This document shows, piece after piece, positions 1-64,000 of a DNA stretch of 64,000 bases (position 1 is the first letter of the stretch; every line of letters starts with the position of its first letter). A program made the position numbers and the translations under genes. Origin of the DNA: Spirochaetia bacterium (GTDB lineage Bacteria; Spirochaetota; Spirochaetia; DSM-2461); the NCBI GenBank assembly GCA_963668315.1, contig OY764216.1, positions 4,800,001 to 4,864,000 of the forward strand. Direction: 5' to 3'. The notes below the pieces were generated by a model. That model saw nothing but the letters and a program-made list of their open reading frames with translations. It was not told the origin of the DNA and did no database searches.

Positions 1-1158
1 AAGCCTCTGACCATGCTGGATATGGTATGCAGTTCCTGTGCGGGAGGAAAATACCATGTAACCGATCTGTGCCGCGGCTGCGTCGCCCGCCCCTGTCAGA
101 TCAATTGTCCGAGAAACGCCATAACCATCGTCAACGGCCGCTCCGTCATCGATGAGGACAAATGTATCAACTGCGGGAAGTGCCAGCAGCTGTGTCCCTA
201 CAACGCCATTGTGTACACCCCCCTCCCCTGCAGTGAGAACTGCCCGGTCGATGCGATTATCCTCAAGGAGGACGGCACCCGCGCCATCGACTACGACAAA
301 TGCATCAGCTGCGGAAACTGTACGCGGAGCTGCCCCTTCGGCGCCGTGGTGGAACGGAGCCGCATTGTGGACATTGCCATGGCCCTCAAGGGAGACAAAC
401 CCGTGGCGGCTCTGGTCGCCCCCGCCCTTTACGGTCAGTTCCCCTACGATCCGGAAAAACTTAACGGCGCCATCAGAAATATCGGCTTTGACCGGATCGT
501 GGAAGTGGCCTCAGGCGCCGAAGAGACCGCCCGCAGGGAAGCTCTCGAACTGGGAGAGAAGAGGGCCGAGGGAATCCTGCCCCTGACGAACTCCTGCTGC
601 CCCGCCTGGAAGGAAACGGTGGAAAAGCATATTCCCGGCCTTCAGAACAATATTTCCCATACGCCCAGCCCCATGGCCATAACGGGAGATCTGGTCAAAG
701 CGAAGGATCCCGATGTCGTCACGGTCTTCATCGGCCCCTGTATCGCCAAGAAGAACGAAGCGGCCAAGCTGGACTGCATCGACTACACCATGACCTTTGA
801 GGAGCTGGGGGCCTTTTTCCTGGCCCGCGAAGTGGAAGTGGCCAACTGCGATAAAACCGAATCCCAGTCCGCACCGGATGGTCCGGAAGCCCATAAGGAA
901 GGACGCACTTTCGCCAGGGCCGGAGGCGTCACCGAAGCTCTTATATCCTATCTGGGCGAAGAGGCCGATACGGTGCGTCTGGACGGACTGGACCGCAAGA
1001 TGATCAAGCAGCTGAAAATGCATGAGAAATTCTTCTCCGGCAAAGACTTTATCGAAGTCATGTGCTGTGAAGGCGGTTGTCTGGGAGGTCCGGGAGTCAT
1101 CTCATCGCCCAAACCGGCTGCCGTCCGGCTGGAAAAATACGCCAAGGGCGAAGCCTAA
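1..1158 (+). CDS. Monomeric [FeFe]-hydrogenase with N-terminal 4Fe-4S domains (probably 5'-partial)
   Basis: CxxCxxCxxxCP ferredoxin motifs; H-cluster motifs TNSCCPAW, GPCIAKKNE, EVMCCEGGCLGG; frame is open back to base 1. Confidence 0.9.
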   Translation, partial: KPLTMLDMVCSSCAGGKYHVTDLCRGCVARPCQINCPRNAITIVNGRSVIDEDKCINCGKCQQLCPYNAIVYTPLPCSENCPVDAIILKEDGTRAIDYDKCISCGNCTRSCPFGAVVERSRIVDIAMALKGDKPVAALVAPALYGQFPYDPEKLNGAIRNIGFDRIVEVASGAEETARREALELGEKRAEGILPLTNSCCPAWKETVEKHIPGLQNNISHTPSPMAITGDLVKAKDPDVVTVFIGPCIAKKNEAAKLDCIDYTMTFEELGAFFLAREVEVANCDKTESQSAPDGPEAHKEGRTFARAGGVTEALISYLGEEADTVRLDGLDRKMIKQLKMHEKFFSGKDFIEVMCCEGGCLGGPGVISSPKPAAVRLEKYAKGEA

Positions 1159-1166
1159 GGAGAACT

Positions 1167-1213
1167 CCGGTCCGAAAATCCGCTCCTTTGGTACCGGCGG
1201 ATTTTCGGACCGG
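1167..1213. terminator. Long hairpin between convergent genes
   Basis: Perfect 17-bp inverted repeat CCGGTCCGAAAATCCGC / GCGGATTTTCGGACCGG. Confidence 0.6.
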
Positions 1214-1269
1214 TTCACCCTATGATTCCGGCAAGGGATGGGCCCCCGGAGTCACCCGATTCCTGTCAT

Positions 1270-2637
1270 TCAGGAATACTGATAATGAGAGATGTTTACG
1301 GGAAGTATCATCACATCCCGTCCCTCGATCTCATCAATATGCCCTTTGATGATTCCTCTCAGCGTTTCCCGCACATTTTCCAGACCGGGAGTTCCCACCA
1401 GATTGTTCTGTTCATAGGGATCGGCTTCCAGGTCATAAAGATAGGCTTCCACATACACATCGTGCCCGCCCGTACTGACTCCGGTGATGCCTTCGTGATC
1501 GGGATGGGCGACGGCGTACTTCCACTTGTCCGTGCGGATGGCCCGTCCTATGTGACTTTCGGAGATTTCCATATACACGTCTTTCCGCCAATCCTTTGCC
1601 TTCCCTTCGGCCAGCTCTCCCAGGGGACAGCCCCTCATATAGGGGGGGACGGGGATACCGGCGGTCTCCAGAAAGGTGGGGGGAATATCTATCAGGCTTA
1701 CCAGATCTCCGACGGTCTTCCCTCCCCGGTAGCCGGGGCCGCACATGACGAGGGGGACATGGGTACACCCCTCGTGGCAGCTCCGCTTGTACTCCTTGTT
1801 TCGGGTACGGAAATGGGAACCGTGGTCGCTTGTAAAAATCACGAGAGTATTATCGGCCATGCCCAGCTCCTCCAGTTTTTCCCGCACCCGGCCCAGCCCG
1901 CGGTCCAAAGCGTGGCAGCAGCCCAGGTAATCGGGATACTCCTCCCGCCAGGTTCCCTCCCTGCCGTTCAGGGCCAGGTCGCCGGGTGCCTTGAAGTCCT
2001 TCCATTTCTCCCGGGATCCTGCCGGACCTATGGAAGCGTCCATGTCGTTCTGGTGGTGGGGTTCGATATAGGAGATGAAGAGGAAAAAGGGGTTCTCCTT
2101 GGGCTTATCCAGATAGTCCAGCACCAGATCGGTCTGCCAGTCCGCCCGGAACTTGTCCCTGAACTCGATCGGCTCCCCCTCTCGGTTGAACATGCGCCCC
2201 TCCTGGGGGTGGGATGTCCACTCCAGACTGTCCGAGGCGATCCATTCATCCTTATAGCCGCCCCTCAGCTCCCTGGGAATGGCGCAGGTTCTGTTCAGAT
2301 AGCCCTTATCCTTGTCCGAAGCCAGGTGCCATTTTCCGATATAGGCCGTATCGTAACCGTATTCGTTGAAGTAATGGGCCACGGTTTTCTGGTCCAGGGG
2401 CAATATCTTATCGTTACGGAAACATCCCAGCTCGGAGGGATACTTGCCTGTCTGAAGGGCCGCCCGGGCAGGTCCGCAGACGGGCTGGCATGTATAGGCA
2501 TAATCAAAACGGACCCCTTCCCGGGCCATTCGGTCCAGATGGGGGGTCACAGGCAGTTCCTGACCGTAGCATCCGCAGGTATCCCAGCGCTGCTGGTCGG
2601 TAAAGAAAAAGATGATATTCGGTTTTTCAGATGTCAT
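1270..2637 (-). CDS. Sulfatase-like hydrolase
   Basis: KPNIIFFFTDQQR, CGPAR (CxPxR formylglycine motif), GKWHL, FTSDHG, LYDLEADPYEQNNL. Confidence 0.92.
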   Translation of the reverse strand: MTSEKPNIIFFFTDQQRWDTCGCYGQELPVTPHLDRMAREGVRFDYAYTCQPVCGPARAALQTGKYPSELGCFRNDKILPLDQKTVAHYFNEYGYDTAYIGKWHLASDKDKGYLNRTCAIPRELRGGYKDEWIASDSLEWTSHPQEGRMFNREGEPIEFRDKFRADWQTDLVLDYLDKPKENPFFLFISYIEPHHQNDMDASIGPAGSREKWKDFKAPGDLALNGREGTWREEYPDYLGCCHALDRGLGRVREKLEELGMADNTLVIFTSDHGSHFRTRNKEYKRSCHEGCTHVPLVMCGPGYRGGKTVGDLVSLIDIPPTFLETAGIPVPPYMRGCPLGELAEGKAKDWRKDVYMEISESHIGRAIRTDKWKYAVAHPDHEGITGVSTGGHDVYVEAYLYDLEADPYEQNNLVGTPGLENVRETLRGIIKGHIDEIEGRDVMILPVNISHYQYS

Positions 2638-2719
2638 TTCGCTCTCCTGATTTATATTGATTTTATCATATTTTTCCTTGACTTATTCGGTATATATCTC
2701 TTATTAATTGTATTATTAT

Positions 2720-3571
2720 ATGATTTCTATTCACGAACAGCTATTCTGCCTTTTAGAGGAAGATCTGCCCCGACACCTTATTAGTGCCGATGATTCGGTC
2801 CCCCCTCCCCTCAATAAGAAGGAGGGCTATAACTTCAGCCACTCCCACCGCATTGCCCTTCCCCTGGCGGGATGCCACAAAATGGAGATCGCCCATAAGG
2901 GAAAAAGAGAGACAATCCGGCCCGAGCGGGGATGGGCCACACTCATGCCCAGGGGTGTATGGAATATGGTCGATTGGCATACTCCCGTGGAAGTGGCCAC
3001 CTTCATCTTCGACGGGGGTCATACCTACGTAAACCATATTCTCTGTTCCGGACAGGGACGGGCGGCCAGCCGTCTGACACGCCTTGTCCTTCCCCCTCTC
3101 GGGAGCAGGTCGAAAGTGCTTATGGAACTCCTTCTCTCCTGCAAGGAAGGGGAGGAAAAATCCGCCTTGAAGCTGATCTGGCTGATTATCCGCATGACAA
3201 TGGAAGAAAAGGGAGAGTATATACCGAGGGGTAAAGCCGATCATACCTACCGTTCCATCTGTTCCTGGCTATCGGAAAACTGGACGATACAGCCGACAAG
3301 GGAAGAGGTGGCCTCCCTCTTCAGCATTACCCCCAATTACCTCTCCGGCCTCTTCCGTACTCAGGGGGGAACGGGATTCAGCGAATACCTGACCGGCCTG
3401 CGCCTCCTTCATGCCCGCCGGCTCCTCAGGAATACGAACCAGACCCTGGGGGAGATCGGCTACAGCTGCGGTTATCCCGATCCGGCCTATTTCTGCCGTA
3501 TTTTTAAAAAGCATGCCGGTATGACGCCTACAGAGTACCGTCTGTCCCCTGTGAAGGACAAAATGGAATAA
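2720..3571 (+). CDS. AraC-family transcriptional regulator, divergent from the sulfatase
   Basis: C-terminal double HTH (YLSGLFR...GYPDPAYFCRIFKKHAGMTPTEYR). Confidence 0.9.
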   Translation: MISIHEQLFCLLEEDLPRHLISADDSVPPPLNKKEGYNFSHSHRIALPLAGCHKMEIAHKGKRETIRPERGWATLMPRGVWNMVDWHTPVEVATFIFDGGHTYVNHILCSGQGRAASRLTRLVLPPLGSRSKVLMELLLSCKEGEEKSALKLIWLIIRMTMEEKGEYIPRGKADHTYRSICSWLSENWTIQPTREEVASLFSITPNYLSGLFRTQGGTGFSEYLTGLRLLHARRLLRNTNQTLGEIGYSCGYPDPAYFCRIFKKHAGMTPTEYRLSPVKDKME

Positions 3572-3597
3572 ACATCAATTTTTATTGCATGCAATGT

Positions 3598-3627
3598 TTG
3601 ACAAATCCTGGATTGATGCTTTATAAT
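3598..3627 (+). promoter_or_regulatory. Sigma70-type promoter
   Basis: TTGACA-N18-TATAAT upstream of the oxidoreductase gene. Confidence 0.65.
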
Positions 3628-3692
3628 GGATCAGGCTCATTAGGGGGACCTCTCCCCGATCGAACCCTAAGCCCAACACATGAGGTAGAAAT

Positions 3693-4940
3693 ATGACCGG
3701 AATCGGAATAATCGGAATCGGAGGCTTTGCCCTCAATCATCTGGAATCGATAAAAAGCTGCGGAGAGATGGGTCTCTGCACCCTGGAGGCGGCGGTAATC
3801 AGAAGCCCCCATAAATATGAAGAGGGCCTGGCGGAACTTCGCAAAACCTGGCCCGATCTGCGGGTCTACCCCTCCCTGGAGGAACTCCTGGACAGGGAGG
3901 GAGACAAGGTGGGTATGATCTCGATTCCCACGGGAATCCCCTCTCACCGGAAGTTCGCCGAAATCTGTCTGGACAGGGGGAGGCATGTTCTGTGCGAAAA
4001 ACCCGCCGCCGGAACGATAGAGGACGCCCTGGCCATGAAGGCCGCCCAGGAACGGTCGGGAAAGAATCTGGCCATCGGTTTCCAGTATATGTTCTGCCCC
4101 ACCATCCAGCGTATAAAGGAGATGGTGATGGACAAGACCCTGGGTAAACTGATCTCCCTTAAATGTACGGCCCGCTGGAAGAGAACCAGCATCTACTATG
4201 ACAGAAACAGCTGGGCAGGCTGCATCAGGGACGGGGATTCCTTCGTCTTCGACTCCCCCATTCAGAATGCCAACGCCCACTATCTGCAGAATCTTCTCTA
4301 CCTGGCCGGCCCTTCCCGCCATGAATCGGCCCTGCCCGTAAAAATCTACGGAGAAAATTACCATGCCCAGGATATTGAATCGGCCGATACCCAGTACATC
4401 CGCTGCACCACGGCCGACGGCATTGAATTGAGTTTCGCCGTCACCCATGCCACGGAGGACGTGGACGGTCCTCACATCGAGTGCCTCTTCGAGAAAGGAC
4501 GGATTTCCTGGACCATGGAAAAGGGTGCCACACGCATTTACAACGAAAAGGGTGAGTTGACCGAATCCTTCGACAACGGCGAGAGCCCCCTTTTCCGTAC
4601 GGTGTTCGAGAAAACCCTCCGCGCCCTTGAAGAGGGAGAGCGTCCCCTCTGCCATATAGGCAACGCCTTCCAGCATACGGTCTGTATAAACTACCTTTAC
4701 AGGGCGACGGAAGGTATCAACGACCTTCCCGAAGAGTGGAAGCAGAACAACAAGGTCACCCACGAACCCTACCTGGGATACAGTTCCAACGTTAAGCTCG
4801 ATCCGAACGCCGTCAACACCGTTATAGTGGGCATTGACGAGGCGATGAAGGAGATGTGGGACAAGGGGGGCATCAGCTTTTTTGAGGCCGGACTGCCCTG
4901 GGCGAAGGAAGGGAAAACTCTGGACGTTTCCCTCAATTAA
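3693..4940 (+). CDS. Gfo/Idh/MocA oxidoreductase
   Basis: IGIIGIGG Rossmann motif; HVLCEKP. Confidence 0.9.
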   Translation: MTGIGIIGIGGFALNHLESIKSCGEMGLCTLEAAVIRSPHKYEEGLAELRKTWPDLRVYPSLEELLDREGDKVGMISIPTGIPSHRKFAEICLDRGRHVLCEKPAAGTIEDALAMKAAQERSGKNLAIGFQYMFCPTIQRIKEMVMDKTLGKLISLKCTARWKRTSIYYDRNSWAGCIRDGDSFVFDSPIQNANAHYLQNLLYLAGPSRHESALPVKIYGENYHAQDIESADTQYIRCTTADGIELSFAVTHATEDVDGPHIECLFEKGRISWTMEKGATRIYNEKGELTESFDNGESPLFRTVFEKTLRALEEGERPLCHIGNAFQHTVCINYLYRATEGINDLPEEWKQNNKVTHEPYLGYSSNVKLDPNAVNTVIVGIDEAMKEMWDKGGISFFEAGLPWAKEGKTLDVSLN

Positions 4941-4955
4941 GTCTACCATGGGGAC

Positions 4956-5774
4956 ATGAATAGAATCCTCGCCTGTTTTCTGGATATTGACGGCACTCTT
5001 GTGCGTACCGACCACACCCTCTCTCCGGCGGTTATTAAAGCGGTTAAGCGGCTTGAAGAGGAGGGAGTGGCCCCCGTCATTGCCACGGGAAGAAGCTACG
5101 AGGCCCTGCTTCCCATCAAGAACGAACTGAATCTGCACAGCCCGGTCATCTGTTACAACGGCGCCATGATCGTCGACGGGCGGGACGGCTCCGTCATGGC
5201 CCGCCACGATCTTCCCGATAACGAAGCCCGCCGGGTGATAGATCTGGCCCGGGAAAGGGATCTCCATATTCTCGCGTACCGCGAGGGAAAGCTCATATAC
5301 GAAAAAGAACGGCCCGAAGCACAGGAGTACGCCGCCCGCATCAAAATATCCGGCGAGGTGACGGACTTTGATTCCCTGACAAGCTGGAATTTCACGAAAT
5401 GCCTCATTATTGCCGATCATGAGACGCTGCTTCCCCTGAAAGAGGAGATAGAGAAAAGGTGCGGAGAAGGGATTAACGTCTTCTTTTCCGATCCCCGTTT
5501 CCTGGAAATCGTCCACAGAAATGTGGATAAAGGACGGGCGGTACAAGAGGTGATGAAGCTTCTGGGGGGCACAACGGAAGAGGCCATGGCCGTGGGCGAC
5601 GGATTCAACGACCTCCCCATGCTGGAAACCGCCCGCTGGGGTGTCGTCATGGCCAATGCGCTGCCGACCCTGCGGGAAAAGTTCCCCCCCGAAAGAACCG
5701 CCGGGCCGGTGGATGAAGACGGCCTGGCCCTCTATCTGGCGGATTTTTTCCAATGGGACGATTTTTCCCTATGA
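4956..5774 (+). CDS. Cof-type HAD-IIB hydrolase
   Basis: DIDGTL, ATGR, VDKG, AVGDGFNDLPM. Confidence 0.92.
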   Translation: MNRILACFLDIDGTLVRTDHTLSPAVIKAVKRLEEEGVAPVIATGRSYEALLPIKNELNLHSPVICYNGAMIVDGRDGSVMARHDLPDNEARRVIDLARERDLHILAYREGKLIYEKERPEAQEYAARIKISGEVTDFDSLTSWNFTKCLIIADHETLLPLKEEIEKRCGEGINVFFSDPRFLEIVHRNVDKGRAVQEVMKLLGGTTEEAMAVGDGFNDLPMLETARWGVVMANALPTLREKFPPERTAGPVDEDGLALYLADFFQWDDFSL

Positions 5775-6487
5775 GAGATCCCGCTCTCTATGAAAAGGAA
5801 GAGACCGATTCCACCCAGAATGACGCCCGGGGTCTCATAGAGAAGGGAGAAGCCGTCCACGGGGATATCTGCACGGCCCTCTATCAGAGTGCCGGGAGAG
5901 GCCGGATCTCCGGACGGATATGGGAAGGAGAAAAGGACGCCGCCCTGATGTTCACCCTGATTCTCGAAAAGGACAAAACACCTGCCAGTCCTCCCCTCTC
6001 CCTGCTGCTGGGCCTGGCCCTGGCTCTGACTCTGGAAGAGGACTTTTCCCTCCTTCCCCGTATCAAATGGCCCAACGACGTCTATCTGGAAGGGAAAAAG
6101 TGCGCCGGCATACTATGCGAATCGGAGAAAAAATACTGGCTCTGCGGAATGGGGATTAACCTGAATCAGGCCTCCTTTCCGGAAGAACTGAGGGAGAAGG
6201 CCCAGTCTCTTTACCGGGTTCTGGGGAAGAAAGTGGACGGAAAACTCTTTCTCCCTTCTCTTAAGAACCGGATATTCGAGCTTCTGACACGGCCCGCCGA
6301 AGAAATCATCGGAGAAATCGGCCGGCGCCTTCTCTGGAAAGGAGAAGAGAAAACCCTCCTCCTGGGGGATCCTGCCCGCCGGGAAGAGCTTGTCGGAACG
6401 GTGGAGGGAATTAACCCGGACGGAGCCCTGCTCATCGGCACCCCCGGGGGACTCCGGCAGATTTACTCCGCCGAATTTCCCTCCTAG
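5771..6487 (+). CDS. birA: Biotin-[acetyl-CoA-carboxylase] ligase
   Basis: [36 protein letters not shown] overlap with the upstream gene. Confidence 0.9.
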
Positions 6488-8538
6488 GTAAGGGTAAAAC
6501 CGGAGAAGGCCTTCTCCAGGGTATCAACGATCTGCCGGTTTTCCCGGGCCACATCCTGAAGGGCTGTGATCAGTTCCACAATCTCCTGGGTTCCCCTGGC
6601 CTGTTCGTCCGTGGCTGTTTTAATCTCGTTGAATGCCTGAATTATCATATCCACCGAATGGCGCATAGACTCGTTTTTCTCTTTCTGCTCGGCTGTCACT
6701 TCCTTGATCGTCGTGGTGGCATCGACAAGGCAGGAGATGGATTTGAGGATTTCACCGGCTCCGGCGTTCTGCTCATCCATGGCCATGGCGATACCCTCGA
6801 TAACCCGGGACGTCTCTTCCACATCCTGGATGACCCGTGCCAGGGATGAACCGGCTTTCTCGGAAAGTTTGACTCCCTTGCCCACCACATCAACCATTGT
6901 CTGTATCTGCCCGGTAATCTGCCTGGCCCCTTCCGAACTGTCTTCGGCCAGGCGCCGCACCTCATCGGCAACAACGGCAAAACCCTTGCCCGCTTCTCCC
7001 GCATGGGCCGCTTCGATGGCGGCGTTCATGGCCAGAAGATTGGTGGTATCCGCCGTATCGGTGATAAGGGTCACAAGGGAATTCACCTCTTCCGAGGAAG
7101 TCTCCACAGCCTTGACCGCTCCGATGGAATCGACGACGGCCCTTTCTCCATCCTTGGCGGCATCCTTCAGATGGGAAGACAGTTCGCTGGCCTTCCGTGT
7201 CGACTGGGAGACGGAGGAAATACTGGCGGCCATCTCATTAATAGCGCTGGAAGACTGGTCTACGAATGCGGCCTGGTTTTCCACACTGGCCGATACCCGG
7301 TCCAGGGATTCCACAAAGGAAAGAAGGGCTTCCCCGGTCTGGGAGACCGTTTCCGTCCGGACAGCCGTCGTCCTGTTTATCTGATTTACCGAGGCGACCA
7401 TCTCCTCGGTGGCGGCGGAAGTATTTTCCAGGTGGGCGTTCATGGTATTGTTGGACTCCATGACCTGAGCAGCTGACTGGGACAGAATCAAAAGCTTCTG
7501 CCTGAGATTTTCAATGAAATCGTTGAGAAGGGAAGTAATCCCCGCCAGTTCATCCTCACTCTGCAGACGGATTTTCTTGGTCAGGTCTCCGCTCCCCCGG
7601 GACAGTTCCCCCATTTTTTCCTTCAGATTACCAAGTTTGCTACGCTGGAGGATCGCAATAGCCAGGAAAACGGCCACCGCCGGTATCAGGGAGACCAGAA
7701 GAAGCCCTACCAGGCTGTTCACAATATGGGGCAGGAACTGGAGGACATCCCCCGAAAAAATCTGGGGCAGAGCCTGATCAGTGACACCGCCGGTACTTCC
7801 CAGGAACCCCAATGTTTCCTGCTGAACCTGTATGCGGGAGGCGGATCCCATAAACATTTTCACCACCGCATCAACAATAATAAGCTGACTATTGAAAACA
7901 AAAAGCAGAGGAATCCCGAAAAGCTGAGTGCCCGTTTTATGGAAAAGGGGCGGTTTCTTCTCGAAATGAAAAATATCCATGGTCAGGCGAAAGGGCCTGA
8001 GAGCAAAAAATTCAATCATCGTCCAGGAAAAGATCAACAGCTCCATGGACATATTTAACTTGGGCAGCAGATCCAGAACGACCCCTATGCCGTTTTTATC
8101 CTCGAAACGGATTCCCGAAAGAATCTGCAGAAGGAAAAGTACAGCCAGGGAGGAGTTATGCACGATTATAAAACGGGAGAAACGCTTCTCCCCCTTCTGT
8201 CTGAGCTCATCATCGATATGGCCGCCGTCGTATTTTTTTCTGTAGAGCTTCTCCATGGGAGCCAGATACCAGAAGATGAATCCCCCCAGAAGGCAGGTGA
8301 CGGGCAGAAGAACGACAAAGATAAACATCAGGGCAAACTTCATTATTCCCGCCCGGTTCTCCAGTCCTAACTGACTGAGGATTCCCAGGGAATCAAGAAA
8401 AACGTTCTGTACGGAAAAAAGGAAAAATGAGAGGCACACGATAAGAATAATGGAAAAGCGGATTCTTCTCTTACGCTGATCATACTCTTCAATGAGTTCC
8501 TGGCGCTGCTGTCTTAACTGATTGATTTCTTTTTTCAT
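6484..8538 (-). CDS. Methyl-accepting chemotaxis protein
   Basis: Multiple TM segments, HAMP region, [34 protein letters not shown]. Confidence 0.95.
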
Positions 8539-8912
8539 ACTACTATTTTTCGGTATGTGCCGGTCAATATCAATCTTTATTTGAAAAAATACACCTTTCG
8601 GTCACAAAAGCCCCAGGCTGAAAGGGCAAAAATTACGCTGTTGAGGAGGAGATATGATTTAAGCCGGCAGGATGAGGAAGGACAAAATCATCGCCCGGCC
8701 TCTCCTCATTTTCTTCAATAGACACAACTGAATTCTTTATTGTTACACTTATTCACAATTTTTTTATAAAAAAAAAGAAAATTATTGTAATTTTTCTTAT
8801 ACGTGGTATATTGCTTCAGTCTTGGGTTCACAGAACCTTAACATTAGAGACATATATGAACTATGGTTCTTTATAAATGGTCTTAATTTTTATTTTTATA
8901 TAGGAGATTATT

Positions 8913-10601
8913 ATGAAAATGAAGAAAGCGATAATGCTTTTCCTCACAGTTCTTCTCACAGCCGCATTTTTTATGGGCTGTGAAGATGCCGCCGGTACGA
9001 CGACTTATACTTTAGCAGCCGATGACGGTTTTGGCCTGGTTAGCTCAACCCTTCCCTTTAACAGCAGTACCAGTGTAACAACATTTACGAGTGCTGTTGA
9101 TCCTGATTCCACAACTTTATTCTACGCTCCTACAAATCTTAGGTCCCTGGAAGACGGAGATGCCCCGGTTATTTCCTTCACCTTCAATGAGAATCTGAGA
9201 AGCAGCGCTCTTGAAGCAGTATTCAGAATTGATGAAGAAAATGGTGCGTACTCTTATGGAGATATCAATGAAGGTATTTTTTATTACACCAATGCCAGCG
9301 GAAGTGATTTGACCAGTACGGATGTGTCCGTTTCCGGTGCAACCGTATCTTTCACTTTCGATGCTGATACCTTTGATATCGATACTAACTATTTCGTAGA
9401 ATTCGGTGTTGTGTCCTCAAAAGGAGAGTACTATCAGGTTTTTACAGCATTTCAGCCCCAGGCGGATATTACCGCCCCGGTTGAGCTTAAAGCGGACTTT
9501 TCGGGATTTTTCTCCTATGCAGTAGACAGTACTGGTATCTATACTCTCGCATTGGCAACAGAAGAAACGCATACAGACGAAGCTCTTGACGCCGAAAAAG
9601 TTCTGGGTACAACTACGAATGATTACGCTGGAAAGGATTTCGGTACAGCGATCAATGACCTTTCAAAACGAGCCACCAACGATCCCGCCGATGACAGCGA
9701 TGTGAGAACCTATGATAACCTCCTGGAGGTATACACCAATGGTACTTATCTCGATTACATCCCCCTCACTGTAACCCATGATGATTATAAATATACGACA
9801 GAGTACAATTTCTTTTATGAAAACGAAGATGGATCATCATACGGTCCCTTAACAGCATTCAGCACAGGTTATGTCTACGAAGATGAAAACGCTGATGACT
9901 TAGTTAAGATCGGTGAAACTTATGAGGTCTATATCTATGATGATGGATGGAAGATCCAGGATGGAGACAAGATATACTGTACCCCTTCGAACAGCAGAGG
10001 TTATTTTGGTGATATGTCGGATGTCTATACATTTGACGATACGGTTCATCCCTTTAGAAAAGACGCTCTGACCATGAGTGACGACGCAGGCATGTCTTGG
10101 ACGGGAATAAACTACAATGTTCTTGACGATGAGCATGATACGGCTACAGCAGCAGCTGAAGGACACCTCAATGCCTGCGGTACCTGGAGTGTGACATCCC
10201 TTGACGGCTGGAATGATAGCGAAGATCATGAAGATTATGTATATGAGCTTACCGCCAGCAACATGTCAGTAGCCTATGATGGTACTACTGATGGAAAAAG
10301 AAAAGTTTGGACCGAAGCTGCTGTTAGAAAAGAACTGAGCCTTGCTGATGATGTAGCTCTTTTCAACAGCGACAACAGTTATGTTTGGTCTTACATGATT
10401 GGCAGTACTCTCTACGTCTATGCCGGTTTCGAATGTTACGATAATGGAACAAAGACCAGTTATGATTATTCCGGAGAAACCTGGGAGACAACTGGTAAAA
10501 TCACCGTTAAAGTAACCGACAAATCGGGAAACTCACTCTTTTACAGACATGGAACAACTAACGAATCAGACGGAATTCTTGAGAATATCACCCTCAACTA
10601 G
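8913..10601 (+). CDS. Hypothetical acidic lipoprotein
   Basis: Signal peptide with lipobox FMGC; rich in D/T/Y/S; RBS AGGAG; has its own terminator. Confidence 0.8.
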   Translation: MKMKKAIMLFLTVLLTAAFFMGCEDAAGTTTYTLAADDGFGLVSSTLPFNSSTSVTTFTSAVDPDSTTLFYAPTNLRSLEDGDAPVISFTFNENLRSSALEAVFRIDEENGAYSYGDINEGIFYYTNASGSDLTSTDVSVSGATVSFTFDADTFDIDTNYFVEFGVVSSKGEYYQVFTAFQPQADITAPVELKADFSGFFSYAVDSTGIYTLALATEETHTDEALDAEKVLGTTTNDYAGKDFGTAINDLSKRATNDPADDSDVRTYDNLLEVYTNGTYLDYIPLTVTHDDYKYTTEYNFFYENEDGSSYGPLTAFSTGYVYEDENADDLVKIGETYEVYIYDDGWKIQDGDKIYCTPSNSRGYFGDMSDVYTFDDTVHPFRKDALTMSDDAGMSWTGINYNVLDDEHDTATAAAEGHLNACGTWSVTSLDGWNDSEDHEDYVYELTASNMSVAYDGTTDGKRKVWTEAAVRKELSLADDVALFNSDNSYVWSYMIGSTLYVYAGFECYDNGTKTSYDYSGETWETTGKITVKVTDKSGNSLFYRHGTTNESDGILENITLN

Positions 10602-10624
10602 TCCTAACTCTTTCTAACAATTCC

Positions 10625-10652
10625 AGGGGCACCCTTCGGGGTGCCCCTTTCT
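10625..10652 (+). terminator. Rho-independent terminator
   Basis: AGGGGCACCC-TTCG-GGGTGCCCCT followed by T residues. Confidence 0.85.
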
Positions 10653-10694
10653 TCCCTCCTGACAAAAAAACAAAACCCCTGTATACTACCGGTA

Positions 10695-11660
10695 ATGAAC
10701 AGACCCCATATCGTCATTACGGACAATCTTTTTCCCCATAACAATGAGGAAATACAGGTTTTCTCTTCCTTTAATGCTGACATCACAATACTAAACAACG
10801 AAGATATTTTTACAATAAAAGAAATTACACGAACCGCCGATGCCCTCCTGGTCAACATGACCGAGATCGATAGGGATTTTATCTCTGTTTTGGAAAAATG
10901 CAAAATTATTTCCCGCTACGGCGTTGGTTATGATAATGTGGATGTGGACGCGGCTACGGAGAAGGGCATCTGGGTGGGTACGGTACCGGACTACTGCTAC
11001 GAGGAGGTGGCCGAACATACCACGGCGCTGCTCCTGGCCCTCTCCCGGGATATTCTCTCCCGGGACCGGGCGGTACGCTCGGGACAATGGCGTTCCAAGC
11101 CCCTGAAAAAGCTCAGGCCCTTAAGGGGATCAACCCTGGGGATCCTGGGTTACGGCCGGACGGGCCATGCTTTCCATCACCAGATTCGGGGATTCGGTTT
11201 CGGCCGGGTACTCCTTTACAGCCGCAACCTCCAAATAGGCGATGAGATAGGAGGGGCCGAAGCGGTTTCCTTCGAGGAGCTCATCGCCCGGTCCGATTAT
11301 CTTTCAGTCCACATACCTCTGGACGAATCAACCCGGCATCTGATTAACCGGGAGGTGATTTTTTCCATGAAGGAGGGAGCCCGCCTTATCAATACGGCCC
11401 GCGGGGGCATTGTGGACGAAAAGGCCCTGTATGATGCTCTGGTATCGGGTCATCTGGGCGGGGCGGCGGTTGATGTTCTGGAAGAGGAACCGCCCCGGAG
11501 TGACAATCCCCTGTTAAAGCTAGATAATATGGTTTTCACCGACCATGAGGCCTATTACTCGGAACACTCCATCGCGGCGTTGAAAAGAAAAACGGCCGAG
11601 AACGCCCTGGCCTGCCTGCGCGACGGCAAGCCGGTCTTTAGTGTTAATACAGTGAAATAG
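10695..11660 (+). CDS. D-isomer-specific 2-hydroxyacid dehydrogenase (CtBP-like)
   Basis: RYGVGYDNVD, GILGYGRTG, INTARGGIVDE, DVLEEEP. Confidence 0.9.
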   Translation: MNRPHIVITDNLFPHNNEEIQVFSSFNADITILNNEDIFTIKEITRTADALLVNMTEIDRDFISVLEKCKIISRYGVGYDNVDVDAATEKGIWVGTVPDYCYEEVAEHTTALLLALSRDILSRDRAVRSGQWRSKPLKKLRPLRGSTLGILGYGRTGHAFHHQIRGFGFGRVLLYSRNLQIGDEIGGAEAVSFEELIARSDYLSVHIPLDESTRHLINREVIFSMKEGARLINTARGGIVDEKALYDALVSGHLGGAAVDVLEEEPPRSDNPLLKLDNMVFTDHEAYYSEHSIAALKRKTAENALACLRDGKPVFSVNTVK

Positions 11661-11669
11661 GAATCCTTC

Positions 11670-12359
11670 TTATTGGCGGGGAACATCCAGACGGGATACA
11701 TCCTCCCCGAAGAGGTTGACCGCCACCCTGTCATTCAGGGGATCGGTGGTGCTCTCCCCGTTCACATAGTAACAGTAGTGATGTACCCCCCCGGCCAGGG
11801 AGAGGCTGATTTCGTAAACCCCGGGGGATGTCTCCTTCATGGGGAACATATAGGGATCCCAGTTATTGAAGTCTCCCGCCAGGTAGACCGTTTCCCCTTC
11901 CCTGCCCCAATAGCGGCAGGTCACCCTGTTATCCAGTCCTATCTGAGGACTAATCTTCTCATTGGCCCTCTCCTTTCCCACGGTGAAGCGGGAAAGTTCC
12001 ACCCCGTTGCTTCCGGGAATGCGCCCGGGACAGGAGGGATCGGTCATCCAGATGCCGTCCACAATCAGCCTGTAGTCGATGTTCTCCACATAGGGCCAGG
12101 GCAGAAGGAAAAAGAAGACCCCGTTGCTGTTCTTCTGATAGGTATGTATCTCCCGATAATCCTCATGGGCAAAGGCGATTCCCACATGCCTTACGGGCTC
12201 CCGGCTCTTATAGGTGAAGATAATCTGGTCAAAGTACACTTCCGGCGCATCGGCATCCTCCATCTGGATAATCCTCAAGTGAAGGCGATAGTCGTCAATA
12301 ACGGCGAAAAGAGATATAATGGGCATCAATAGGAGAACTAGGATTAGGGTTTTCTTCAT
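11670..12359 (-). CDS. Secreted glycogen-binding (CBM48/E-set) domain protein
   Basis: Signal peptide; YRLIVDGIWMTDP; VYLAGDFNNWDP. Confidence 0.75.
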   Translation of the reverse strand: MKKTLILVLLLMPIISLFAVIDDYRLHLRIIQMEDADAPEVYFDQIIFTYKSREPVRHVGIAFAHEDYREIHTYQKNSNGVFFFLLPWPYVENIDYRLIVDGIWMTDPSCPGRIPGSNGVELSRFTVGKERANEKISPQIGLDNRVTCRYWGREGETVYLAGDFNNWDPYMFPMKETSPGVYEISLSLAGGVHHYCYYVNGESTTDPLNDRVAVNLFGEDVSRLDVPRQ

Positions 12360-12465
12360 GTTTTCTTTTCCTTATAGTAATTTTCGGTATAGAATGTTGT
12401 TGCTTTAGGATAGATTGCTAAGAAATTGCCCGGGGTTATCCGATATTGATATTAAAGGTTTATAA

Positions 12466-15447
12466 ATGCCCAGTATAGAAGCCGTCGACCGAATAAAAAA
12501 TGTGGTGAACTCATTAGGCAACGAAGCTGCCATCCTCCAGGAGAAAGGTGTCTCCCTGGAAGACGTCACCCCCCCCGAAGAGACGATTGACGCCGATCTG
12601 GAAGATCTTCTGAGTTCCGGTCCGGAGCTGGACGAAATGACCACCATGGATTCCCTCATAAGCAGCCTGGATGAGGAATCCCCCGAAGAAGACGATTTCT
12701 CCCTCGATGATCTGACCCTGACCGAAAGTCCCGATGACGACCTCTCCCTTCTGGATGAGCCTCTTGATCTGCCTCTGGATGATCTTCCCGAAATATCCGG
12801 CGAGGCCGGCCTGGAGGATCTGGACAGTCTGGAAGCCCCCCTTGATTTCTCCGAGGAACTGGCCGATCTGGACTTTTCTATGGAGGAGCCCTCCGAAGAG
12901 CAGGAAGAACAGGCCGATGGAGGAGAAGAATTCCCGGGGGAACCTCTGGAGGATCTGGAAGAACTGGGCGATCTTGATGACTTAAGCGACCTGGCTGAGC
13001 TCGAAGAGCTTTCCCTTGACGGGGAAGATCTATCCGAGCCCCTCCCGGAAGAGTCAATCGATCTGGATGAGGATTTCCCCGATGCCGGTACGGCCCTGGA
13101 AGACCTGGCCCTGGGCCTTGAAGAGGACGACACCGGGAACGACGACTCCCTGATGGGAGAGGAAATCGTCCTCGATGAAGATTTCGGTCTGAGTGAAATT
13201 GACGATGATTTTCTCGATGATATGGATGAATCCGATGAGAACCAGTTCTCCCTGGATGATCTGGGAGCGGAGTATAATTTTTCCGACGAGGGAAGCGATC
13301 TTTCCGCCGAGCTGGGGCTGGATCTTGATGAACTGGAAAAAAATATTGATCAGACGGTGGGAGACGAGGCCGCCAAGAATTTTGAGCTGACCGATGAGGA
13401 GCTGGAAAAACTGGAAGCGGCTCTCTATTTTCTGCCCCTGAACCTGAAAATCGCCATTCAGGACTTCTTCAGCGACGAAACAACTCCCGTTGATCAGCTC
13501 AATAAAATGACCTCCATGCTGCTCTCCGGAGCCTCGGTTAAAAACCTGGCCAATTCCTACCGGAAATACACGGGTAAAAAAATCGAGATTCCCCTGGGTT
13601 ATGAAAAGAAAAGCGGAGAGGATTTCGCCCGGGAAAGAGCCAGCCTGATAACCTTCGTCAAAGAGAAAGTCGCTCCCCGCATTTTGCTGGGACTGGGTTC
13701 GTTCTTTGCTGTCTGGTTTCTCTTCATTACCCTCTTCAACTTTGTGTACCGTCCCCTTAAAGCGGAATCGCTCTACACCAGGGGGATGAAAGAGATCGGA
13801 GAGGACAGCTATGCCGCCGGGGAGGAATACTTCAACGAAGCTTTCTTCGGCTGGGATATCGGCACCTTCCAGGTAAGGGGAGTTCCCCGGCAGGATAAGT
13901 TTTTTGTCTATGCCGATGAATACATTAAAAGGCGGAATTACCTTGGTGCCGAAGAGAAATATCAGCAGCTTCTCCAAGCCTACCCGGCAAATGAAAAGGG
14001 AAGAATTGCCTACGGCCGTCTCCTGAGCGAAAGGCTTGTACGTTACAGGGACGCCGAATATATCCTTAAGATTGCCGATCCCCTCATGCTGGCCGAAGCC
14101 TCCTCGGGCGATCTTCCCTACGAAGAGATCCCCCTGGAGGAGATCACTGAAATCAATAATGTGGATCAGCTGATCCTCCTGGGCGACAACTATCTGGCCT
14201 GGGCCGAAGAGGAACCGGATAAATTCGAAGAAGCCCGCTATATCTATGCGACACTCCTCAAGGAAAAGAGGGGCGGCAATACGGACGAAGTGCTACTGCG
14301 CATGTTCCGCTATCACCTCAGGCGGAACAACGGAGAAGAGATTGACAGACTTATGTCGGTCTATAAGGACAAGGAGAAAATCTCGGCCGATCCCACTCTG
14401 CAGGCACGGGTCTTCTCCGAACTGGCGGGCTGGCTTATCGATAACGGCCGTCCCCTGGAATCGCGGGATTTTATCCTTAAGGCGGAGGAAGCGGATAAAA
14501 CCGTACCCGGCTCCCACTACCAGTACGCCCGTTTTTTCCATCAGACCTACAACCGGGAGGGAGAAAAGAATGCCCTTACCAATGCCCTGGGATATCTGGA
14601 CCGCATGCCCGAAATGGACAAAGAGCATATATTCATGCAGATCGATTCCTACCGCCGGCTGGGGAATCTGACCCTCTATGTGGGGGATTATGAAAAAGCG
14701 GAACAGCAATATCTCACGGCTCTGGAGATCTACGAAAACAGTCACAGACTCAATCTGATAGGAACTTCCCCCGAAATAGGAGCCCTCTACGGAGAACTGG
14801 GAAATCTCAATTACGACCATTTCGGTGACTACTCAAAAGCCCTGGAGTACTTCGAGCTGGCCAAGGCCAATATGGGAGACACACCGGAGATTTCCTATAA
14901 GGAAGGCTTCATCCAGTACAATATGAATAAGGACTATCCCCGGGCGCTTCTGGAGTTTTACCGGGTATCCCGCTACTATCCGGAAAGCCGCAATCTTCTT
15001 CTGGCCATGGGAAACTCCCTGTTGAAGAGGGAGGATTATTACGGGGCTGTCAGTCAGTACGAGCAGCTGTTAAGCCTTTTGAAGGTGGAAGAGAGTAATA
15101 AGAAAGTGCTACTTCCCGATGAAAGGGAAGAGGAATGGGCTCTGATTGAGTATCTGATAATGACTTATAACAATCTGGGGGTGGCCCAGGAGGGAGTTTC
15201 CCGGAAAACTCCCAACCGCTTTATGGAAAACCAGGCTCTCAACTCCTTTACGGTCTCCTCGGAATACTTTGACAAGCTCCTTCGCAACCGCTCTACCAGC
15301 CAGAGAACGGAAATTTCCGACCGGGCCGGGGATAACCGGCAGCTGATCCTGGGGGGAGCCGAAGGAGGAGAGCTTAGCCTTTACGACGACATTCTCCCCC
15401 ATCTGGACGACATCCCCCGCTTCTACCGGGATAAACTGCAGGAATAG
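12466..15447 (+). CDS. flcA: Periplasmic flagellar collar protein FlcA-like
   Basis: Long D/E/L-rich N-terminus, LPLNLKIAI motif, one TM helix, TPR-like C-terminus; matches the spirochaete FlcA architecture as recalled. Confidence 0.7.
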   Translation: MPSIEAVDRIKNVVNSLGNEAAILQEKGVSLEDVTPPEETIDADLEDLLSSGPELDEMTTMDSLISSLDEESPEEDDFSLDDLTLTESPDDDLSLLDEPLDLPLDDLPEISGEAGLEDLDSLEAPLDFSEELADLDFSMEEPSEEQEEQADGGEEFPGEPLEDLEELGDLDDLSDLAELEELSLDGEDLSEPLPEESIDLDEDFPDAGTALEDLALGLEEDDTGNDDSLMGEEIVLDEDFGLSEIDDDFLDDMDESDENQFSLDDLGAEYNFSDEGSDLSAELGLDLDELEKNIDQTVGDEAAKNFELTDEELEKLEAALYFLPLNLKIAIQDFFSDETTPVDQLNKMTSMLLSGASVKNLANSYRKYTGKKIEIPLGYEKKSGEDFARERASLITFVKEKVAPRILLGLGSFFAVWFLFITLFNFVYRPLKAESLYTRGMKEIGEDSYAAGEEYFNEAFFGWDIGTFQVRGVPRQDKFFVYADEYIKRRNYLGAEEKYQQLLQAYPANEKGRIAYGRLLSERLVRYRDAEYILKIADPLMLAEASSGDLPYEEIPLEEITEINNVDQLILLGDNYLAWAEEEPDKFEEARYIYATLLKEKRGGNTDEVLLRMFRYHLRRNNGEEIDRLMSVYKDKEKISADPTLQARVFSELAGWLIDNGRPLESRDFILKAEEADKTVPGSHYQYARFFHQTYNREGEKNALTNALGYLDRMPEMDKEHIFMQIDSYRRLGNLTLYVGDYEKAEQQYLTALEIYENSHRLNLIGTSPEIGALYGELGNLNYDHFGDYSKALEYFELAKANMGDTPEISYKEGFIQYNMNKDYPRALLEFYRVSRYYPESRNLLLAMGNSLLKREDYYGAVSQYEQLLSLLKVEESNKKVLLPDEREEEWALIEYLIMTYNNLGVAQEGVSRKTPNRFMENQALNSFTVSSEYFDKLLRNRSTSQRTEISDRAGDNRQLILGGAEGGELSLYDDILPHLDDIPRFYRDKLQE

Positions 15448-15451
15448 CCTT

Positions 15452-16540
15452 TTAGGAGATACTCCACATCCAGTTGTAACGGTCCTCAATGGCTCCGTAC
15501 TGGATTCCCTTGAGCTCGATAAGAAGAGATTCGGAAACCTCTCCCGTACCTTTTTCATTAAAAACTTTTTTCTTGCCCATATGGGTCAGGCTGTTTATGG
15601 GCGTGAGACCCGCTGCCGTACCGGAAACAAAGCACTCTTTTCCTTCGGCGAATACCTCTTCCACGGAAAGTTTTCTCTCCTCGGTTTTGATATTCCTGTC
15701 GGCGGCCAGCTGCAGTATGGACTTTCTGGTAATACCGGGCAGAATGGTGTCGCCCAGTTCGGGAGTCACCAGAGTTCCGTCTTTCATGAGACAGAAGAAA
15801 TTACAGGAGGAACCTTCCTCAATATAGCGATGCTCCTCGGCATCAAGGAATATGGCTTCCATATATCCTTCGCCCATGGCTCTTTTCTTGGCCAGGGTGG
15901 AGATGACGTAATTGGCGTCGCATTTGATCCAGCCCGTACCGTTTTTGGTGGCCCGTATCATATCGGACGTAACGGCGGCATTGCTTTCACCCTCTTCGAA
16001 ATAGGCGCCCACCGGTGTAGCCACGATTACAACCCAGGGGAAATGGGACAGATTAACGCCGATACCCGGCTCGGAGTAGGTAAAAGGACGGACATAAAGG
16101 GCATGGCCTGAGAGATAGTTGTCCTTTTCCCAGGCGGGATCATATTTTACGGCGAAGCCCGATTCGGCATTCTTTCTGACCATCATGAGAGTAGCCTGAA
16201 TAAAGCGGTCCACTTCAATGGGAGGCATCATGAGGCCTTCCATGGATTTGTTCATTCTTTTCGCATTTTCATCGGGACGGAACAGTTTGATTCCCCCGTT
16301 CTTCTGGGGAAAGGCCTTCAGACCTTCGAAACAGCCCATACCGTACTGGGTGGTATAATTCACCAGAGGCATCTGGGGGAAACTGTTTCTCGAAGCTAGC
16401 AGCTCATTTCTGGATTTTTCATCCATTTTAAGCTCGTCTTCATAGGTACCGTGTTCTTTTTCGATAAAGGACTCTTCCCAGGATTCACCCGTAAATTTTG
16501 CCGTATAGACATGGGGAAACATTTCTAGAGTAAATGCCAT
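15452..16540 (-). CDS. ilvE: Branched-chain amino acid aminotransferase
   Basis: YGMGCFEGLKAF, LFRPDENAKRM, KCDANY, ILPGITRKS, GTAA. Confidence 0.92.
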   Translation of the reverse strand: MAFTLEMFPHVYTAKFTGESWEESFIEKEHGTYEDELKMDEKSRNELLASRNSFPQMPLVNYTTQYGMGCFEGLKAFPQKNGGIKLFRPDENAKRMNKSMEGLMMPPIEVDRFIQATLMMVRKNAESGFAVKYDPAWEKDNYLSGHALYVRPFTYSEPGIGVNLSHFPWVVIVATPVGAYFEEGESNAAVTSDMIRATKNGTGWIKCDANYVISTLAKKRAMGEGYMEAIFLDAEEHRYIEEGSSCNFFCLMKDGTLVTPELGDTILPGITRKSILQLAADRNIKTEERKLSVEEVFAEGKECFVSGTAAGLTPINSLTHMGKKKVFNEKGTGEVSESLLIELKGIQYGAIEDRYNWMWSIS

Positions 16541-16773
16541 AACAATCTCCTAATTATGATCCGGCAGATGAATAGCAATGAGATGAGTCTGTCAGACCGA
16601 AAATACTAAAAAATATAGTTAATTTTGTTCTCTTTCTCCTCTTTTGTCAATTCCCGGGGTCCCTTATCTTTATGCCTGAAATGCCTATATTGCGTTATAT
16701 GCATCACATCGTTGCACTTATTATAATAGGGAATTATACTTAATAAGGGAATCTCCCCCAGAGGAGGCATATC

Positions 16774-17778
16774 ATGGATTTTCAGAATGAACTCCGCCGC
16801 CGGGCCCGCCAGTCTCCCCGAACCATAATACTGCCGGAAACGGAGGATATACGCATTCTCAAAGGGGCTGCCCTTGCCCTGAGGGAACGCACAGCGCGCA
16901 TTATTCTGCTGGGCGAAAGGGAGAGAATCAGAAAAAAAGCCGATGAAGAGGACATAGACCTGAACGGGGCTCTGATCAGGGATATACGGAACGACCCCGA
17001 CAGGGAAAGATTTGCCGAAAAACTGGCCGAGCTGCGGTCCCATCGGGGCATGACTTTGTCCGAAGCGAGAGAAAAAGTCTCCGTTCCTCTGTGGTTCGGC
17101 GCTCTGGCCGTGTATTTCGGACAGGCCGACGGGATGGTGGCGGGGGCTTCCACGTCCAGCGCCGATGTATTCCACGCCGCCCTTCAGGTCATCGGACCGG
17201 CACCCGGAACCGAAGTCGTTTCGGTCGCCGGTTTTATGGAGATTCCCCGCTGCACGATGGGAGAAGAGGGGCTTTTCCTTTTTGCCGACTGCGTGGTGGT
17301 GGAGGATCCCACCGCCTCCCAGATGGCTTCCATCGCTCTCTCCGCCGCCCGGACATGGGAAACCCTGGTGGCAACTCCCCCCCGGGTAGCTCTCCTCTCC
17401 TACTCCACCAAGGGAAGCGCCCGAAGCCCCATGACGGAAAAAGTACGGATGGCGGCCCGGCTGGTGCGGGAAAGACGCCCCTCCCTCACATCCGACGGCG
17501 AGCTTCAGTTCGATACGGCGGTGGTGCCCGAAGTGGCCCGGATCAAAGCTCCGGAAAGTCCCGTCCAGGGCAGGGCCAATATCCTGATTTTCCCCGATCT
17601 TACCAGCGCCAACAGCAATTTCAAAAATGCCGAAAGACTGGGGGGAGGCTTTTTCCGGGCTTCCGTCGTCCAGGGACTGGCCCGACCGATAAATGACCTT
17701 TCACGGGGAACCACGGCGGAGACGGTGGCCGATACCATTGCCGTAACCGTGCTCCAGGCGGCGGCCCATGACGCTTAA
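16774..17778 (+). CDS. Phosphate acetyl/butyryltransferase (Pta fold)
   Basis: DGMVAGA, FADC, LLSYSTKGSA, DGELQFD, ANILIFPDL, NDLSRG. Confidence 0.85.
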   Translation: MDFQNELRRRARQSPRTIILPETEDIRILKGAALALRERTARIILLGERERIRKKADEEDIDLNGALIRDIRNDPDRERFAEKLAELRSHRGMTLSEAREKVSVPLWFGALAVYFGQADGMVAGASTSSADVFHAALQVIGPAPGTEVVSVAGFMEIPRCTMGEEGLFLFADCVVVEDPTASQMASIALSAARTWETLVATPPRVALLSYSTKGSARSPMTEKVRMAARLVRERRPSLTSDGELQFDTAVVPEVARIKAPESPVQGRANILIFPDLTSANSNFKNAERLGGGFFRASVVQGLARPINDLSRGTTAETVADTIAVTVLQAAAHDA

Positions 17779-18856
17779 TGAGGGGATTCTGGCCATCGAT
17801 CCGGGTTCAACGACGACGAAATTCGCCCTTTTTGACGGGGAGAGGGAGATCCTCCGCAAAAATCTCTGCCACGGGGAGGAGGAGCTGAATCCGCGGGTGC
17901 AGAAACAGCTCTCCCTGAGGCTGAACGCCGTAAAAGAGGCTCTCCGCGAAGCCGGTGTCGGTCCGTCAGACTTGAGTATGATTGCCGCCCGGGGAGGCTT
18001 TCTCCCTCCCATTAATGCGGGGGCCTATCGCATAGACCTGGAGATGGTGGAACATCTGTCCCGCTCGGATATCGGCGAACACGCCTCCAATCTGGCCGCT
18101 CAGATTGCGTTCCTACTCTCCGGCGAAAGAACGCCCCCGGTTCCTGCGATTATCTATGACGGGATAACCACCGACCAGCTTGACGTTCTGGCCCGCTACT
18201 CCGGATCGGCCCTGATAAGCCGATCCAGCCTCTGCCACTGCCTGAATATGCGCGCCGTGGCCATGAAAACCGCCGGCGACCTGGGCAGGACCTACGGAGA
18301 CGTTAATTTGATAGTGGCCCATCTGGGGGGAGGCATAACCCTCTCCCTCCATGGGGGAGGACGGATAATCGATATAATATCCGATGACGAGGGCCCCATG
18401 TCACCGGAGCGCTCCGGCCGCGTTCCCTGTCTCAAACTGATTAAGCTGTGCTATTCCGGCGAGTACAACCTCCGCCAGATGCAGAAAGCCATCAGGGGAG
18501 AGGGAGGGCTGAAGTCCTATCTGGGAACCCACGATATCCGGGAGATTCTCACAAGAATAGAGGAAGGAGACGGCTATGCCGAAGAGGTGATCAGGGCCAT
18601 GGTTCTGCAGATCGCCAAGGGGGTGGGAGAACTGTCCGTTGTGACGAACGGAAGGATTGACGGCATAATCATTACCGGGGGCATCGCCCATTCGGATCTG
18701 ATCGTCTCCTGGCTGAGAAAGAGAATTGAATTCATCGCCCCCGTAACCGTCATCCCCGGAGAGTTTGAACTGGAAGCCCTGGCGGCCGGAGCCCTTCGGG
18801 TTCTCCACCGGGAAGAACCGATTCAGACCCTGTCCTGGAAGAGTTCCCCGCTCTGA
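17768..18856 (+). CDS. buk: Butyrate (branched-chain carboxylate) kinase
   Basis: LAIDPGSTTTK, HASNL, IVAHLGGGI, EGPMSPERSG, ITGGIAHS, PGEFE. Confidence 0.9.
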   Translation: MTLNEGILAIDPGSTTTKFALFDGEREILRKNLCHGEEELNPRVQKQLSLRLNAVKEALREAGVGPSDLSMIAARGGFLPPINAGAYRIDLEMVEHLSRSDIGEHASNLAAQIAFLLSGERTPPVPAIIYDGITTDQLDVLARYSGSALISRSSLCHCLNMRAVAMKTAGDLGRTYGDVNLIVAHLGGGITLSLHGGGRIIDIISDDEGPMSPERSGRVPCLKLIKLCYSGEYNLRQMQKAIRGEGGLKSYLGTHDIREILTRIEEGDGYAEEVIRAMVLQIAKGVGELSVVTNGRIDGIIITGGIAHSDLIVSWLRKRIEFIAPVTVIPGEFELEALAAGALRVLHREEPIQTLSWKSSPL

Positions 18857-18987
18857 AGATAGTCTAATAGCCATTGTTCGGTTTTTTTCGCCACTTCTTT
18901 TCCCTCCCTCTCACTTCTGAGCCTGTTTATTATTTGGCACACTTTTTGCAATACAAAATATGGCACCAATTCGTAAAGGAGAGAATT

Positions 18988-19656
18988 TTGAAGAGAATAA
19001 AACGGTCCTTCCTGCTTATGCTGTCCGCCGTGCTGACGGGGACCATTATTTGTGTGTTCGCCTCGGCCGCCCTGACCTCCTGTTACTTCCCGGCCGGGGA
19101 GATTGATGATAAATCGCAGGGGAAAGCCCTATTTGTCATGGATATGCAGAAGGATTTCACAGAAGAAACAGGCCGATTACCCGTAGAGATGTCCCAGGCA
19201 GAAGGAGCTCTTACAAATATAAACGACCTTATCCAGTCCTCGGGAAAACAAAGGATGGATGTGATATATATAAGGAACGAGTTTCCCCGGAGAGCCTTCC
19301 TGGCCAACCGATTCAGAAATTTCGCCGCCGTGGCAGGGGAAGAGGGATCCGAATTTGACGACAGACTGATTCTTTCGGGCGGACCGGTTTTTACCAAGAA
19401 ACATCCCGATGCTTTTTCCAACGGAATGCTGAAAAACTACCTGAAGGCGAATGGAATAGGAGTCATCTATATTACGGGAGTTTATACCGATCAGTGTGTT
19501 CTTCGGACCGCCCTGAAGGCTGTGAAAAACGGTTACCGGGTCATCTGCCTGGAAGATGCCGTGGCGGGTAAAAACGAAAAGAGGGTGACCAGGGCCGTCC
19601 GGAAAATGGATCGGGCGGGAATTTCAATTATGACCACCGATGAAATAGTGAATTAA
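18988..19656 (+). CDS. Isochorismatase-family cysteine hydrolase
   Basis: ALFVMDMQKDF, K..PDAF, GVYTDQCV; TTG start after AAGGAG. Confidence 0.8.
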   Translation: MKRIKRSFLLMLSAVLTGTIICVFASAALTSCYFPAGEIDDKSQGKALFVMDMQKDFTEETGRLPVEMSQAEGALTNINDLIQSSGKQRMDVIYIRNEFPRRAFLANRFRNFAAVAGEEGSEFDDRLILSGGPVFTKKHPDAFSNGMLKNYLKANGIGVIYITGVYTDQCVLRTALKAVKNGYRVICLEDAVAGKNEKRVTRAVRKMDRAGISIMTTDEIVN

Positions 19657-19662
19657 GGGAGA

Positions 19663-20472
19663 ATGACAATGAAAAGAAATATGATCGTATTACTGATGCT
19701 GGCGGCCCTTACCGCCCTGTCCGCGATGGGAGGAAAACCGGCCGGTGCGGAAACCCTTCGGGAGGGGATGATTTTCCAGCTGGACGAAGTGGAAGAGCTG
19801 AGCACGGGCAGCAGCTGGGAAGTTACCCTGGAAGAGGGGACCCGGGCGGTTCTGGAAGTTACCGAAGCGCCCGACAGAAGGGGCTGGATAGATTACGACG
19901 GAAAATTCCTCCAGCTGGGAGTAGAGTCCAAACCGGGAATCAGCCTGAGATCCCGGCGCTACAGAGCTGTCCTGACCCTTCCCCGGCTGCCGGAAGAGCT
20001 GAACGCCTCATCGAGCAGCTGGATTCTGGCAGATATGGACGGAGAGGCGGAACGTTACTCCCTGAGAGTCAGCAGTTCGGCGGAGATTGTTCTGGATTCC
20101 CTCACGGCGAAGGAACTTATCGTTCACATCTCCAGTTCGGGGGAAGTCAAAATAGACCATATCAGGGCCGAAACCGTGAATGCCGATCTTTCCAGCAGCG
20201 CCGAACTGACCATAGAGGGAGGGGAAGCGGAATATCTCGAAACCAGTCTCTCCAGCTCGGCCGACATGAAATGCCCCGGATTAAGGGTAACGGGAAGCAT
20301 CTCCCTGAACAACAGCAGTTCCAGCCGGCTAGAGATAGGCCTTTCTGATACTGCCGAAGCAAAGGGAAGCATAAGTTCAAGCAGCCGCCTGATCATTCAC
20401 GGCGATCCGCCGGCCAGCCGGCTTCAGAATATCAGCCTGAGCTCCTCGGCGGAGATTGAAATGAAACCCTGA
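19663..20472 (+). CDS. Secreted GIN/DUF2807-like beta-solenoid protein
   Basis: Signal peptide; repeated LSSSA/ISSSG units. Confidence 0.65.
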   Translation: MTMKRNMIVLLMLAALTALSAMGGKPAGAETLREGMIFQLDEVEELSTGSSWEVTLEEGTRAVLEVTEAPDRRGWIDYDGKFLQLGVESKPGISLRSRRYRAVLTLPRLPEELNASSSSWILADMDGEAERYSLRVSSSAEIVLDSLTAKELIVHISSSGEVKIDHIRAETVNADLSSSAELTIEGGEAEYLETSLSSSADMKCPGLRVTGSISLNNSSSSRLEIGLSDTAEAKGSISSSSRLIIHGDPPASRLQNISLSSSAEIEMKP

Positions 20473-20484
20473 CCGGTTCGCCCG

Positions 20485-22725
20485 TCAGGAACACTTGCTC
20501 CAGCCGCAATCGGGACAGGTAACGCATCCGTCTCGGAATACCAGCCCCGCTTCGCAGTCGGGACACTCTTTCTGACCGGCCACCACCTCTTCCCCGTCCT
20601 GGATATACCCCTTGATGACCCGGGAAACGGTTCTCTCGAAACTGATGAAATTCCTGTCCCGGGTCAGCTGGTTGACGATGAACTGGAGGGGGGTCCCGTG
20701 GCGCAGGGCCATGGAGATGAACCGGGCCAGCGAACTGTCAGTGGAGTCGTAGGCATTGGTGAAATCCTCCAGGACGAAGGGTGCCCCGCCATCCACATGG
20801 AGATCGTAACGGCCGGAATGCACCTTGATGACATGACCGTCGGCTCTGTCCTCCACGGGGAATTTCTCTTCCGGCTCGTCGATGCAGAAAAGCTCATAGA
20901 GACTTCCCTTAAGAATTCCCGTAACGATGAGACGGCTTCTTCCGTCCGCCTTGATTCTGTGGATGTGGGCGGGAAGATCGGCGGGCCTTTCGGGAGCCAG
21001 CTCCCGGCTGATGCGGGTCTTCTTCTTCTCATCCCGGTACTCCAGAATCCCCTTCATGCTGCCTTCGGGATTGAAGGTGGTAAACCCCTTGAGCCCCCTT
21101 TTGAACGCATAGGAAAAGAGATTCTTATATTCGGAGAAATTCGTTCCCATGGGAAGGTTCAGGGTTTTGGAGATGCTGTGGTCTATGTATTTCTGGACGG
21201 CCCCCTGAAGATCGATGGACCGGTAGGGATCAATCTCGGTGGTCGTGGTGAAGAAGTCCGGCTTGTCCTCCATGGAAGCTTCGGGGAAGAGCTCCTTGTA
21301 TTTGAGCCAGGCCCGGTCATAGACGGTCTCCTTGCGGACTTCATCACCGACGCCGGTCCGGATATTTCTGTCGTACTGGAGGGCGAAGATCGGCTCGATT
21401 CCGCTGGAGCAGTTCTGCCCCACCGACAGGGAAATGGTTCCCGTGGGGGCGACGGTGTTCATCTGGATATTCCGGAGACCGGTCCGGCCGATCCGCTCCC
21501 GCAGCTCGGAAGGGAGGGTTTTGATGAATTCCGCCTGAAGAAGCTTCTCCCCGTCAAAGGCGGGAAAGCTCCCCTTCTCTTCCGCCAGGTCGGCAGAAGC
21601 GGCATAGGAAGCGTCGCGGAGCGCTTTGGCAATCTCCCCTGCGGCTATGATGGCATCGTCCGATCCGTAGGAGAGGCCCAGCATGGCCAGGGTATCTCCG
21701 AGGGCGGTAAATCCCAGACCGATACGCCTCCACCGGCGGGAAAAATCCCTGATTTTATCCAGAGGATAGGCGGTAACGTCCAGTACGTCGTCCAGAAAGC
21801 GGATTCCCACGGCTACGGTCTCCCTGAAAGCCTCGTAATCAATGGAAGCCTCTTCGGTAAAAGGACGGGTCACGAAAGCTCCCAGATTTATGGAGGAAAG
21901 ACAACATAGGGAATAGGAGGGCATGACCAGCTCGCCGCAGGGGTTGACCCGGTCCATTTTGAAAGCCCAGTAGCCGTTGTTGTACTGCTCCACCCGATCG
22001 GCGTAGAAAATACCCGGTTCGTTGTGCATGTAACTGTTATGGGCCAGCTTGTCGTAGAGTTCCCGGGCTTTGAGAGTCTTGTAGACCTTGCCGCCGTGAA
22101 CCAGATCCCAGTCCGCGTCCTCTTCCACAGCTTTCATAAAAGCATCGCTCACCTTGACGGAAATATTGAACTGGGTCAGCTGTTTATTGCGGTCTCCCTG
22201 TTTTACGGTGATAAACTCCTCCACATCGGGATGGCTGATATCCATGAGAGCGATATGGGCCGAACGCCTGTAGCCCCCGGTCATGATGGTTTTAGCCGAC
22301 TGATCGAATATGTTCAGAAAAGAGAGCGGCCCCGAAGAGACACCTCCCTTGGAAAGGATCTCATCCTTGGGGCGGAGCTTGGAGACATCGAATCCCACAC
22401 CGCCGCCCATTTTGCTGATGACCGCATCCTCTTTGAGGGAGTCGTATATCTTCTCCATGGAGTCTTCGATATCGATGGTGAAGCAGTTGTTATAATTCTT
22501 CATGGGACTCCCGGGCCGGGCGTTTGCCAGTACCCGTCCCGCCGGGATAAGCCTTCCCTCGTGGATCTCATTGTAAAACCGCTCTTCCCAGAAATCGGCA
22601 TCCCTTTCCACCGATGCCACTTCACGGGCGACACCCCGGAAAACATCCTCCGGAACGGCTTCACCGTTCAGCATATATTTTGTTCTGAATATCTCTTCGC
22701 ACAAAGGCTGTTCCCATTTTATCAT
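20485..22725 (-). CDS. nrdJ: Class II (B12-dependent) ribonucleotide reductase
   Basis: NNCF, NPCGE, RIGLG, APTGTIS, SISKT; C-terminal CxxC..CxxC. Confidence 0.92.
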   Translation of the reverse strand: MIKWEQPLCEEIFRTKYMLNGEAVPEDVFRGVAREVASVERDADFWEERFYNEIHEGRLIPAGRVLANARPGSPMKNYNNCFTIDIEDSMEKIYDSLKEDAVISKMGGGVGFDVSKLRPKDEILSKGGVSSGPLSFLNIFDQSAKTIMTGGYRRSAHIALMDISHPDVEEFITVKQGDRNKQLTQFNISVKVSDAFMKAVEEDADWDLVHGGKVYKTLKARELYDKLAHNSYMHNEPGIFYADRVEQYNNGYWAFKMDRVNPCGELVMPSYSLCCLSSINLGAFVTRPFTEEASIDYEAFRETVAVGIRFLDDVLDVTAYPLDKIRDFSRRWRRIGLGFTALGDTLAMLGLSYGSDDAIIAAGEIAKALRDASYAASADLAEEKGSFPAFDGEKLLQAEFIKTLPSELRERIGRTGLRNIQMNTVAPTGTISLSVGQNCSSGIEPIFALQYDRNIRTGVGDEVRKETVYDRAWLKYKELFPEASMEDKPDFFTTTTEIDPYRSIDLQGAVQKYIDHSISKTLNLPMGTNFSEYKNLFSYAFKRGLKGFTTFNPEGSMKGILEYRDEKKKTRISRELAPERPADLPAHIHRIKADGRSRLIVTGILKGSLYELFCIDEPEEKFPVEDRADGHVIKVHSGRYDLHVDGGAPFVLEDFTNAYDSTDSSLARFISMALRHGTPLQFIVNQLTRDRNFISFERTVSRVIKGYIQDGEEVVAGQKECPDCEAGLVFRDGCVTCPDCGWSKCS

Positions 22726-22769
22726 ACATCACTCCCATAGTGTCTTTATATCATTATCGCCATTTACAC

Positions 22770-22785
22770 ATACCATATGTAGCGC
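22770..22785 (-). promoter_or_regulatory. Possible NrdR box
   Basis: Minus strand GCGCTACATATGGTAT resembles acaCwAtATaTwGtgt, about 45 bp upstream of nrdJ; no clear second box. Confidence 0.35.
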
Positions 22786-22865
22786 TTTTTTAGAATATAC
22801 ATGTTTTCAGTCCCCATGACAAGGGCGGTTGGCGGAATTATTCCGGCTCACCGCTGCATTTTTTT

Positions 22866-22917
22866 TGAAACACCGTTCCATTTTAGAATTGACAGAGCCG
22901 ATGATCCGCTATAAAAT
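22866..22917 (+). promoter_or_regulatory. KdgR-like operator and sigma70 promoter
   Basis: TGAAACACCGTTCCA imperfect palindrome just upstream of TTGACA-N17-TAAAAT. Confidence 0.55.
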
Positions 22918-22949
22918 TACTTCATATACTCAATCCTGCGAGGAATAAA

Positions 22950-23582
22950 ATGGATAAGGAAAAGTTAGTAGAAACCCTCAAAGCATGCCGGCTGGTTCCG
23001 GTCATCGTTGTCAATAAACCGGAAGAGATCCTTCCTCTTGGCGAAGCCCTCGTAAAGGGCGGTCTTCCCGTTGCCGAAGTAACCTTCAGAAGTCCCGCCG
23101 CCGCCGGTGCCATCAAGCTCCTTAAGGAGAAAATGCCCGAAGTACTCCTCGGAGCCGGAACGGTACTTACCAAAGATCAGATCGATACCGCCATTGAAGC
23201 GGGAGCCGCTTTTATCGTAAGCCCCGGATTCAATCCTGAGAATGTCAAATACGCCCATGAGAAGGGACAGATCATGGTTCCCGGAATCAGCACCCCCTCC
23301 GAGGCGGAACAGGCCATGTCCCTGGGTCTGGATGTTCTGAAATTTTTCCCCGCCGAACAGTCCGGCGGCACCGCCATGCTCAAAGCCCTGGGTTCGGTCT
23401 ACCCCAACCTGAGAATCATGCCTACCGGAGGCATCAGTCCCGAGAATGTCAAATCCTACCTGGACCTTCCCAATGTCATCGCCTGCGGCGGAAGCTGGAT
23501 GGTTAAGAAGGATCTTATCGCCGCCGGTGAATTCGATAAAATCGAATCCCTGGTCCGCGAAGCCCTGGCCGCGCTGAACTAA
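22950..23582 (+). CDS. eda: KDPG/KHG aldolase
   Basis: EVTFR, GAGTVL, FIVSPG, KFFPA, MPTGGI. Confidence 0.95.
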   Translation: MDKEKLVETLKACRLVPVIVVNKPEEILPLGEALVKGGLPVAEVTFRSPAAAGAIKLLKEKMPEVLLGAGTVLTKDQIDTAIEAGAAFIVSPGFNPENVKYAHEKGQIMVPGISTPSEAEQAMSLGLDVLKFFPAEQSGGTAMLKALGSVYPNLRIMPTGGISPENVKSYLDLPNVIACGGSWMVKKDLIAAGEFDKIESLVREALAALN

Positions 23583-23613
23583 GAGCAGGCCGAGAAATAA
23601 CAGGAGAAAATAA

Positions 23614-24669
23614 ATGAGTACATACACGAATTTAAAGGATAAGAGAATCATCACCATGGGCGAGATCATGCTGCGTCTGAAAAGCCCCGCCAACGAGAGG
23701 TTTTTCCAGAGTCCCATGCTGGAGGCGACCTTCGGAGGCGGGGAAGCCAACGTGGCCGTTTCCCTGGCCAACTACGGTCATAAGGCGTCCTTCGTATCCG
23801 CCCTTCCTGACAATCTTATCGGAAACGCGGTTATCAATGAGCTGAGACGGTACGGCGTGGATACGGACAGAATCATCCGCCAGGGCGACCGGGTGGGCAT
23901 CTACTACCTGGAATCGGGCACCAACCAGAGACCCAGCCAGGTTGTCTACGACCGGGCCGGTTCCTCCATTGCCGAAGCAAAGGCAAGCGACTTTAACTGG
24001 GACGAAGTTTTCGCCGACGCCGGTTGGTTCCATATCACCGGTATCACCCCCGCCGTTTCCGAAACGGGCGCCGATCTCTCCTTCAAAGCCATGGAGGAAG
24101 CAAAGAAACGGGGCGTCATCGTCTCCATGGACCTCAACTACCGTAAAAAGCTCTGGCAATACGGCAAAACCGCTCCGGAAGTGATGAAAGAGCTGGTTAA
24201 GTACGTGGACGTCATCATCGCCAACGAAGAGGACTGCCAGAAGAGCCTGGGCGTGGAAGTGGAAGGAATCGAAGTGGAATCGGGAGAGCTGAACCTGGAC
24301 CATTACAAAAAGCTCACCGATAAAATGCTCGAAATCTATCCCACGGCCAGCTGCATCGCCGTCACCATGCGCGAGAGCCACTCGGCCGACCATAACGGAT
24401 GGAGCGCCGTCGTTAACGACAGAAAGACCTTCCATCACAGCAAGAAATACGAAATCAAGAATATCGTCGACCGCGTGGGCGGCGGAGACAGCTTTTCAGG
24501 CGGTTTTATCTGCGGCCTGCTTAGCTACGAAAATATCACCGATTCCCTGGAATACGCCGTGGCGGCCAGCTGTCTGAAGCACTCCATTCTGGGAGACTTC
24601 AACCTGGTAAGCCGCAAAGAGGTGGAGAGCCTCATGGGCGGAGACGGATCGGGACGTGTTCAGAGATAG
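23614..24669 (+). CDS. kdgK: 2-keto-3-deoxygluconate kinase (PfkB family)
   Basis: [34 protein letters not shown]; adjacent to eda. Confidence 0.9.
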
Positions 24670-24695
24670 CAAGTAAATTGCCGTTTATATCTTCC

Positions 24696-24736
24696 GGGAA
24701 GGGCCGTATCGTTGATCCGGCCCTTCCCTTTTTTAT
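24696..24736 (+). terminator. Rho-independent terminator
   Basis: GGGAAGGGCCG...CGGCCCTTCCC followed by a T tract. Confidence 0.8.
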
Positions 24737-25989
24737 TCCGCCCGGGGAGCGGCGGTGAATTCCACTTTAACGATACGGTTGTTCTCCGCTTTTTTAATAC
24801 GGTAGAACCCCTCCTTGAGACGGAGGGAAGCGCCTGTCTCGGGAATCTCCCCCCACCGGTCGGTCAGATAGCCGCCCAGGGTCATGGTATCCCGGTCATG
24901 TTCCAGTTCCAGCCCCAGGATCTCCTTGATCTCAAAGAAATCCGTGTCGCCCTGGATATCCCAGCACCTTTTCCCCGTACGGAGTATTTTGGCGGTGGGC
25001 TTCTCCTCATTCTCATCGGCCAGGGTTCCGAAGATTTCCCCCACCACGTCCTGACGGGTGACCACGCCGGCCAGACCGCCGTATTCATCAAGCACGATGG
25101 CTATTTTCAGCTTCTCCCTTTTCAGGATGTTGAAAAGTTCGTTAACCTTCCTGTTTTCGGGAACAAATATGGGCTCCTGCATCAGGTCCTTGAGCCGGAG
25201 ATTATCCGATTCGGATTCGGAATGGAGAACGGCCTGAATCAAATCGGGAACCAGTACCACACCCACGATATTTTCCGGATCCTTTTTATATACGGGAATC
25301 CGGGTCTTGCCGCTGTTGATAATCGTCTCGAAAACCTCTTTGACAGGCTGATTGTAATCCAGGCAGAAAACATCCTTCCTGTGGGTCATGATGGCCTGCA
25401 CGGGCGTATCGTTGATGGTGAAAACCTTTTTTACCATGCGGTTTTCATACTCCTCCACGATACCCATCTCCCTTCCCATGCTCACCAGGTGCAGAAGGCT
25501 TTCCAGGGTCAGTTTTTTAGATTCTCCCCTGGAAAAAAGAGAGATAAGCAAATTACTTATCGCCGTGACGCACCAGATAAAAGGGCGGAAAAGAAAGGAG
25601 AGAAACCGGATGGCGGGCACGGTTAAAAGAGCGATCCTCTCATTGTGGACCATGGCCATCTGCTTGGGGGTCACCTCGCAGAAGATCAGCACCACCAGGG
25701 TAAGTAGTCCCGTGGTATAGCCGACGAAGCGATTGCCCCAGGTGCTGATAGTAAAGGACGTGGCCAGAGCGGAGGCTCCTATGTTGACCAGGTTGTTGCC
25801 TATCAGCAGGGTGGTGAGGAGAATATCCGATTTGTCGTGCATTTCCTTGATCCATCGTCCGCGAACGCCTTTCTTATGCTCCAGCACCCCTATCTGGTAG
25901 AGGGAGAGAGAAGTAAAGGCTGTTTCCGAAGAAGAAAAGAAACCGGAAAGGACCAGCAGGAATAGAATTGATAACATCTGAGTCAGCAT
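24733..25989 (-). CDS. CNNM/CBS/CorC_HlyC (hemolysin-family) membrane protein
   Basis: FFSSSETA, LIGNNLVNI, EVTPK, VLDEYGG, TLGGY. Confidence 0.9.
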   Translation of the reverse strand: MLTQMLSILFLLVLSGFFSSSETAFTSLSLYQIGVLEHKKGVRGRWIKEMHDKSDILLTTLLIGNNLVNIGASALATSFTISTWGNRFVGYTTGLLTLVVLIFCEVTPKQMAMVHNERIALLTVPAIRFLSFLFRPFIWCVTAISNLLISLFSRGESKKLTLESLLHLVSMGREMGIVEEYENRMVKKVFTINDTPVQAIMTHRKDVFCLDYNQPVKEVFETIINSGKTRIPVYKKDPENIVGVVLVPDLIQAVLHSESESDNLRLKDLMQEPIFVPENRKVNELFNILKREKLKIAIVLDEYGGLAGVVTRQDVVGEIFGTLADENEEKPTAKILRTGKRCWDIQGDTDFFEIKEILGLELEHDRDTMTLGGYLTDRWGEIPETGASLRLKEGFYRIKKAENNRIVKVEFTAAPRAE

Positions 25990-26148
25990 GGGCGGACTCC
26001 CGAGGGCAAGTAACTGAAGGGATCCGCCTCGGCCGATCCAGGGTCGTCGTCTTTCATATGATGCTTATTATTCCCCAGGAGGCCGGTTTTTTCAAGGTTA
26101 GCCGGGAAAAAATTGACAATTTTCCCCGATAGAGGTATGGTAATTTTT

Positions 26149-27381
26149 ATGAAACGTTCCGGTACGGCAGATCTTCCCCTCCACCACGGTCGGGTTCCCG
26201 CCTGGCTCTCTTCCCGCATGGCCCTCATGGGAGGCGCCATCACGGAGGTCATTGTGGAGGAATTCGGGCCGGAAGAGTTTCTGAGCCGGATCAGCGATCC
26301 CTTCTGGTTCCAGTCCTTCGGGGCCGTGCTGGGCATAGACTGGCACTCCTCGGGCATAACCACCAGCGTGATGGGCGCCCTGAAGAGAGCCATCAATCCC
26401 AACGCCCGTGAACTGGGCCTTATGGTGTGCGGAGGCCGGGGCCGTTATTCGAGGCAGACTCCGTCGGAACTTCTGGAATACGGGATGCGGACCGGACTGG
26501 ACGGAACGGAACTGGCCCGGGCCAGCCGGCTAACCGCCAAGGTGGACAACAACTGCCTGCAGGACGGCTTTCAGATATACCAGCACAATTTCATCGTAAC
26601 CCCCAAGGGGCAATGGGCCGTGGTCCAGCAGGGAATGAACCAGGAAACGGCCTTCGCCCGGCGCTACCACTGGCACTCCCCCCGGGTTTCCTCCTTTGTA
26701 TCCGATCCCCGTACGGCCGTGGTGGGAGATCACCGGGGCGCCCTCCTGAACCTGTCCGACCGGAGGGCCGGGGACGCCCGGGATTCGATCATCTCCTTTA
26801 TGGGGGAACCCATGAACCTTCAGTGGAAGGAGATATCCTCCCTGCTGAACGGACAGAGACGCCACCTCTCCATGCCCTCCCATCATGAGGTGACCCCCTC
26901 GGATGTCAACGCCGAACGGCTGGGTGCGGTTCTGGCCCTGGCCCACGATAAAGAGTGCCGGACCTTTACGGACGCCCTGCTCCTGGAGGGAGTCGGGCCG
27001 CGAACGGTTCAGTCCCTGGCTCTGGTCAGCGAAGTGATCTACGGCAAGCCCACCCGTTTTGACGATCCCGCCCGTTTCAGTTTCGCCCACGGGGGCAAGG
27101 ACGGGCACCCCTTCCCCGTCCCCCTCCATGTGTACGACGAAGGGATAACCTTCATGAAGCGGGCGGTGAATAAATGCCGCATAGACAATACCGCCCGGAG
27201 GGAGAGCCTCAAAGCCCTTTCCCGGATCAGCTGGATGATAGAGAAAAACATGAGCCCCCATGCCGATGTGGAGGCGGTTATCGCCAAAGAGAGGGCCGAC
27301 TCGTGGAAGTACGGCGGCATGACCTGTGAAGGCCCCGCGGAAAAGCCCCGCAAAGAGGAACAGCTCTCCCTGGATTTCTGA
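26149..27381 (+). CDS. DUF763 family protein
   Basis: ADLPLHHG, SDPFWFQSFG...DWHSSG, AKVDN, FAHGGKDGHPFPV. Confidence 0.85.
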   Translation: MKRSGTADLPLHHGRVPAWLSSRMALMGGAITEVIVEEFGPEEFLSRISDPFWFQSFGAVLGIDWHSSGITTSVMGALKRAINPNARELGLMVCGGRGRYSRQTPSELLEYGMRTGLDGTELARASRLTAKVDNNCLQDGFQIYQHNFIVTPKGQWAVVQQGMNQETAFARRYHWHSPRVSSFVSDPRTAVVGDHRGALLNLSDRRAGDARDSIISFMGEPMNLQWKEISSLLNGQRRHLSMPSHHEVTPSDVNAERLGAVLALAHDKECRTFTDALLLEGVGPRTVQSLALVSEVIYGKPTRFDDPARFSFAHGGKDGHPFPVPLHVYDEGITFMKRAVNKCRIDNTARRESLKALSRISWMIEKNMSPHADVEAVIAKERADSWKYGGMTCEGPAEKPRKEEQLSLDF

Positions 27382-27488
27382 AAGACCGATTAACCCCGCT
27401 TGATGGGGCTTCTCTTTTATGACATACTGGGTCCTTATCCCGGAAAGACAGATATAACTCACCCGGAAAAGCCAAATGAGGTAAAAAA

Positions 27489-28205
27489 ATGATTGGACCC
27501 ATAGTAAACAGTTCCGCCATTATTCTGGGCGGCGCGGCAGGAGCCCTTTTCGGCAAACGCATTCCCAAAAGGCTTAAGGAGAGGCTTCCCCTGGTCTTCG
27601 GATGCGTATCCATAGGACTGGGTGTCTCCATGATCGTAAAAGTTCAGAACCTGCCGGCTGTGGTTCTCTCCGCGCTCATCGGAACGGTAATCGGGGAGCT
27701 TCTCAAATGGGAGGAGGGCATTCATTTTCTCGCAGGCAAAACCAAGGGAGTCGTGGAGAAGCTGTCCCACCCCCCCGCCGAGGCGGTTTCCCATGAGGAG
27801 TTCATGGAAAGCTTTGTCTCCCTTGTGATACTCTTCTGCGTCAGCGGCACGGGGATATTCGGAGCCATGACCGAAGGGATGACCGGCGACCCCACCCTGC
27901 TGCTGGTGAAATCCTTCATGGACTTTCCCACGGCCATGATCTTTGCCATAACACTGGGACTGAGCCTGGCCTTTATCGCCATCCCCCAGTTTCTCATTCA
28001 GGCCCTCCTCTTTTTCGGAGCGGCCTATCTTCTTCCCCTGACAAACGAAGCCATGCTGGCCGATTTCTCCGCCGCCGGCGGTCTGATCATGCTGGCGACG
28101 GGCTTCAAGATCTGCCGGATCGTCCCCTTCCCCACGGCGGGGATGCTGCCCTCGCTCATTCTGGTCATGCCGATCAGCGCCCTCTGGACCGGCCTGGGGT
28201 TCTAG
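27489..28205 (+). CDS. DUF554 family membrane protein
   Basis: GPIVNSSAII, ILFCVSGTGIFG, GDPTLLLVKS. Confidence 0.8.
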   Translation: MIGPIVNSSAIILGGAAGALFGKRIPKRLKERLPLVFGCVSIGLGVSMIVKVQNLPAVVLSALIGTVIGELLKWEEGIHFLAGKTKGVVEKLSHPPAEAVSHEEFMESFVSLVILFCVSGTGIFGAMTEGMTGDPTLLLVKSFMDFPTAMIFAITLGLSLAFIAIPQFLIQALLFFGAAYLLPLTNEAMLADFSAAGGLIMLATGFKICRIVPFPTAGMLPSLILVMPISALWTGLGF

Positions 28206-29572
28206 ACGTTCATCTCCCCGGCGGGAATTTCCTCCCGGGGAAGCTTCTTCAGTTCCGGAATAATCAGAGCCATTCCCAGAAGACCTCCCAGGAGATGGCT
28301 GACCGGGGTGGCGGCCCAGACCCCGTCCAGACCGAAGCGGACGGGTAGCAGCCCGAGGGGCAGCAGATAGAAAAGAGTGCTCTGCCCTATATTCAGTATG
28401 ACGGCCTTGAACGCTTTCCCCACGGACTGGAAATAGATGACAGAAATCATCTGTATCGACAAAAGGGGGATCATGGCCAGATAGATATCCAGACCCCGCC
28501 GCCCCATATCGATAAGCTCCCGGTCTCCCCGGCTGAACAGTCCGATAAGACTTCCCCCGAAAAGCCAGACCGCGGCCAGCCCCAGAAAGGCGATGGCCAG
28601 CCCGAAAAGATACCCCCGCATCAGGATGCTTCTGACTCTCCCGTAAAGCCGGGCCCCGTAGTTGTATCCCAGGATGGGCTGGGCCCCCATCTGCACGCCC
28701 CGGATGGGAGTCTGGATTATCATGAACAGGCTCATGACGGCGCCCAGGGCTCCCAGTGCCAGATCGCTGCCGTATCTCAGCAGGGCCCGGTTCCCGAAGA
28801 CAGCCACAAAGGTGGTGGCCAGGTTAAAAAGGAAGGGGGCCATGCCGATGGAGATCATTCTCATGACAAGGGGGCCGTTGATACGGAAGAACCGAAGCCG
28901 GAGGGTCAGATAGCGCCGGCGGCTCAGGGTAAAATGAAAAATGACCACCCCGGCCGTTACGATGCGGGAAAGAACGGTGGCCCAGGCGACCCCGGCCACG
29001 CCCCAGTGGAAGACAAAGAGAAAAAGGGGATCGAGCACAATGTTTATGAGGGCGCCCGAAACGGCGATGATCATGGCCAGCCGGGGGTTGCCTTCGCTGC
29101 GGATCGCCCCGTTCGTCCCCATGGCCATGAAATCGGTGGCCATGAAGGGCAGGAATATGGAGAGATAGCGTTTCGCATAGGCCATGGTAACATCCGTGGC
29201 TCCCACGAGGCGCAGGAGGGGATGGAGAAAAAGAGTGCCCCCCACGGCCACGGCGCATCCGAGGAGGAAGTAGAGAAAGAACGTGCTTCCCAGGGCCTTC
29301 TCCGCCTCCTCCTTCTTCTGTTCCCCCAGATTCAGGGAGATGACGGCGGAGTTTCCTGCGCCGAAAAGGACGCCTATGGCAATGGATAGGATAAAGATGG
29401 GAAAGGTAAGGGTCACCCCGGCGAGGGCGTCGGTTCCCAGTCCCTTCCCTATATAGATGCGGTCCACTATATTATATAAGGCCTGCACGCTTGTGGAGAT
29501 GACGGCGGGGATGGAATATTTCAGTAGGACCCGGGTCACATCCATGGACCGGAACTCGTCAACCTGCTTCAT
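28202..29572 (-). CDS. MATE-family efflux transporter
   Basis: QALYNIVDRIYIG, NIVLDPLF, GVAGVAWAT, QPILGYNYGA; the longer ORF call overlaps nfnA. Confidence 0.9.
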   Translation of the reverse strand: MKQVDEFRSMDVTRVLLKYSIPAVISTSVQALYNIVDRIYIGKGLGTDALAGVTLTFPIFILSIAIGVLFGAGNSAVISLNLGEQKKEEAEKALGSTFFLYFLLGCAVAVGGTLFLHPLLRLVGATDVTMAYAKRYLSIFLPFMATDFMAMGTNGAIRSEGNPRLAMIIAVSGALINIVLDPLFLFVFHWGVAGVAWATVLSRIVTAGVVIFHFTLSRRRYLTLRLRFFRINGPLVMRMISIGMAPFLFNLATTFVAVFGNRALLRYGSDLALGALGAVMSLFMIIQTPIRGVQMGAQPILGYNYGARLYGRVRSILMRGYLFGLAIAFLGLAAVWLFGGSLIGLFSRGDRELIDMGRRGLDIYLAMIPLLSIQMISVIYFQSVGKAFKAVILNIGQSTLFYLLPLGLLPVRFGLDGVWAATPVSHLLGGLLGMALIIPELKKLPREEIPAGEMNV

Positions 29573-29708
29573 GCCTTTCATAGTACAGGGGAAGATGGGA
29601 AAAGACAAGGAACTTATTCTGACACATACTTTGGTTCCGTCCGTTAAGAGCTTGATTTTTTCTCGGTTTTTGTTGAAGATATATTCGGAGAAAACGTGAG
29701 GTAAATAT

Positions 29709-30563
29709 ATGGCACGAATTATAATGAAACAGCAGCTTTCGGAAAATGTCTTCCGGATGCGCCTAGCAGCCCCCTTAATTGCCCAGGAGCGAAAGGCCGG
29801 GCAGTTTATTATTCTACAGATAGATAAGGATTGGGGAGAGAGAATTCCCCTGACCATAGCCCAGGCCGAGCCCTACGACGGCACGATTGACCTGGTCTTC
29901 CAGGCGCTGGGAGCTACGACGAAAAAGCTGAGCATGAAGCAGGAGGGGGATGAGATAGCCAACATCCTCGGCCCCCTGGGAACACCGACCCATATTCAAA
30001 AATACGACCGCCCCGTGGTCTGCGTGGGGGGAGGTATCGGCGTGGCGCCCCTCAACCCCATTATCGAAGCCCATAAACACGCGGGCAACCGGGTCATATC
30101 CATCATCGGAGCCCGGACGAAGGAACTGGTGATTATGGAGAAGGAGATCCGCTCCCATTCGGACAAGGTCATCATCTGTACCGACGACGGCTCCTACGGA
30201 CGCAAGTCTTTGGTAACCGAGCCTCTTAAGGAGCTCTGCGAGTCGGATGAGCCGCCGGCGGAGGTTATCGCCATCGGTCCCACGATTATGATGAAGTTCT
30301 GCACCCTTACCACCAAACCCTACAACGTGAAGACCACCGTTTCCCTGAATACCATCATGGTCGACGGCACGGGTATGTGCGGCGGCTGCCGCGTCAGTGT
30401 GGGGGGGAAAACCAAATTCGTCTGCGTGGACGGACCGGAATTCGACGGCCATCAGGTCGATTTTGACAACATGATGAAGAGAATGAACACCTACAAGGAA
30501 CAGGAATCGGACCATCGATGCCGCCTCGATGCGGCGATAGCCGAGATAGAGGGACACAAATGA
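29709..30563 (+). CDS. nfnA: NfnA-like FAD/NAD-binding 2Fe-2S subunit
   Basis: ERIPLTIA, GPLG, GGGIG, TDDGSYG, MVDGTGMCGGCRV. Confidence 0.85.
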   Translation: MARIIMKQQLSENVFRMRLAAPLIAQERKAGQFIILQIDKDWGERIPLTIAQAEPYDGTIDLVFQALGATTKKLSMKQEGDEIANILGPLGTPTHIQKYDRPVVCVGGGIGVAPLNPIIEAHKHAGNRVISIIGARTKELVIMEKEIRSHSDKVIICTDDGSYGRKSLVTEPLKELCESDEPPAEVIAIGPTIMMKFCTLTTKPYNVKTTVSLNTIMVDGTGMCGGCRVSVGGKTKFVCVDGPEFDGHQVDFDNMMKRMNTYKEQESDHRCRLDAAIAEIEGHK

Positions 30564-32050
30564 GCCATAAGACACCGGAAGAACTGAGAGAAGAAGCCCA
30601 GGCTATATTGAAAGGATTCGAAGGAAAGACCCTGACAAACAAGGACCGTCTCTCCATCCCTCCCCAGGATATGCCCAGCCAGGACCCGAAGATACGGGGC
30701 GGCAATATGGAGGAAGTAGCCCTGGGTTATTTCGAGGAGCAGGTCAAGGCGGAAGCCATGCGCTGCGTCCAGTGCAAGAACGCCCCCTGCATCAAGGGAT
30801 GTCCCGTGGGAATAGACATTCCCGGTTTTATCCGTGAGGCGGGAGAAGGCCGCTTTGAAGAGGCCATCGGGATTATCCGCAACTCCAGCCTGCTACCGGC
30901 CATCTGCGGCCGGGTCTGTCCCCAGGAGAAGCAGTGCATGTCCCAGTGTACCGTGGGAAAAAGCCGCAAAGATCCCCTCAAGTCCGTTCAGATCGGACGG
31001 ATCGAGCGTTTCCTGGCCGACTGGGACCGGGCAAGGCCGGAGAAGAAGATTCCCGCGATTGCCGCTTCCACCGGGATGAAGGTGGGTGTTATCGGCTCCG
31101 GTCCCTCCGGGCTGACCGCAGCCGCCGAACTGCGCCGCGCCGGCCATGACGTGGTGATTTTCGAAGCCTTCCATAAGCCGGGGGGGGTGACGATTTACGG
31201 GATTCCCGAATTCCGCCTTCCCAAGGCCATCGTGGAGGAGGAAGTATCCCTTCTCAAGGATATGGGAATCAAATTTGAGATGAACTTTCTGGTCGGTCGG
31301 ACCAGACGGATTAAAACCCTTCTGGAACGGGACCATTTCGACGCCCTTTACATTGCCACCGGAGCGGGTCTTCCCAAGTTCCTCGGCATCGAGGGGGAGA
31401 ACCTGGTGGGCGTTTTCGCCGCCAATGAGTACCTGACCCGGGCCAACATGATGAGGGCCACTGTGCGGGACAAGTCGGACACGCCCCTCTTCCAGGCCAA
31501 AAAGGTCGCCATCTTCGGCGGAGGCAACGTGGCCATGGACGCCGCCCGGACCGCCCTTCGGGGAGGAGCCGAGGAAGTCCATGTGATCTACCGCCGGACC
31601 GAAGAGGAGATGCCCGCCCGGGCCGAGGAAGTGGCCCATGCCAGGGAAGAGGGCATTATCTTCGACCTTCTGACCAACCCCGTACGGATACTGGGCGATG
31701 AAAACGACCGGGTCAGGGCGATAGAGTGCCTGAGGTACGAACTGGGCGAACCGGACGCATCGGGCCGGAGAAGGCCTGTGGCCATCGAGGGCAGCGAGTT
31801 CGAGATCGAAGTGGACGCCTGTATCGTTTCCATCGGAAGCGGTTCTAACCCGCTGATTTCCCAGACCACTCCCGAATTGAGCGTGACCGAAAGGGGCACG
31901 ATCATAGCCGACGACTGGGGCCGGACCAGCATGGACCGGGTTTACGCCGGTGGAGATATTGTTCAGGGCGCCGCCACGGTGATCCTGGCCATGGGAGACG
32001 GACAGAAAGCCGCCCGGGCCATCACGGAGCGTCTGACCCACCACAGCTGA
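30560..32050 (+). CDS. nfnB: NfnB / GltD-like NADPH-dependent oxidoreductase
   Basis: RCVQC..CIKGCP, CGRVCPQEKQC, GSGPSG, GGGNVAMD; ATGA coupling to nfnA. Confidence 0.85.
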   Translation: MSHKTPEELREEAQAILKGFEGKTLTNKDRLSIPPQDMPSQDPKIRGGNMEEVALGYFEEQVKAEAMRCVQCKNAPCIKGCPVGIDIPGFIREAGEGRFEEAIGIIRNSSLLPAICGRVCPQEKQCMSQCTVGKSRKDPLKSVQIGRIERFLADWDRARPEKKIPAIAASTGMKVGVIGSGPSGLTAAAELRRAGHDVVIFEAFHKPGGVTIYGIPEFRLPKAIVEEEVSLLKDMGIKFEMNFLVGRTRRIKTLLERDHFDALYIATGAGLPKFLGIEGENLVGVFAANEYLTRANMMRATVRDKSDTPLFQAKKVAIFGGGNVAMDAARTALRGGAEEVHVIYRRTEEEMPARAEEVAHAREEGIIFDLLTNPVRILGDENDRVRAIECLRYELGEPDASGRRRPVAIEGSEFEIEVDACIVSIGSGSNPLISQTTPELSVTERGTIIADDWGRTSMDRVYAGGDIVQGAATVILAMGDGQKAARAITERLTHHS

Positions 32051-32058
32051 CAGGCGAA

Positions 32059-32174
32059 AGGGATTGGAGCGGTTAGGGCGCCCGGCGCCGGTCTGACGCG
32101 AGGAAGACCGATGGAGCGCCGGGAGTAAGCCCTTCGAGCGGAAAGCCCGGCCGGGGCGCAGCCCCGGGCCGCCC
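32059..32174 (+). ncRNA. Structured intergenic element, Flavo-1-like RNA or repeat
   Basis: AGGGATTGGAGCGG...nested hairpin...GAGCGGAAAGCCCGG plus a terminal hairpin; resemblance to Flavo-1 is from memory. Confidence 0.45.
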
Positions 32175-32187
32175 CCCTTCATGCCAT

Positions 32188-32784
32188 CTAGACGGGAAAG
32201 GCCGTGTACAGCCCCGCTCCCAGCCCCAGCGAGATGAGTATGGCCCAGAAGGGCTTGAGGCTTGTCTTTTTCCTTAAGACAAAGATAATCAGAAAAATGA
32301 GAACCCCCTGCCAGAGAATCGAGAGATCTTTCCAGGAGGAGAGGTCGGCCCAGTTGCTGACGCCCAGGGGCAGTTCGCCGTCCACCAGGGAATTTTCCAT
32401 GAAGAAGAGAACCGCCGCGCCTATGAGGCCGATGGCCGCGGAACGGATGCCCCGGATCCACGGTTCGGCCGCCCGGGAGCTTTTGACTCTGTCCAGGAAG
32501 CGGATGACCAGGGTGGTCAGGCAGAGAGCGGGGAAGATGAGCCCGAAGGTGGCGATGAGGGCCCCGGGAACTCCGGCGGTGATTTTTCCCACGTAGGTGG
32601 CTGTGTTGAGGGCGACAGGCCCGGGGGTCATCTGGGAGACGGCCACCATGTCGGCGAACTCCGAGGGGAGACACCAGCCCCGCCCCACCACTTCCTGCTG
32701 GATGAGGGAGATCATGGCGTATCCCCCTCCGAAGGTGACCGCGCCGATGCGGCAGAAGACCCAGAAAAGTTCGAGATAGATCAT
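32188..32784 (-). CDS. Short-chain chromate transporter subunit
   Basis: FGGGYAMI, SQMTPGP. Confidence 0.88.
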   Translation of the reverse strand: MIYLELFWVFCRIGAVTFGGGYAMISLIQQEVVGRGWCLPSEFADMVAVSQMTPGPVALNTATYVGKITAGVPGALIATFGLIFPALCLTTLVIRFLDRVKSSRAAEPWIRGIRSAAIGLIGAAVLFFMENSLVDGELPLGVSNWADLSSWKDLSILWQGVLIFLIIFVLRKKTSLKPFWAILISLGLGAGLYTAFPV

Positions 32785-33335
32785 GCCTTCGCCTCCCCGT
32801 CCCGGCGGAACAGAAGCCAGCCGAGGAAGGCGGAGAGGAGAACGACCAGCACGGCGTTGATTTCCAGCACTTCCAGGGCGAGAAAGGCGAAGCAGGCCAG
32901 GAAGACTTCCCTTTTTCCCTTGAGGGTTTTCATTCCCAGACCGATGACGACGGCCAGCAGAAGGGCGGTCACTCCCGCCCTGACGCCCAGAAAGGCCCGG
33001 GCCACATAGAGGTTGTCCGTGATAAGCTGTACGGCCGAGGCCAGGGCCGTGATGATGACTACGGAGGGGACCAGGACGCCCACCACCGAGAAGACGGCCC
33101 CCCAGAATCCCGCCTTGATCCGGCCGATCATGAGGGAGGAGTTCAGGGCGATGACTCCGGGAAGGGTGTTACACATGGTATAAACGTCGAGCATGTCCTC
33201 TTCGGTAATCCAGCCCCGCCTTTTCACAAATTCGTCCTCCATGAGAGGGAGCATGACCGCTCCGCCCCCCAGGGTGAAGGCGGAAATTTTAAAGAATGAG
33301 AAAAAAAGACTCATCAGTAGGGAAAAATATTTCAT
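32781..33335 (-). CDS. Short-chain chromate transporter subunit
   Basis: FTLGGGAVM, LPGVIALN; paired with the adjacent subunit. Confidence 0.85.
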   Translation of the reverse strand: MKYFSLLMSLFFSFFKISAFTLGGGAVMLPLMEDEFVKRRGWITEEDMLDVYTMCNTLPGVIALNSSLMIGRIKAGFWGAVFSVVGVLVPSVVIITALASAVQLITDNLYVARAFLGVRAGVTALLLAVVIGLGMKTLKGKREVFLACFAFLALEVLEINAVLVVLLSAFLGWLLFRRDGEAKA

Positions 33336-33417
33336 GTGCCTATTCGACCACAGGGATGAATAATTGTCCATGCCTTTCCCTTGACCTGAGGCATTTTTAG
33401 TGTAAAATTAAAGCAGT

Positions 33418-35103
33418 ATGAATTACTCCGATCTTCCCGGCAAGGTGAACCGCCCGGGGACGATAAAGCCGTCCCTTTACAAAGGTAACGACCTCCTTCT
33501 CACGGCGGGCTTCATAAGGCCTTCGGGCAGGGGGCTCATCTCCTACCTGCCCCTGGGGATGAGAGTCCTGAGAAACCTCAAAAGAGTCATCAGCGAAGAG
33601 ATGGAAGCCCTGGGGGGCATGGAGATCGCCGCTCCCCTGGTGGCATCGGAAAGCCTCTGGGAAGTGACGGGCAGGAACGAGAGCTCCTCGGTGGAATTCG
33701 CCCGTTTCACCGACAGGCAGGGACGAAGGATGGTGCTGGCCCCCACCCACGAGGAGGCGATTACCGACCTGATCAAAGAGGATATCCGTTCCCACAAGGA
33801 CCTGCCCCTGTTCGTTTTCCAGAATCAGATAAAATTCCGGGACGAGATACGCCCGCGGGGCTACCTTATCCGGTCCCGTGAATTCCTTATGCACGACGGA
33901 TATTCCTTCCACCGGAACTATACGGAGCTGAACAACTTCTTCCCGAAAATTTTCGCCGCCTACGAAAGGGTCCTGAAGCGTTGCTCCGTTCCCTATATCA
34001 CTTCCGAAGCCGATCCGGGCTTCATGCGCGGTTCACGCTCCTATGAATTCACCATGCCCCATGAGTACGGTAAAGACGTGGTGGTCCAGTGCCCCCAGTG
34101 CGGCTATCGGGCCAACAGGAACATTGCCCGATGCGAAAAGCCCACCCGCTCTGAACCGCTTGAGGAGATGGAGGAGCGCGCCTGCGACTCTTTTTTACAG
34201 CAGGGAAGAAAGGAGAGGCCCGACGAGTATGCCCGATGCCACATTTTCAAAGGCGAACGGCGCTACATCATGGCCGTGTACCGAAGCGATTTTTCCCTGA
34301 GCGTGGACAAGATAAAAAAGATGACCGGAGAGGACGAACTGATCCCCGCCACGGAGGAGGAGATCCGAGGCCTGGGCATAGATCCCAAGTCCGTATCCCC
34401 CTTCAATCACTCCGCCTGTCTTATCGTGGTGGACGACAGCGTGACCGATACCTCCAATCTGATCATGCCCTCCGGAGTGGAGGGATTCTGCTTCACCGGA
34501 GTCAATTTCGGCAGGGATTTCGATGCCCATAAGACGGGGGATATCGTGAAGGCCGGCGAGAGCAATATCTGCCGTATCTGCGGAACCAATCTCCAGACGA
34601 TAAGGGGGATCGAGCTGGCCCACATTTTCAAACTGGATGACTTTTACTGCCGGAAATTCTCTCTCTCCTTTCAGGATGAGGACAACAAGATAAAAACCCC
34701 CTTCATGGGCAGCTACGGGATAGGCCTGGGGCGCCTGCTCTTTGCGGCGGCCGAATCCAACAACGACGAAAAGGGCCTCCTCTGGCCCGCCGAGATCGCC
34801 CCTTTCCGGTATTTTATCATGGGTATCGGGAAATCCCCCTCCGTGAGGGACCGGGTTTACGAACTGGCGGAAAAGCTGGGAAATCAGGTTCTGGTGGATG
34901 ACAGAAAGGAGGGAATCGGTGTAAAATTGCGCGATTGCGACATCATGGGCATTCCCTGCCGGATAATCATTTCCAACCGTTTCCTGGAAAAGGGAGAGGT
35001 GGAAGTCTACACCCGGAGAGACCGCGCCATAACCTATGTCTCATACACGGAACTGCTCCCCCGGTTACAGGAATGGGAGCGGGAACAGGGGTTAAGAACA
35101 TGA
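33418..35103 (+). CDS. proS: Divergent bacterial-type proline-tRNA ligase
   Basis: PTHEE, KFRDEIRPR, REFLM.D.YSFH, MGSYGIG..R; C-terminal anticodon-binding domain. Confidence 0.8.
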   Translation: MNYSDLPGKVNRPGTIKPSLYKGNDLLLTAGFIRPSGRGLISYLPLGMRVLRNLKRVISEEMEALGGMEIAAPLVASESLWEVTGRNESSSVEFARFTDRQGRRMVLAPTHEEAITDLIKEDIRSHKDLPLFVFQNQIKFRDEIRPRGYLIRSREFLMHDGYSFHRNYTELNNFFPKIFAAYERVLKRCSVPYITSEADPGFMRGSRSYEFTMPHEYGKDVVVQCPQCGYRANRNIARCEKPTRSEPLEEMEERACDSFLQQGRKERPDEYARCHIFKGERRYIMAVYRSDFSLSVDKIKKMTGEDELIPATEEEIRGLGIDPKSVSPFNHSACLIVVDDSVTDTSNLIMPSGVEGFCFTGVNFGRDFDAHKTGDIVKAGESNICRICGTNLQTIRGIELAHIFKLDDFYCRKFSLSFQDEDNKIKTPFMGSYGIGLGRLLFAAAESNNDEKGLLWPAEIAPFRYFIMGIGKSPSVRDRVYELAEKLGNQVLVDDRKEGIGVKLRDCDIMGIPCRIIISNRFLEKGEVEVYTRRDRAITYVSYTELLPRLQEWEREQGLRT

Positions 35104-35987
35104 ATGAAAAAGTAATTCTCTCGCCGGAACTCCTCGAACAGATTATTTTCGGGATGGAGAACCAGGCGGAGAATTTCTGTCTGGACGTGGAAAAACTGAC
35201 CGTTATTCCCAAAAGTCAGAAGGAGGAGGAGGACCCGGAGGAACTCCGCTATCTCTCCCTTCCCCGCTGGACCCCTGCCAACGGCTACAGCATCATGGAA
35301 AGGTTCGTCCTCTCCCTGAACAATCCCCTCTACCGGAGCCGCCTGAGATCGATTCTCCACTCGGGGAAAGGGGTTTTCCGTAATTTCAAGGATCTGCTCA
35401 AGGAGAAACCGGAAATTGAGAAACTCTGGTTTCATTACAAGACCCGGGAGCTGCGTAATTATATTCAGGAGTGGCTGGACAGTTTCGAAAACTACCGCAA
35501 TATGATGACCCTGGGGGAAGCGAAGGAAAACCTGGAAGAGCTGCTTCTCAGCGATTTCCTATTCCTGGAAAGTCCCGCCCACCACAGAGAGGAAGTACGG
35601 AGACTGGACAGGGATGTGCTGGACAGGATGAAGAAAGAGCTTCCCCATGAGATACGGACCTCGGAGGGCGTTTATGTGCCCATGAAGGATGATTCCGATT
35701 TCATCGTGGCCGAATCACCGGAAAAGGAGATGGCCGGCTTTATTGTCTACTCCATCGAAGGCGACTCCGCCGTCATCACGAATCTGTATACCCTTCCCGA
35801 GTATAGAGGCCTCCGCGTGGCGGAAGAACTCTATTCTCAGACGGAAGCGCTTCTTTTATCAAAGGGGATCTCCCGGATCTACGCGGCGGGCATTCCGTCC
35901 CAGAGCGTTCTGAACCACTTCTTTCTGGAAAAGCAGTTCGAACCGCGTATTATAACCTATTCGAAGAAAATCTATCCCGATTACTGA
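35100..35987 (+). CDS. UPF0158-like domain fused to a GNAT domain
   Basis: GYSIMERF...GKGVFRNFKDLL...W, then LYTLPEYRGLRVA; ATGA overlap with proS. Confidence 0.7.
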   Translation: MNEKVILSPELLEQIIFGMENQAENFCLDVEKLTVIPKSQKEEEDPEELRYLSLPRWTPANGYSIMERFVLSLNNPLYRSRLRSILHSGKGVFRNFKDLLKEKPEIEKLWFHYKTRELRNYIQEWLDSFENYRNMMTLGEAKENLEELLLSDFLFLESPAHHREEVRRLDRDVLDRMKKELPHEIRTSEGVYVPMKDDSDFIVAESPEKEMAGFIVYSIEGDSAVITNLYTLPEYRGLRVAEELYSQTEALLLSKGISRIYAAGIPSQSVLNHFFLEKQFEPRIITYSKKIYPDY

Positions 35988-36877
35988 TTCTTGAGTATTT
36001 TCAGCTTTTCCAGACGGGCCGGCTCGTTTTCCTCATGCATTTCGAAAAGGGTATCCATAACCTTATCCACCACATACTGCTTGGCGTCCACCCCTTCGGG
36101 TATCTCGGCGGAGACTTCGTTTCGGAAGCTTCTGGCCTCCACAACGGGGGAGAAGGTGAATGTCATGATGTCCGGAGACGGCTCATCCTTTTCCATGGCC
36201 TCTTCCCGGCAGGGGACCAGGGTATTACCGTTAATGGAGAGAAAGCAGAGATAATCAAAGGTCTTCAAGTAAGAGTAGATCTCCCGCACCCCTTTTCGTG
36301 AAGTGGGATCCCAGGGACGGTATCTCGTACCGGCGGGAAATACGGTGATAATGTGCCCCGAGTGCTTCCTGTGGGTCAGCTCCTTGATCGCGGCGATATT
36401 GATGGGAACGCTGATCTCCCGGATCCTCTTTTTCTCCTCTTCATTCTCAACCTTGTCGATGGATCGGCTGGGATAAATGACGATAGTATCGTAGGAGTTG
36501 GAGAAGGCGGCGGTGACGGGATTCCCTTCGCTCAGCTTCATACCCTGGATGGGGAGCATGGCTCCGGCCACTTCGGGGCCTACCTTGGGATCGTTCTCCA
36601 TAAGGCGGTAGAGACAGGGATAATCAAAGTTGCTGTAGTGCTCCACCAGGAGAAGGCAGGCTTTTCCCGAACGGCTTTTCTCGTAGAGATCCAGAAGGGC
36701 TTCGCTGTTGACAAGTCCGCTTCCGGGAAGCATGAGCGCTTCCACCATATCCCCGATTATCTTCCGGTTCGCCGGAACACCTTCCTGAAAGACGTTATCC
36801 GGTCTGAAACCGTAATCACGCCCCTCCAGATTTTTAGTCATAAGCTGTATCTGATCCAAATAATCGGACACTCTCAT
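35981..36877 (-). CDS. Glycerol-3-phosphate / 1-acyl-G3P acyltransferase
   Basis: HYSNFD (HX4D), VFPAGTR. Confidence 0.8.
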   Translation of the reverse strand: MRVSDYLDQIQLMTKNLEGRDYGFRPDNVFQEGVPANRKIIGDMVEALMLPGSGLVNSEALLDLYEKSRSGKACLLLVEHYSNFDYPCLYRLMENDPKVGPEVAGAMLPIQGMKLSEGNPVTAAFSNSYDTIVIYPSRSIDKVENEEEKKRIREISVPINIAAIKELTHRKHSGHIITVFPAGTRYRPWDPTSRKGVREIYSYLKTFDYLCFLSINGNTLVPCREEAMEKDEPSPDIMTFTFSPVVEARSFRNEVSAEIPEGVDAKQYVVDKVMDTLFEMHEENEPARLEKLKILKNQ

Positions 36878-36959
36878 TTGAAATACCTCGCTATCATTCT
36901 CTGGTCTCAACCAAACAAGTATAGGTTATTATGGATAACTTGTACAGCCAAATTGACAA

Positions 36960-38876
36960 CTATGACAGGACTTCTTCCAGTTCTCCCTCTTCTGTCTGTT
37001 CCAGGGATGCTTCGTCGAGTTCGGAAAACTCGTCCCCGTCCTCCGGTTCGCCATCGATTTTGAATTTATCAACCTTTCCCCGGAGAACCTCCATATTCTC
37101 CCGGTTCTTCTCACTGACATCCTGCATGGAGGTCATGGCGCTGATAATTTCCCGGCTCCCCTCATTAATCTCTTTGATACCGTTGAGAACGGTGGAGGAG
37201 AGCTGCTGCAGACTTCCCATATTTTTTGTGATGCCGGAGGATTCACCCTGCAGGGCTTTCACTTCATCAAGAATCTCTATGGTGACTTCCCTCACCTCTC
37301 CCGTACCGGCGAGGACTTCCCGGGATCCGCCGGATATCTCATCCATGGACCGGGAGATCTCCAAAAGGGCCTGGGATGTGCTTTCCACTTCCTTTTCTAT
37401 GTGGGAGAAGTGCTTGAGACTGATCTGGCTGCTGTCGTTAGCCTCTTTGATCCTCTCGGTTATCTGCTTGAGGGAACGGGCCACAATCTGGGCGTTTTCT
37501 CCCGTGGAATCGGCCAGTTTGCGGATCTCATCGGCCACAACGCCGAATCCCTTGCCCGCTTCACCGGCGTGGGCGCTCTCAATGGCGGCGTTCATGGAGA
37601 GCAGGTTGGTCTGATCGGCGATATTGTCGATGATCTCAATGATCTCAACAAGATCTTCGATATCGCTGGAAACCTGATTGATGGCTCTGTATGTCTCCTG
37701 AACCCGCTCACTCCCCTGACCTGTGGCCTGGATCAGCCCTTCAACCTGGGATGCCCTTTCCGATGCGACCCGGGACACGTTGGATACGGAGGCCATCATC
37801 TCCTCTACCGCCGAAGCAGATTCGGCAACGGCGGAGGACTGCCTTTCCACACCCCCCACCTGATTCTCCAGTTTGCCGTTGATCCTTTCAAGAGCCTCGA
37901 AGACTTCGTTGACAACCTGATCCAGAGAGTCGAACTGACGCTCCATATTCTTGAGATTGGCGGTGATTTCGGTCATGGATGCGGAGGACTGGGTGACACT
38001 GGCCCCCATTTCCTCCCGGAGGTTCTGCCCTTCCAGTACATTTTTTTTGATATCCCCCACGATAGTCTTGAGCTGTTCCATTACACGGTTGGCGTGATCG
38101 GTCAGCAGCCCGGTCTCGTCCTTAGCCGTCTTCTTGATCTTGACGGTAAGATCCTGATCGGCTATGGAGCTCATGATTTTTTCGACCTCTTTCAGCCGCC
38201 AGCTGAGACGGGAGGCGAAGGAGAGGACGAGAATGATAGATCCCAGAACCACGAGGCTTATGACAGCGATGATGATAATCTGCTGCCTCTTCTGTATTCT
38301 GGACTGCAGCCCCCCGATGATATTGGGCATATCCAGAAGAAGGACCTCAAAGGCAGAGGAGGCGGAAATCATGGTATCCATTTTGGACTGGAAGTTCATG
38401 GCGTTCATCAGATAGCCACGCCTTACAGAGTTGTCCGCATCGGCCAGTTTGACCAGGGGCTCCATCTGCGTATCGCTGATAAGAAGCTCGTTTGACGAAT
38501 CGTCCACGAAATCATCAATGAAGGTGATCGTGAGTCTTAAGTAGTCCCAAAGGGAGGAGAGATTCTCCTGTTTCTCATGGGTCAGGGGATATTCGGCCAG
38601 GACAGGTGAATTGATCATCTGGTCCAGGGATTGATTAAAGTCCTTGAAAGTGGGCTCCCATTTTGTCTGGTAAGTATTACGGAGATCTGTTTCGGCATAC
38701 ATCTCCCGAAGAGCAAGAATCATGGATTCCCATTCGAAAAGTGTCTTGGCAGCGTTATTGGTTTCCACATGCAGTCTGTTAACCTCGGCGGTGGCACTTT
38801 GAATAACAACAATCGCACCTGAAAAGATGAGAATGACAACAAAAAACAGAATTAACAGTTTAGCTCTTATATACAT
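36960..38876 (-). CDS. Methyl-accepting chemotaxis protein
   Basis: Two TM helices, HAMP region, [34 protein letters not shown]. Confidence 0.93.
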
Positions 38877-39140
38877 ATTTTTTTTACTCCTTAAACTCCC
38901 GAAAACAGGGATAAATTGTAAACCTGCTTCTCCAGAAAAACAATTCTTTTTTTCCCCCATCGCTTTTTTAGGACAAATCTACATAATAGACGGACGGAGC
39001 GGAAAATCGCGCTGTACCCGGGGATATCCCGGAGAATAAATAAACATAGCACATATCATTGTTTATATCAGAGTTTCCCCCTCCCATTCCCTGATTTTTC
39101 ATCAGGGATAAATTATTTTACCTTTTTTTGAGAAGGTGTA

Positions 39141-39169
39141 TTGACAACTTTTCAACAAACCACTATATT
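39141..39169 (+). promoter_or_regulatory. tRNA promoter
   Basis: TTGACA-N17-TATATT, 14 bp before the tRNA. Confidence 0.75.
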
Positions 39170-39183
39170 ATGTCCCACAACGA

Positions 39184-39256
39184 CGCAGGGTGGAGCAGTT
39201 GGCAGCTCGTCGGGCTCATAACCCGAAGGCCGGAGGTTCGAGTCCTTCCCCTGCTA
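39184..39256 (+). tRNA. tRNA-Met(CAT), initiator type
   Basis: Cloverleaf; anticodon arm TCGGG-CTCATAA-CCCGA with three consecutive G-C pairs; unpaired 1:72; GGTTCGAGTCC T-arm; CCA not encoded. Confidence 0.95.
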
Positions 39257-39258
39257 AA
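39214..39258 (+). repeat. att core, copy 1 (tRNA 3' half)
   Basis: GCTCATAACCCGAAGGCCGGAGGTTCGAGTCCTTCCCCTGCTAAA. Confidence 0.95.
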
Positions 39259-39368
39259 TTATTAGTCCGAAAGGATTTAGTGAAAATTATTTTAATGAGT
39301 AACTACCGTAAAAACGGCGTTTATCATTAGTTGTCCTATGAAAAGTGTAGTAAACACTGGGAGAGACT

Positions 39369-40697
39369 ATGAAACGCCGTTTTTATTTTTATAACCGTGG
39401 TGTGAATAAGACCTGGTACGTGGCTATTCTTAATCCCAAAACGGGAGAAAGATTACCCGCCAGAAGTACTGGTACGTCTGATCGGGAAAAAGCCGAATAC
39501 CTTGCCAACAAATGGTATTACGAAGGAATTCCCAAGGAGAAGACTTCCGATCCTCGTTCGGTAAAAGAACTCTGTTCCGTTGATAAGATTCTATCTGACT
39601 TACGTTCAATCTCTCTACAAAATACCGATGTCCGTCGATTCCTCCGTTATTTCAAAGAAGAAGGTTTCATAAACGACATCAGCCTCAGAGGCAATTCCAA
39701 TGAAACCTTCTGTGATTTCCTTGCCCGAATCTGGGATTACGAGAACTCTCCCTATGTACGTGAAAAGAAAGCCCATGGACAAAGAGTCGGACAAACACGC
39801 TGTCGGGATTGTAGCGCAGCTCTGAATAATTATTGGATGCCCTACTTCCAAGATATTCCCATCTACGATATAACCCGTCAAAAGCTTAAAGATTTCTCCC
39901 TTACACTATCAGAGAAAGGACTGGCCGCCGCTACTATTAATAATATTATGGACGCCGGTTGCGTTCCCTTACGCTGGGCATATGCGAATGAATTGATTGA
40001 AACAGATCCGACTAGTGGTCTCATGCGATTTTCTGGTAAAAAGAAACGCCGTGGAATCCTATCCGTAGATGAAGCGGAGAAGCTTTTTTCAGAGGGAGAC
40101 TGGTATGGAAATGAGGGAGCCCGGCTGGGAAACCTTCTGGCCTATCAGACTGGATTAAGAGCGGGAGAGATTGTTTTCCTGAAGGTACGACACCTGGAAC
40201 AGGACCGTATCAAGATAGAAGGTTCCTTCTCTACTGTTGAAGGAGCCAAAGAGACAAAGACCCAGGAAAACCGGGAAGTTCCCCTACTCCCGGAGATGCG
40301 ACGAGCTCTTCTGAATCACGCCAAAAAGAGCCCTCACGGCTTCGGACCGGAAAACTGGATATTCTTTCAGGAAAGTGCAAAAGATCGTCCTATGAGGCAG
40401 GAAACGTTTAATAAAAGACTCAAGAAGGCTCTCTACAGTATTGGGATCAATGAAGTGGAAAGAAAGGAACGGAGTATCTCCTTCCATAGCTGGAGGCACC
40501 TCTTTGCTTATATTATTTCCAAAGAGCTGGATAAGAAAGTAATGCAGCTTACAGGGTGGAAAACGGAAGCTATGCTGGAAAATTACAGTATGCATAAAAC
40601 AGAGGCGGATTTCCAGAAAGCAGCAGAAGCAACGGGACGGATATTTTCGAATATCCTCCCCTTCTCCCATAAAGCGACTAAGGAGGCCACCGTATGA
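39369..40697 (+). CDS. Tyrosine integrase 1
   Basis: TGLRAGEI, TKT, FHSWRH, TGW...ENYS catalytic set. Confidence 0.95.
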   Translation: MKRRFYFYNRGVNKTWYVAILNPKTGERLPARSTGTSDREKAEYLANKWYYEGIPKEKTSDPRSVKELCSVDKILSDLRSISLQNTDVRRFLRYFKEEGFINDISLRGNSNETFCDFLARIWDYENSPYVREKKAHGQRVGQTRCRDCSAALNNYWMPYFQDIPIYDITRQKLKDFSLTLSEKGLAAATINNIMDAGCVPLRWAYANELIETDPTSGLMRFSGKKKRRGILSVDEAEKLFSEGDWYGNEGARLGNLLAYQTGLRAGEIVFLKVRHLEQDRIKIEGSFSTVEGAKETKTQENREVPLLPEMRRALLNHAKKSPHGFGPENWIFFQESAKDRPMRQETFNKRLKKALYSIGINEVERKERSISFHSWRHLFAYIISKELDKKVMQLTGWKTEAMLENYSMHKTEADFQKAAEATGRIFSNILPFSHKATKEATV

Positions 40698-41340
40698 TTG
40701 ATGAGATACCCCAGGATTTTGCGTTTAAGGAACAGACAACTCTAGAGAGCCTTGAGAATGGAATTAGGGCTATTGAGGGTAATGTAAAGGTTGGCCTTGC
40801 TATTATTGCCGTCAGCCTAGGACGGGTTCGGCGTGAAAAGCTTTATCTGTCGCTCTGCTCCGATTTCAAAACCTACTGCCGTATGGATCGATTTGATATG
40901 TCTTATAACAAGCTGTTACACCTCTCTATTATCGGGGAGAACTGGTGGAATCATCGGCAGGCGCTTCATGATCATAACATCAAACTATCGGAACATATGT
41001 CAAAAGTTCGGCTTCTTACGTCTGACTTGAACGAAACGATCCGGCGCTCTCCCCTTTTCTTTCAACGTTTTAAAGAGTTATCACATAGGGAGTTAAGGAT
41101 ATATTAAAAAAAAGATGTGACAACTTGAACGTTCGCGTTGAACGGGAAGATATCGGAGATGTGACCGCAACTCGGAAGGGATTATATATTGACGGGGTTA
41201 AAGTCCGCGGCTTGGATATGGATGAAGTCAGGGAGCAAATGGCAGCAGGAAAAAGAGCCGTAGTTATCTGGGTGAAGGATGATGGAGAGGCGCGAAAGAT
41301 CAGGAGATATATAAGGAACCGGCTTGACTTTTCTATTTAG
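40694..41340 (+). pseudogene. Frameshifted homologue of the integrase-partner gene at 60673-61314
   Basis: Two ORFs align to the N- and C-terminal parts of the element 2 protein; adding one A near 41095 gives RELKDILKKR versus RELKDFIEKRK. Confidence 0.8.
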
Positions 41341-41363
41341 GTGCAGTAATTACTATTTGCACG

Positions 41364-42341
41364 ATGCTTAAAAGATACAAGCTTGCAGATCCAGATGATC
41401 TCTATCGACAACACTTACGAGATAGCCTCAAAGAACGTCTTCCACAAGAAAGAAGAATGAATAGACATGGTAAGTTCTTCTGGGATTCCCCTAATAACAA
41501 TCACTATATTTCCCTTGATGAATTGATAGAGCCTGTCCCCAAAAAGGAACTGTTGGAATTCGAATATCAAAATTTCATGCTTAAAAAATATTTTCATCTA
41601 GATCAGGAAGATAAAGTCCTTCTAATTAACAGGAATATTCAAGCGGCAAAGGACTATTTACTTGATTTAAGGTTTGTCCTTTCATTTCGGGACTCTATTG
41701 ATAAAAAGGAAATCAGAGAAAAATACGAGACTCAACCGGAAGACGATATACTCCGCCTTCAAAAGGTTATGAATTTGCCTGGTGTTGAAGACTTCTATAA
41801 TGCCCTTAATATCCTACCTATGGGGGATGAATACAAAAGGATTCATCAATATATAATGGAAGGGGATTATTATTATTTCTTAAGCTTAGATTTCTTCGAC
41901 GATCTTTCGAAGTTTACCATCATTAATTACGATATTCTTCTCTATGAAGTCTTTAAAATTGATGGGATTCAACCGGAAGAGATAAAAGAGAATGAGTTTC
42001 TTTCAATTCTCAGAAAGCATGTAAGGCAAAAAAAAATGAAGGATGAGTTGAAATTTGACATCTATAAAATATTTAAAAAAGCAGTTGACGATGGACTTTT
42101 TATTCTAGAGGAAGACGATGAAGGCAACATCTATTATGACTTTCAGTTAGGAGTAGGTGCTGCTCGATGGTTCTTCTTTGATGGTGATTTTCATAATTGG
42201 ACAGATTGTACGAACTATGTTAAAAGCAAGGGTAGCAGCCTTCCAGGTACTTTCCGTAGTTCATGTAGTGCAAAGGAACCGAAAGAATATCTTCCAATAC
42301 GAGAAAAATACTTTCCAGAAATTGATAATTCCTTGGAATAA
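41364..42341 (+). CDS. Hypothetical protein (325 aa)
   Basis: Long ORF in AT-rich DNA; no recognised motif. Confidence 0.7.
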   Translation: MLKRYKLADPDDLYRQHLRDSLKERLPQERRMNRHGKFFWDSPNNNHYISLDELIEPVPKKELLEFEYQNFMLKKYFHLDQEDKVLLINRNIQAAKDYLLDLRFVLSFRDSIDKKEIREKYETQPEDDILRLQKVMNLPGVEDFYNALNILPMGDEYKRIHQYIMEGDYYYFLSLDFFDDLSKFTIINYDILLYEVFKIDGIQPEEIKENEFLSILRKHVRQKKMKDELKFDIYKIFKKAVDDGLFILEEDDEGNIYYDFQLGVGAARWFFFDGDFHNWTDCTNYVKSKGSSLPGTFRSSCSAKEPKEYLPIREKYFPEIDNSLE

Positions 42342-42448
42342 TTAAAAATACTACCGCATACTACAAAAAATACTACCTAACTGTATCTTACATATCGCAA
42401 ATAACCAGTTACATTGGATTCATCATTTTTATCCAATAGGAGCTGTTT

Positions 42449-42640
42449 ATGAGCAAGAAACTGTTTGCAACACCAAAAGAAGCCATGGAAAGGCTTTGTA
42501 TCAGTTATTCGACTTTTATCAGAAAGGTTAATGACAAGAGCATCCCATCTGTAAAGATCGGTAACCAGATCCGCATACCACTTTCATATTTCTCTGATCT
42601 GGAAGAAAAAGCTTATGGTAAAATCGGAGGTGACTGTTAA
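42449..42640 (+). CDS. Excisionase-like HTH DNA-binding protein
   Basis: TPKEAMERLCISYSTF...IPSVKIGNQIRIP; RBS AGGAG. Confidence 0.8.
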   Translation: MSKKLFATPKEAMERLCISYSTFIRKVNDKSIPSVKIGNQIRIPLSYFSDLEEKAYGKIGGDC

Positions 42641-42822
42641 TGAATGTCGAACGGTTGCTAGAAGAAATCAATAAGTCTTTTATGGAAGCCTTCACGTCTA
42701 TACCGGAATATGGAACCATCGGTTTCACCGTTCATCTCAGAGAACAGGAACCGGTACGGATTGAGTGGAGCGGAAGTATTTCACATAAGTTACCTCCTAA
42801 GGGGTTGAGGGAGGAAGCGTAA
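42640..42822 (+). CDS. Small hypothetical protein
   Basis: TAATG coupling to the upstream gene; RBS GGAGG. Confidence 0.65.
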   Translation: MNVERLLEEINKSFMEAFTSIPEYGTIGFTVHLREQEPVRIEWSGSISHKLPPKGLREEA

Positions 42823-43608
42823 TTGGCAAATCGTAGAATGTTTAGTAAAGCGATTCTAGATAGTGATCTTTTTTTTGATTTACCCTTTCCGACACAATCT
42901 CTCTATATCCAACTTAATATGAATGCAGATGATGATGGTTTCATAGGGTCACCCCAGAAAATTATCCGAATGGTTGGAGCAGACAAAGACGATATAAAAA
43001 AAATAGTAGATTGTGGGCTACTTATGGATTTCGATAATGGAATATATGCCGTTACACATTGGAACGTTCATAACCAAATCCGTAAAGACCGGCTTACCGA
43101 AACGATTTATCAAAGAGAAAAAGCCATGCTCAAAACTAAAAAGGATGGAACGTATACTTGGAAAAGACGACCAAATGACAACCACCCGTCAACCAACTGT
43201 CCTCCGAGTATAGAAAAGGACAGTTTAGGGGAATATAGTGGAAAAAGGACAGTATTAGAAAATTCTAATAAAGAATATATTAATAAAGAAAAGAATATGT
43301 ACTCCTCCGTAGATGTCCCAATAAACAATAGCAATCTATCTGAAATAACAGACCTCATCAAATTATGGAACTCGAAAAAGAATTTACCTCCTCAAAATGA
43401 GGATATATCTGAGGAAGAACTCGACTTATTATGGGACAATTTAGATTCATATTACATAGAAGAAATCAAAATCGCGATCAAGTATTACAGTTTTATGCTC
43501 GAAGACATCGAATCTAAGGGAGAGGAGATCTATGATGACTTAATCGAGTTCATGGAAAAAGGGCTTGAAAAATTCACTAAAGAGGATCTGCCATCTTTAC
43601 CCGATTAG
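42823..43608 (+). CDS. Phage replication initiator / replisome organiser-like protein
   Basis: N-terminus ANRRMFSK..DSD.F.DLP..TQ.LY..L.M.ADDDGF, then HW..HN.IRKDR. Confidence 0.75.
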   Translation: MANRRMFSKAILDSDLFFDLPFPTQSLYIQLNMNADDDGFIGSPQKIIRMVGADKDDIKKIVDCGLLMDFDNGIYAVTHWNVHNQIRKDRLTETIYQREKAMLKTKKDGTYTWKRRPNDNHPSTNCPPSIEKDSLGEYSGKRTVLENSNKEYINKEKNMYSSVDVPINNSNLSEITDLIKLWNSKKNLPPQNEDISEEELDLLWDNLDSYYIEEIKIAIKYYSFMLEDIESKGEEIYDDLIEFMEKGLEKFTKEDLPSLPD

Positions 43609-43730
43609 GATGTGGGACAATAGCTATTTTGGGACATATGCCCCATGACCTGTACCTCAGGGATAAATGTACTATTACTTAACGGAAAATTATTTTTTAA
43701 TAAATATACTTATATTGAATCCTTCAATTT

Positions 43731-44433
43731 TCAAATCCCCTCAAAGCTCCCCGCTTCCCGTTGCCATCCTGGTGCAGTAGATTTCCAGATTTCGTTCCTT
43801 ACCCTCAGGTCATCCAAGAAATCCTTTTCCAGAGAGGGATTTTTCAGTCCGACTTCGTAGCTGAGCTTGAAGAGACTCCCCATATTCGTCGTTCTAACGC
43901 CGGTCAGACGGGATTTTACCGTATACTGTGCGAAAAGATCATCAAAGGTATCCCGATAGTTCAGATCTTCCGGTATGGTAATAGTGAGCGTTCCCTCCCC
44001 ATCCATCCTGAAGATCTCCCCGAAATTTAGTTTCTCAAGGACAAACAGTCCCCTGATGATGATTCCGGCAAAGATCAGGGCAAAAATGAGATTTCCCGTA
44101 CCGCAGGTTAATCCCAAGGCCATGGAGATGAAGATAGCCATGATTTCACGGCCCGAGTCGGGGACCGAGCGAAAACGCACAAGGGGAGAAGGCTCCCACG
44201 ACGGGAACTCCTGCCCCCAGGGAGCCGTTAACCATCATGAATATGGCGCAGACTACGGGAGGCTGCATGGCTATTGTCAGGGCGAAGGATTTGGTAACGC
44301 TGCTCTTCAATTGAATGATCAGGGAGAAAGCGGTTCCCAGGAGAAGGGCCATGATAAGATTGACCGCATAGGACCCGAAGGATGCCAGGGCTGCCTGATT
44401 CGATTGTGTCAGCATTTCTGTTATTGTATTCAT
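43731..44433 (-). pseudogene. DUF4956 membrane protein pseudogene
   Basis: MMVNGSLGAG...RFRSVP...TIPEDLNY...TTNMGSLF; frameshifts near 44185 and 43790. Confidence 0.75.
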
Positions 44434-44716
44434 TTTGTTTTCCTTTTTTGATTTTTTCAGCAATGGAATCCAAATGAACTTGATACAGAAGCAATAACTC
44501 TATGCGACGTTCACCTTGAGATATTTAACGTTGCGGGGGAATTTTAAAAAAAGGCTCCATAACAGCTCCTTTGTAATTTTATTAATACGAAGATATGAAA
44601 ACATAGAAGATTGGATAGTATTGAACAGTCCTGAACGCTAATGTATACATATGAAACTTAACATTTGTAAAGTAATCGGTTTAATCTTTTTAATTTTTTA
44701 GTCTGAAGTAGATTCA

Positions 44717-44737
44717 TTGTTGCAATCAGCGCAACAA
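44717..44737. promoter_or_regulatory. Inverted-repeat operator candidate
   Basis: TTGTTGC-N7-GCAACAA upstream of the vasI-like/WYL/cas gene run. Confidence 0.4.
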
Positions 44738-44781
44738 AATGGGTTCAACATGGGATATGAGATAATTAAGGAGTGTCCCCT

Positions 44782-45363
44782 ATGAAAAGAATATTGGTTT
44801 TATTCATTCTATCCCTAACGCTGTTATCCGCCCAGGAAGTGACGAGGGATAAGGTTAACCAAATCTATCAAATCCAGGATGACTCGACCCGTCTGGCTTC
44901 TTTTGATCAATGGGCCAAATCCCTTGGTTTGGCAAGGACGAGTATTGAATCCTTAGGAAACTGGTTTGTGGAAGTTGATAGCGATCCTATTGATGATTCC
45001 AAAAAGATTGTTTTTTCCTGTCGTGCTTCGGAAGGAGGGAGTGCATATGATACTCCGACTATAATTATTCGTTGGCAAAATGGTGAATTGGACAGCTACA
45101 TTTATTGGGATGATTATCTGGCGGATAATAGCCAGGTGACATTACGTTTTGATTCTGAAGATGCTTATAAGGAAAGATGGAGTATGAGCACTAATAGCCA
45201 GGCTACTTTTTGTACTAATCCCCAGGCCTTCATCGACAAACTTCTAGTACATGATAGATTAGTTACAAGAATTACTCCTTACAATGAAGGTCCCACTACA
45301 CTTGTCTTTGATATCAGTGGATTAAGGGAAGAAAGCGATGTTTTTCCGGAGTTAGGGTGGTAA
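44782..45363 (+). CDS. Secreted VasI/TagO-like protein
   Basis: Signal peptide; I.DDSTRLASFD; W....DPIDDS; TPYNEGP....FDISGL. Confidence 0.6.
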   Translation: MKRILVLFILSLTLLSAQEVTRDKVNQIYQIQDDSTRLASFDQWAKSLGLARTSIESLGNWFVEVDSDPIDDSKKIVFSCRASEGGSAYDTPTIIIRWQNGELDSYIYWDDYLADNSQVTLRFDSEDAYKERWSMSTNSQATFCTNPQAFIDKLLVHDRLVTRITPYNEGPTTLVFDISGLREESDVFPELGW

Positions 45364-45366
45364 ACG

Positions 45367-45678
45367 ATGTGCCTCTCATGTGAGTGGTTTGATCAGGCTG
45401 ATGAACGGAAAAAGCAATGGGATAGAGAAGGGCTTTCGCTGGACGAAGCGGAGGAGTTGCTAAGTTACTATCATACGACCATATTTCCTGTTGCCTGTGA
45501 GGCTGCTGAATACATAGAAAAGAACTGGACTAGAGATCTGATCGAAAAACTAGACAATGAAAGACAATTGGCATTTCAGGAAATTAAGACAAAACATATT
45601 GATCGTGATTCTCTAGAGGATGAGAATTGGCAATCTGATACCTTAATTATTAAAATACAACTACTTACTGACAAATGA
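45367..45678 (+). CDS. Hypothetical protein (103 aa)
   Basis: ORF tightly packed between its neighbours. Confidence 0.6.
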   Translation: MCLSCEWFDQADERKKQWDREGLSLDEAEELLSYYHTTIFPVACEAAEYIEKNWTRDLIEKLDNERQLAFQEIKTKHIDRDSLEDENWQSDTLIIKIQLLTDK

Positions 45679-45715
45679 ACGAAACGGTTGTAAAATAGTG
45701 AAATAAGGAAAGAAT

Positions 45716-46660
45716 GTGAATAAGCCCGATCGAATTGAGCGGATGAAAAAGATAGAAGAAATCCTCCTGGAAAATAATAAGGGATGGAGTCGTTCAGAAT
45801 TAGCGCGACGGTTTGGAGTTGACCGCTCTACTCTCAAAAGGGATATTGACTATATATTTGAAAAAGATCTATTCCCGATCCGGATAGATGATAACAAAAT
45901 ATATTTGGAAAGCGATTCCTATGTCAGCAATATCCAGATGAACATGCACGAGATGCTGGCTCTTCATCTGGCGACTAGACTGTTGGTAAAAAAGAGCAGT
46001 TTCGCGTCACGTCATTATGCATCGCTCTTAAGAAAAATATCACAATCCTATGCCAATCACTCAGGATTGATCAGCCGGTATATGGCCGATACGGCGGACG
46101 GACTTGATGAACAGGAACAGACTAGGGAACAGCATCGTCGAAACGATAGGTTGGAAGTAATGAATCAAGCATGGACCCAACAGAAGAAGGTGAAGATCTA
46201 TTATCACAGTAAAATAGGGCGTAAGAGCTATGTCCTGGGGATCTATTGCTTTGAACCTTATTCAGAGGGACTTTCTTTACATGTAGTAGGGCTGTGCAAC
46301 GAGGAGGATCATACTCGTAATTTTAAATTCGAGCGGATTGAGTCGGTGAAGATATTGAATGAGAGGTATGAGATCCCAGATAAATTCCGACCCCATGAAT
46401 ACTTTAGGGATGCTTGGGGAATTTGGACCACAGGTAAGGAGCCTGTAACTGTAAAGCTTAAGTTTGATAAGTCTGTAGCGGGACGAGTGAAAGAGAATCG
46501 GTGGCATGTTTCGGATTCGATTGAGATGCAGGTTGATGGTTCCTTGATCTGGACGGCGAGAGTGGCAGAGCCGACTGAGATGTTGCCTTGGATTCGGGGT
46601 TGGGGGGACCAGGTTGAGGTTTTGAAACCCATGGGGCTCCTGAATTATGGGGGGGATTGA
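45716..46660 (+). CDS. HTH-WYL-WCX transcriptional regulator
   Basis: N-terminal HTH (ELARRFGVDRSTLKRDI), RNFKFERI, WIRGWGDQVEVLKP. Confidence 0.9.
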   Translation: MNKPDRIERMKKIEEILLENNKGWSRSELARRFGVDRSTLKRDIDYIFEKDLFPIRIDDNKIYLESDSYVSNIQMNMHEMLALHLATRLLVKKSSFASRHYASLLRKISQSYANHSGLISRYMADTADGLDEQEQTREQHRRNDRLEVMNQAWTQQKKVKIYYHSKIGRKSYVLGIYCFEPYSEGLSLHVVGLCNEEDHTRNFKFERIESVKILNERYEIPDKFRPHEYFRDAWGIWTTGKEPVTVKLKFDKSVAGRVKENRWHVSDSIEMQVDGSLIWTARVAEPTEMLPWIRGWGDQVEVLKPMGLLNYGGD

Positions 46661-48895
46661 ATGGGAAAGTATATTGCTCATGTTAAGGAAAGCGATGGGG
46701 AGTGGAGCGTTCAGTCTCTGCGGGATCATCTTAAAAATGTCGCTGAAATAGCTTCCGATTTTGCCAAGTCCTTCTCTAATGACGACTGGGTGCGAGCCGC
46801 CGGAATCCTTCACGACATTGGTAAGAGCAGTAAGGAGTGGCAGGAATACATTTCCAATAGGAGCGGTTATTCGGATGCTCCCGTTACGGAAACCTCTTTT
46901 GGTAAAGTAACCCACTCTACTCATGGCGCGGCATGGGCATTCAAGGAATGGCCTGACATTGGAAAAGTAATAGCCTATCTGATTGCCGGACATCACGGCG
47001 GGCTACCCGATTGGTTCCATGAAATGAGAGTGGGTGGAGGCTTGGAACATCGGCTAAAGAAAGAGGAGATCGATAAACTTCCTGAAGTAGCTGAGGATAT
47101 TACCGATTATGTGAATCATCACTTGAAAAAACCTAATAGCCTTCCCTGCGATAGTCAACTTGAATCAGAGCAGATTCATCTTTGGATCAGAATGCTTTAC
47201 TCCTGTTTGGTTGACGCCGATTTTCTTGATACGGAAGAGTTTATGAATCCTGAAAACGGAAGTCTAAGAAACGGATATCTTTCAATAAATGAACTGAAAA
47301 GCCAGTTCGATGCCTATATGGATTCTCTCAAAAAAGATTCAAGATTATCCCAGGTAAATAACATTAGAGAGGAGATTTTGAGTCAGTGTAGAAAGACCGC
47401 AGAAGAGACTCCCGGCTTGTTTTCCCTAACCGTACCAACCGGAGGAGGAAAAACACTCTCCTCCATGGCATTCGCCCTTGACCATGCGTTGAAACACCGG
47501 AAAGACCGTATCATTATGGTTATCCCCTACACCAGCATCATCGAACAGACGGCAGAGGTGTATAAAAGAATATTCGGAATAGAGAATGTTCTCGAACACC
47601 ACTCCTCTTTGGATCCTTCTGAGGAAACACAAAGAAGCCGCTTGGCCTCTGAAAACTGGGATGCCCCCATCATCGTCACAACAAGCGTACGTTTCTTTGA
47701 ATCCCTTTTTGCAGCTAAACCATCGTCTTGCAGAAGACTTCACAACATCGTGAACAGCGTAGTAATTCTTGATGAGGCTCAAATGCTTCCTACTAATTAT
47801 CTGAAACCCATTCTTTACAGTATCAAAGGATTGATTTCACTTTTTAAGGTGACCATGGTCTTATGTACGGCAACTCAGCCAGCCATTAGGGACAAGATAT
47901 TTACAAAGGGCAATGGCGAACACTATTCTCTGTTGGATGATATACCCTGTCGGGAGATGATGGTAAAGCCGACGCCCCTGGAGCTGACAAGTAAACTGCA
48001 GCGTGTCACGATCGAAACCTTGGAAAAGCCAATCTCTGATTGGTACGAGGTGGCAGAAAAACTTACCTGTTTTCACTCAGTACTATGCGTCGTTAATACC
48101 AGGAAAGATTGCCGCGAACTTTTTGAACTCATGCCTGAAGGGACGCTACATCTCTCGGCCAATATGTGCGGAGAACACAGAAGCGAAACGATTGATCTGA
48201 TCAAGCAACGATTGGAAAGGAATGAGTCGGTGCGAGTTATCAGCACACAGCTGGTAGAGGCGGGAGTCGATTTTGATTTTCCCGTGGTATTTCGCGCCAT
48301 GGCGGGTTTTGATTCCATAGCCCAGGCGGCCGGACGTTGCAACAGAGAAGGATTGTTACCGGAGAAGGGCAAGGTTTTTGTATTTGAACCGCCAAATCAA
48401 CCGCCCGCAGGCAGTTTGCGTAAGGGTGCTCAAACGGGTCGGGAAATTTTATCGGTGGATTCGGAAGGATGTCGCGATCTATTGCCGGATACAGTGAAAC
48501 GGTACTTTCAGCTCTATTACTCGGGACTTCTGACCTTTGATTCCAAAGAAATTGTTGATCTTTTATCATCCAATGTCCATCCCGATTTAAACATCCAGTT
48601 TAGAACGGCGGCAGAAAGGTTCCGGATGATTGATGATCAGTATCAGCAATCGGTTGTTATCTGGTATGAAGGAGAGAAAGCCAACAGTTTTGACTTAATT
48701 GATGAACTTAGAAGATTTGGTCCTAAAAGGGAAATAATGCGAAAACTGCAACGTTTCACCATTACTATTCCTAAGTATGTGTTTGAAGAAATTCAAGATT
48801 CATTTGAATCGATTCACGATATCTGGTGTCAATATACAGATTCTGCTTATGACGAGGTCCTGGGCTTTGTTGATAATACATCATCCGTGTTATGA
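46661..48895 (+). CDS. cas3: Cas3 HD nuclease-helicase
   Basis: LHDIGK, GHHGGL, LVDADFLDT, PTGGGKT, ILDEAQ, QAAGRCNR. Confidence 0.97.
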   Translation: MGKYIAHVKESDGEWSVQSLRDHLKNVAEIASDFAKSFSNDDWVRAAGILHDIGKSSKEWQEYISNRSGYSDAPVTETSFGKVTHSTHGAAWAFKEWPDIGKVIAYLIAGHHGGLPDWFHEMRVGGGLEHRLKKEEIDKLPEVAEDITDYVNHHLKKPNSLPCDSQLESEQIHLWIRMLYSCLVDADFLDTEEFMNPENGSLRNGYLSINELKSQFDAYMDSLKKDSRLSQVNNIREEILSQCRKTAEETPGLFSLTVPTGGGKTLSSMAFALDHALKHRKDRIIMVIPYTSIIEQTAEVYKRIFGIENVLEHHSSLDPSEETQRSRLASENWDAPIIVTTSVRFFESLFAAKPSSCRRLHNIVNSVVILDEAQMLPTNYLKPILYSIKGLISLFKVTMVLCTATQPAIRDKIFTKGNGEHYSLLDDIPCREMMVKPTPLELTSKLQRVTIETLEKPISDWYEVAEKLTCFHSVLCVVNTRKDCRELFELMPEGTLHLSANMCGEHRSETIDLIKQRLERNESVRVISTQLVEAGVDFDFPVVFRAMAGFDSIAQAAGRCNREGLLPEKGKVFVFEPPNQPPAGSLRKGAQTGREILSVDSEGCRDLLPDTVKRYFQLYYSGLLTFDSKEIVDLLSSNVHPDLNIQFRTAAERFRMIDDQYQQSVVIWYEGEKANSFDLIDELRRFGPKREIMRKLQRFTITIPKYVFEEIQDSFESIHDIWCQYTDSAYDEVLGFVDNTSSVL

Positions 48896-48906
48896 AAGGA
48901 GGAGAA

Positions 48907-49569
48907 GTGGATAATAAGAACAAGCTATTCTGTCTGGAAGTATGGGGCGATTTTGCCTGCTTTACCCGTCCTGAGATGAAGGTGGAAAGGGTGAGTTACG
49001 ATGTGATCACCCCTTCCGCCGCCCGAGCCATATTCGAAGCAATCTTCTGGAAACCGGCCATACGCTGGCATGTCAGAAAAATTGAGATACTCTCTCCCAT
49101 AAAGACTATTTCGATCCGGAGAAATGAAGTAGGTACAACAGCGGGAACTGGACGAAAGAAAGAAATCTTTGTGGAGGAACACCGTCAGCAAAAGGCGGGA
49201 ATATTACTACGAGATGTGCGATACAGAATTTACAGTAGGATGGAGTTTCTTAACACCAATCCGGGGAATGGGGATGAAAGTCCCGGCAAATATCTGGCCA
49301 TGTTCGAGCGCAGGGCAAAAAAAGGTCAGTGCTTCAATCAGCCCTATTTAGGATGTCGCGAATTTTCTGCCGGATTCGAGTTCATAGAAGATCATGATTC
49401 GTATAAGCCGGGTTTTGCTCCCATTGATGACTCCCGTGATTTAGGCTTCATGCTTTATGACATGGATTTTACAGATAGTGAAGATATCAAACCGACATTT
49501 TATCGCCCAACTCTGGAGCGAGGCATTATTAAGGTGCCCTCTTGGGATAGCGAGGAGGTACGCCAATGA
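48907..49569 (+). CDS. cas5c: Cas5c (type I-C)
   Basis: GDFACFTRPEMKVERVSYDVITPSAAR, PYLGCREF. Confidence 0.97.
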   Translation: MDNKNKLFCLEVWGDFACFTRPEMKVERVSYDVITPSAARAIFEAIFWKPAIRWHVRKIEILSPIKTISIRRNEVGTTAGTGRKKEIFVEEHRQQKAGILLRDVRYRIYSRMEFLNTNPGNGDESPGKYLAMFERRAKKGQCFNQPYLGCREFSAGFEFIEDHDSYKPGFAPIDDSRDLGFMLYDMDFTDSEDIKPTFYRPTLERGIIKVPSWDSEEVRQ

Positions 49570-51503
49570 TATTGCATTCTTTAGTTGAGTATTACGATAG
49601 GAAGGCGGAGCTTGGTGAGATTGCGCCCCTGGGATTTGAAGAGAAACTTATTCCTTTCATCATTAAGATTGATAGGGAGGGAAAGTTTAAGGATCTTATT
49701 GATACACGAGGGCTTGTTGGGAAAAAGCTTGTTGCAAAACCATTTTTAGTTCCCAATGCTTTATCTAGATCGGGATCAAATTCCTGGATGACAACTTTCT
49801 TGTTATGGGATCACACAGGGTTCATTTTAGGTCATGCAAAAGGAGATAGCCCCAAGGATAGAAAAAAAAGACATGATCTTTTTTTGACTCTATCCGAAGC
49901 AGAAAGCTTTGGGGAGATATCAAGCAGCCAACTCCTTGAAAAACTTTCACCAACTGCGATCGATAAGATTTTAACAACCATTAATCAGTCTGAATCAAAA
50001 ATCGGAAAAGACCTTATAAGAAACCTTACAGCACTACGCAAAGCTGTTACTGATGGAGATAAGCAGTTGGGAACTTTTATCGCCTCTTTGGATAAACTCC
50101 CCAAACCACTACAAGAGAAATCTGAAATCAGAGCTATAAAGAGATTCTATGAATCAGGAGAACATCTGAAAGTATTCCAACATGAACGATGGGCTGATTG
50201 TGCCGGAATTGCAAATGCCAATCTTACCTTTCAACTCGAAGGAGAAACGGAGATAGTGGCAAGAGATCCGGATATCGTTATTTACCAGAAGGAATTGTCT
50301 TCAATGCCCGAAACGGAGGATGAGACTCCTTCGCTCTGTCTGATTACAGGAGAAAAAGATTATATTGAGAGGATTCACAACTCGACACCTATCCGAGGAG
50401 GTCAAGCCACGGGAAAACTCGTCGGTTTTCAGACGAATTCCGGCTTTGATTCCTATGGCAGGGAGCAATCCTTTAATGCACCGATTGGAAAAATAGCTCA
50501 ATTCGCCTATTCCACCGCACTAAACACTCTTATTAAAAGCCCTAAGAATCATGTCAATATTGGAGACACGACCATTATCTTTTGGTCTGAAAAGGGCCAC
50601 TCCCTTGAAGAAGACATCCCTTTCATTCTCTCAAAATCCAAAGATGAACCAGATCGGAACGTACAAGCGGTTAAGCAGTTGTATGAGAGTATTTCCTCAG
50701 GAAAGTTTAGCACAGAAAACCAACAACGGTTTTATGTCTTAGGATTGGCTCCCAATGCCGCCCGGGTAAGCGTCAGATATTGGATAACAGGAACGGTTGA
50801 TAAGTTTGCCTACCATATCAAGCAACACTACGATGATTTGGAGATTGTCCGGGGAAAAGAGGACAGAGAATTCTTTGCGCTCAACACACTGTTGTCTCAT
50901 ACGGTACTGGACTACAAACTGGATAATATTGCTCCCAACTTAGCCGGACAGGTGACGGAAGCGATTATGAGAAATATCCCCTATCCCAAATCTCTTCAAC
51001 ACTCGACAATCCGCCGTATCAGAGCAGAGCAACATATAACCAGAGTGCGCGCCGCTATCTTGAAAGCATGCATCAATCGATTTAACAGATTTTACAATAA
51101 AACAGAGGAGGATATATCAGTGGCATTGGATGTTAACAACACGAATCCAGCCTATCGCCTGGGAAGGTTGTTCGCCGTTTTGGAAAATCTTCAAAGCAGA
51201 GCCTTGAATGTAGAAACGATACGCGAAAGGTACTATGGAGCTTTTTCCAGTACTCCGGTAACGGTGTTTCCCCAATTGATGAAATTGAGGAACCACCATT
51301 TGGCAAAGCTCGAAGGATGGCAGAAATACTACTTTGAGAAGCTAATCGGCGAGATTCTGGATGGTCTTGACGGAAGCGGCGATATACCCCGCCAGCTTAA
51401 TTTGGACGAGCAGGGACGATTTGCCATAGGCTATTATCACCAGCGACAGGATATCTTCAAATCAAAGGATAAAGAATCAGATAAGGAGGTAAAGAATGAT
51501 TAA
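49566..51503 (+). CDS. cas8c: Cas8c/Csd1
   Basis: [49 protein letters not shown]. Confidence 0.95.
51120..51503 (+). CDS. cas11: Cas11 small subunit from an internal in-frame start in cas8c
   Basis: GAGGAGG SD 8 nt before an in-frame GTG; internal Cas11 translation is established for type I-C. Confidence 0.7.
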
Positions 51504-52404
51504 GAATAGGTACGATTTTATTATGTTTTTTGATGTTCAGGACGGCAATCCCAACGGTGATCCGGATGCGGGCAACTTGCCCCGCATTGATGCGGAAACC
51601 GGAAAAGGGCTGGTCACAGACGTATGCCTGAAACGAAAAGTAAGAAACTATGTCCAGCTATCCAAAGCTGAATCTCAAGGTTACCGCATTTTCGTAAAGG
51701 AAAAAGCGATTCTGAATGATCTCATTGAGAAAAAATACGATGAAATCGGTATAGATTTAAGCGCAACCCCTAAAAACTCTGAAGACGGGAAAAAGAGGAA
51801 TAAGGACGGCAAGGCCCAGGGAGGTGAAGTGGAACAAGGAAGACAAGCCATGTGTTCCGACTTCTTTGACATTCGTGCGTTTGGTGCTGTTATGAGTACC
51901 GGACCCAATGCTGGTCAAGTTCGCGGTCCCATACAGATAACCTTTGGCCGTTCCGTTGATCCTATTGTCACTCTTGAGCACAGCATTACCCGTATGGCCG
52001 TTGCCACAAAGGAGGAGGCGGAAAAACAGAGCGGAGACAATCGCACCATGGGGAGGAAATTCACCGTGCCCTATGGCTTGTATAGAGCCCATGGATTTAT
52101 CTCAGCCAATCTAGCGGAGCAGACAGGATTTTCCGATGACGATTTGAATCTCTTCTGGGAAGCCCTTCAGGGAATGTTTGATCATGATCATTCGGCAGCG
52201 CGCGGCTTGATGGCTATGCGAAAAGTCATAATATTCAAACATGATTCTCCCCTGGGTAACGCATCGGCCCATAAACTCTTCGAATTGATCCCCAATCCTG
52301 ATCTTATAGATGAGAAGATGCCGCCTAGAGCCTTTTCTGATTATGAGGAGATAACCATACCCGGTTCATTACCGGAAAATGTAACGATGACAGTTCTTGA
52401 ATAA
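51496..52404 (+). CDS. cas7c: Cas7c/Csd2
   Basis: [39 protein letters not shown]. Confidence 0.97.
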
Positions 52405-52420
52405 AGCGAAAGGAACTCCT

Positions 52421-52795
52421 ATGTCCGATCAAATAGCTATATTTCAAGGAAAGCAAATCAGAAAAATCATCTACCAGAACGAATGGTGGTTTTCAGTTTT
52501 CGATATAAGCGCCATTCTTACAGAAAGTAAGAATCCCTGGGCTTATTGGAGAAAATTGAAACAAATACTCATTGCTAAAGGTAGTGAACCGGTGACAATT
52601 TGTCACCGGTTGAAATTGCTTGCATCGGATGAGAAGCAAAAAACAATAGACTATGCCAATATGGAGGGAACATTTCGTATCATCCAACCAATATCCTTAC
52701 CAAAGGCCAAACCGTTTAAGCGACGGCTGGCCAAGGTAAGGTATGATTGGATCAAAGAAATCCCTAAAGAAGTACAAAGAAAGCAACTGGAGTGA
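52421..52795 (+). CDS. Bro-N-like DNA-binding protein, short and possibly degenerate
   Basis: IAIFQGKQIRK....EWWFSV.DI..ILT....AYWRKLK...PKAKPFK. Confidence 0.65.
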   Translation: MSDQIAIFQGKQIRKIIYQNEWWFSVFDISAILTESKNPWAYWRKLKQILIAKGSEPVTICHRLKLLASDEKQKTIDYANMEGTFRIIQPISLPKAKPFKRRLAKVRYDWIKEIPKEVQRKQLE

Positions 52796-52798
52796 AAT

Positions 52799-53437
52799 AT
52801 GCCCTATTCAGAATCAGACTGCTACATGTTATCAGCATTACAACATTATGCTTTCTGTCCCAGACAGTGCGCTTTAATCCATAAAGAGCAAATTTGGACT
52901 GACAATTACCTTACGACTAAGGGTGATCTATTTCACGAACGGGTTGATTTCTATAAAAGAGAATCCAGAAAGGATTTTCACAGAGAATTCTCTCTTCCTA
53001 TCCGATCTTTGATTTTAGGACTTTCTGGCAGAACCGATATTGTAGAGATCTACTATCTGAATGGAAAAATCAGACAGGTGATACCTATAGAGTATAAATC
53101 GGGAAAGAAAAAAATTGACACCCTTGATGAAGTGCAACTATGCGCCCAGGCAATTTGTCTGGAAGAGATGATGAAAGTGAAGATTGCTAATGGATATCTC
53201 TATTATGGGAAAGATAAGAGAAGACATGAAGTACAACTTACTGCTGAACTTAGGGATGAAACGTCCGATCTGGCAAGTCAGCTTCATAGCATGATGTCCC
53301 GGGATTCATTACCTTCTCCTGTATTTGATAAAAGGTGCAAAGCCTGTTCTCTCTACGACTACTGTCAACCGGAAATTATTGCAAAAAGATCAATAAGCAG
53401 GTATATGAAAAAAGCTTTGACCGATGAGGATATATGA
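52799..53437 (+). CDS. cas4: Cas4
   Basis: LQHYAFCPRQ, D..EYK, QLCAQ, C-terminal CKACSL..YC. Confidence 0.95.
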   Translation: MPYSESDCYMLSALQHYAFCPRQCALIHKEQIWTDNYLTTKGDLFHERVDFYKRESRKDFHREFSLPIRSLILGLSGRTDIVEIYYLNGKIRQVIPIEYKSGKKKIDTLDEVQLCAQAICLEEMMKVKIANGYLYYGKDKRRHEVQLTAELRDETSDLASQLHSMMSRDSLPSPVFDKRCKACSLYDYCQPEIIAKRSISRYMKKALTDEDI

Positions 53438-54465
53438 AGAAAATATTCAATACTCTCTTTATTACAACCCAGGGGACTTACTTATCAAAAGAAAGAGAAA
53501 CTGTTGCTGTTCATCTTGAAGATGATAAAACAATCCGGTTCCCCTTTCATAACCTAGATGGAATTGTCTGTTTTGGTAATATCAGATTAAGTCCATGGTT
53601 AATTGGCGCCTGCGGAGAAAAAGGTATTACCGTCAGCTTCTTAAATGAAAACGGAAAGTATCTGGGACGCTTCATAGGGACCGTTTCAGGCAATGTTCTA
53701 CTTAGACGTCAGCAATACAGAGTTGCCGACACCGATTCACAAAGATCAAAGATCGCGGCAAACATGGTTATTGGAAAGATAGCCAATACCCGGACTTGCC
53801 TTGAACGATTTTCCAGGGACCATCCGGATAACCCGGGTTATGAACATGTGAAAGAGGTTTCCAGAAAGCTTAAAAAAATTATTGTTCGACTGGAAAAAAG
53901 TGACTCAGTCGATTCGATAAGAGGCATGGAGGGAGAAGCGGGGGCACTCTACTTCTCAATATTCGATCATTTGATTTTGAAGCAGAAAGAAGGATTTCAA
54001 TTTTCAGGACGGAACCGAAGGCCACCTCTCGATTCAATCAATGCCTTGTTATCATTCATCTATACTCTACTCCATCATGACCTAACATCGGCCTGTGAAG
54101 CAACAGGCCTTGATCCGGCCGTTGGTTTGCTTCATGTAGATCGTCCGGGAAGAAACAGTCTAGCCCTGGATCTCATGGAGGAATTCAGAAGCTTTATGGC
54201 AGATAGGTTAGCCCTTTCTCTTATCAATCGCCAACAGATCACTCCAGATGATTTCCAAAAACATGCCAGTGGAGCCATCTATATAAATGACAAAGCAAAG
54301 AAAGTAGTTATTGATGCCTGGCAAAGCAGAAAAAAAGAAACATTGCAACATCCGTTCATTGGTGAGAAAACGACGATAGGAGCCTTGTTCTTCTATCAAG
54401 CACTTCTACTTTGCCGCCATTTACGAGGGGATCTCGAAGCCTACCCACCCTTTCTTTGGAGGTAA
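53434..54465 (+). CDS. cas1: Cas1
   Basis: GNVLLRRQQY, RGMEG, RNRRPP.D..NALLS, LALDLMEEFR. Confidence 0.97.
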   Translation: MKKIFNTLFITTQGTYLSKERETVAVHLEDDKTIRFPFHNLDGIVCFGNIRLSPWLIGACGEKGITVSFLNENGKYLGRFIGTVSGNVLLRRQQYRVADTDSQRSKIAANMVIGKIANTRTCLERFSRDHPDNPGYEHVKEVSRKLKKIIVRLEKSDSVDSIRGMEGEAGALYFSIFDHLILKQKEGFQFSGRNRRPPLDSINALLSFIYTLLHHDLTSACEATGLDPAVGLLHVDRPGRNSLALDLMEEFRSFMADRLALSLINRQQITPDDFQKHASGAIYINDKAKKVVIDAWQSRKKETLQHPFIGEKTTIGALFFYQALLLCRHLRGDLEAYPPFLWR

Positions 54466-54466
54466 T

Positions 54467-54757
54467 ATGCTTGTATTGGTAAGTTATGATGTCTCAACAG
54501 AGGCACAAGATGGGAAGAGACGACTGAGACATATTGCAAAAATCTGTGAAGATTACGGCCAACGCGTTCAATATTCCGTTTTCGAATGTCTGGTTGATCC
54601 ATCACAGTGGGCACAACTGAAGCGCAAACTTGAAAAAAAGATTAATCCCAAAACAGATAGTCTCCGCTTTTACAAGCTGGGTTCCAATTGGAAGAATCGT
54701 GTTGAACACATAGGCGCAAAACCCTCATATGACCCGGAGGGATCATTGATTCTTTAA
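54467..54757 (+). CDS. cas2: Cas2
   Basis: LVSYDV, GQRVQYSVFEC, DSLRFY. Confidence 0.97.
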   Translation: MLVLVSYDVSTEAQDGKRRLRHIAKICEDYGQRVQYSVFECLVDPSQWAQLKRKLEKKINPKTDSLRFYKLGSNWKNRVEHIGAKPSYDPEGSLIL

Positions 54758-54932
54758 TTGCGAACCTTTGATAAGCAGAACTAGCCAAAGCATTCGCACT
54801 ATTTTTATTCTTTTTCTAAAAATAACTTAGTATGTATGATCTTTGAAAAATAAGAGAAGGATTTAGATTCTACCCCGGTTCGCGAAATTGTATACATAAA
54901 TCGTTTGAGATATATTGTTTATTGCAAAAGCA
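54758..54932 (+). promoter_or_regulatory. CRISPR leader
   Basis: AT-rich; GCGAAC (54760), TTCGC (54793) and GGTTCGCGAA (54877) motifs typical of I-C leaders. Confidence 0.75.
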
Positions 54933-57900
54933 GTCGCTCCCCTCGCGGGGGCGTGGATTGAAACATGACCTGGCTTTAGGGCTGGCGGGAGTTGAACCGT
55001 CGCTCCCCTCGCGGGGGCGTGGATTGAAACTCTTTCTCCTCGATCCGTCCCACAAGGTCACCTTGTCGCTCCCCTCGCGGGGGCGTGGATTGAAACAATG
55101 CATGAAGAGATCAGAAATACTTTTAGTAGGTCGCTCCCCTCGCGGGGGCGTGGATTGAAACTCTTCACCGGAATTTGCAGCAACCCCTGGGAACGTCGCT
55201 CCCCTCGCGGGGGCGTGGATTGAAACGCATCTCTTGGCTGTAGAAGAGAGTTTGCCAAATGTCGCTCCCCTCGCGGGGGCGTGGATTGAAACTCGGACAT
55301 AGAACAGTTTGTGCAGTCGAGATTGAGTCGCTCCCCTCGCGGGGGCGTGGATTGAAACAAATCCTACCATGTCTTTTAAGTGCATCGTAAGAGTCGCTCC
55401 CCTCGCGGGGGCGTGGATTGAAACATGTTTTCGACATTATCCATATCGAATTTAAAACCGTCGCTCCCCTCGCGGGGGCGTGGATTGAAACCGTTGAATT
55501 ATCAGACCTTACTGGAAATCAACATGTCGCTCCCCTCGCGGGGGCGTGGATTGAAACCTCATGGTGGTATGATACTGCCGATTATATTCTGTGTCGCTCC
55601 CCTCGCGGGGGCGTGGATTGAAACTGCCATAAAGGATTTTTTCTCCGGGAAAGAATCGTGTCGCTCCCCTCGCGGGGGCGTGGATTGAAACTCAATCCTG
55701 GTCACTTTATCAAGCCAGTTTTCCAGGTCGCTCCCCTCGCGGGGGCGTGGATTGAAACCTACCGTTGATAAAAGATTAGAGTTCTGCACCGTGTCGCTCC
55801 CCTCGCGGGGGCGTGGATTGAAACTCTTAACATTAGCCGTCACCGTCACCGTCACCGGGTCGCTCCCCTCGCGGGGGCGTGGATTGAAACGATCAACTAG
55901 ATCATATGGATTGGGAAGATATAAAGTCGCTCCCCTCGCGGGGGCGTGGATTGAAACTCTTCGACGCTCGCGAGGTTGCCCTCGGTTTTGAGGTCGCTCC
56001 CCTCGCGGGGGCGTGGATTGAAACAATTGGGGCGAGAAGTAACGTTGACGCGCTAAATGTCGCTCCCCTCGCGGGGGCGTGGATTGAAACTTTTAAGCCG
56101 TCAGACAATGCGTCTTGCTCTACTGTCGCTCCCCTCGCGGGGGCGTGGATTGAAACACTGACGTCTAGGGAAAGAGAGAACCAATTCTCCGTCGCTCCCC
56201 TCGCGGGGGCGTGGATTGAAACAGATACGACAGAAGAACGTCGAGCGCGGCAAGGCCGTCGCTCCCCTCGCGGGGGCGTGGATTGAAACTCGCCGTACCG
56301 GTCAAGGTAAGCCTGAAGAACGGCGTCGCTCCCCTCGCGGGGGCGTGGATTGAAACTCATAACATAATAAGATAAAACATAATCATATTAAGTCGCTCCC
56401 CTCGCGGGGGCGTGGATTGAAACTGAACAGTGCCTATTGCATTTATGAGGGTAAAAAGTCGCTCCCCTCGCGGGGGCGTGGATTGAAACCGAACGTCGTC
56501 GGTCTTTACTGTCAGACCAGAGAGTCGCTCCCCTCGCGGGGGCGTGGATTGAAACCACCACCACCAACATCCTCCACTGTCCATGAGCCGTCGCTCCCCT
56601 CGCGGGGGCGTGGATTGAAACTTACGCGCTCCGGGTCGCCTCCGTAATATCCAAGGTCGCTCCCCTCGCGGGGGCGTGGATTGAAACAAATCCTACCATG
56701 TCTTTTAAGTGCATCGTAAGAGTCGCTCCCCTCGCGGGGGCGTGGATTGAAACAAAAAATTCAGGGGTGACCTTTACCTTATCCTCGTCGCTCCCCTCGC
56801 GGGGGCGTGGATTGAAACTCATAATCATAATCTTTTCCCAATGCGAGAATTTGTCGCTCCCCTCGCGGGGGCGTGGATTGAAACCGAAAACCCGGATCGG
56901 AAATATGGATCACTTTCAAGTCGCTCCCCTCGCGGGGGCGTGGATTGAAACTTGGAGGGGGCGGGCCATCAATACCGACTTTAAAGTCGCTCCCCTCGCG
57001 GGGGCGTGGATTGAAACCCGAGGTTGAGGATATGCAAATTTATGGTGTAGGTCGCTCCCCTCGCGGGGGCGTGGATTGAAACTTGGAATAGCAAGTCCAG
57101 CATGCATATCCAACACGTCGCTCCCCTCGCGGGGGCGTGGATTGAAACTGGTCTGTGTGCAAGCATTAAATATAGGCCAACGTCGCTCCCCTCGCGGGGG
57201 CGTGGATTGAAACGTCAAGAGAGAATCAAACTCTACTTGCTTGTATAGTCGCTCCCCTCGCGGGGGCGTGGATTGAAACATTATCAAATCCGTAGCCACT
57301 GTCGGAATTGGCACGTCGCTCCCCTCGCGGGGGCGTGGATTGAAACTCGTCTATGGCACCGCCACGGGCAAGCGTATCAAGTCGCTCCCCTCGCGGGGGC
57401 GTGGATTGAAACAACCCTATTCTGGCCCATAAACCAAATTTTAAGAGTCGCTCCCCTCGCGGGGGCGTGGATTGAAACTCTGGGCCGTGAATAATGGGTA
57501 TGGGACGGTTTCGGGTCGCTCCCCTCGCGGGGGCGTGGATTGAAACTTGGAATAGCAAGTCCAGCATGCATATCCAACACGTCGCTCCCCTCGCGGGGGC
57601 GTGGATTGAAACAGGGATAGGCACACGGGCTATCCCGACGAACGGGGTCGCTCCCCTCGCGGGGGCGTGGATTGAAACGGTTTTTCGGTTGTGTTTTTCC
57701 ATCCACAAACTGGTCGCTCCCCTCGCGGGGGCGTGGATTGAAACTATATGCACCTTAGTGCCTCCTTTGTCCCCTTCCGTCGCTCCCCTCGCGGGGGCGT
57801 GGATTGAAACTGACAGTGTTATTGTCCCAGACGCCTTACGGGATGGTCGCTCCCCTCGCGGGGGCGTGGATTGAAACTCTATGGTCCTTAATGCTCCCAT

Positions 57901-58940
57901 TCCGAGGAGAGGTCGCTCCCCTCGCGGGGGCGTGGATTGAAACTTGACATAGATGTTGACACAAAATCCTGTGAAAAGTCGCTCCCCTCGCGGGGGCGTG
58001 GATTGAAACAAAGTGGTCACGGTGATATTAAATGTCACCTCAGGTCGCTCCCCTCGCGGGGGCGTGGATTGAAACATCAGCCTGGTTTCGTCGGAAAGAT
58101 TCCAAAACAGTCGCTCCCCTCGCGGGGGCGTGGATTGAAACCTCTTAGCCTAGTGCCTCTTTATCTAGAGCATTGATGTCGCTCCCCTCGCGGGGGCGTG
58201 GATTGAAACTCACTCATCGTCTTATCCTCCATAACTCAACACCGTCGCTCCCCTCGCGGGGGCGTGGATTGAAACAATGGACTGGTTGAAACGGGTAGGG
58301 AAAGGTCTTGTCGCTCCCCTCGCGGGGGCGTGGATTGAAACACGATGCAGACAAAACAGAATATGAAAATTGAGAGTCGCTCCCCTCGCGGGGGCGTGGA
58401 TTGAAACGCTATCGCCTTTCCGTCGAGAGTAAGTGTAACGTGTCGCTCCCCTCGCGGGGGCGTGGATTGAAACGTATCATCTTTTGTCACAACTTTGCTA
58501 GCTAACGTGTCGCTCCCCTCGCGGGGGCGTGGATTGAAACTCTGATAAATACACTTTATCTTGCTATCCTGTAGGTCGCTCCCCTCGCGGGGGCGTGGAT
58601 TGAAACCTCTTAGCCTAGTGCCTCTTTATCTAGAGCATTGATGTCGCTCCCCTCGCGGGGGCGTGGATTGAAACACGATGCAGACAAAACAGAATATGAA
58701 AATTGAGAGTCGCTCCCCTCGCGGGGGCGTGGATTGAAACTATTTGAGATTTTTCCAGAATGGCGTAATTATGAGTCGCTCCCCTCGCGGGGGCGTGGAT
58801 TGAAACTTATTGTGAGAGTTAGAACCGCTCCCGCGCTATGTCGCTCCCCTCGCGGGGGCGTGGATTGAAACAACCGTTGATGTTACTCTGGAAAACGAGT
58901 CCCTGAAAGTCGCTCCCCTCGCGGGGGCGTGGAATGCTTT
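54933..58940 (+). CRISPR. Type I-C CRISPR array: 61 repeats (last degenerate) and 60 spacers of 33-37 bp
   Basis: 32-bp repeat GTCGCTCCCCTCGCGGGGGCGTGGATTGAAAC, counted by eye; terminal copy ends GGAATGCTTT. Confidence 0.98.
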
Positions 58941-59098
58941 CTCTCTTTTCAGTAAGTACTCCCATATTCACCAAGTAATAGTAAGAAGATATTATCGTTT
59001 TTTACTTGTACTACTGTCCTATGAAATGTGTAGTAAAACCCCTGAATCAATAAGAATAAAGCTGAATAAGAATAATGAAAATAGACAATTTTCAACCA

Positions 59099-59127
59099 TT
59101 GACAACTGATACTTTACTTGCTATCCT
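59099..59127 (+). promoter_or_regulatory. Promoter in the right arm of element 1, facing the att site
   Basis: TTGACA-N17-TATCCT with an extended -10 TG. Confidence 0.5.
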
Positions 59128-59178
59128 ATAACAAATTAAAAGCACATATGACATCAAATGATAAATAAACGGTTATGC

Positions 59179-59223
59179 GCTCATAACCCGAAGGCCGGAG
59201 GTTCGAGTCCTTCCCCTGCTAAA
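59179..59223 (+). repeat. att core, copy 2 (junction of elements 1 and 2)
   Basis: Identical to 39214-39258; the 5' half of the tRNA is absent. Confidence 0.95.
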
Positions 59224-59230
59224 GCATGAC

Positions 59231-59253
59231 AATTCTTTCTGTTAGAAAGAATT
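59231..59253. terminator. Hairpin after the att core
   Basis: AATTCTTTCT-GTT-AGAAAGAATT perfect inverted repeat. Confidence 0.45.
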
Positions 59254-59353
59254 AGAAGTAACAACAGGTATAAACTACCGGAAGACCGGCGTTTCTATCA
59301 AAATCCAGTGACACCAAGAATGACACCAAAATCATTCTTGTACAGGAGATGAT

Positions 59354-60676
59354 ATGAACAGCCGGTCTTTTTATTTGTACCGACGGAATCCCAGAGGCCC
59401 TTATTACGTAAAGTTCCGTAATCCCCTGACAGGCGAAATAGGATCATATAAATCCACAGGAGAGTCTGATAGGGATAGAGCGTCTTATATCGCACAGAAA
59501 TGGCTTTATGAGGGAATGCCTGAAGGAAGAACCCAAAAGCCCAAAAATCCCGGTGAGTACTTCACCAAAGAATCTGTTTTCGAGAAATTAAGGAAATTAG
59601 ATCTTACTCCTGAAGACGCCCAAAGAATATTACAGCTCTTGAAAAAAAAGGAGCTCATTACAAATACTAAATTGGGCACAGTTAACACCAACTCACCTCT
59701 ATTTATCTCTTGGCTTCTGGATATGTGGAATCATGAAACAAGCCCCTACATTAAAGAGAAATTAGCCCACGGACATTCTCTTGGTAAACGACGAAGTTAC
59801 GATGCGATTAGATCTATAGAAAAACATTGGGCTCCCTTTTTTGAAGGAGTAAACCGGGATGAACTAACTCGGCACAATCTCAAGGATTTCTCCCTCCACT
59901 TATCAGAAAAGGGTTTGGCAGCTAAAAGCATAAACAATATTCTCTCCCCCGGTACGGTGATTCTCAAATGGGCTGCTCAGAATGATATTATCAAAACCGA
60001 TCCTTCTATTGGTTTACGAAAATTCTCTGGTACAGCACAGAAACGGGGAATACTAACAGATAAGGAAGTGAATACGTTATTTACCGATGGAATATGGAAA
60101 GATCCCAAAGTTCGTCTTGCAAATATCCTTGCCTCCGTATCAGGCTTAAGAAATGGAGAAATTCTTGCTTTACAAGTTCAGGATATTGGAGAAGACCGCA
60201 TCTATGTTAGACATAACTGGTCCATCAAGGACGGATTAAAATCACCGAAGAATGGTCTTTCCCGTGAAGTTCCCATATTCCCTACGTTAAGAAAAGAATT
60301 GCTTAGATGGGCTAGACGCCACCCTGAGGGTATGTCTCCTGAACATTTCCTATTTTATAGCGAAATTACCCCTTCCATCCCACTTAATGGGGGAACACTC
60401 TCTAGACATCTTGTAAGTGCTCTGGAAAGCATAGGAATAAGCGATAAGGATAGAAAAGAAAGAAAAATAGATTTTCATAGTTGGAGGCATCGTTTTGCGA
60501 CTCTTCTGACCCATAAGGTGGGTCAGAATACAGCCCGAGTAACCGGACACCTGGACCAGAAGATGCTAGAACATTACAGCAACCATTCCAGCGAAAAAGA
60601 TTTCCAAGAGATCTACGACGCCAGCGCACAAATTTTCAGTAACACATTTAATATTGTAGAGGAGAATGCCGTATGA
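59354..60676 (+). CDS. Tyrosine integrase 2
   Basis: SGLRNGEI, PKNG, FHSWRH, TGH...EHYS; collinear with integrase 1. Confidence 0.95.
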   Translation: MNSRSFYLYRRNPRGPYYVKFRNPLTGEIGSYKSTGESDRDRASYIAQKWLYEGMPEGRTQKPKNPGEYFTKESVFEKLRKLDLTPEDAQRILQLLKKKELITNTKLGTVNTNSPLFISWLLDMWNHETSPYIKEKLAHGHSLGKRRSYDAIRSIEKHWAPFFEGVNRDELTRHNLKDFSLHLSEKGLAAKSINNILSPGTVILKWAAQNDIIKTDPSIGLRKFSGTAQKRGILTDKEVNTLFTDGIWKDPKVRLANILASVSGLRNGEILALQVQDIGEDRIYVRHNWSIKDGLKSPKNGLSREVPIFPTLRKELLRWARRHPEGMSPEHFLFYSEITPSIPLNGGTLSRHLVSALESIGISDKDRKERKIDFHSWRHRFATLLTHKVGQNTARVTGHLDQKMLEHYSNHSSEKDFQEIYDASAQIFSNTFNIVEENAV

Positions 60677-61314
60677 GTGGAGAAGTACCCGTAGACTTTG
60701 CCTTTGAAGACAATGCAACACTGGAATCATTGGAAGAAGGAATAAGAGAAATAGGAGATCAGATTAAACTGGGGCATGCTTTCATAGCGGTTGCATTAGG
60801 CAGAGTTAAAAAGGATAAATTATACCTTAAAGTTGCCGTAGACTTTAAAAGATATCTGGAATTAGAAAGACTTGATCTCTCCTATCAAAGAGCAATATAC
60901 CTTGCGGACATCGGAGAAAAATATATCAGGTATAAACCACAACTACAGGCAAACGGTATCAGGCTCTACGAAAATATGAGTAAAATTCGTCTGCTCGAAT
61001 CTGAGATTGTGGAAAATGATCCTGTCTGGTGGAAACGTATGAAGAAAAATTCAGTAAGAGAGCTCAAGGATTTCATTGAAAAACGAAAAAGCAGTATAGA
61101 CGTCTCAACTGAACCGAATGATGACGGAATCATTACCGTAAGCAACTCCAGTCTTTACCTAAATCGGGAGAAAATCCGCGGGATTAACCTGAAAGAGTTC
61201 AAAAAGAATGCCCATAAAGGAAAAAGAGCCGTTGTTATATGGGTCGATGACGACCAAGAGGCTAGAAAAGTGCGAAAAAAGCTAAAAAAAATCCACGGGG
61301 CAGAAACAGACTAA
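60673..61314 (+). CDS. Integrase-partner protein of unknown function
   Basis: ATGA-coupled to integrase 2; clear homologue after integrase 1. Confidence 0.8.
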   Translation: MSGEVPVDFAFEDNATLESLEEGIREIGDQIKLGHAFIAVALGRVKKDKLYLKVAVDFKRYLELERLDLSYQRAIYLADIGEKYIRYKPQLQANGIRLYENMSKIRLLESEIVENDPVWWKRMKKNSVRELKDFIEKRKSSIDVSTEPNDDGIITVSNSSLYLNREKIRGINLKEFKKNAHKGKRAVVIWVDDDQEARKVRKKLKKIHGAETD

Positions 61315-61802
61315 CACAACACTACACAATATAAGAAATCTGGTAATAAGAAAAGGAAAGGGGACAGAGGGGATATTGAATCTTCTCTATCTTCCCGAAA
61401 AACATTGATTCGAATAGACCGCTATAATGCGTTTTCCCTCTGTTGCAAACCTTGGAAATTCACTCCGAGTTAATAGATGGGAAGAGCTATAAATAAGCGT
61501 CCTATCCTCTTCGTAAGACAATGGCTATTCCTGTAAAATGACGTATATTTTAATCGCTAGGAAGGACCTTCTGGATAGGGAATCCCACGTGTAAATCGGC
61601 TTGCTTCTATTGAAAAAAGGCAATTTTCTAGGGGCTAAAACAGCCCCCTAAAATGAAGGGTTTGACCCCTAAATTACATTACCGTATTTGCAAATACCTA
61701 GCTCTTGAACAGACGATAGAACAAAGGATCTTTGAAAAAGTTAAGATAACGGTTATTTCAGCTATCCCCCACTGATATCTAGAATATAAAGCAATTCTAA
61801 GA

Positions 61803-61952
61803 TTACATCAAGATCCTGTCCCGGATCAACAAAAAACTACCGCATTGGGGACAGCGTATTTTCCTTGCTTCCTTCCCTCTTAACCGATTCCCGCATTTTA
61901 AGCAAACCTTAGGTTTCGGCTCTTTCGGGTTATACCAGATTCCTTTTTCCAT
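61803..61952 (-). CDS. 49-aa zinc-ribbon protein (absent from the ORF track)
   Basis: MEKGIWYNPKEPKPKVCLKCGNRLRGKEARKIRCPQCGSFLLIRDRILM; SD AGGAGGAG. Confidence 0.7.
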   Translation of the reverse strand: MEKGIWYNPKEPKPKVCLKCGNRLRGKEARKIRCPQCGSFLLIRDRILM

Positions 61953-62024
61953 CGAACTCCTCCTCTGACATTTTATTATCAAGTTTTATAGAAGACCGGG
62001 CCTCCCCCTAGGAGACCCGTAGAT

Positions 62025-62405
62025 TTAATCTTCATAGGGATACATGATAGTTAAAACCGGTTCCCCCTTATCTCCGGGGCCAATTATGGCTTTAACTATA
62101 ATATTCTCAGGATTCCCTTCCGTTTTCATCTGGAACAGAACCTTGATGCGAATCTCGCTCTGCGTTGATTTCCTGGCATAGATATGTAGCATAAAGAGCA
62201 AATCCCAGAGACGTCCCTTAACCGACTGTCCTAGGGCAGCCAACTCCTCCTTCGGAACAACCACACCGTTATAGAACGTATCCGTTATGGCGACAGGTAC
62301 CTTGAAACCTACTTCCCTGGCAAAATCCGTTACATCGACAAGAACACCGTCCTCAATAGCTTGCTTCCTGGTATATGTATAAACGATGTCTGCCTCATCC
62401 CACAT
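62025..62405 (-). CDS. DUF6573-like protein
   Basis: YTRKQAIEDGVLVDV...GRLWD...GPGD.GEPVLTIM.P.ED. Confidence 0.7.
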   Translation of the reverse strand: MWDEADIVYTYTRKQAIEDGVLVDVTDFAREVGFKVPVAITDTFYNGVVVPKEELAALGQSVKGRLWDLLFMLHIYARKSTQSEIRIKVLFQMKTEGNPENIIVKAIIGPGDKGEPVLTIMYPYED

Positions 62406-62742
62406 GATGTTCACCCTTATGTTCATTCCTGAACTCGATATGTTCGGCAACAATAATGACCTTACTATGGTTCATACCATCCTTCTTCCACCGATTCTGC
62501 TTCAAACGGCCTACGACACGTACGCTTCTGCCTTTTTCCAAGTATTTCAGACAGTTTTCCGCTATCCTCCCCCAGCACTCCACATCAAAAAAGGAAACCT
62601 CTTCCTCCTTATCATCGGCTTTTCTGTATATCCGGTTGGAGGCCAGGTTCATTTCGCAAAGTGTTACCTCTCCCTTATGAGTTCGTTCTTCCGGATTCCT
62701 GGTTAACCGGCCTTCTAAAATAATTGAATTGAGTGAATTCAT
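62395..62742 (-). CDS. ssb: Single-stranded DNA-binding protein without the acidic tail
   Basis: NSIILEGRLTRNPE, FFDVECWG..AE, V.V.GRL....W. Confidence 0.9.
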   Translation of the reverse strand: MNSLNSIILEGRLTRNPEERTHKGEVTLCEMNLASNRIYRKADDKEEEVSFFDVECWGRIAENCLKYLEKGRSVRVVGRLKQNRWKKDGMNHSKVIIVAEHIEFRNEHKGEHHVG

Positions 62743-62761
62743 TTCTTTCTCCTTGAATAAT

Positions 62762-62793
62762 AAAAAACCGTATCCCATCGCTGAGATACGGTT
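62762..62793 (-). terminator. Terminator-like hairpin between the gam-like gene and ssb
   Basis: Minus strand AACCGTATC...GATACGGTT followed by a T tract. Confidence 0.6.
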
Positions 62794-62806
62794 GGTATGG
62801 CGAAGC

Positions 62807-63343
62807 TCACTTCTCCTTAATTTGAAGCTCCTCTTCACCGATAGTCACATTTACTCCGGGAATTAACTCTCCCTGGCTAAGCAGCTTGTTGATCTCCGAT
62901 TTTGATAGTGATTTCTTAACCTGAACAATCTGGGGCTGGTTCGCCTCGCAAAACTTTATGGCAAGTTCTTCGTCGACCACTTCCACCCGATTGGGTTTCT
63001 TGCGCAAAGTGATGTTGACTCCGGGAGCCTTTACAGTTTTGCCTTTACGCAGCTTGAGAACCTCACGGGAGATGTAAGGTTTGAGCAGTCCCATCATGTA
63101 GCTCATGGTGTTTTCATCCTCCACATTGGCTCTCTCGTACCACAGATCAATCTTTTCCTTGAAACCCTTAGCCTGATCCCATCGTTCAGTCATGCGCTCC
63201 TTGGCCTGTATATACTTCCTGGCGGCCCAGGCAGCTTTTTCCAAGCTGTCGATGACGAATCCTTCTTCTCCCTCCTGGGGAATATCATCAACGAGAACTT
63301 CTGTAATATCCGGATGGATTTCCGCTACTGCAATAGATGACAT
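62807..63343 (-). CDS. Mu Gam / Gp157-like host-nuclease inhibitor family protein
   Basis: F.IDSLEKAAWA.RK, coiled coil, KTVK.P.V.I.LRK, K.EI.K.L..GE.IPGV. Confidence 0.7.
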   Translation of the reverse strand: MSSIAVAEIHPDITEVLVDDIPQEGEEGFVIDSLEKAAWAARKYIQAKERMTERWDQAKGFKEKIDLWYERANVEDENTMSYMMGLLKPYISREVLKLRKGKTVKAPGVNITLRKKPNRVEVVDEELAIKFCEANQPQIVQVKKSLSKSEINKLLSQGELIPGVNVTIGEEELQIKEK

Positions 63344-63357
63344 GGTTTACCTCCTTC

Positions 63358-64000
63358 TTAGGCTGTTTTGTCGTTTTGGTTCTGATGAATGACCTTTCGA
63401 ACATATCCAAGCATGGTCATAACCTTGTTCTCCCCTGGTTCAGTCTGGATCTGGTTGATCACCCAGTTGAAATGCTTATCTGTGAAACATGCCCTGTGAT
63501 GATCCAGAAGACCAGCCAGTTCCCGGTGAGAATCGGTTATCTGAGGGATGGGACCAAAGAGAAGTTCTTCCGATACCTTGTCACCTTCCCGCTCGGCATA
63601 AACCTCGAAAGGTTCGCTTTTAGCAGGTTTTGATTGATTTCCAGATTTTTCCCTATTTTCTTTGGTTTTCTCCCTCTCGTGACTATCCTCTTCTTGGGGT
63701 AATTCTGCCGAATCATAGGGGATTCCCCCCAGTTCATCGGGGAAACACATACGAAAAGCCTGACTGATGGCTACCTTCCTCAGCTGAAACTTTGGCATTT
63801 TCTTCCAGAACGATGTTATTGTACCGTCATGCTTCTTCTGAACTGCTTCTTCCCAGAAAACCTCGTGCGAAAAGGGATGGTCCCAATCCTTACGATGAAT
63901 TTCCACCACCGCTTTCATAGTTTCTCCCTCCCCTTCCACTGTGGCAGCCCAACCGTCCAATTTCCCCGTCCTTTCGGCTCGTTTCAGGTAGACCTCATAA
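63358..64000 (-). CDS. bet: Bet/RecT-family single-strand annealing protein (5'-partial)
   Basis: YEVYLKRAER.G.LDGW, FWKKMP..QLRKVAISQAFR.CFPDELGG.PY. Confidence 0.85.
   Translation of the reverse strand, partial: YEVYLKRAERTGKLDGWAATVEGEGETMKAVVEIHRKDWDHPFSHEVFWEEAVQKKHDGTITSFWKKMPKFQLRKVAISQAFRMCFPDELGGIPYDSAELPQEEDSHEREKTKENREKSGNQSKPAKSEPFEVYAEREGDKVSEELLFGPIPQITDSHRELAGLLDHHRACFTDKHFNWVINQIQTEPGENKVMTMLGYVRKVIHQNQNDKTA

Follow-up and report, generated by a model that had tools for sequence, protein, structure and literature searches.

Complete CRISPR-Cas systems on excisable islands that carry an integrase and are bounded by attL and attR are already known from Vibrio. The available part of PMC6360697 describes the 17-kb type I-E island GI-24 and the ~29-kb type I-F island VPI-6, both with demonstrated excision, as well as a 25-kb type I-F island at tRNA-Met in V. 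vulnificus. The element considered here lies in a 64,000-nt stretch of DNA from a Spirochaetia bacterium (the window) and is similar to the Vibrio islands, as far as that source covers them, in having an integrase, attL/attR, low GC content, and a complete CRISPR-Cas cargo and in being non–self-mobilizing. It differs in its type I-C system with WYL and Bro-N genes, its spirochaete host, and its xis-orf60-phage initiator core on a backbone linked to PICI-like elements, and it is known from sequence alone. The original prediction described it as a “mobile immune system” new to spirochaetes. The part of this claim that stands is a horizontally acquired, non–self-transmissible element with a complete adaptive CRISPR-Cas system; excisable CRISPR islands as such had already been described in Vibrio.

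Other described elements share its architecture. In the part of 10.1101/2020.12.28.424599 that was available, Prochlorococcus tycheposons are 10- to 20-kb, tRNA-targeting elements with an integrase, xis, and swappable replication modules, which build genomic islands and combine cargo shuttles and PICI-like members with capsid/terS in one family. This division between cargo carriers and phage parasites resembles the one seen among relatives of the present element. Tycheposons occur in another phylum and carry nutrient rather than defense cargo, and since only organization was compared, the likeness is an analogy and not membership. PICIs and cf-PICIs have an integrase, an HTH regulator, and a replication gene in the same order, but the PICI median size is 9.5 kb, while the element is 20 kb long and has no terS, capsid, or primase-replicase (PMC10085698, accessible part). 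PICMIs share the core of int, HTH_17/AlpA, and replication gene, have no capsid-remodeling genes, and carry defense cargo behind the replication gene, which is a primase; here, the replication gene encodes a DnaD-like initiator, the site is a tRNA instead of fis, and the size is 20 instead of ~6 kb (PMC10803314, accessible part). Pseudomonas intY islands, which are transduced by jumbo phages, have direct repeats, a tyrosine integrase, defense cargo, and no genes for autonomous transfer, but occupy a tmRNA site, carry restriction-modification systems, and have a shown transfer (PMC12595487, accessible part), whereas the present element is read from its sequence. Mobile type I-C systems on ~100-kb conjugative elements also have anti-phage spacers; the element differs from them in having no conjugation gene.

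The ends of the element are well defined (positions are those of the window, + strand unless stated). The predicted att repeats are identical at 45/45 positions, with cores at 39214 to 39258 (attL) and 59179 to 59223 (attR) and a spacing of 19,965; the exact 45-mer has only these two copies in the whole 5.62-Mb genome. The attL core is the 3′ part of the integration target, a tRNA-Met(CAT) gene (39184 to 39256) whose left flank is syntenic in all three congeners. We take this tRNA to be the likely initiator because its sequence has C1:A72 and a GGG/CCC anticodon stem. A 23-bp arm-type repeat, a putative integrase binding site, is found at 39332 to 39354 and 59015 to 59037; the copies agree at 22/23 positions, are the only two genome-wide and private to the element ends, and are both kept in congener G003. 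The GC content of the element (0.405 to 0.435) is lower than that of the left flank (0.551) or the whole genome (0.513). Contigs of four sequencing runs (two samples of one study, possibly the assembly source) break at the att cores. The attR core doubles as the left end of the next element in tandem, a second, related integrase element that begins immediately past attR.

The predicted integrase, excisionase-like HTH gene, and phage initiator were all recovered by family models. The 442-aa tyrosine integrase (39369 to 40697; Pfam Phage_integrase) has R264, K294/K297, H373, R376, W397, and Y406, and its frame looks intact, as are those of xis, orf60, and rep. Its family was found in 45 viral loci; a single-protein integrase query against genome contigs returned no match. 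The integrase-partner gene (40694 to 41340) is split into a 137-aa (40694 to 41107) and a 71-aa ORF (41125 to 41340), with no read differences at the split, and is unbroken (202 to 213 aa) in three sibling elements of the same genome. Since only 1 of 80 integrase loci has this gene and split copies occur in other genomes too, it appears dispensable to the backbone family. The structure of its product was predicted with confidence (pLDDT 90); the model had no match in the PDB, and matches to phages were weak. The 325-aa gene that follows (41364 to 42341) has a weak homolog at the equivalent position in a sibling element (26%, E 4e-5). The xis product (42449 to 42640) passes TIGR01764 (32.9 bits, cutoff 28.8) and HTH_17 (30.5, cutoff 27), with no match to AlpA, MerR, or Stl family models, and is a predicted recombination directionality factor. 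Coupled to xis is a small conserved backbone gene, orf60 (60 aa, 42640 to 42822), followed by a phage-type DnaD-like replication initiator (261 aa, 42823 to 43608; phrog_5708, E 1e-52). No helicase or loader partner adjoins the initiator, which stands alone in the element, with no primase-replicase module. Of six relative contexts that were scanned, three have terminase genes near its homolog.

The cargo begins with a decayed passenger, a split DUF4956 remnant (43731 to 44463, − strand; weak match, under cutoff), a 196-aa protein with a hydrophobic N terminus (44773 to 45363; phrog_1848), and a 103-aa orphan ORF that matched no family (45367 to 45678). An HTH-WYL-WCX regulator (45716 to 46660) abuts cas3 (46661 to 48895; HD and helicase models), which is followed by cas5c (48892 to 49569), cas8c (49566 to 51503), cas7c (51496 to 52404), a Bro-N domain gene inside the operon (52397 to 52795), cas4 (52799 to 53437), cas1c (53434 to 54465), and cas2 (54467 to 54757). 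All seven cas genes were called by NCBIfam cutoffs and pass them, in agreement with the predicted order. No cas6 was found among the scanned ORFs of the element. The cas1c gene is the sole cas1 match in the genome, so the system on the ~20-kb island is the only cas1-containing CRISPR-Cas system of the bacterium. Promoter and terminator counts showed no departure from chance. A Cas8c query against metagenome contigs matched nothing; an 84% identical Cas8c, possibly from a second copy of the element, lies on a contig no longer than 20,201 bp. The arm repeat, the split partner, the 325-aa gene, orf60, the DUF4956 remnant, the WYL and Bro-N genes, and the tandem integrase element had been overlooked earlier.

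Downstream of cas2, a probable AT-rich leader (54758 to 54932) precedes the CRISPR array (54933 to 58935), whose 61 repeats, 60 full 32-bp copies and a degenerate last one, enclose 60 spacers of 33 to 37 bp, 56 of them unique. The last repeat ends ~243 bp short of attR, close to the ~240 bp predicted. Spacer 6 (55293 to 55326) matches phage contig G001:C47:72629 at 32/34 positions, with a 5′ TTC; its target is a DNA-methylase gene next to terL and portal genes on an 84-kb contig in the assembly of a congener. The TTC, the PAM of type I-C, flanks the protospacer and thereby supports the orientation of leader and array. Judging from the gene set, the 32-bp repeats, and the 5′ TTC, the system is of type I-C.

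A target was thus found for 1 of 56 unique spacers, and reversed-spacer controls gave no match at ≤9 mismatches. Spacer 3 has 9 mismatches and no TTC on the same phage contig and was not counted; spacer 30 was rejected because its 19-nt partial match to two viral loci fails at full length. Searches against phages produced nothing convincing (best non-array E 4), those against plasmids produced matches resembling repeat arrays (among the 15 listed of 33 records), and at ≤8 mismatches there was no hit in 281 loci or in the bacterium’s own genome. A 19-nt stretch of spacer 6 had no exact match in viral contigs.

The prediction would have been undermined by vertical inheritance of the cas locus at this position. 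Neither cas1 nor cas8c was detected in any of the three congeners, whose genomes are 96, 80, and 90% complete, and the island is absent from the corresponding site in these congeners, which are not conspecific strains. Congener G003 retains both ends of the element, the left at 85% over 644 bp and the right, arm site included, at 81% over 207 bp; between these ends of the same element lineage, it has other, cas-free content, and its integrase is broken. Because all three congeners are without cas1 and cas8c and the G003 ends enclose no cas genes, we conclude from these comparisons that the cas locus is not vertically inherited at the tRNA site. In a quick Cas8c tree, which has long branches and includes rows without a name, the sequences of the bacterium’s family do not form a single clade (p-AU 0.003); Desulfotignum, Desulfobacter, and Fibrobacteraceae rows are closer than 4 of 6 family members.

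Relatives with the same int-xis core and different cargo, which the prediction had proposed to look for, were found in the same genome and across the class. A sibling in the same genome carries int, the partner gene, an OLD-TOPRIM ATPase and CBASS with E1/E2 and JAB, xis, orf60, and a different Rep; its xis and orf60 are 48 and 51% identical to those of the element. Members of the backbone family nearby in the genome show breaks or rearrangements. The orf60 profile matches 23 of 401 class genomes, and att pairs 9.4 to 11.3 kb apart were found in 4 of 20 relative stretches. Among 14 annotated relatives, terS is present in four, a major capsid gene in three, and a head protease in five; terL with portal, a relaxase (L269), and WYL with BREX occur in one each. 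In relatives L266 and L285, four or five PICI-like components are present; L268 combines terS and terL with portal, protease, and capsid genes. Backbone identity to PICI-like relatives is 36 to 46% for xis and 37 to 53% for orf60, both short genes, and 25 to 42% for the integrase (inner branches unstarred). The int-xis-orf60 backbone recurs across the class, and some att-bounded 9- to 11-kb members look PICI-like, with genes for a capsid, a protease, or a small terminase. No second element combining the backbone with cas genes was seen in 125 integrase loci, many of them incomplete, or in the 15 relative stretches compared. In a survey mostly of openly readable main texts, without supplements, we found no phage satellite described in Spirochaetota; the satellite family, apparently undescribed, is the more novel part of the finding.

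No capsid, tail, terminase, relaxase, or T4SS match was obtained among the scanned element ORFs, as the prediction held. For terS, a PHROG scan and six-frame phmmer with terS of five relatives and one candidate gave a best E of 0.15, and six-frame searches of the element revealed no capsid morphogenesis gene or structural remnant. Genome-wide, there was no T4CP (PF02534) or MOBP relaxase (PF03432), and no prophage terL that would point to a resident helper. One weak terL match in the genome was set aside, as its sequence is that of a PhoH-like gene, the family to which we assign it. With an integrase present and terS, capsid, and primase-replicase absent, the element falls outside PICIs: packaging genes are missing, one of the backbone genes is split, and the genome has no resident helper. 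Of the PICMI features, it has int and HTH_17, and it has neither a DUF3987/DUF5906 primase nor a fis-adjacent site. Of the features of an integrative and excisive genomic island, it has an integrase with attL/attR, a predicted directionality factor, and absence from the same site in congeners.

Since its core genes are common to small, phage parasite–like elements of other spirochaetes, the island is likely a defense shuttle that depends on outside help to move. The best overall explanation, to which we give about an even chance, runs from integration through cas capture and spacer gain to excision and transfer. Site-specific integration rebuilt the tRNA, as is shown by the paired att cores together with the arm repeats and by congener sites that are free of CRISPR. 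The ends and gene content of G003 show that the cas module was captured or lost within the element lineage, with capture as the presumed direction. Spacers would have been gained from phages of the genus, which the one spacer with a TTC-flanked target supports, and would direct interference. Expression of cas genes may be under WYL control, Int and Xis would excise the element, and Rep would copy it. Since the element itself encodes no packaging function, it would be transferred as passive cargo.

The absence of packaging genes is also compatible with a domesticated relic, which arrived once, captured cas genes on site, and is now effectively immobile and kept for immunity. The split partner gene and decayed DUF4956 remnant, the broken or rearranged adjacent family members, a 60-spacer array whose length fits long residence, and the lack of another CRISPR-carrying copy among the loci and stretches compared agree with this; however, the att cores are 100% identical, the arm sites are intact, open reading frames persist for int, xis, orf60, and rep, and the split gene is dispensable in the family. 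We consider such a relic rather unlikely. A PICMI-style satellite, in which infection triggers excision and replication, a helper terminase packages the 20 kb, and CRISPR kills competitors, would account for the satellite-like order of int, the HTH_17 regulator, and Rep, and PICMIs, too, are capsid-free with defense cargo beside the primase (PMC10803314, accessible part). The closest of 18 integrases compared is from an 11.1-kb element with primase and terS, and the genus has a phage with terL and portal. That phage, the sole one matched, is targeted by CRISPR and not spared as a helper, however; primase-helicase, terS, and capsid are absent, the size is twice the PICI median, and no resident prophage terminase was found, which leaves this scenario distinctly improbable.

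Mobilization by conjugation as an oriT-only IME could be suggested by the relaxase of L269, but the element has no relaxase match, and PF02534 and PF03432 are missing from the whole genome; we regard it as very improbable. Equally little credence is given to a prophage that lost its late genes by deletion and has CRISPR in their place: the viral occurrences of the integrase family and the terminase genes near initiator homologs would fit, but no structural remnant was seen in six frames, and the compact int-X-xis-orf60-rep order is common to complete 9- to 11-kb elements without terL and portal. The defense shuttle remains the preferred reading. Its boldest extension is that spirochaetes host an undescribed satellite family with PICI-like, capsid-forming, and cargo forms on one int-xis-orf60 backbone, and that this member, having exchanged phage-hijacking genes for a complete CRISPR-Cas system, continues to move inside phage particles; this seems unlikely to us.

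The island offers a concrete carrier to explain how complete adaptive CRISPR-Cas systems spread patchily, one tied to apparent phage satellites in Spirochaetota. A single backbone that carries CRISPR, CBASS, BREX, capsid/terS, or a relaxase, depending on the member, would be a testable model of how satellites may become defense islands. If the element does travel in phage particles, it would hand over immunity whose memory is already loaded with spacers against the genus’s phages.

The island predicted at 39214–59223 of the window proved real on re-analysis of the sequence, and it is an integrated element. Its att repeats are, as had been claimed, exact over 45 bp (39214–39258 and 59179–59223; 45/45 identical); they are set 19,965 bp apart, the left copy forms the 3′ portion of tRNA-Met(CAT), and the 45-mer core occurs only twice in the whole 5.62-Mb genome. 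A 23-bp repeat inside each island end, with no further copies in the genome, is a putative arm-type site of the integrase. The gene content also agrees with the original prediction: a tyrosine integrase with catalytic residues in place, an excisionase-like gene (xis), a DnaD-like phage replication initiator (Rep), and cas3-5c-8c-7c followed by cas4-1c-2. A WYL regulator gene was found besides these, and a Bro-N gene sits between cas7c and cas4. The expected 60 spacers were counted, 56 of them unique; within the array (54933–58935), four spacers are duplicated (7/27, 33/40, 49/56, and 52/57), which suggests recombination inside it. The GC content is 0.405–0.435 in the island compared to 0.551 in the left flank, and the genome has no cas1 match besides the one in the island. 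The named relatives of its integrase are almost all from Spirochaetota, which makes a spirochaete host likely.

The left flank is syntenic in all three congeners. Vertical inheritance of the cas locus, the case that had been set against mobility, does not hold: neither cas8c nor cas1 was found in any of the three (completeness 96, 80, and 90%), and the origin of the locus is horizontal. In one congener (G001), a terminator-like stem comes after the tRNA, and then a transposase and transporter genes. In another (G003), the two ends of this element lineage survive on separate contigs. The integrase at the left end (85% over 644 bp) is broken and accompanied by a DUF2971 gene; the 207 bp matched at the right end (81%) take in the arm site, and the ~800 bp inside it show no repeat match. 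Type I-C was found in 8/37 other genomes of the host's family; among the seven loci examined, none had a match to the island's integrase or a tRNA within the stretches read. A single family clade for Cas8c was rejected (p-AU 0.003) in a quick tree of 28 rows that carries long-branch caveats and leaves out genomes G013 and G051.

The CRISPR of the island has met phages of the host's genus, with one phage target established. The target of spacer 6 is G001:C47:72629, where 32/34 positions agree and TTC, the type I-C PAM, stands on the 5′ side. The protospacer lies within a DNA methyltransferase gene adjoining terL and portal; the contig around it (L286–L290), phage-like and 84 kb long, is from the congener's assembly and also carries a DarB-like domain and three tRNAs. 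With reversed spacers as controls, 531 kb contained no match at ≤9 mismatches. No target was found for the other 55 unique spacers in phages, among the plasmid matches listed, in fetched loci, or in the own genome, where self-targets were absent at ≤8 mismatches.

Across the class, the integrase profile matched in 53/401 genomes, and a tRNA was present, nearly always just upstream, at 62 of the 80 genome integrase loci kept. The profile of orf60, a 60–amino acid backbone gene coupled to xis, matched in 23/401. The xis-orf60 pair occurs in G001, G050, and G042 with differing downstream genes: a weakly Phage_CRI-like Rep, with terS after it in G050, and, in G042, Bro-N. Twenty stretches were fetched, 17 via orf60 and 3 via integrase score, and 14 were annotated. 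Att pairs spaced 9.4, 11.1, 11.1, and 11.3 kb apart bound elements in four of the 20: L266 (9970–19377; DUF3631, protease, capsid, HNH, and terS, without terL or portal), L285 (380–11519; primase-helicase and terS, with the integrase nearest to that of the island, 42%), and L273 (8011–19157) and L277 (8389–19727), each with a primase or AAA gene and a protease or capsid. These complete 9- to 11-kb PICI-like elements from other spirochaete genomes could represent the first satellite family to be described in spirochaetes. The compact int-orf60-terS-terL-portal-protease-capsid-adaptor element in L268 (480–10500) is cf-PICI-like; no tail match was detected in the part scanned. Other stretches hold terS, WYL, and BREX genes (L278), a relaxase (L269), primase and protease (L272), or DUF3631 (L276), and five of the 14 annotated have no hallmark other than the core. 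Matches to the island's cas genes were found in 0/15 stretches compared with it and 0/125 integrase loci, many of them incomplete. Small modules of an integrase, a short DnaD-like Rep, and an invertase (L187, L188, and L190; tRNA-Ala adjoins two) belong to another spirochaete family.

Backbone siblings in the same genome lie at tRNA-Pro, tRNA-Gly, and a second tRNA-Met, and one more directly follows attR. The last is a tandem element (window 59179–64000 continuing into L001; genome 4859179–about 4875000) whose integrase is 41% identical to that of the island and whose partner gene, located 3′ of int, is intact; it carries a RecT/Gam/SSB/DUF6573 module, SIR2-HerA, and nested IS copies at its end. 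Downstream, it lacks an att copy. Within another island, 271 kb upstream (G000:C1:4587373–4587941; L004/L005), this element's arm repeat accompanies a 50-bp att copy and an apparent native post-tRNA terminator, which suggests a rearrangement that split the tandem element. Members of the partner family (~210 amino acids; window 60673–61314) also directly follow tRNAs, with no integrase match, in L234 and L238; the confidently predicted fold has no PDB match. The sibling at the second tRNA-Met has the order int-partner-[OLD-TOPRIM ATPase; SMODS, E1/E2, JAB, SAVED]-xis-orf60-Lin1244_N Rep and occupies a 125-kb att-bounded island (G000:C1:4524001–4649123) with CBASS, the OLD-TOPRIM ATPase, AEP-TOTE, and numerous genes of metabolism; the ORFs scanned gave no match for conjugation or capsid. 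The 113-kb att-bounded tRNA-Pro island (G000:C1:3335538–3448636) encodes an RHS-repeat protein, two ORFs of ~2,700–2,850 amino acids, T2SS-like secretin/ATPase genes, and DnaG-like primase and integrase pairs. Elsewhere, a paralogue of the island's WYL regulator (60% identity) heads a different cluster (L184:10340–18647) of helicase, HATPase, aminotransferase-V, and DUF4007 genes.

The most likely reading, to which we give about an even chance, is that the CRISPR island belongs to a satellite-related family as one of its cargo-type members. Excision would fall to Int and Xis, the initiator may copy the excised form, and the island would travel passively in a phage particle or vesicle; the host would obtain adaptive immunity, presumably under WYL regulation. 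A domesticated relic is a distinctly weaker possibility. The island's own partner gene is in two pieces, and it also contains a decayed DUF4956 remnant; contigs from three runs of one sample, which may be the source sample, reproduce 39235–54932 without difference, so the split is in the data, and the available contigs end at the att cores. The integrase, for its part, keeps its catalytic residues.

A true PICMI-style satellite is improbable. By the published components, the island is neither PICI nor PICMI (PMC10085698, PMC10803314). The claimed lack of capsid and terminase genes was borne out, six-frame searches with relatives' proteins revealing no trace of terS or capsid and credible homologs of xis, orf60, Rep, and WYL only. 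That the island is a deleted prophage is very unlikely. We consider an IME mobilized through oriT alone similarly unlikely; a relaxase occurs in one relative. The genome as a whole yielded neither a T4CP nor a MOBP relaxase nor a credible terL, and searching it with 14 of the relatives' structural or relaxase proteins gave no match.

The island as such has precedent. Vibrio carries complete CRISPR-Cas systems on integrase/att islands, one at tRNA-Met, and GI-24 and VPI-6 were shown to excise (PMC6360697); P. aeruginosa carries type I-C on ICEs; and the family of cargo tycheposons also holds PICI-like members (10.1101/2020.12.28.424599). By analogy, the island probably works like these. Phage transfer was shown for similarly gene-poor Pseudomonas defence islands (PMC12595487), WYL regulators adjoining defence systems are known (PMC9122601), and a CRISPR-versus-prophage tandem at the tmRNA site is described in Acinetobacter. 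The original prediction named no spirochaete example; the literature searched gave no account of spirochaete satellites. This group goes unnamed in the main text of PMC10085698, and the supplements of that paper could list such elements. What apparently is undescribed is a family of satellite-like spirochaete elements whose modules for replication, packaging, and defence are interchangeable, and it is the place of the CRISPR island within this family, rather than the island alone, that is worth pursuing.
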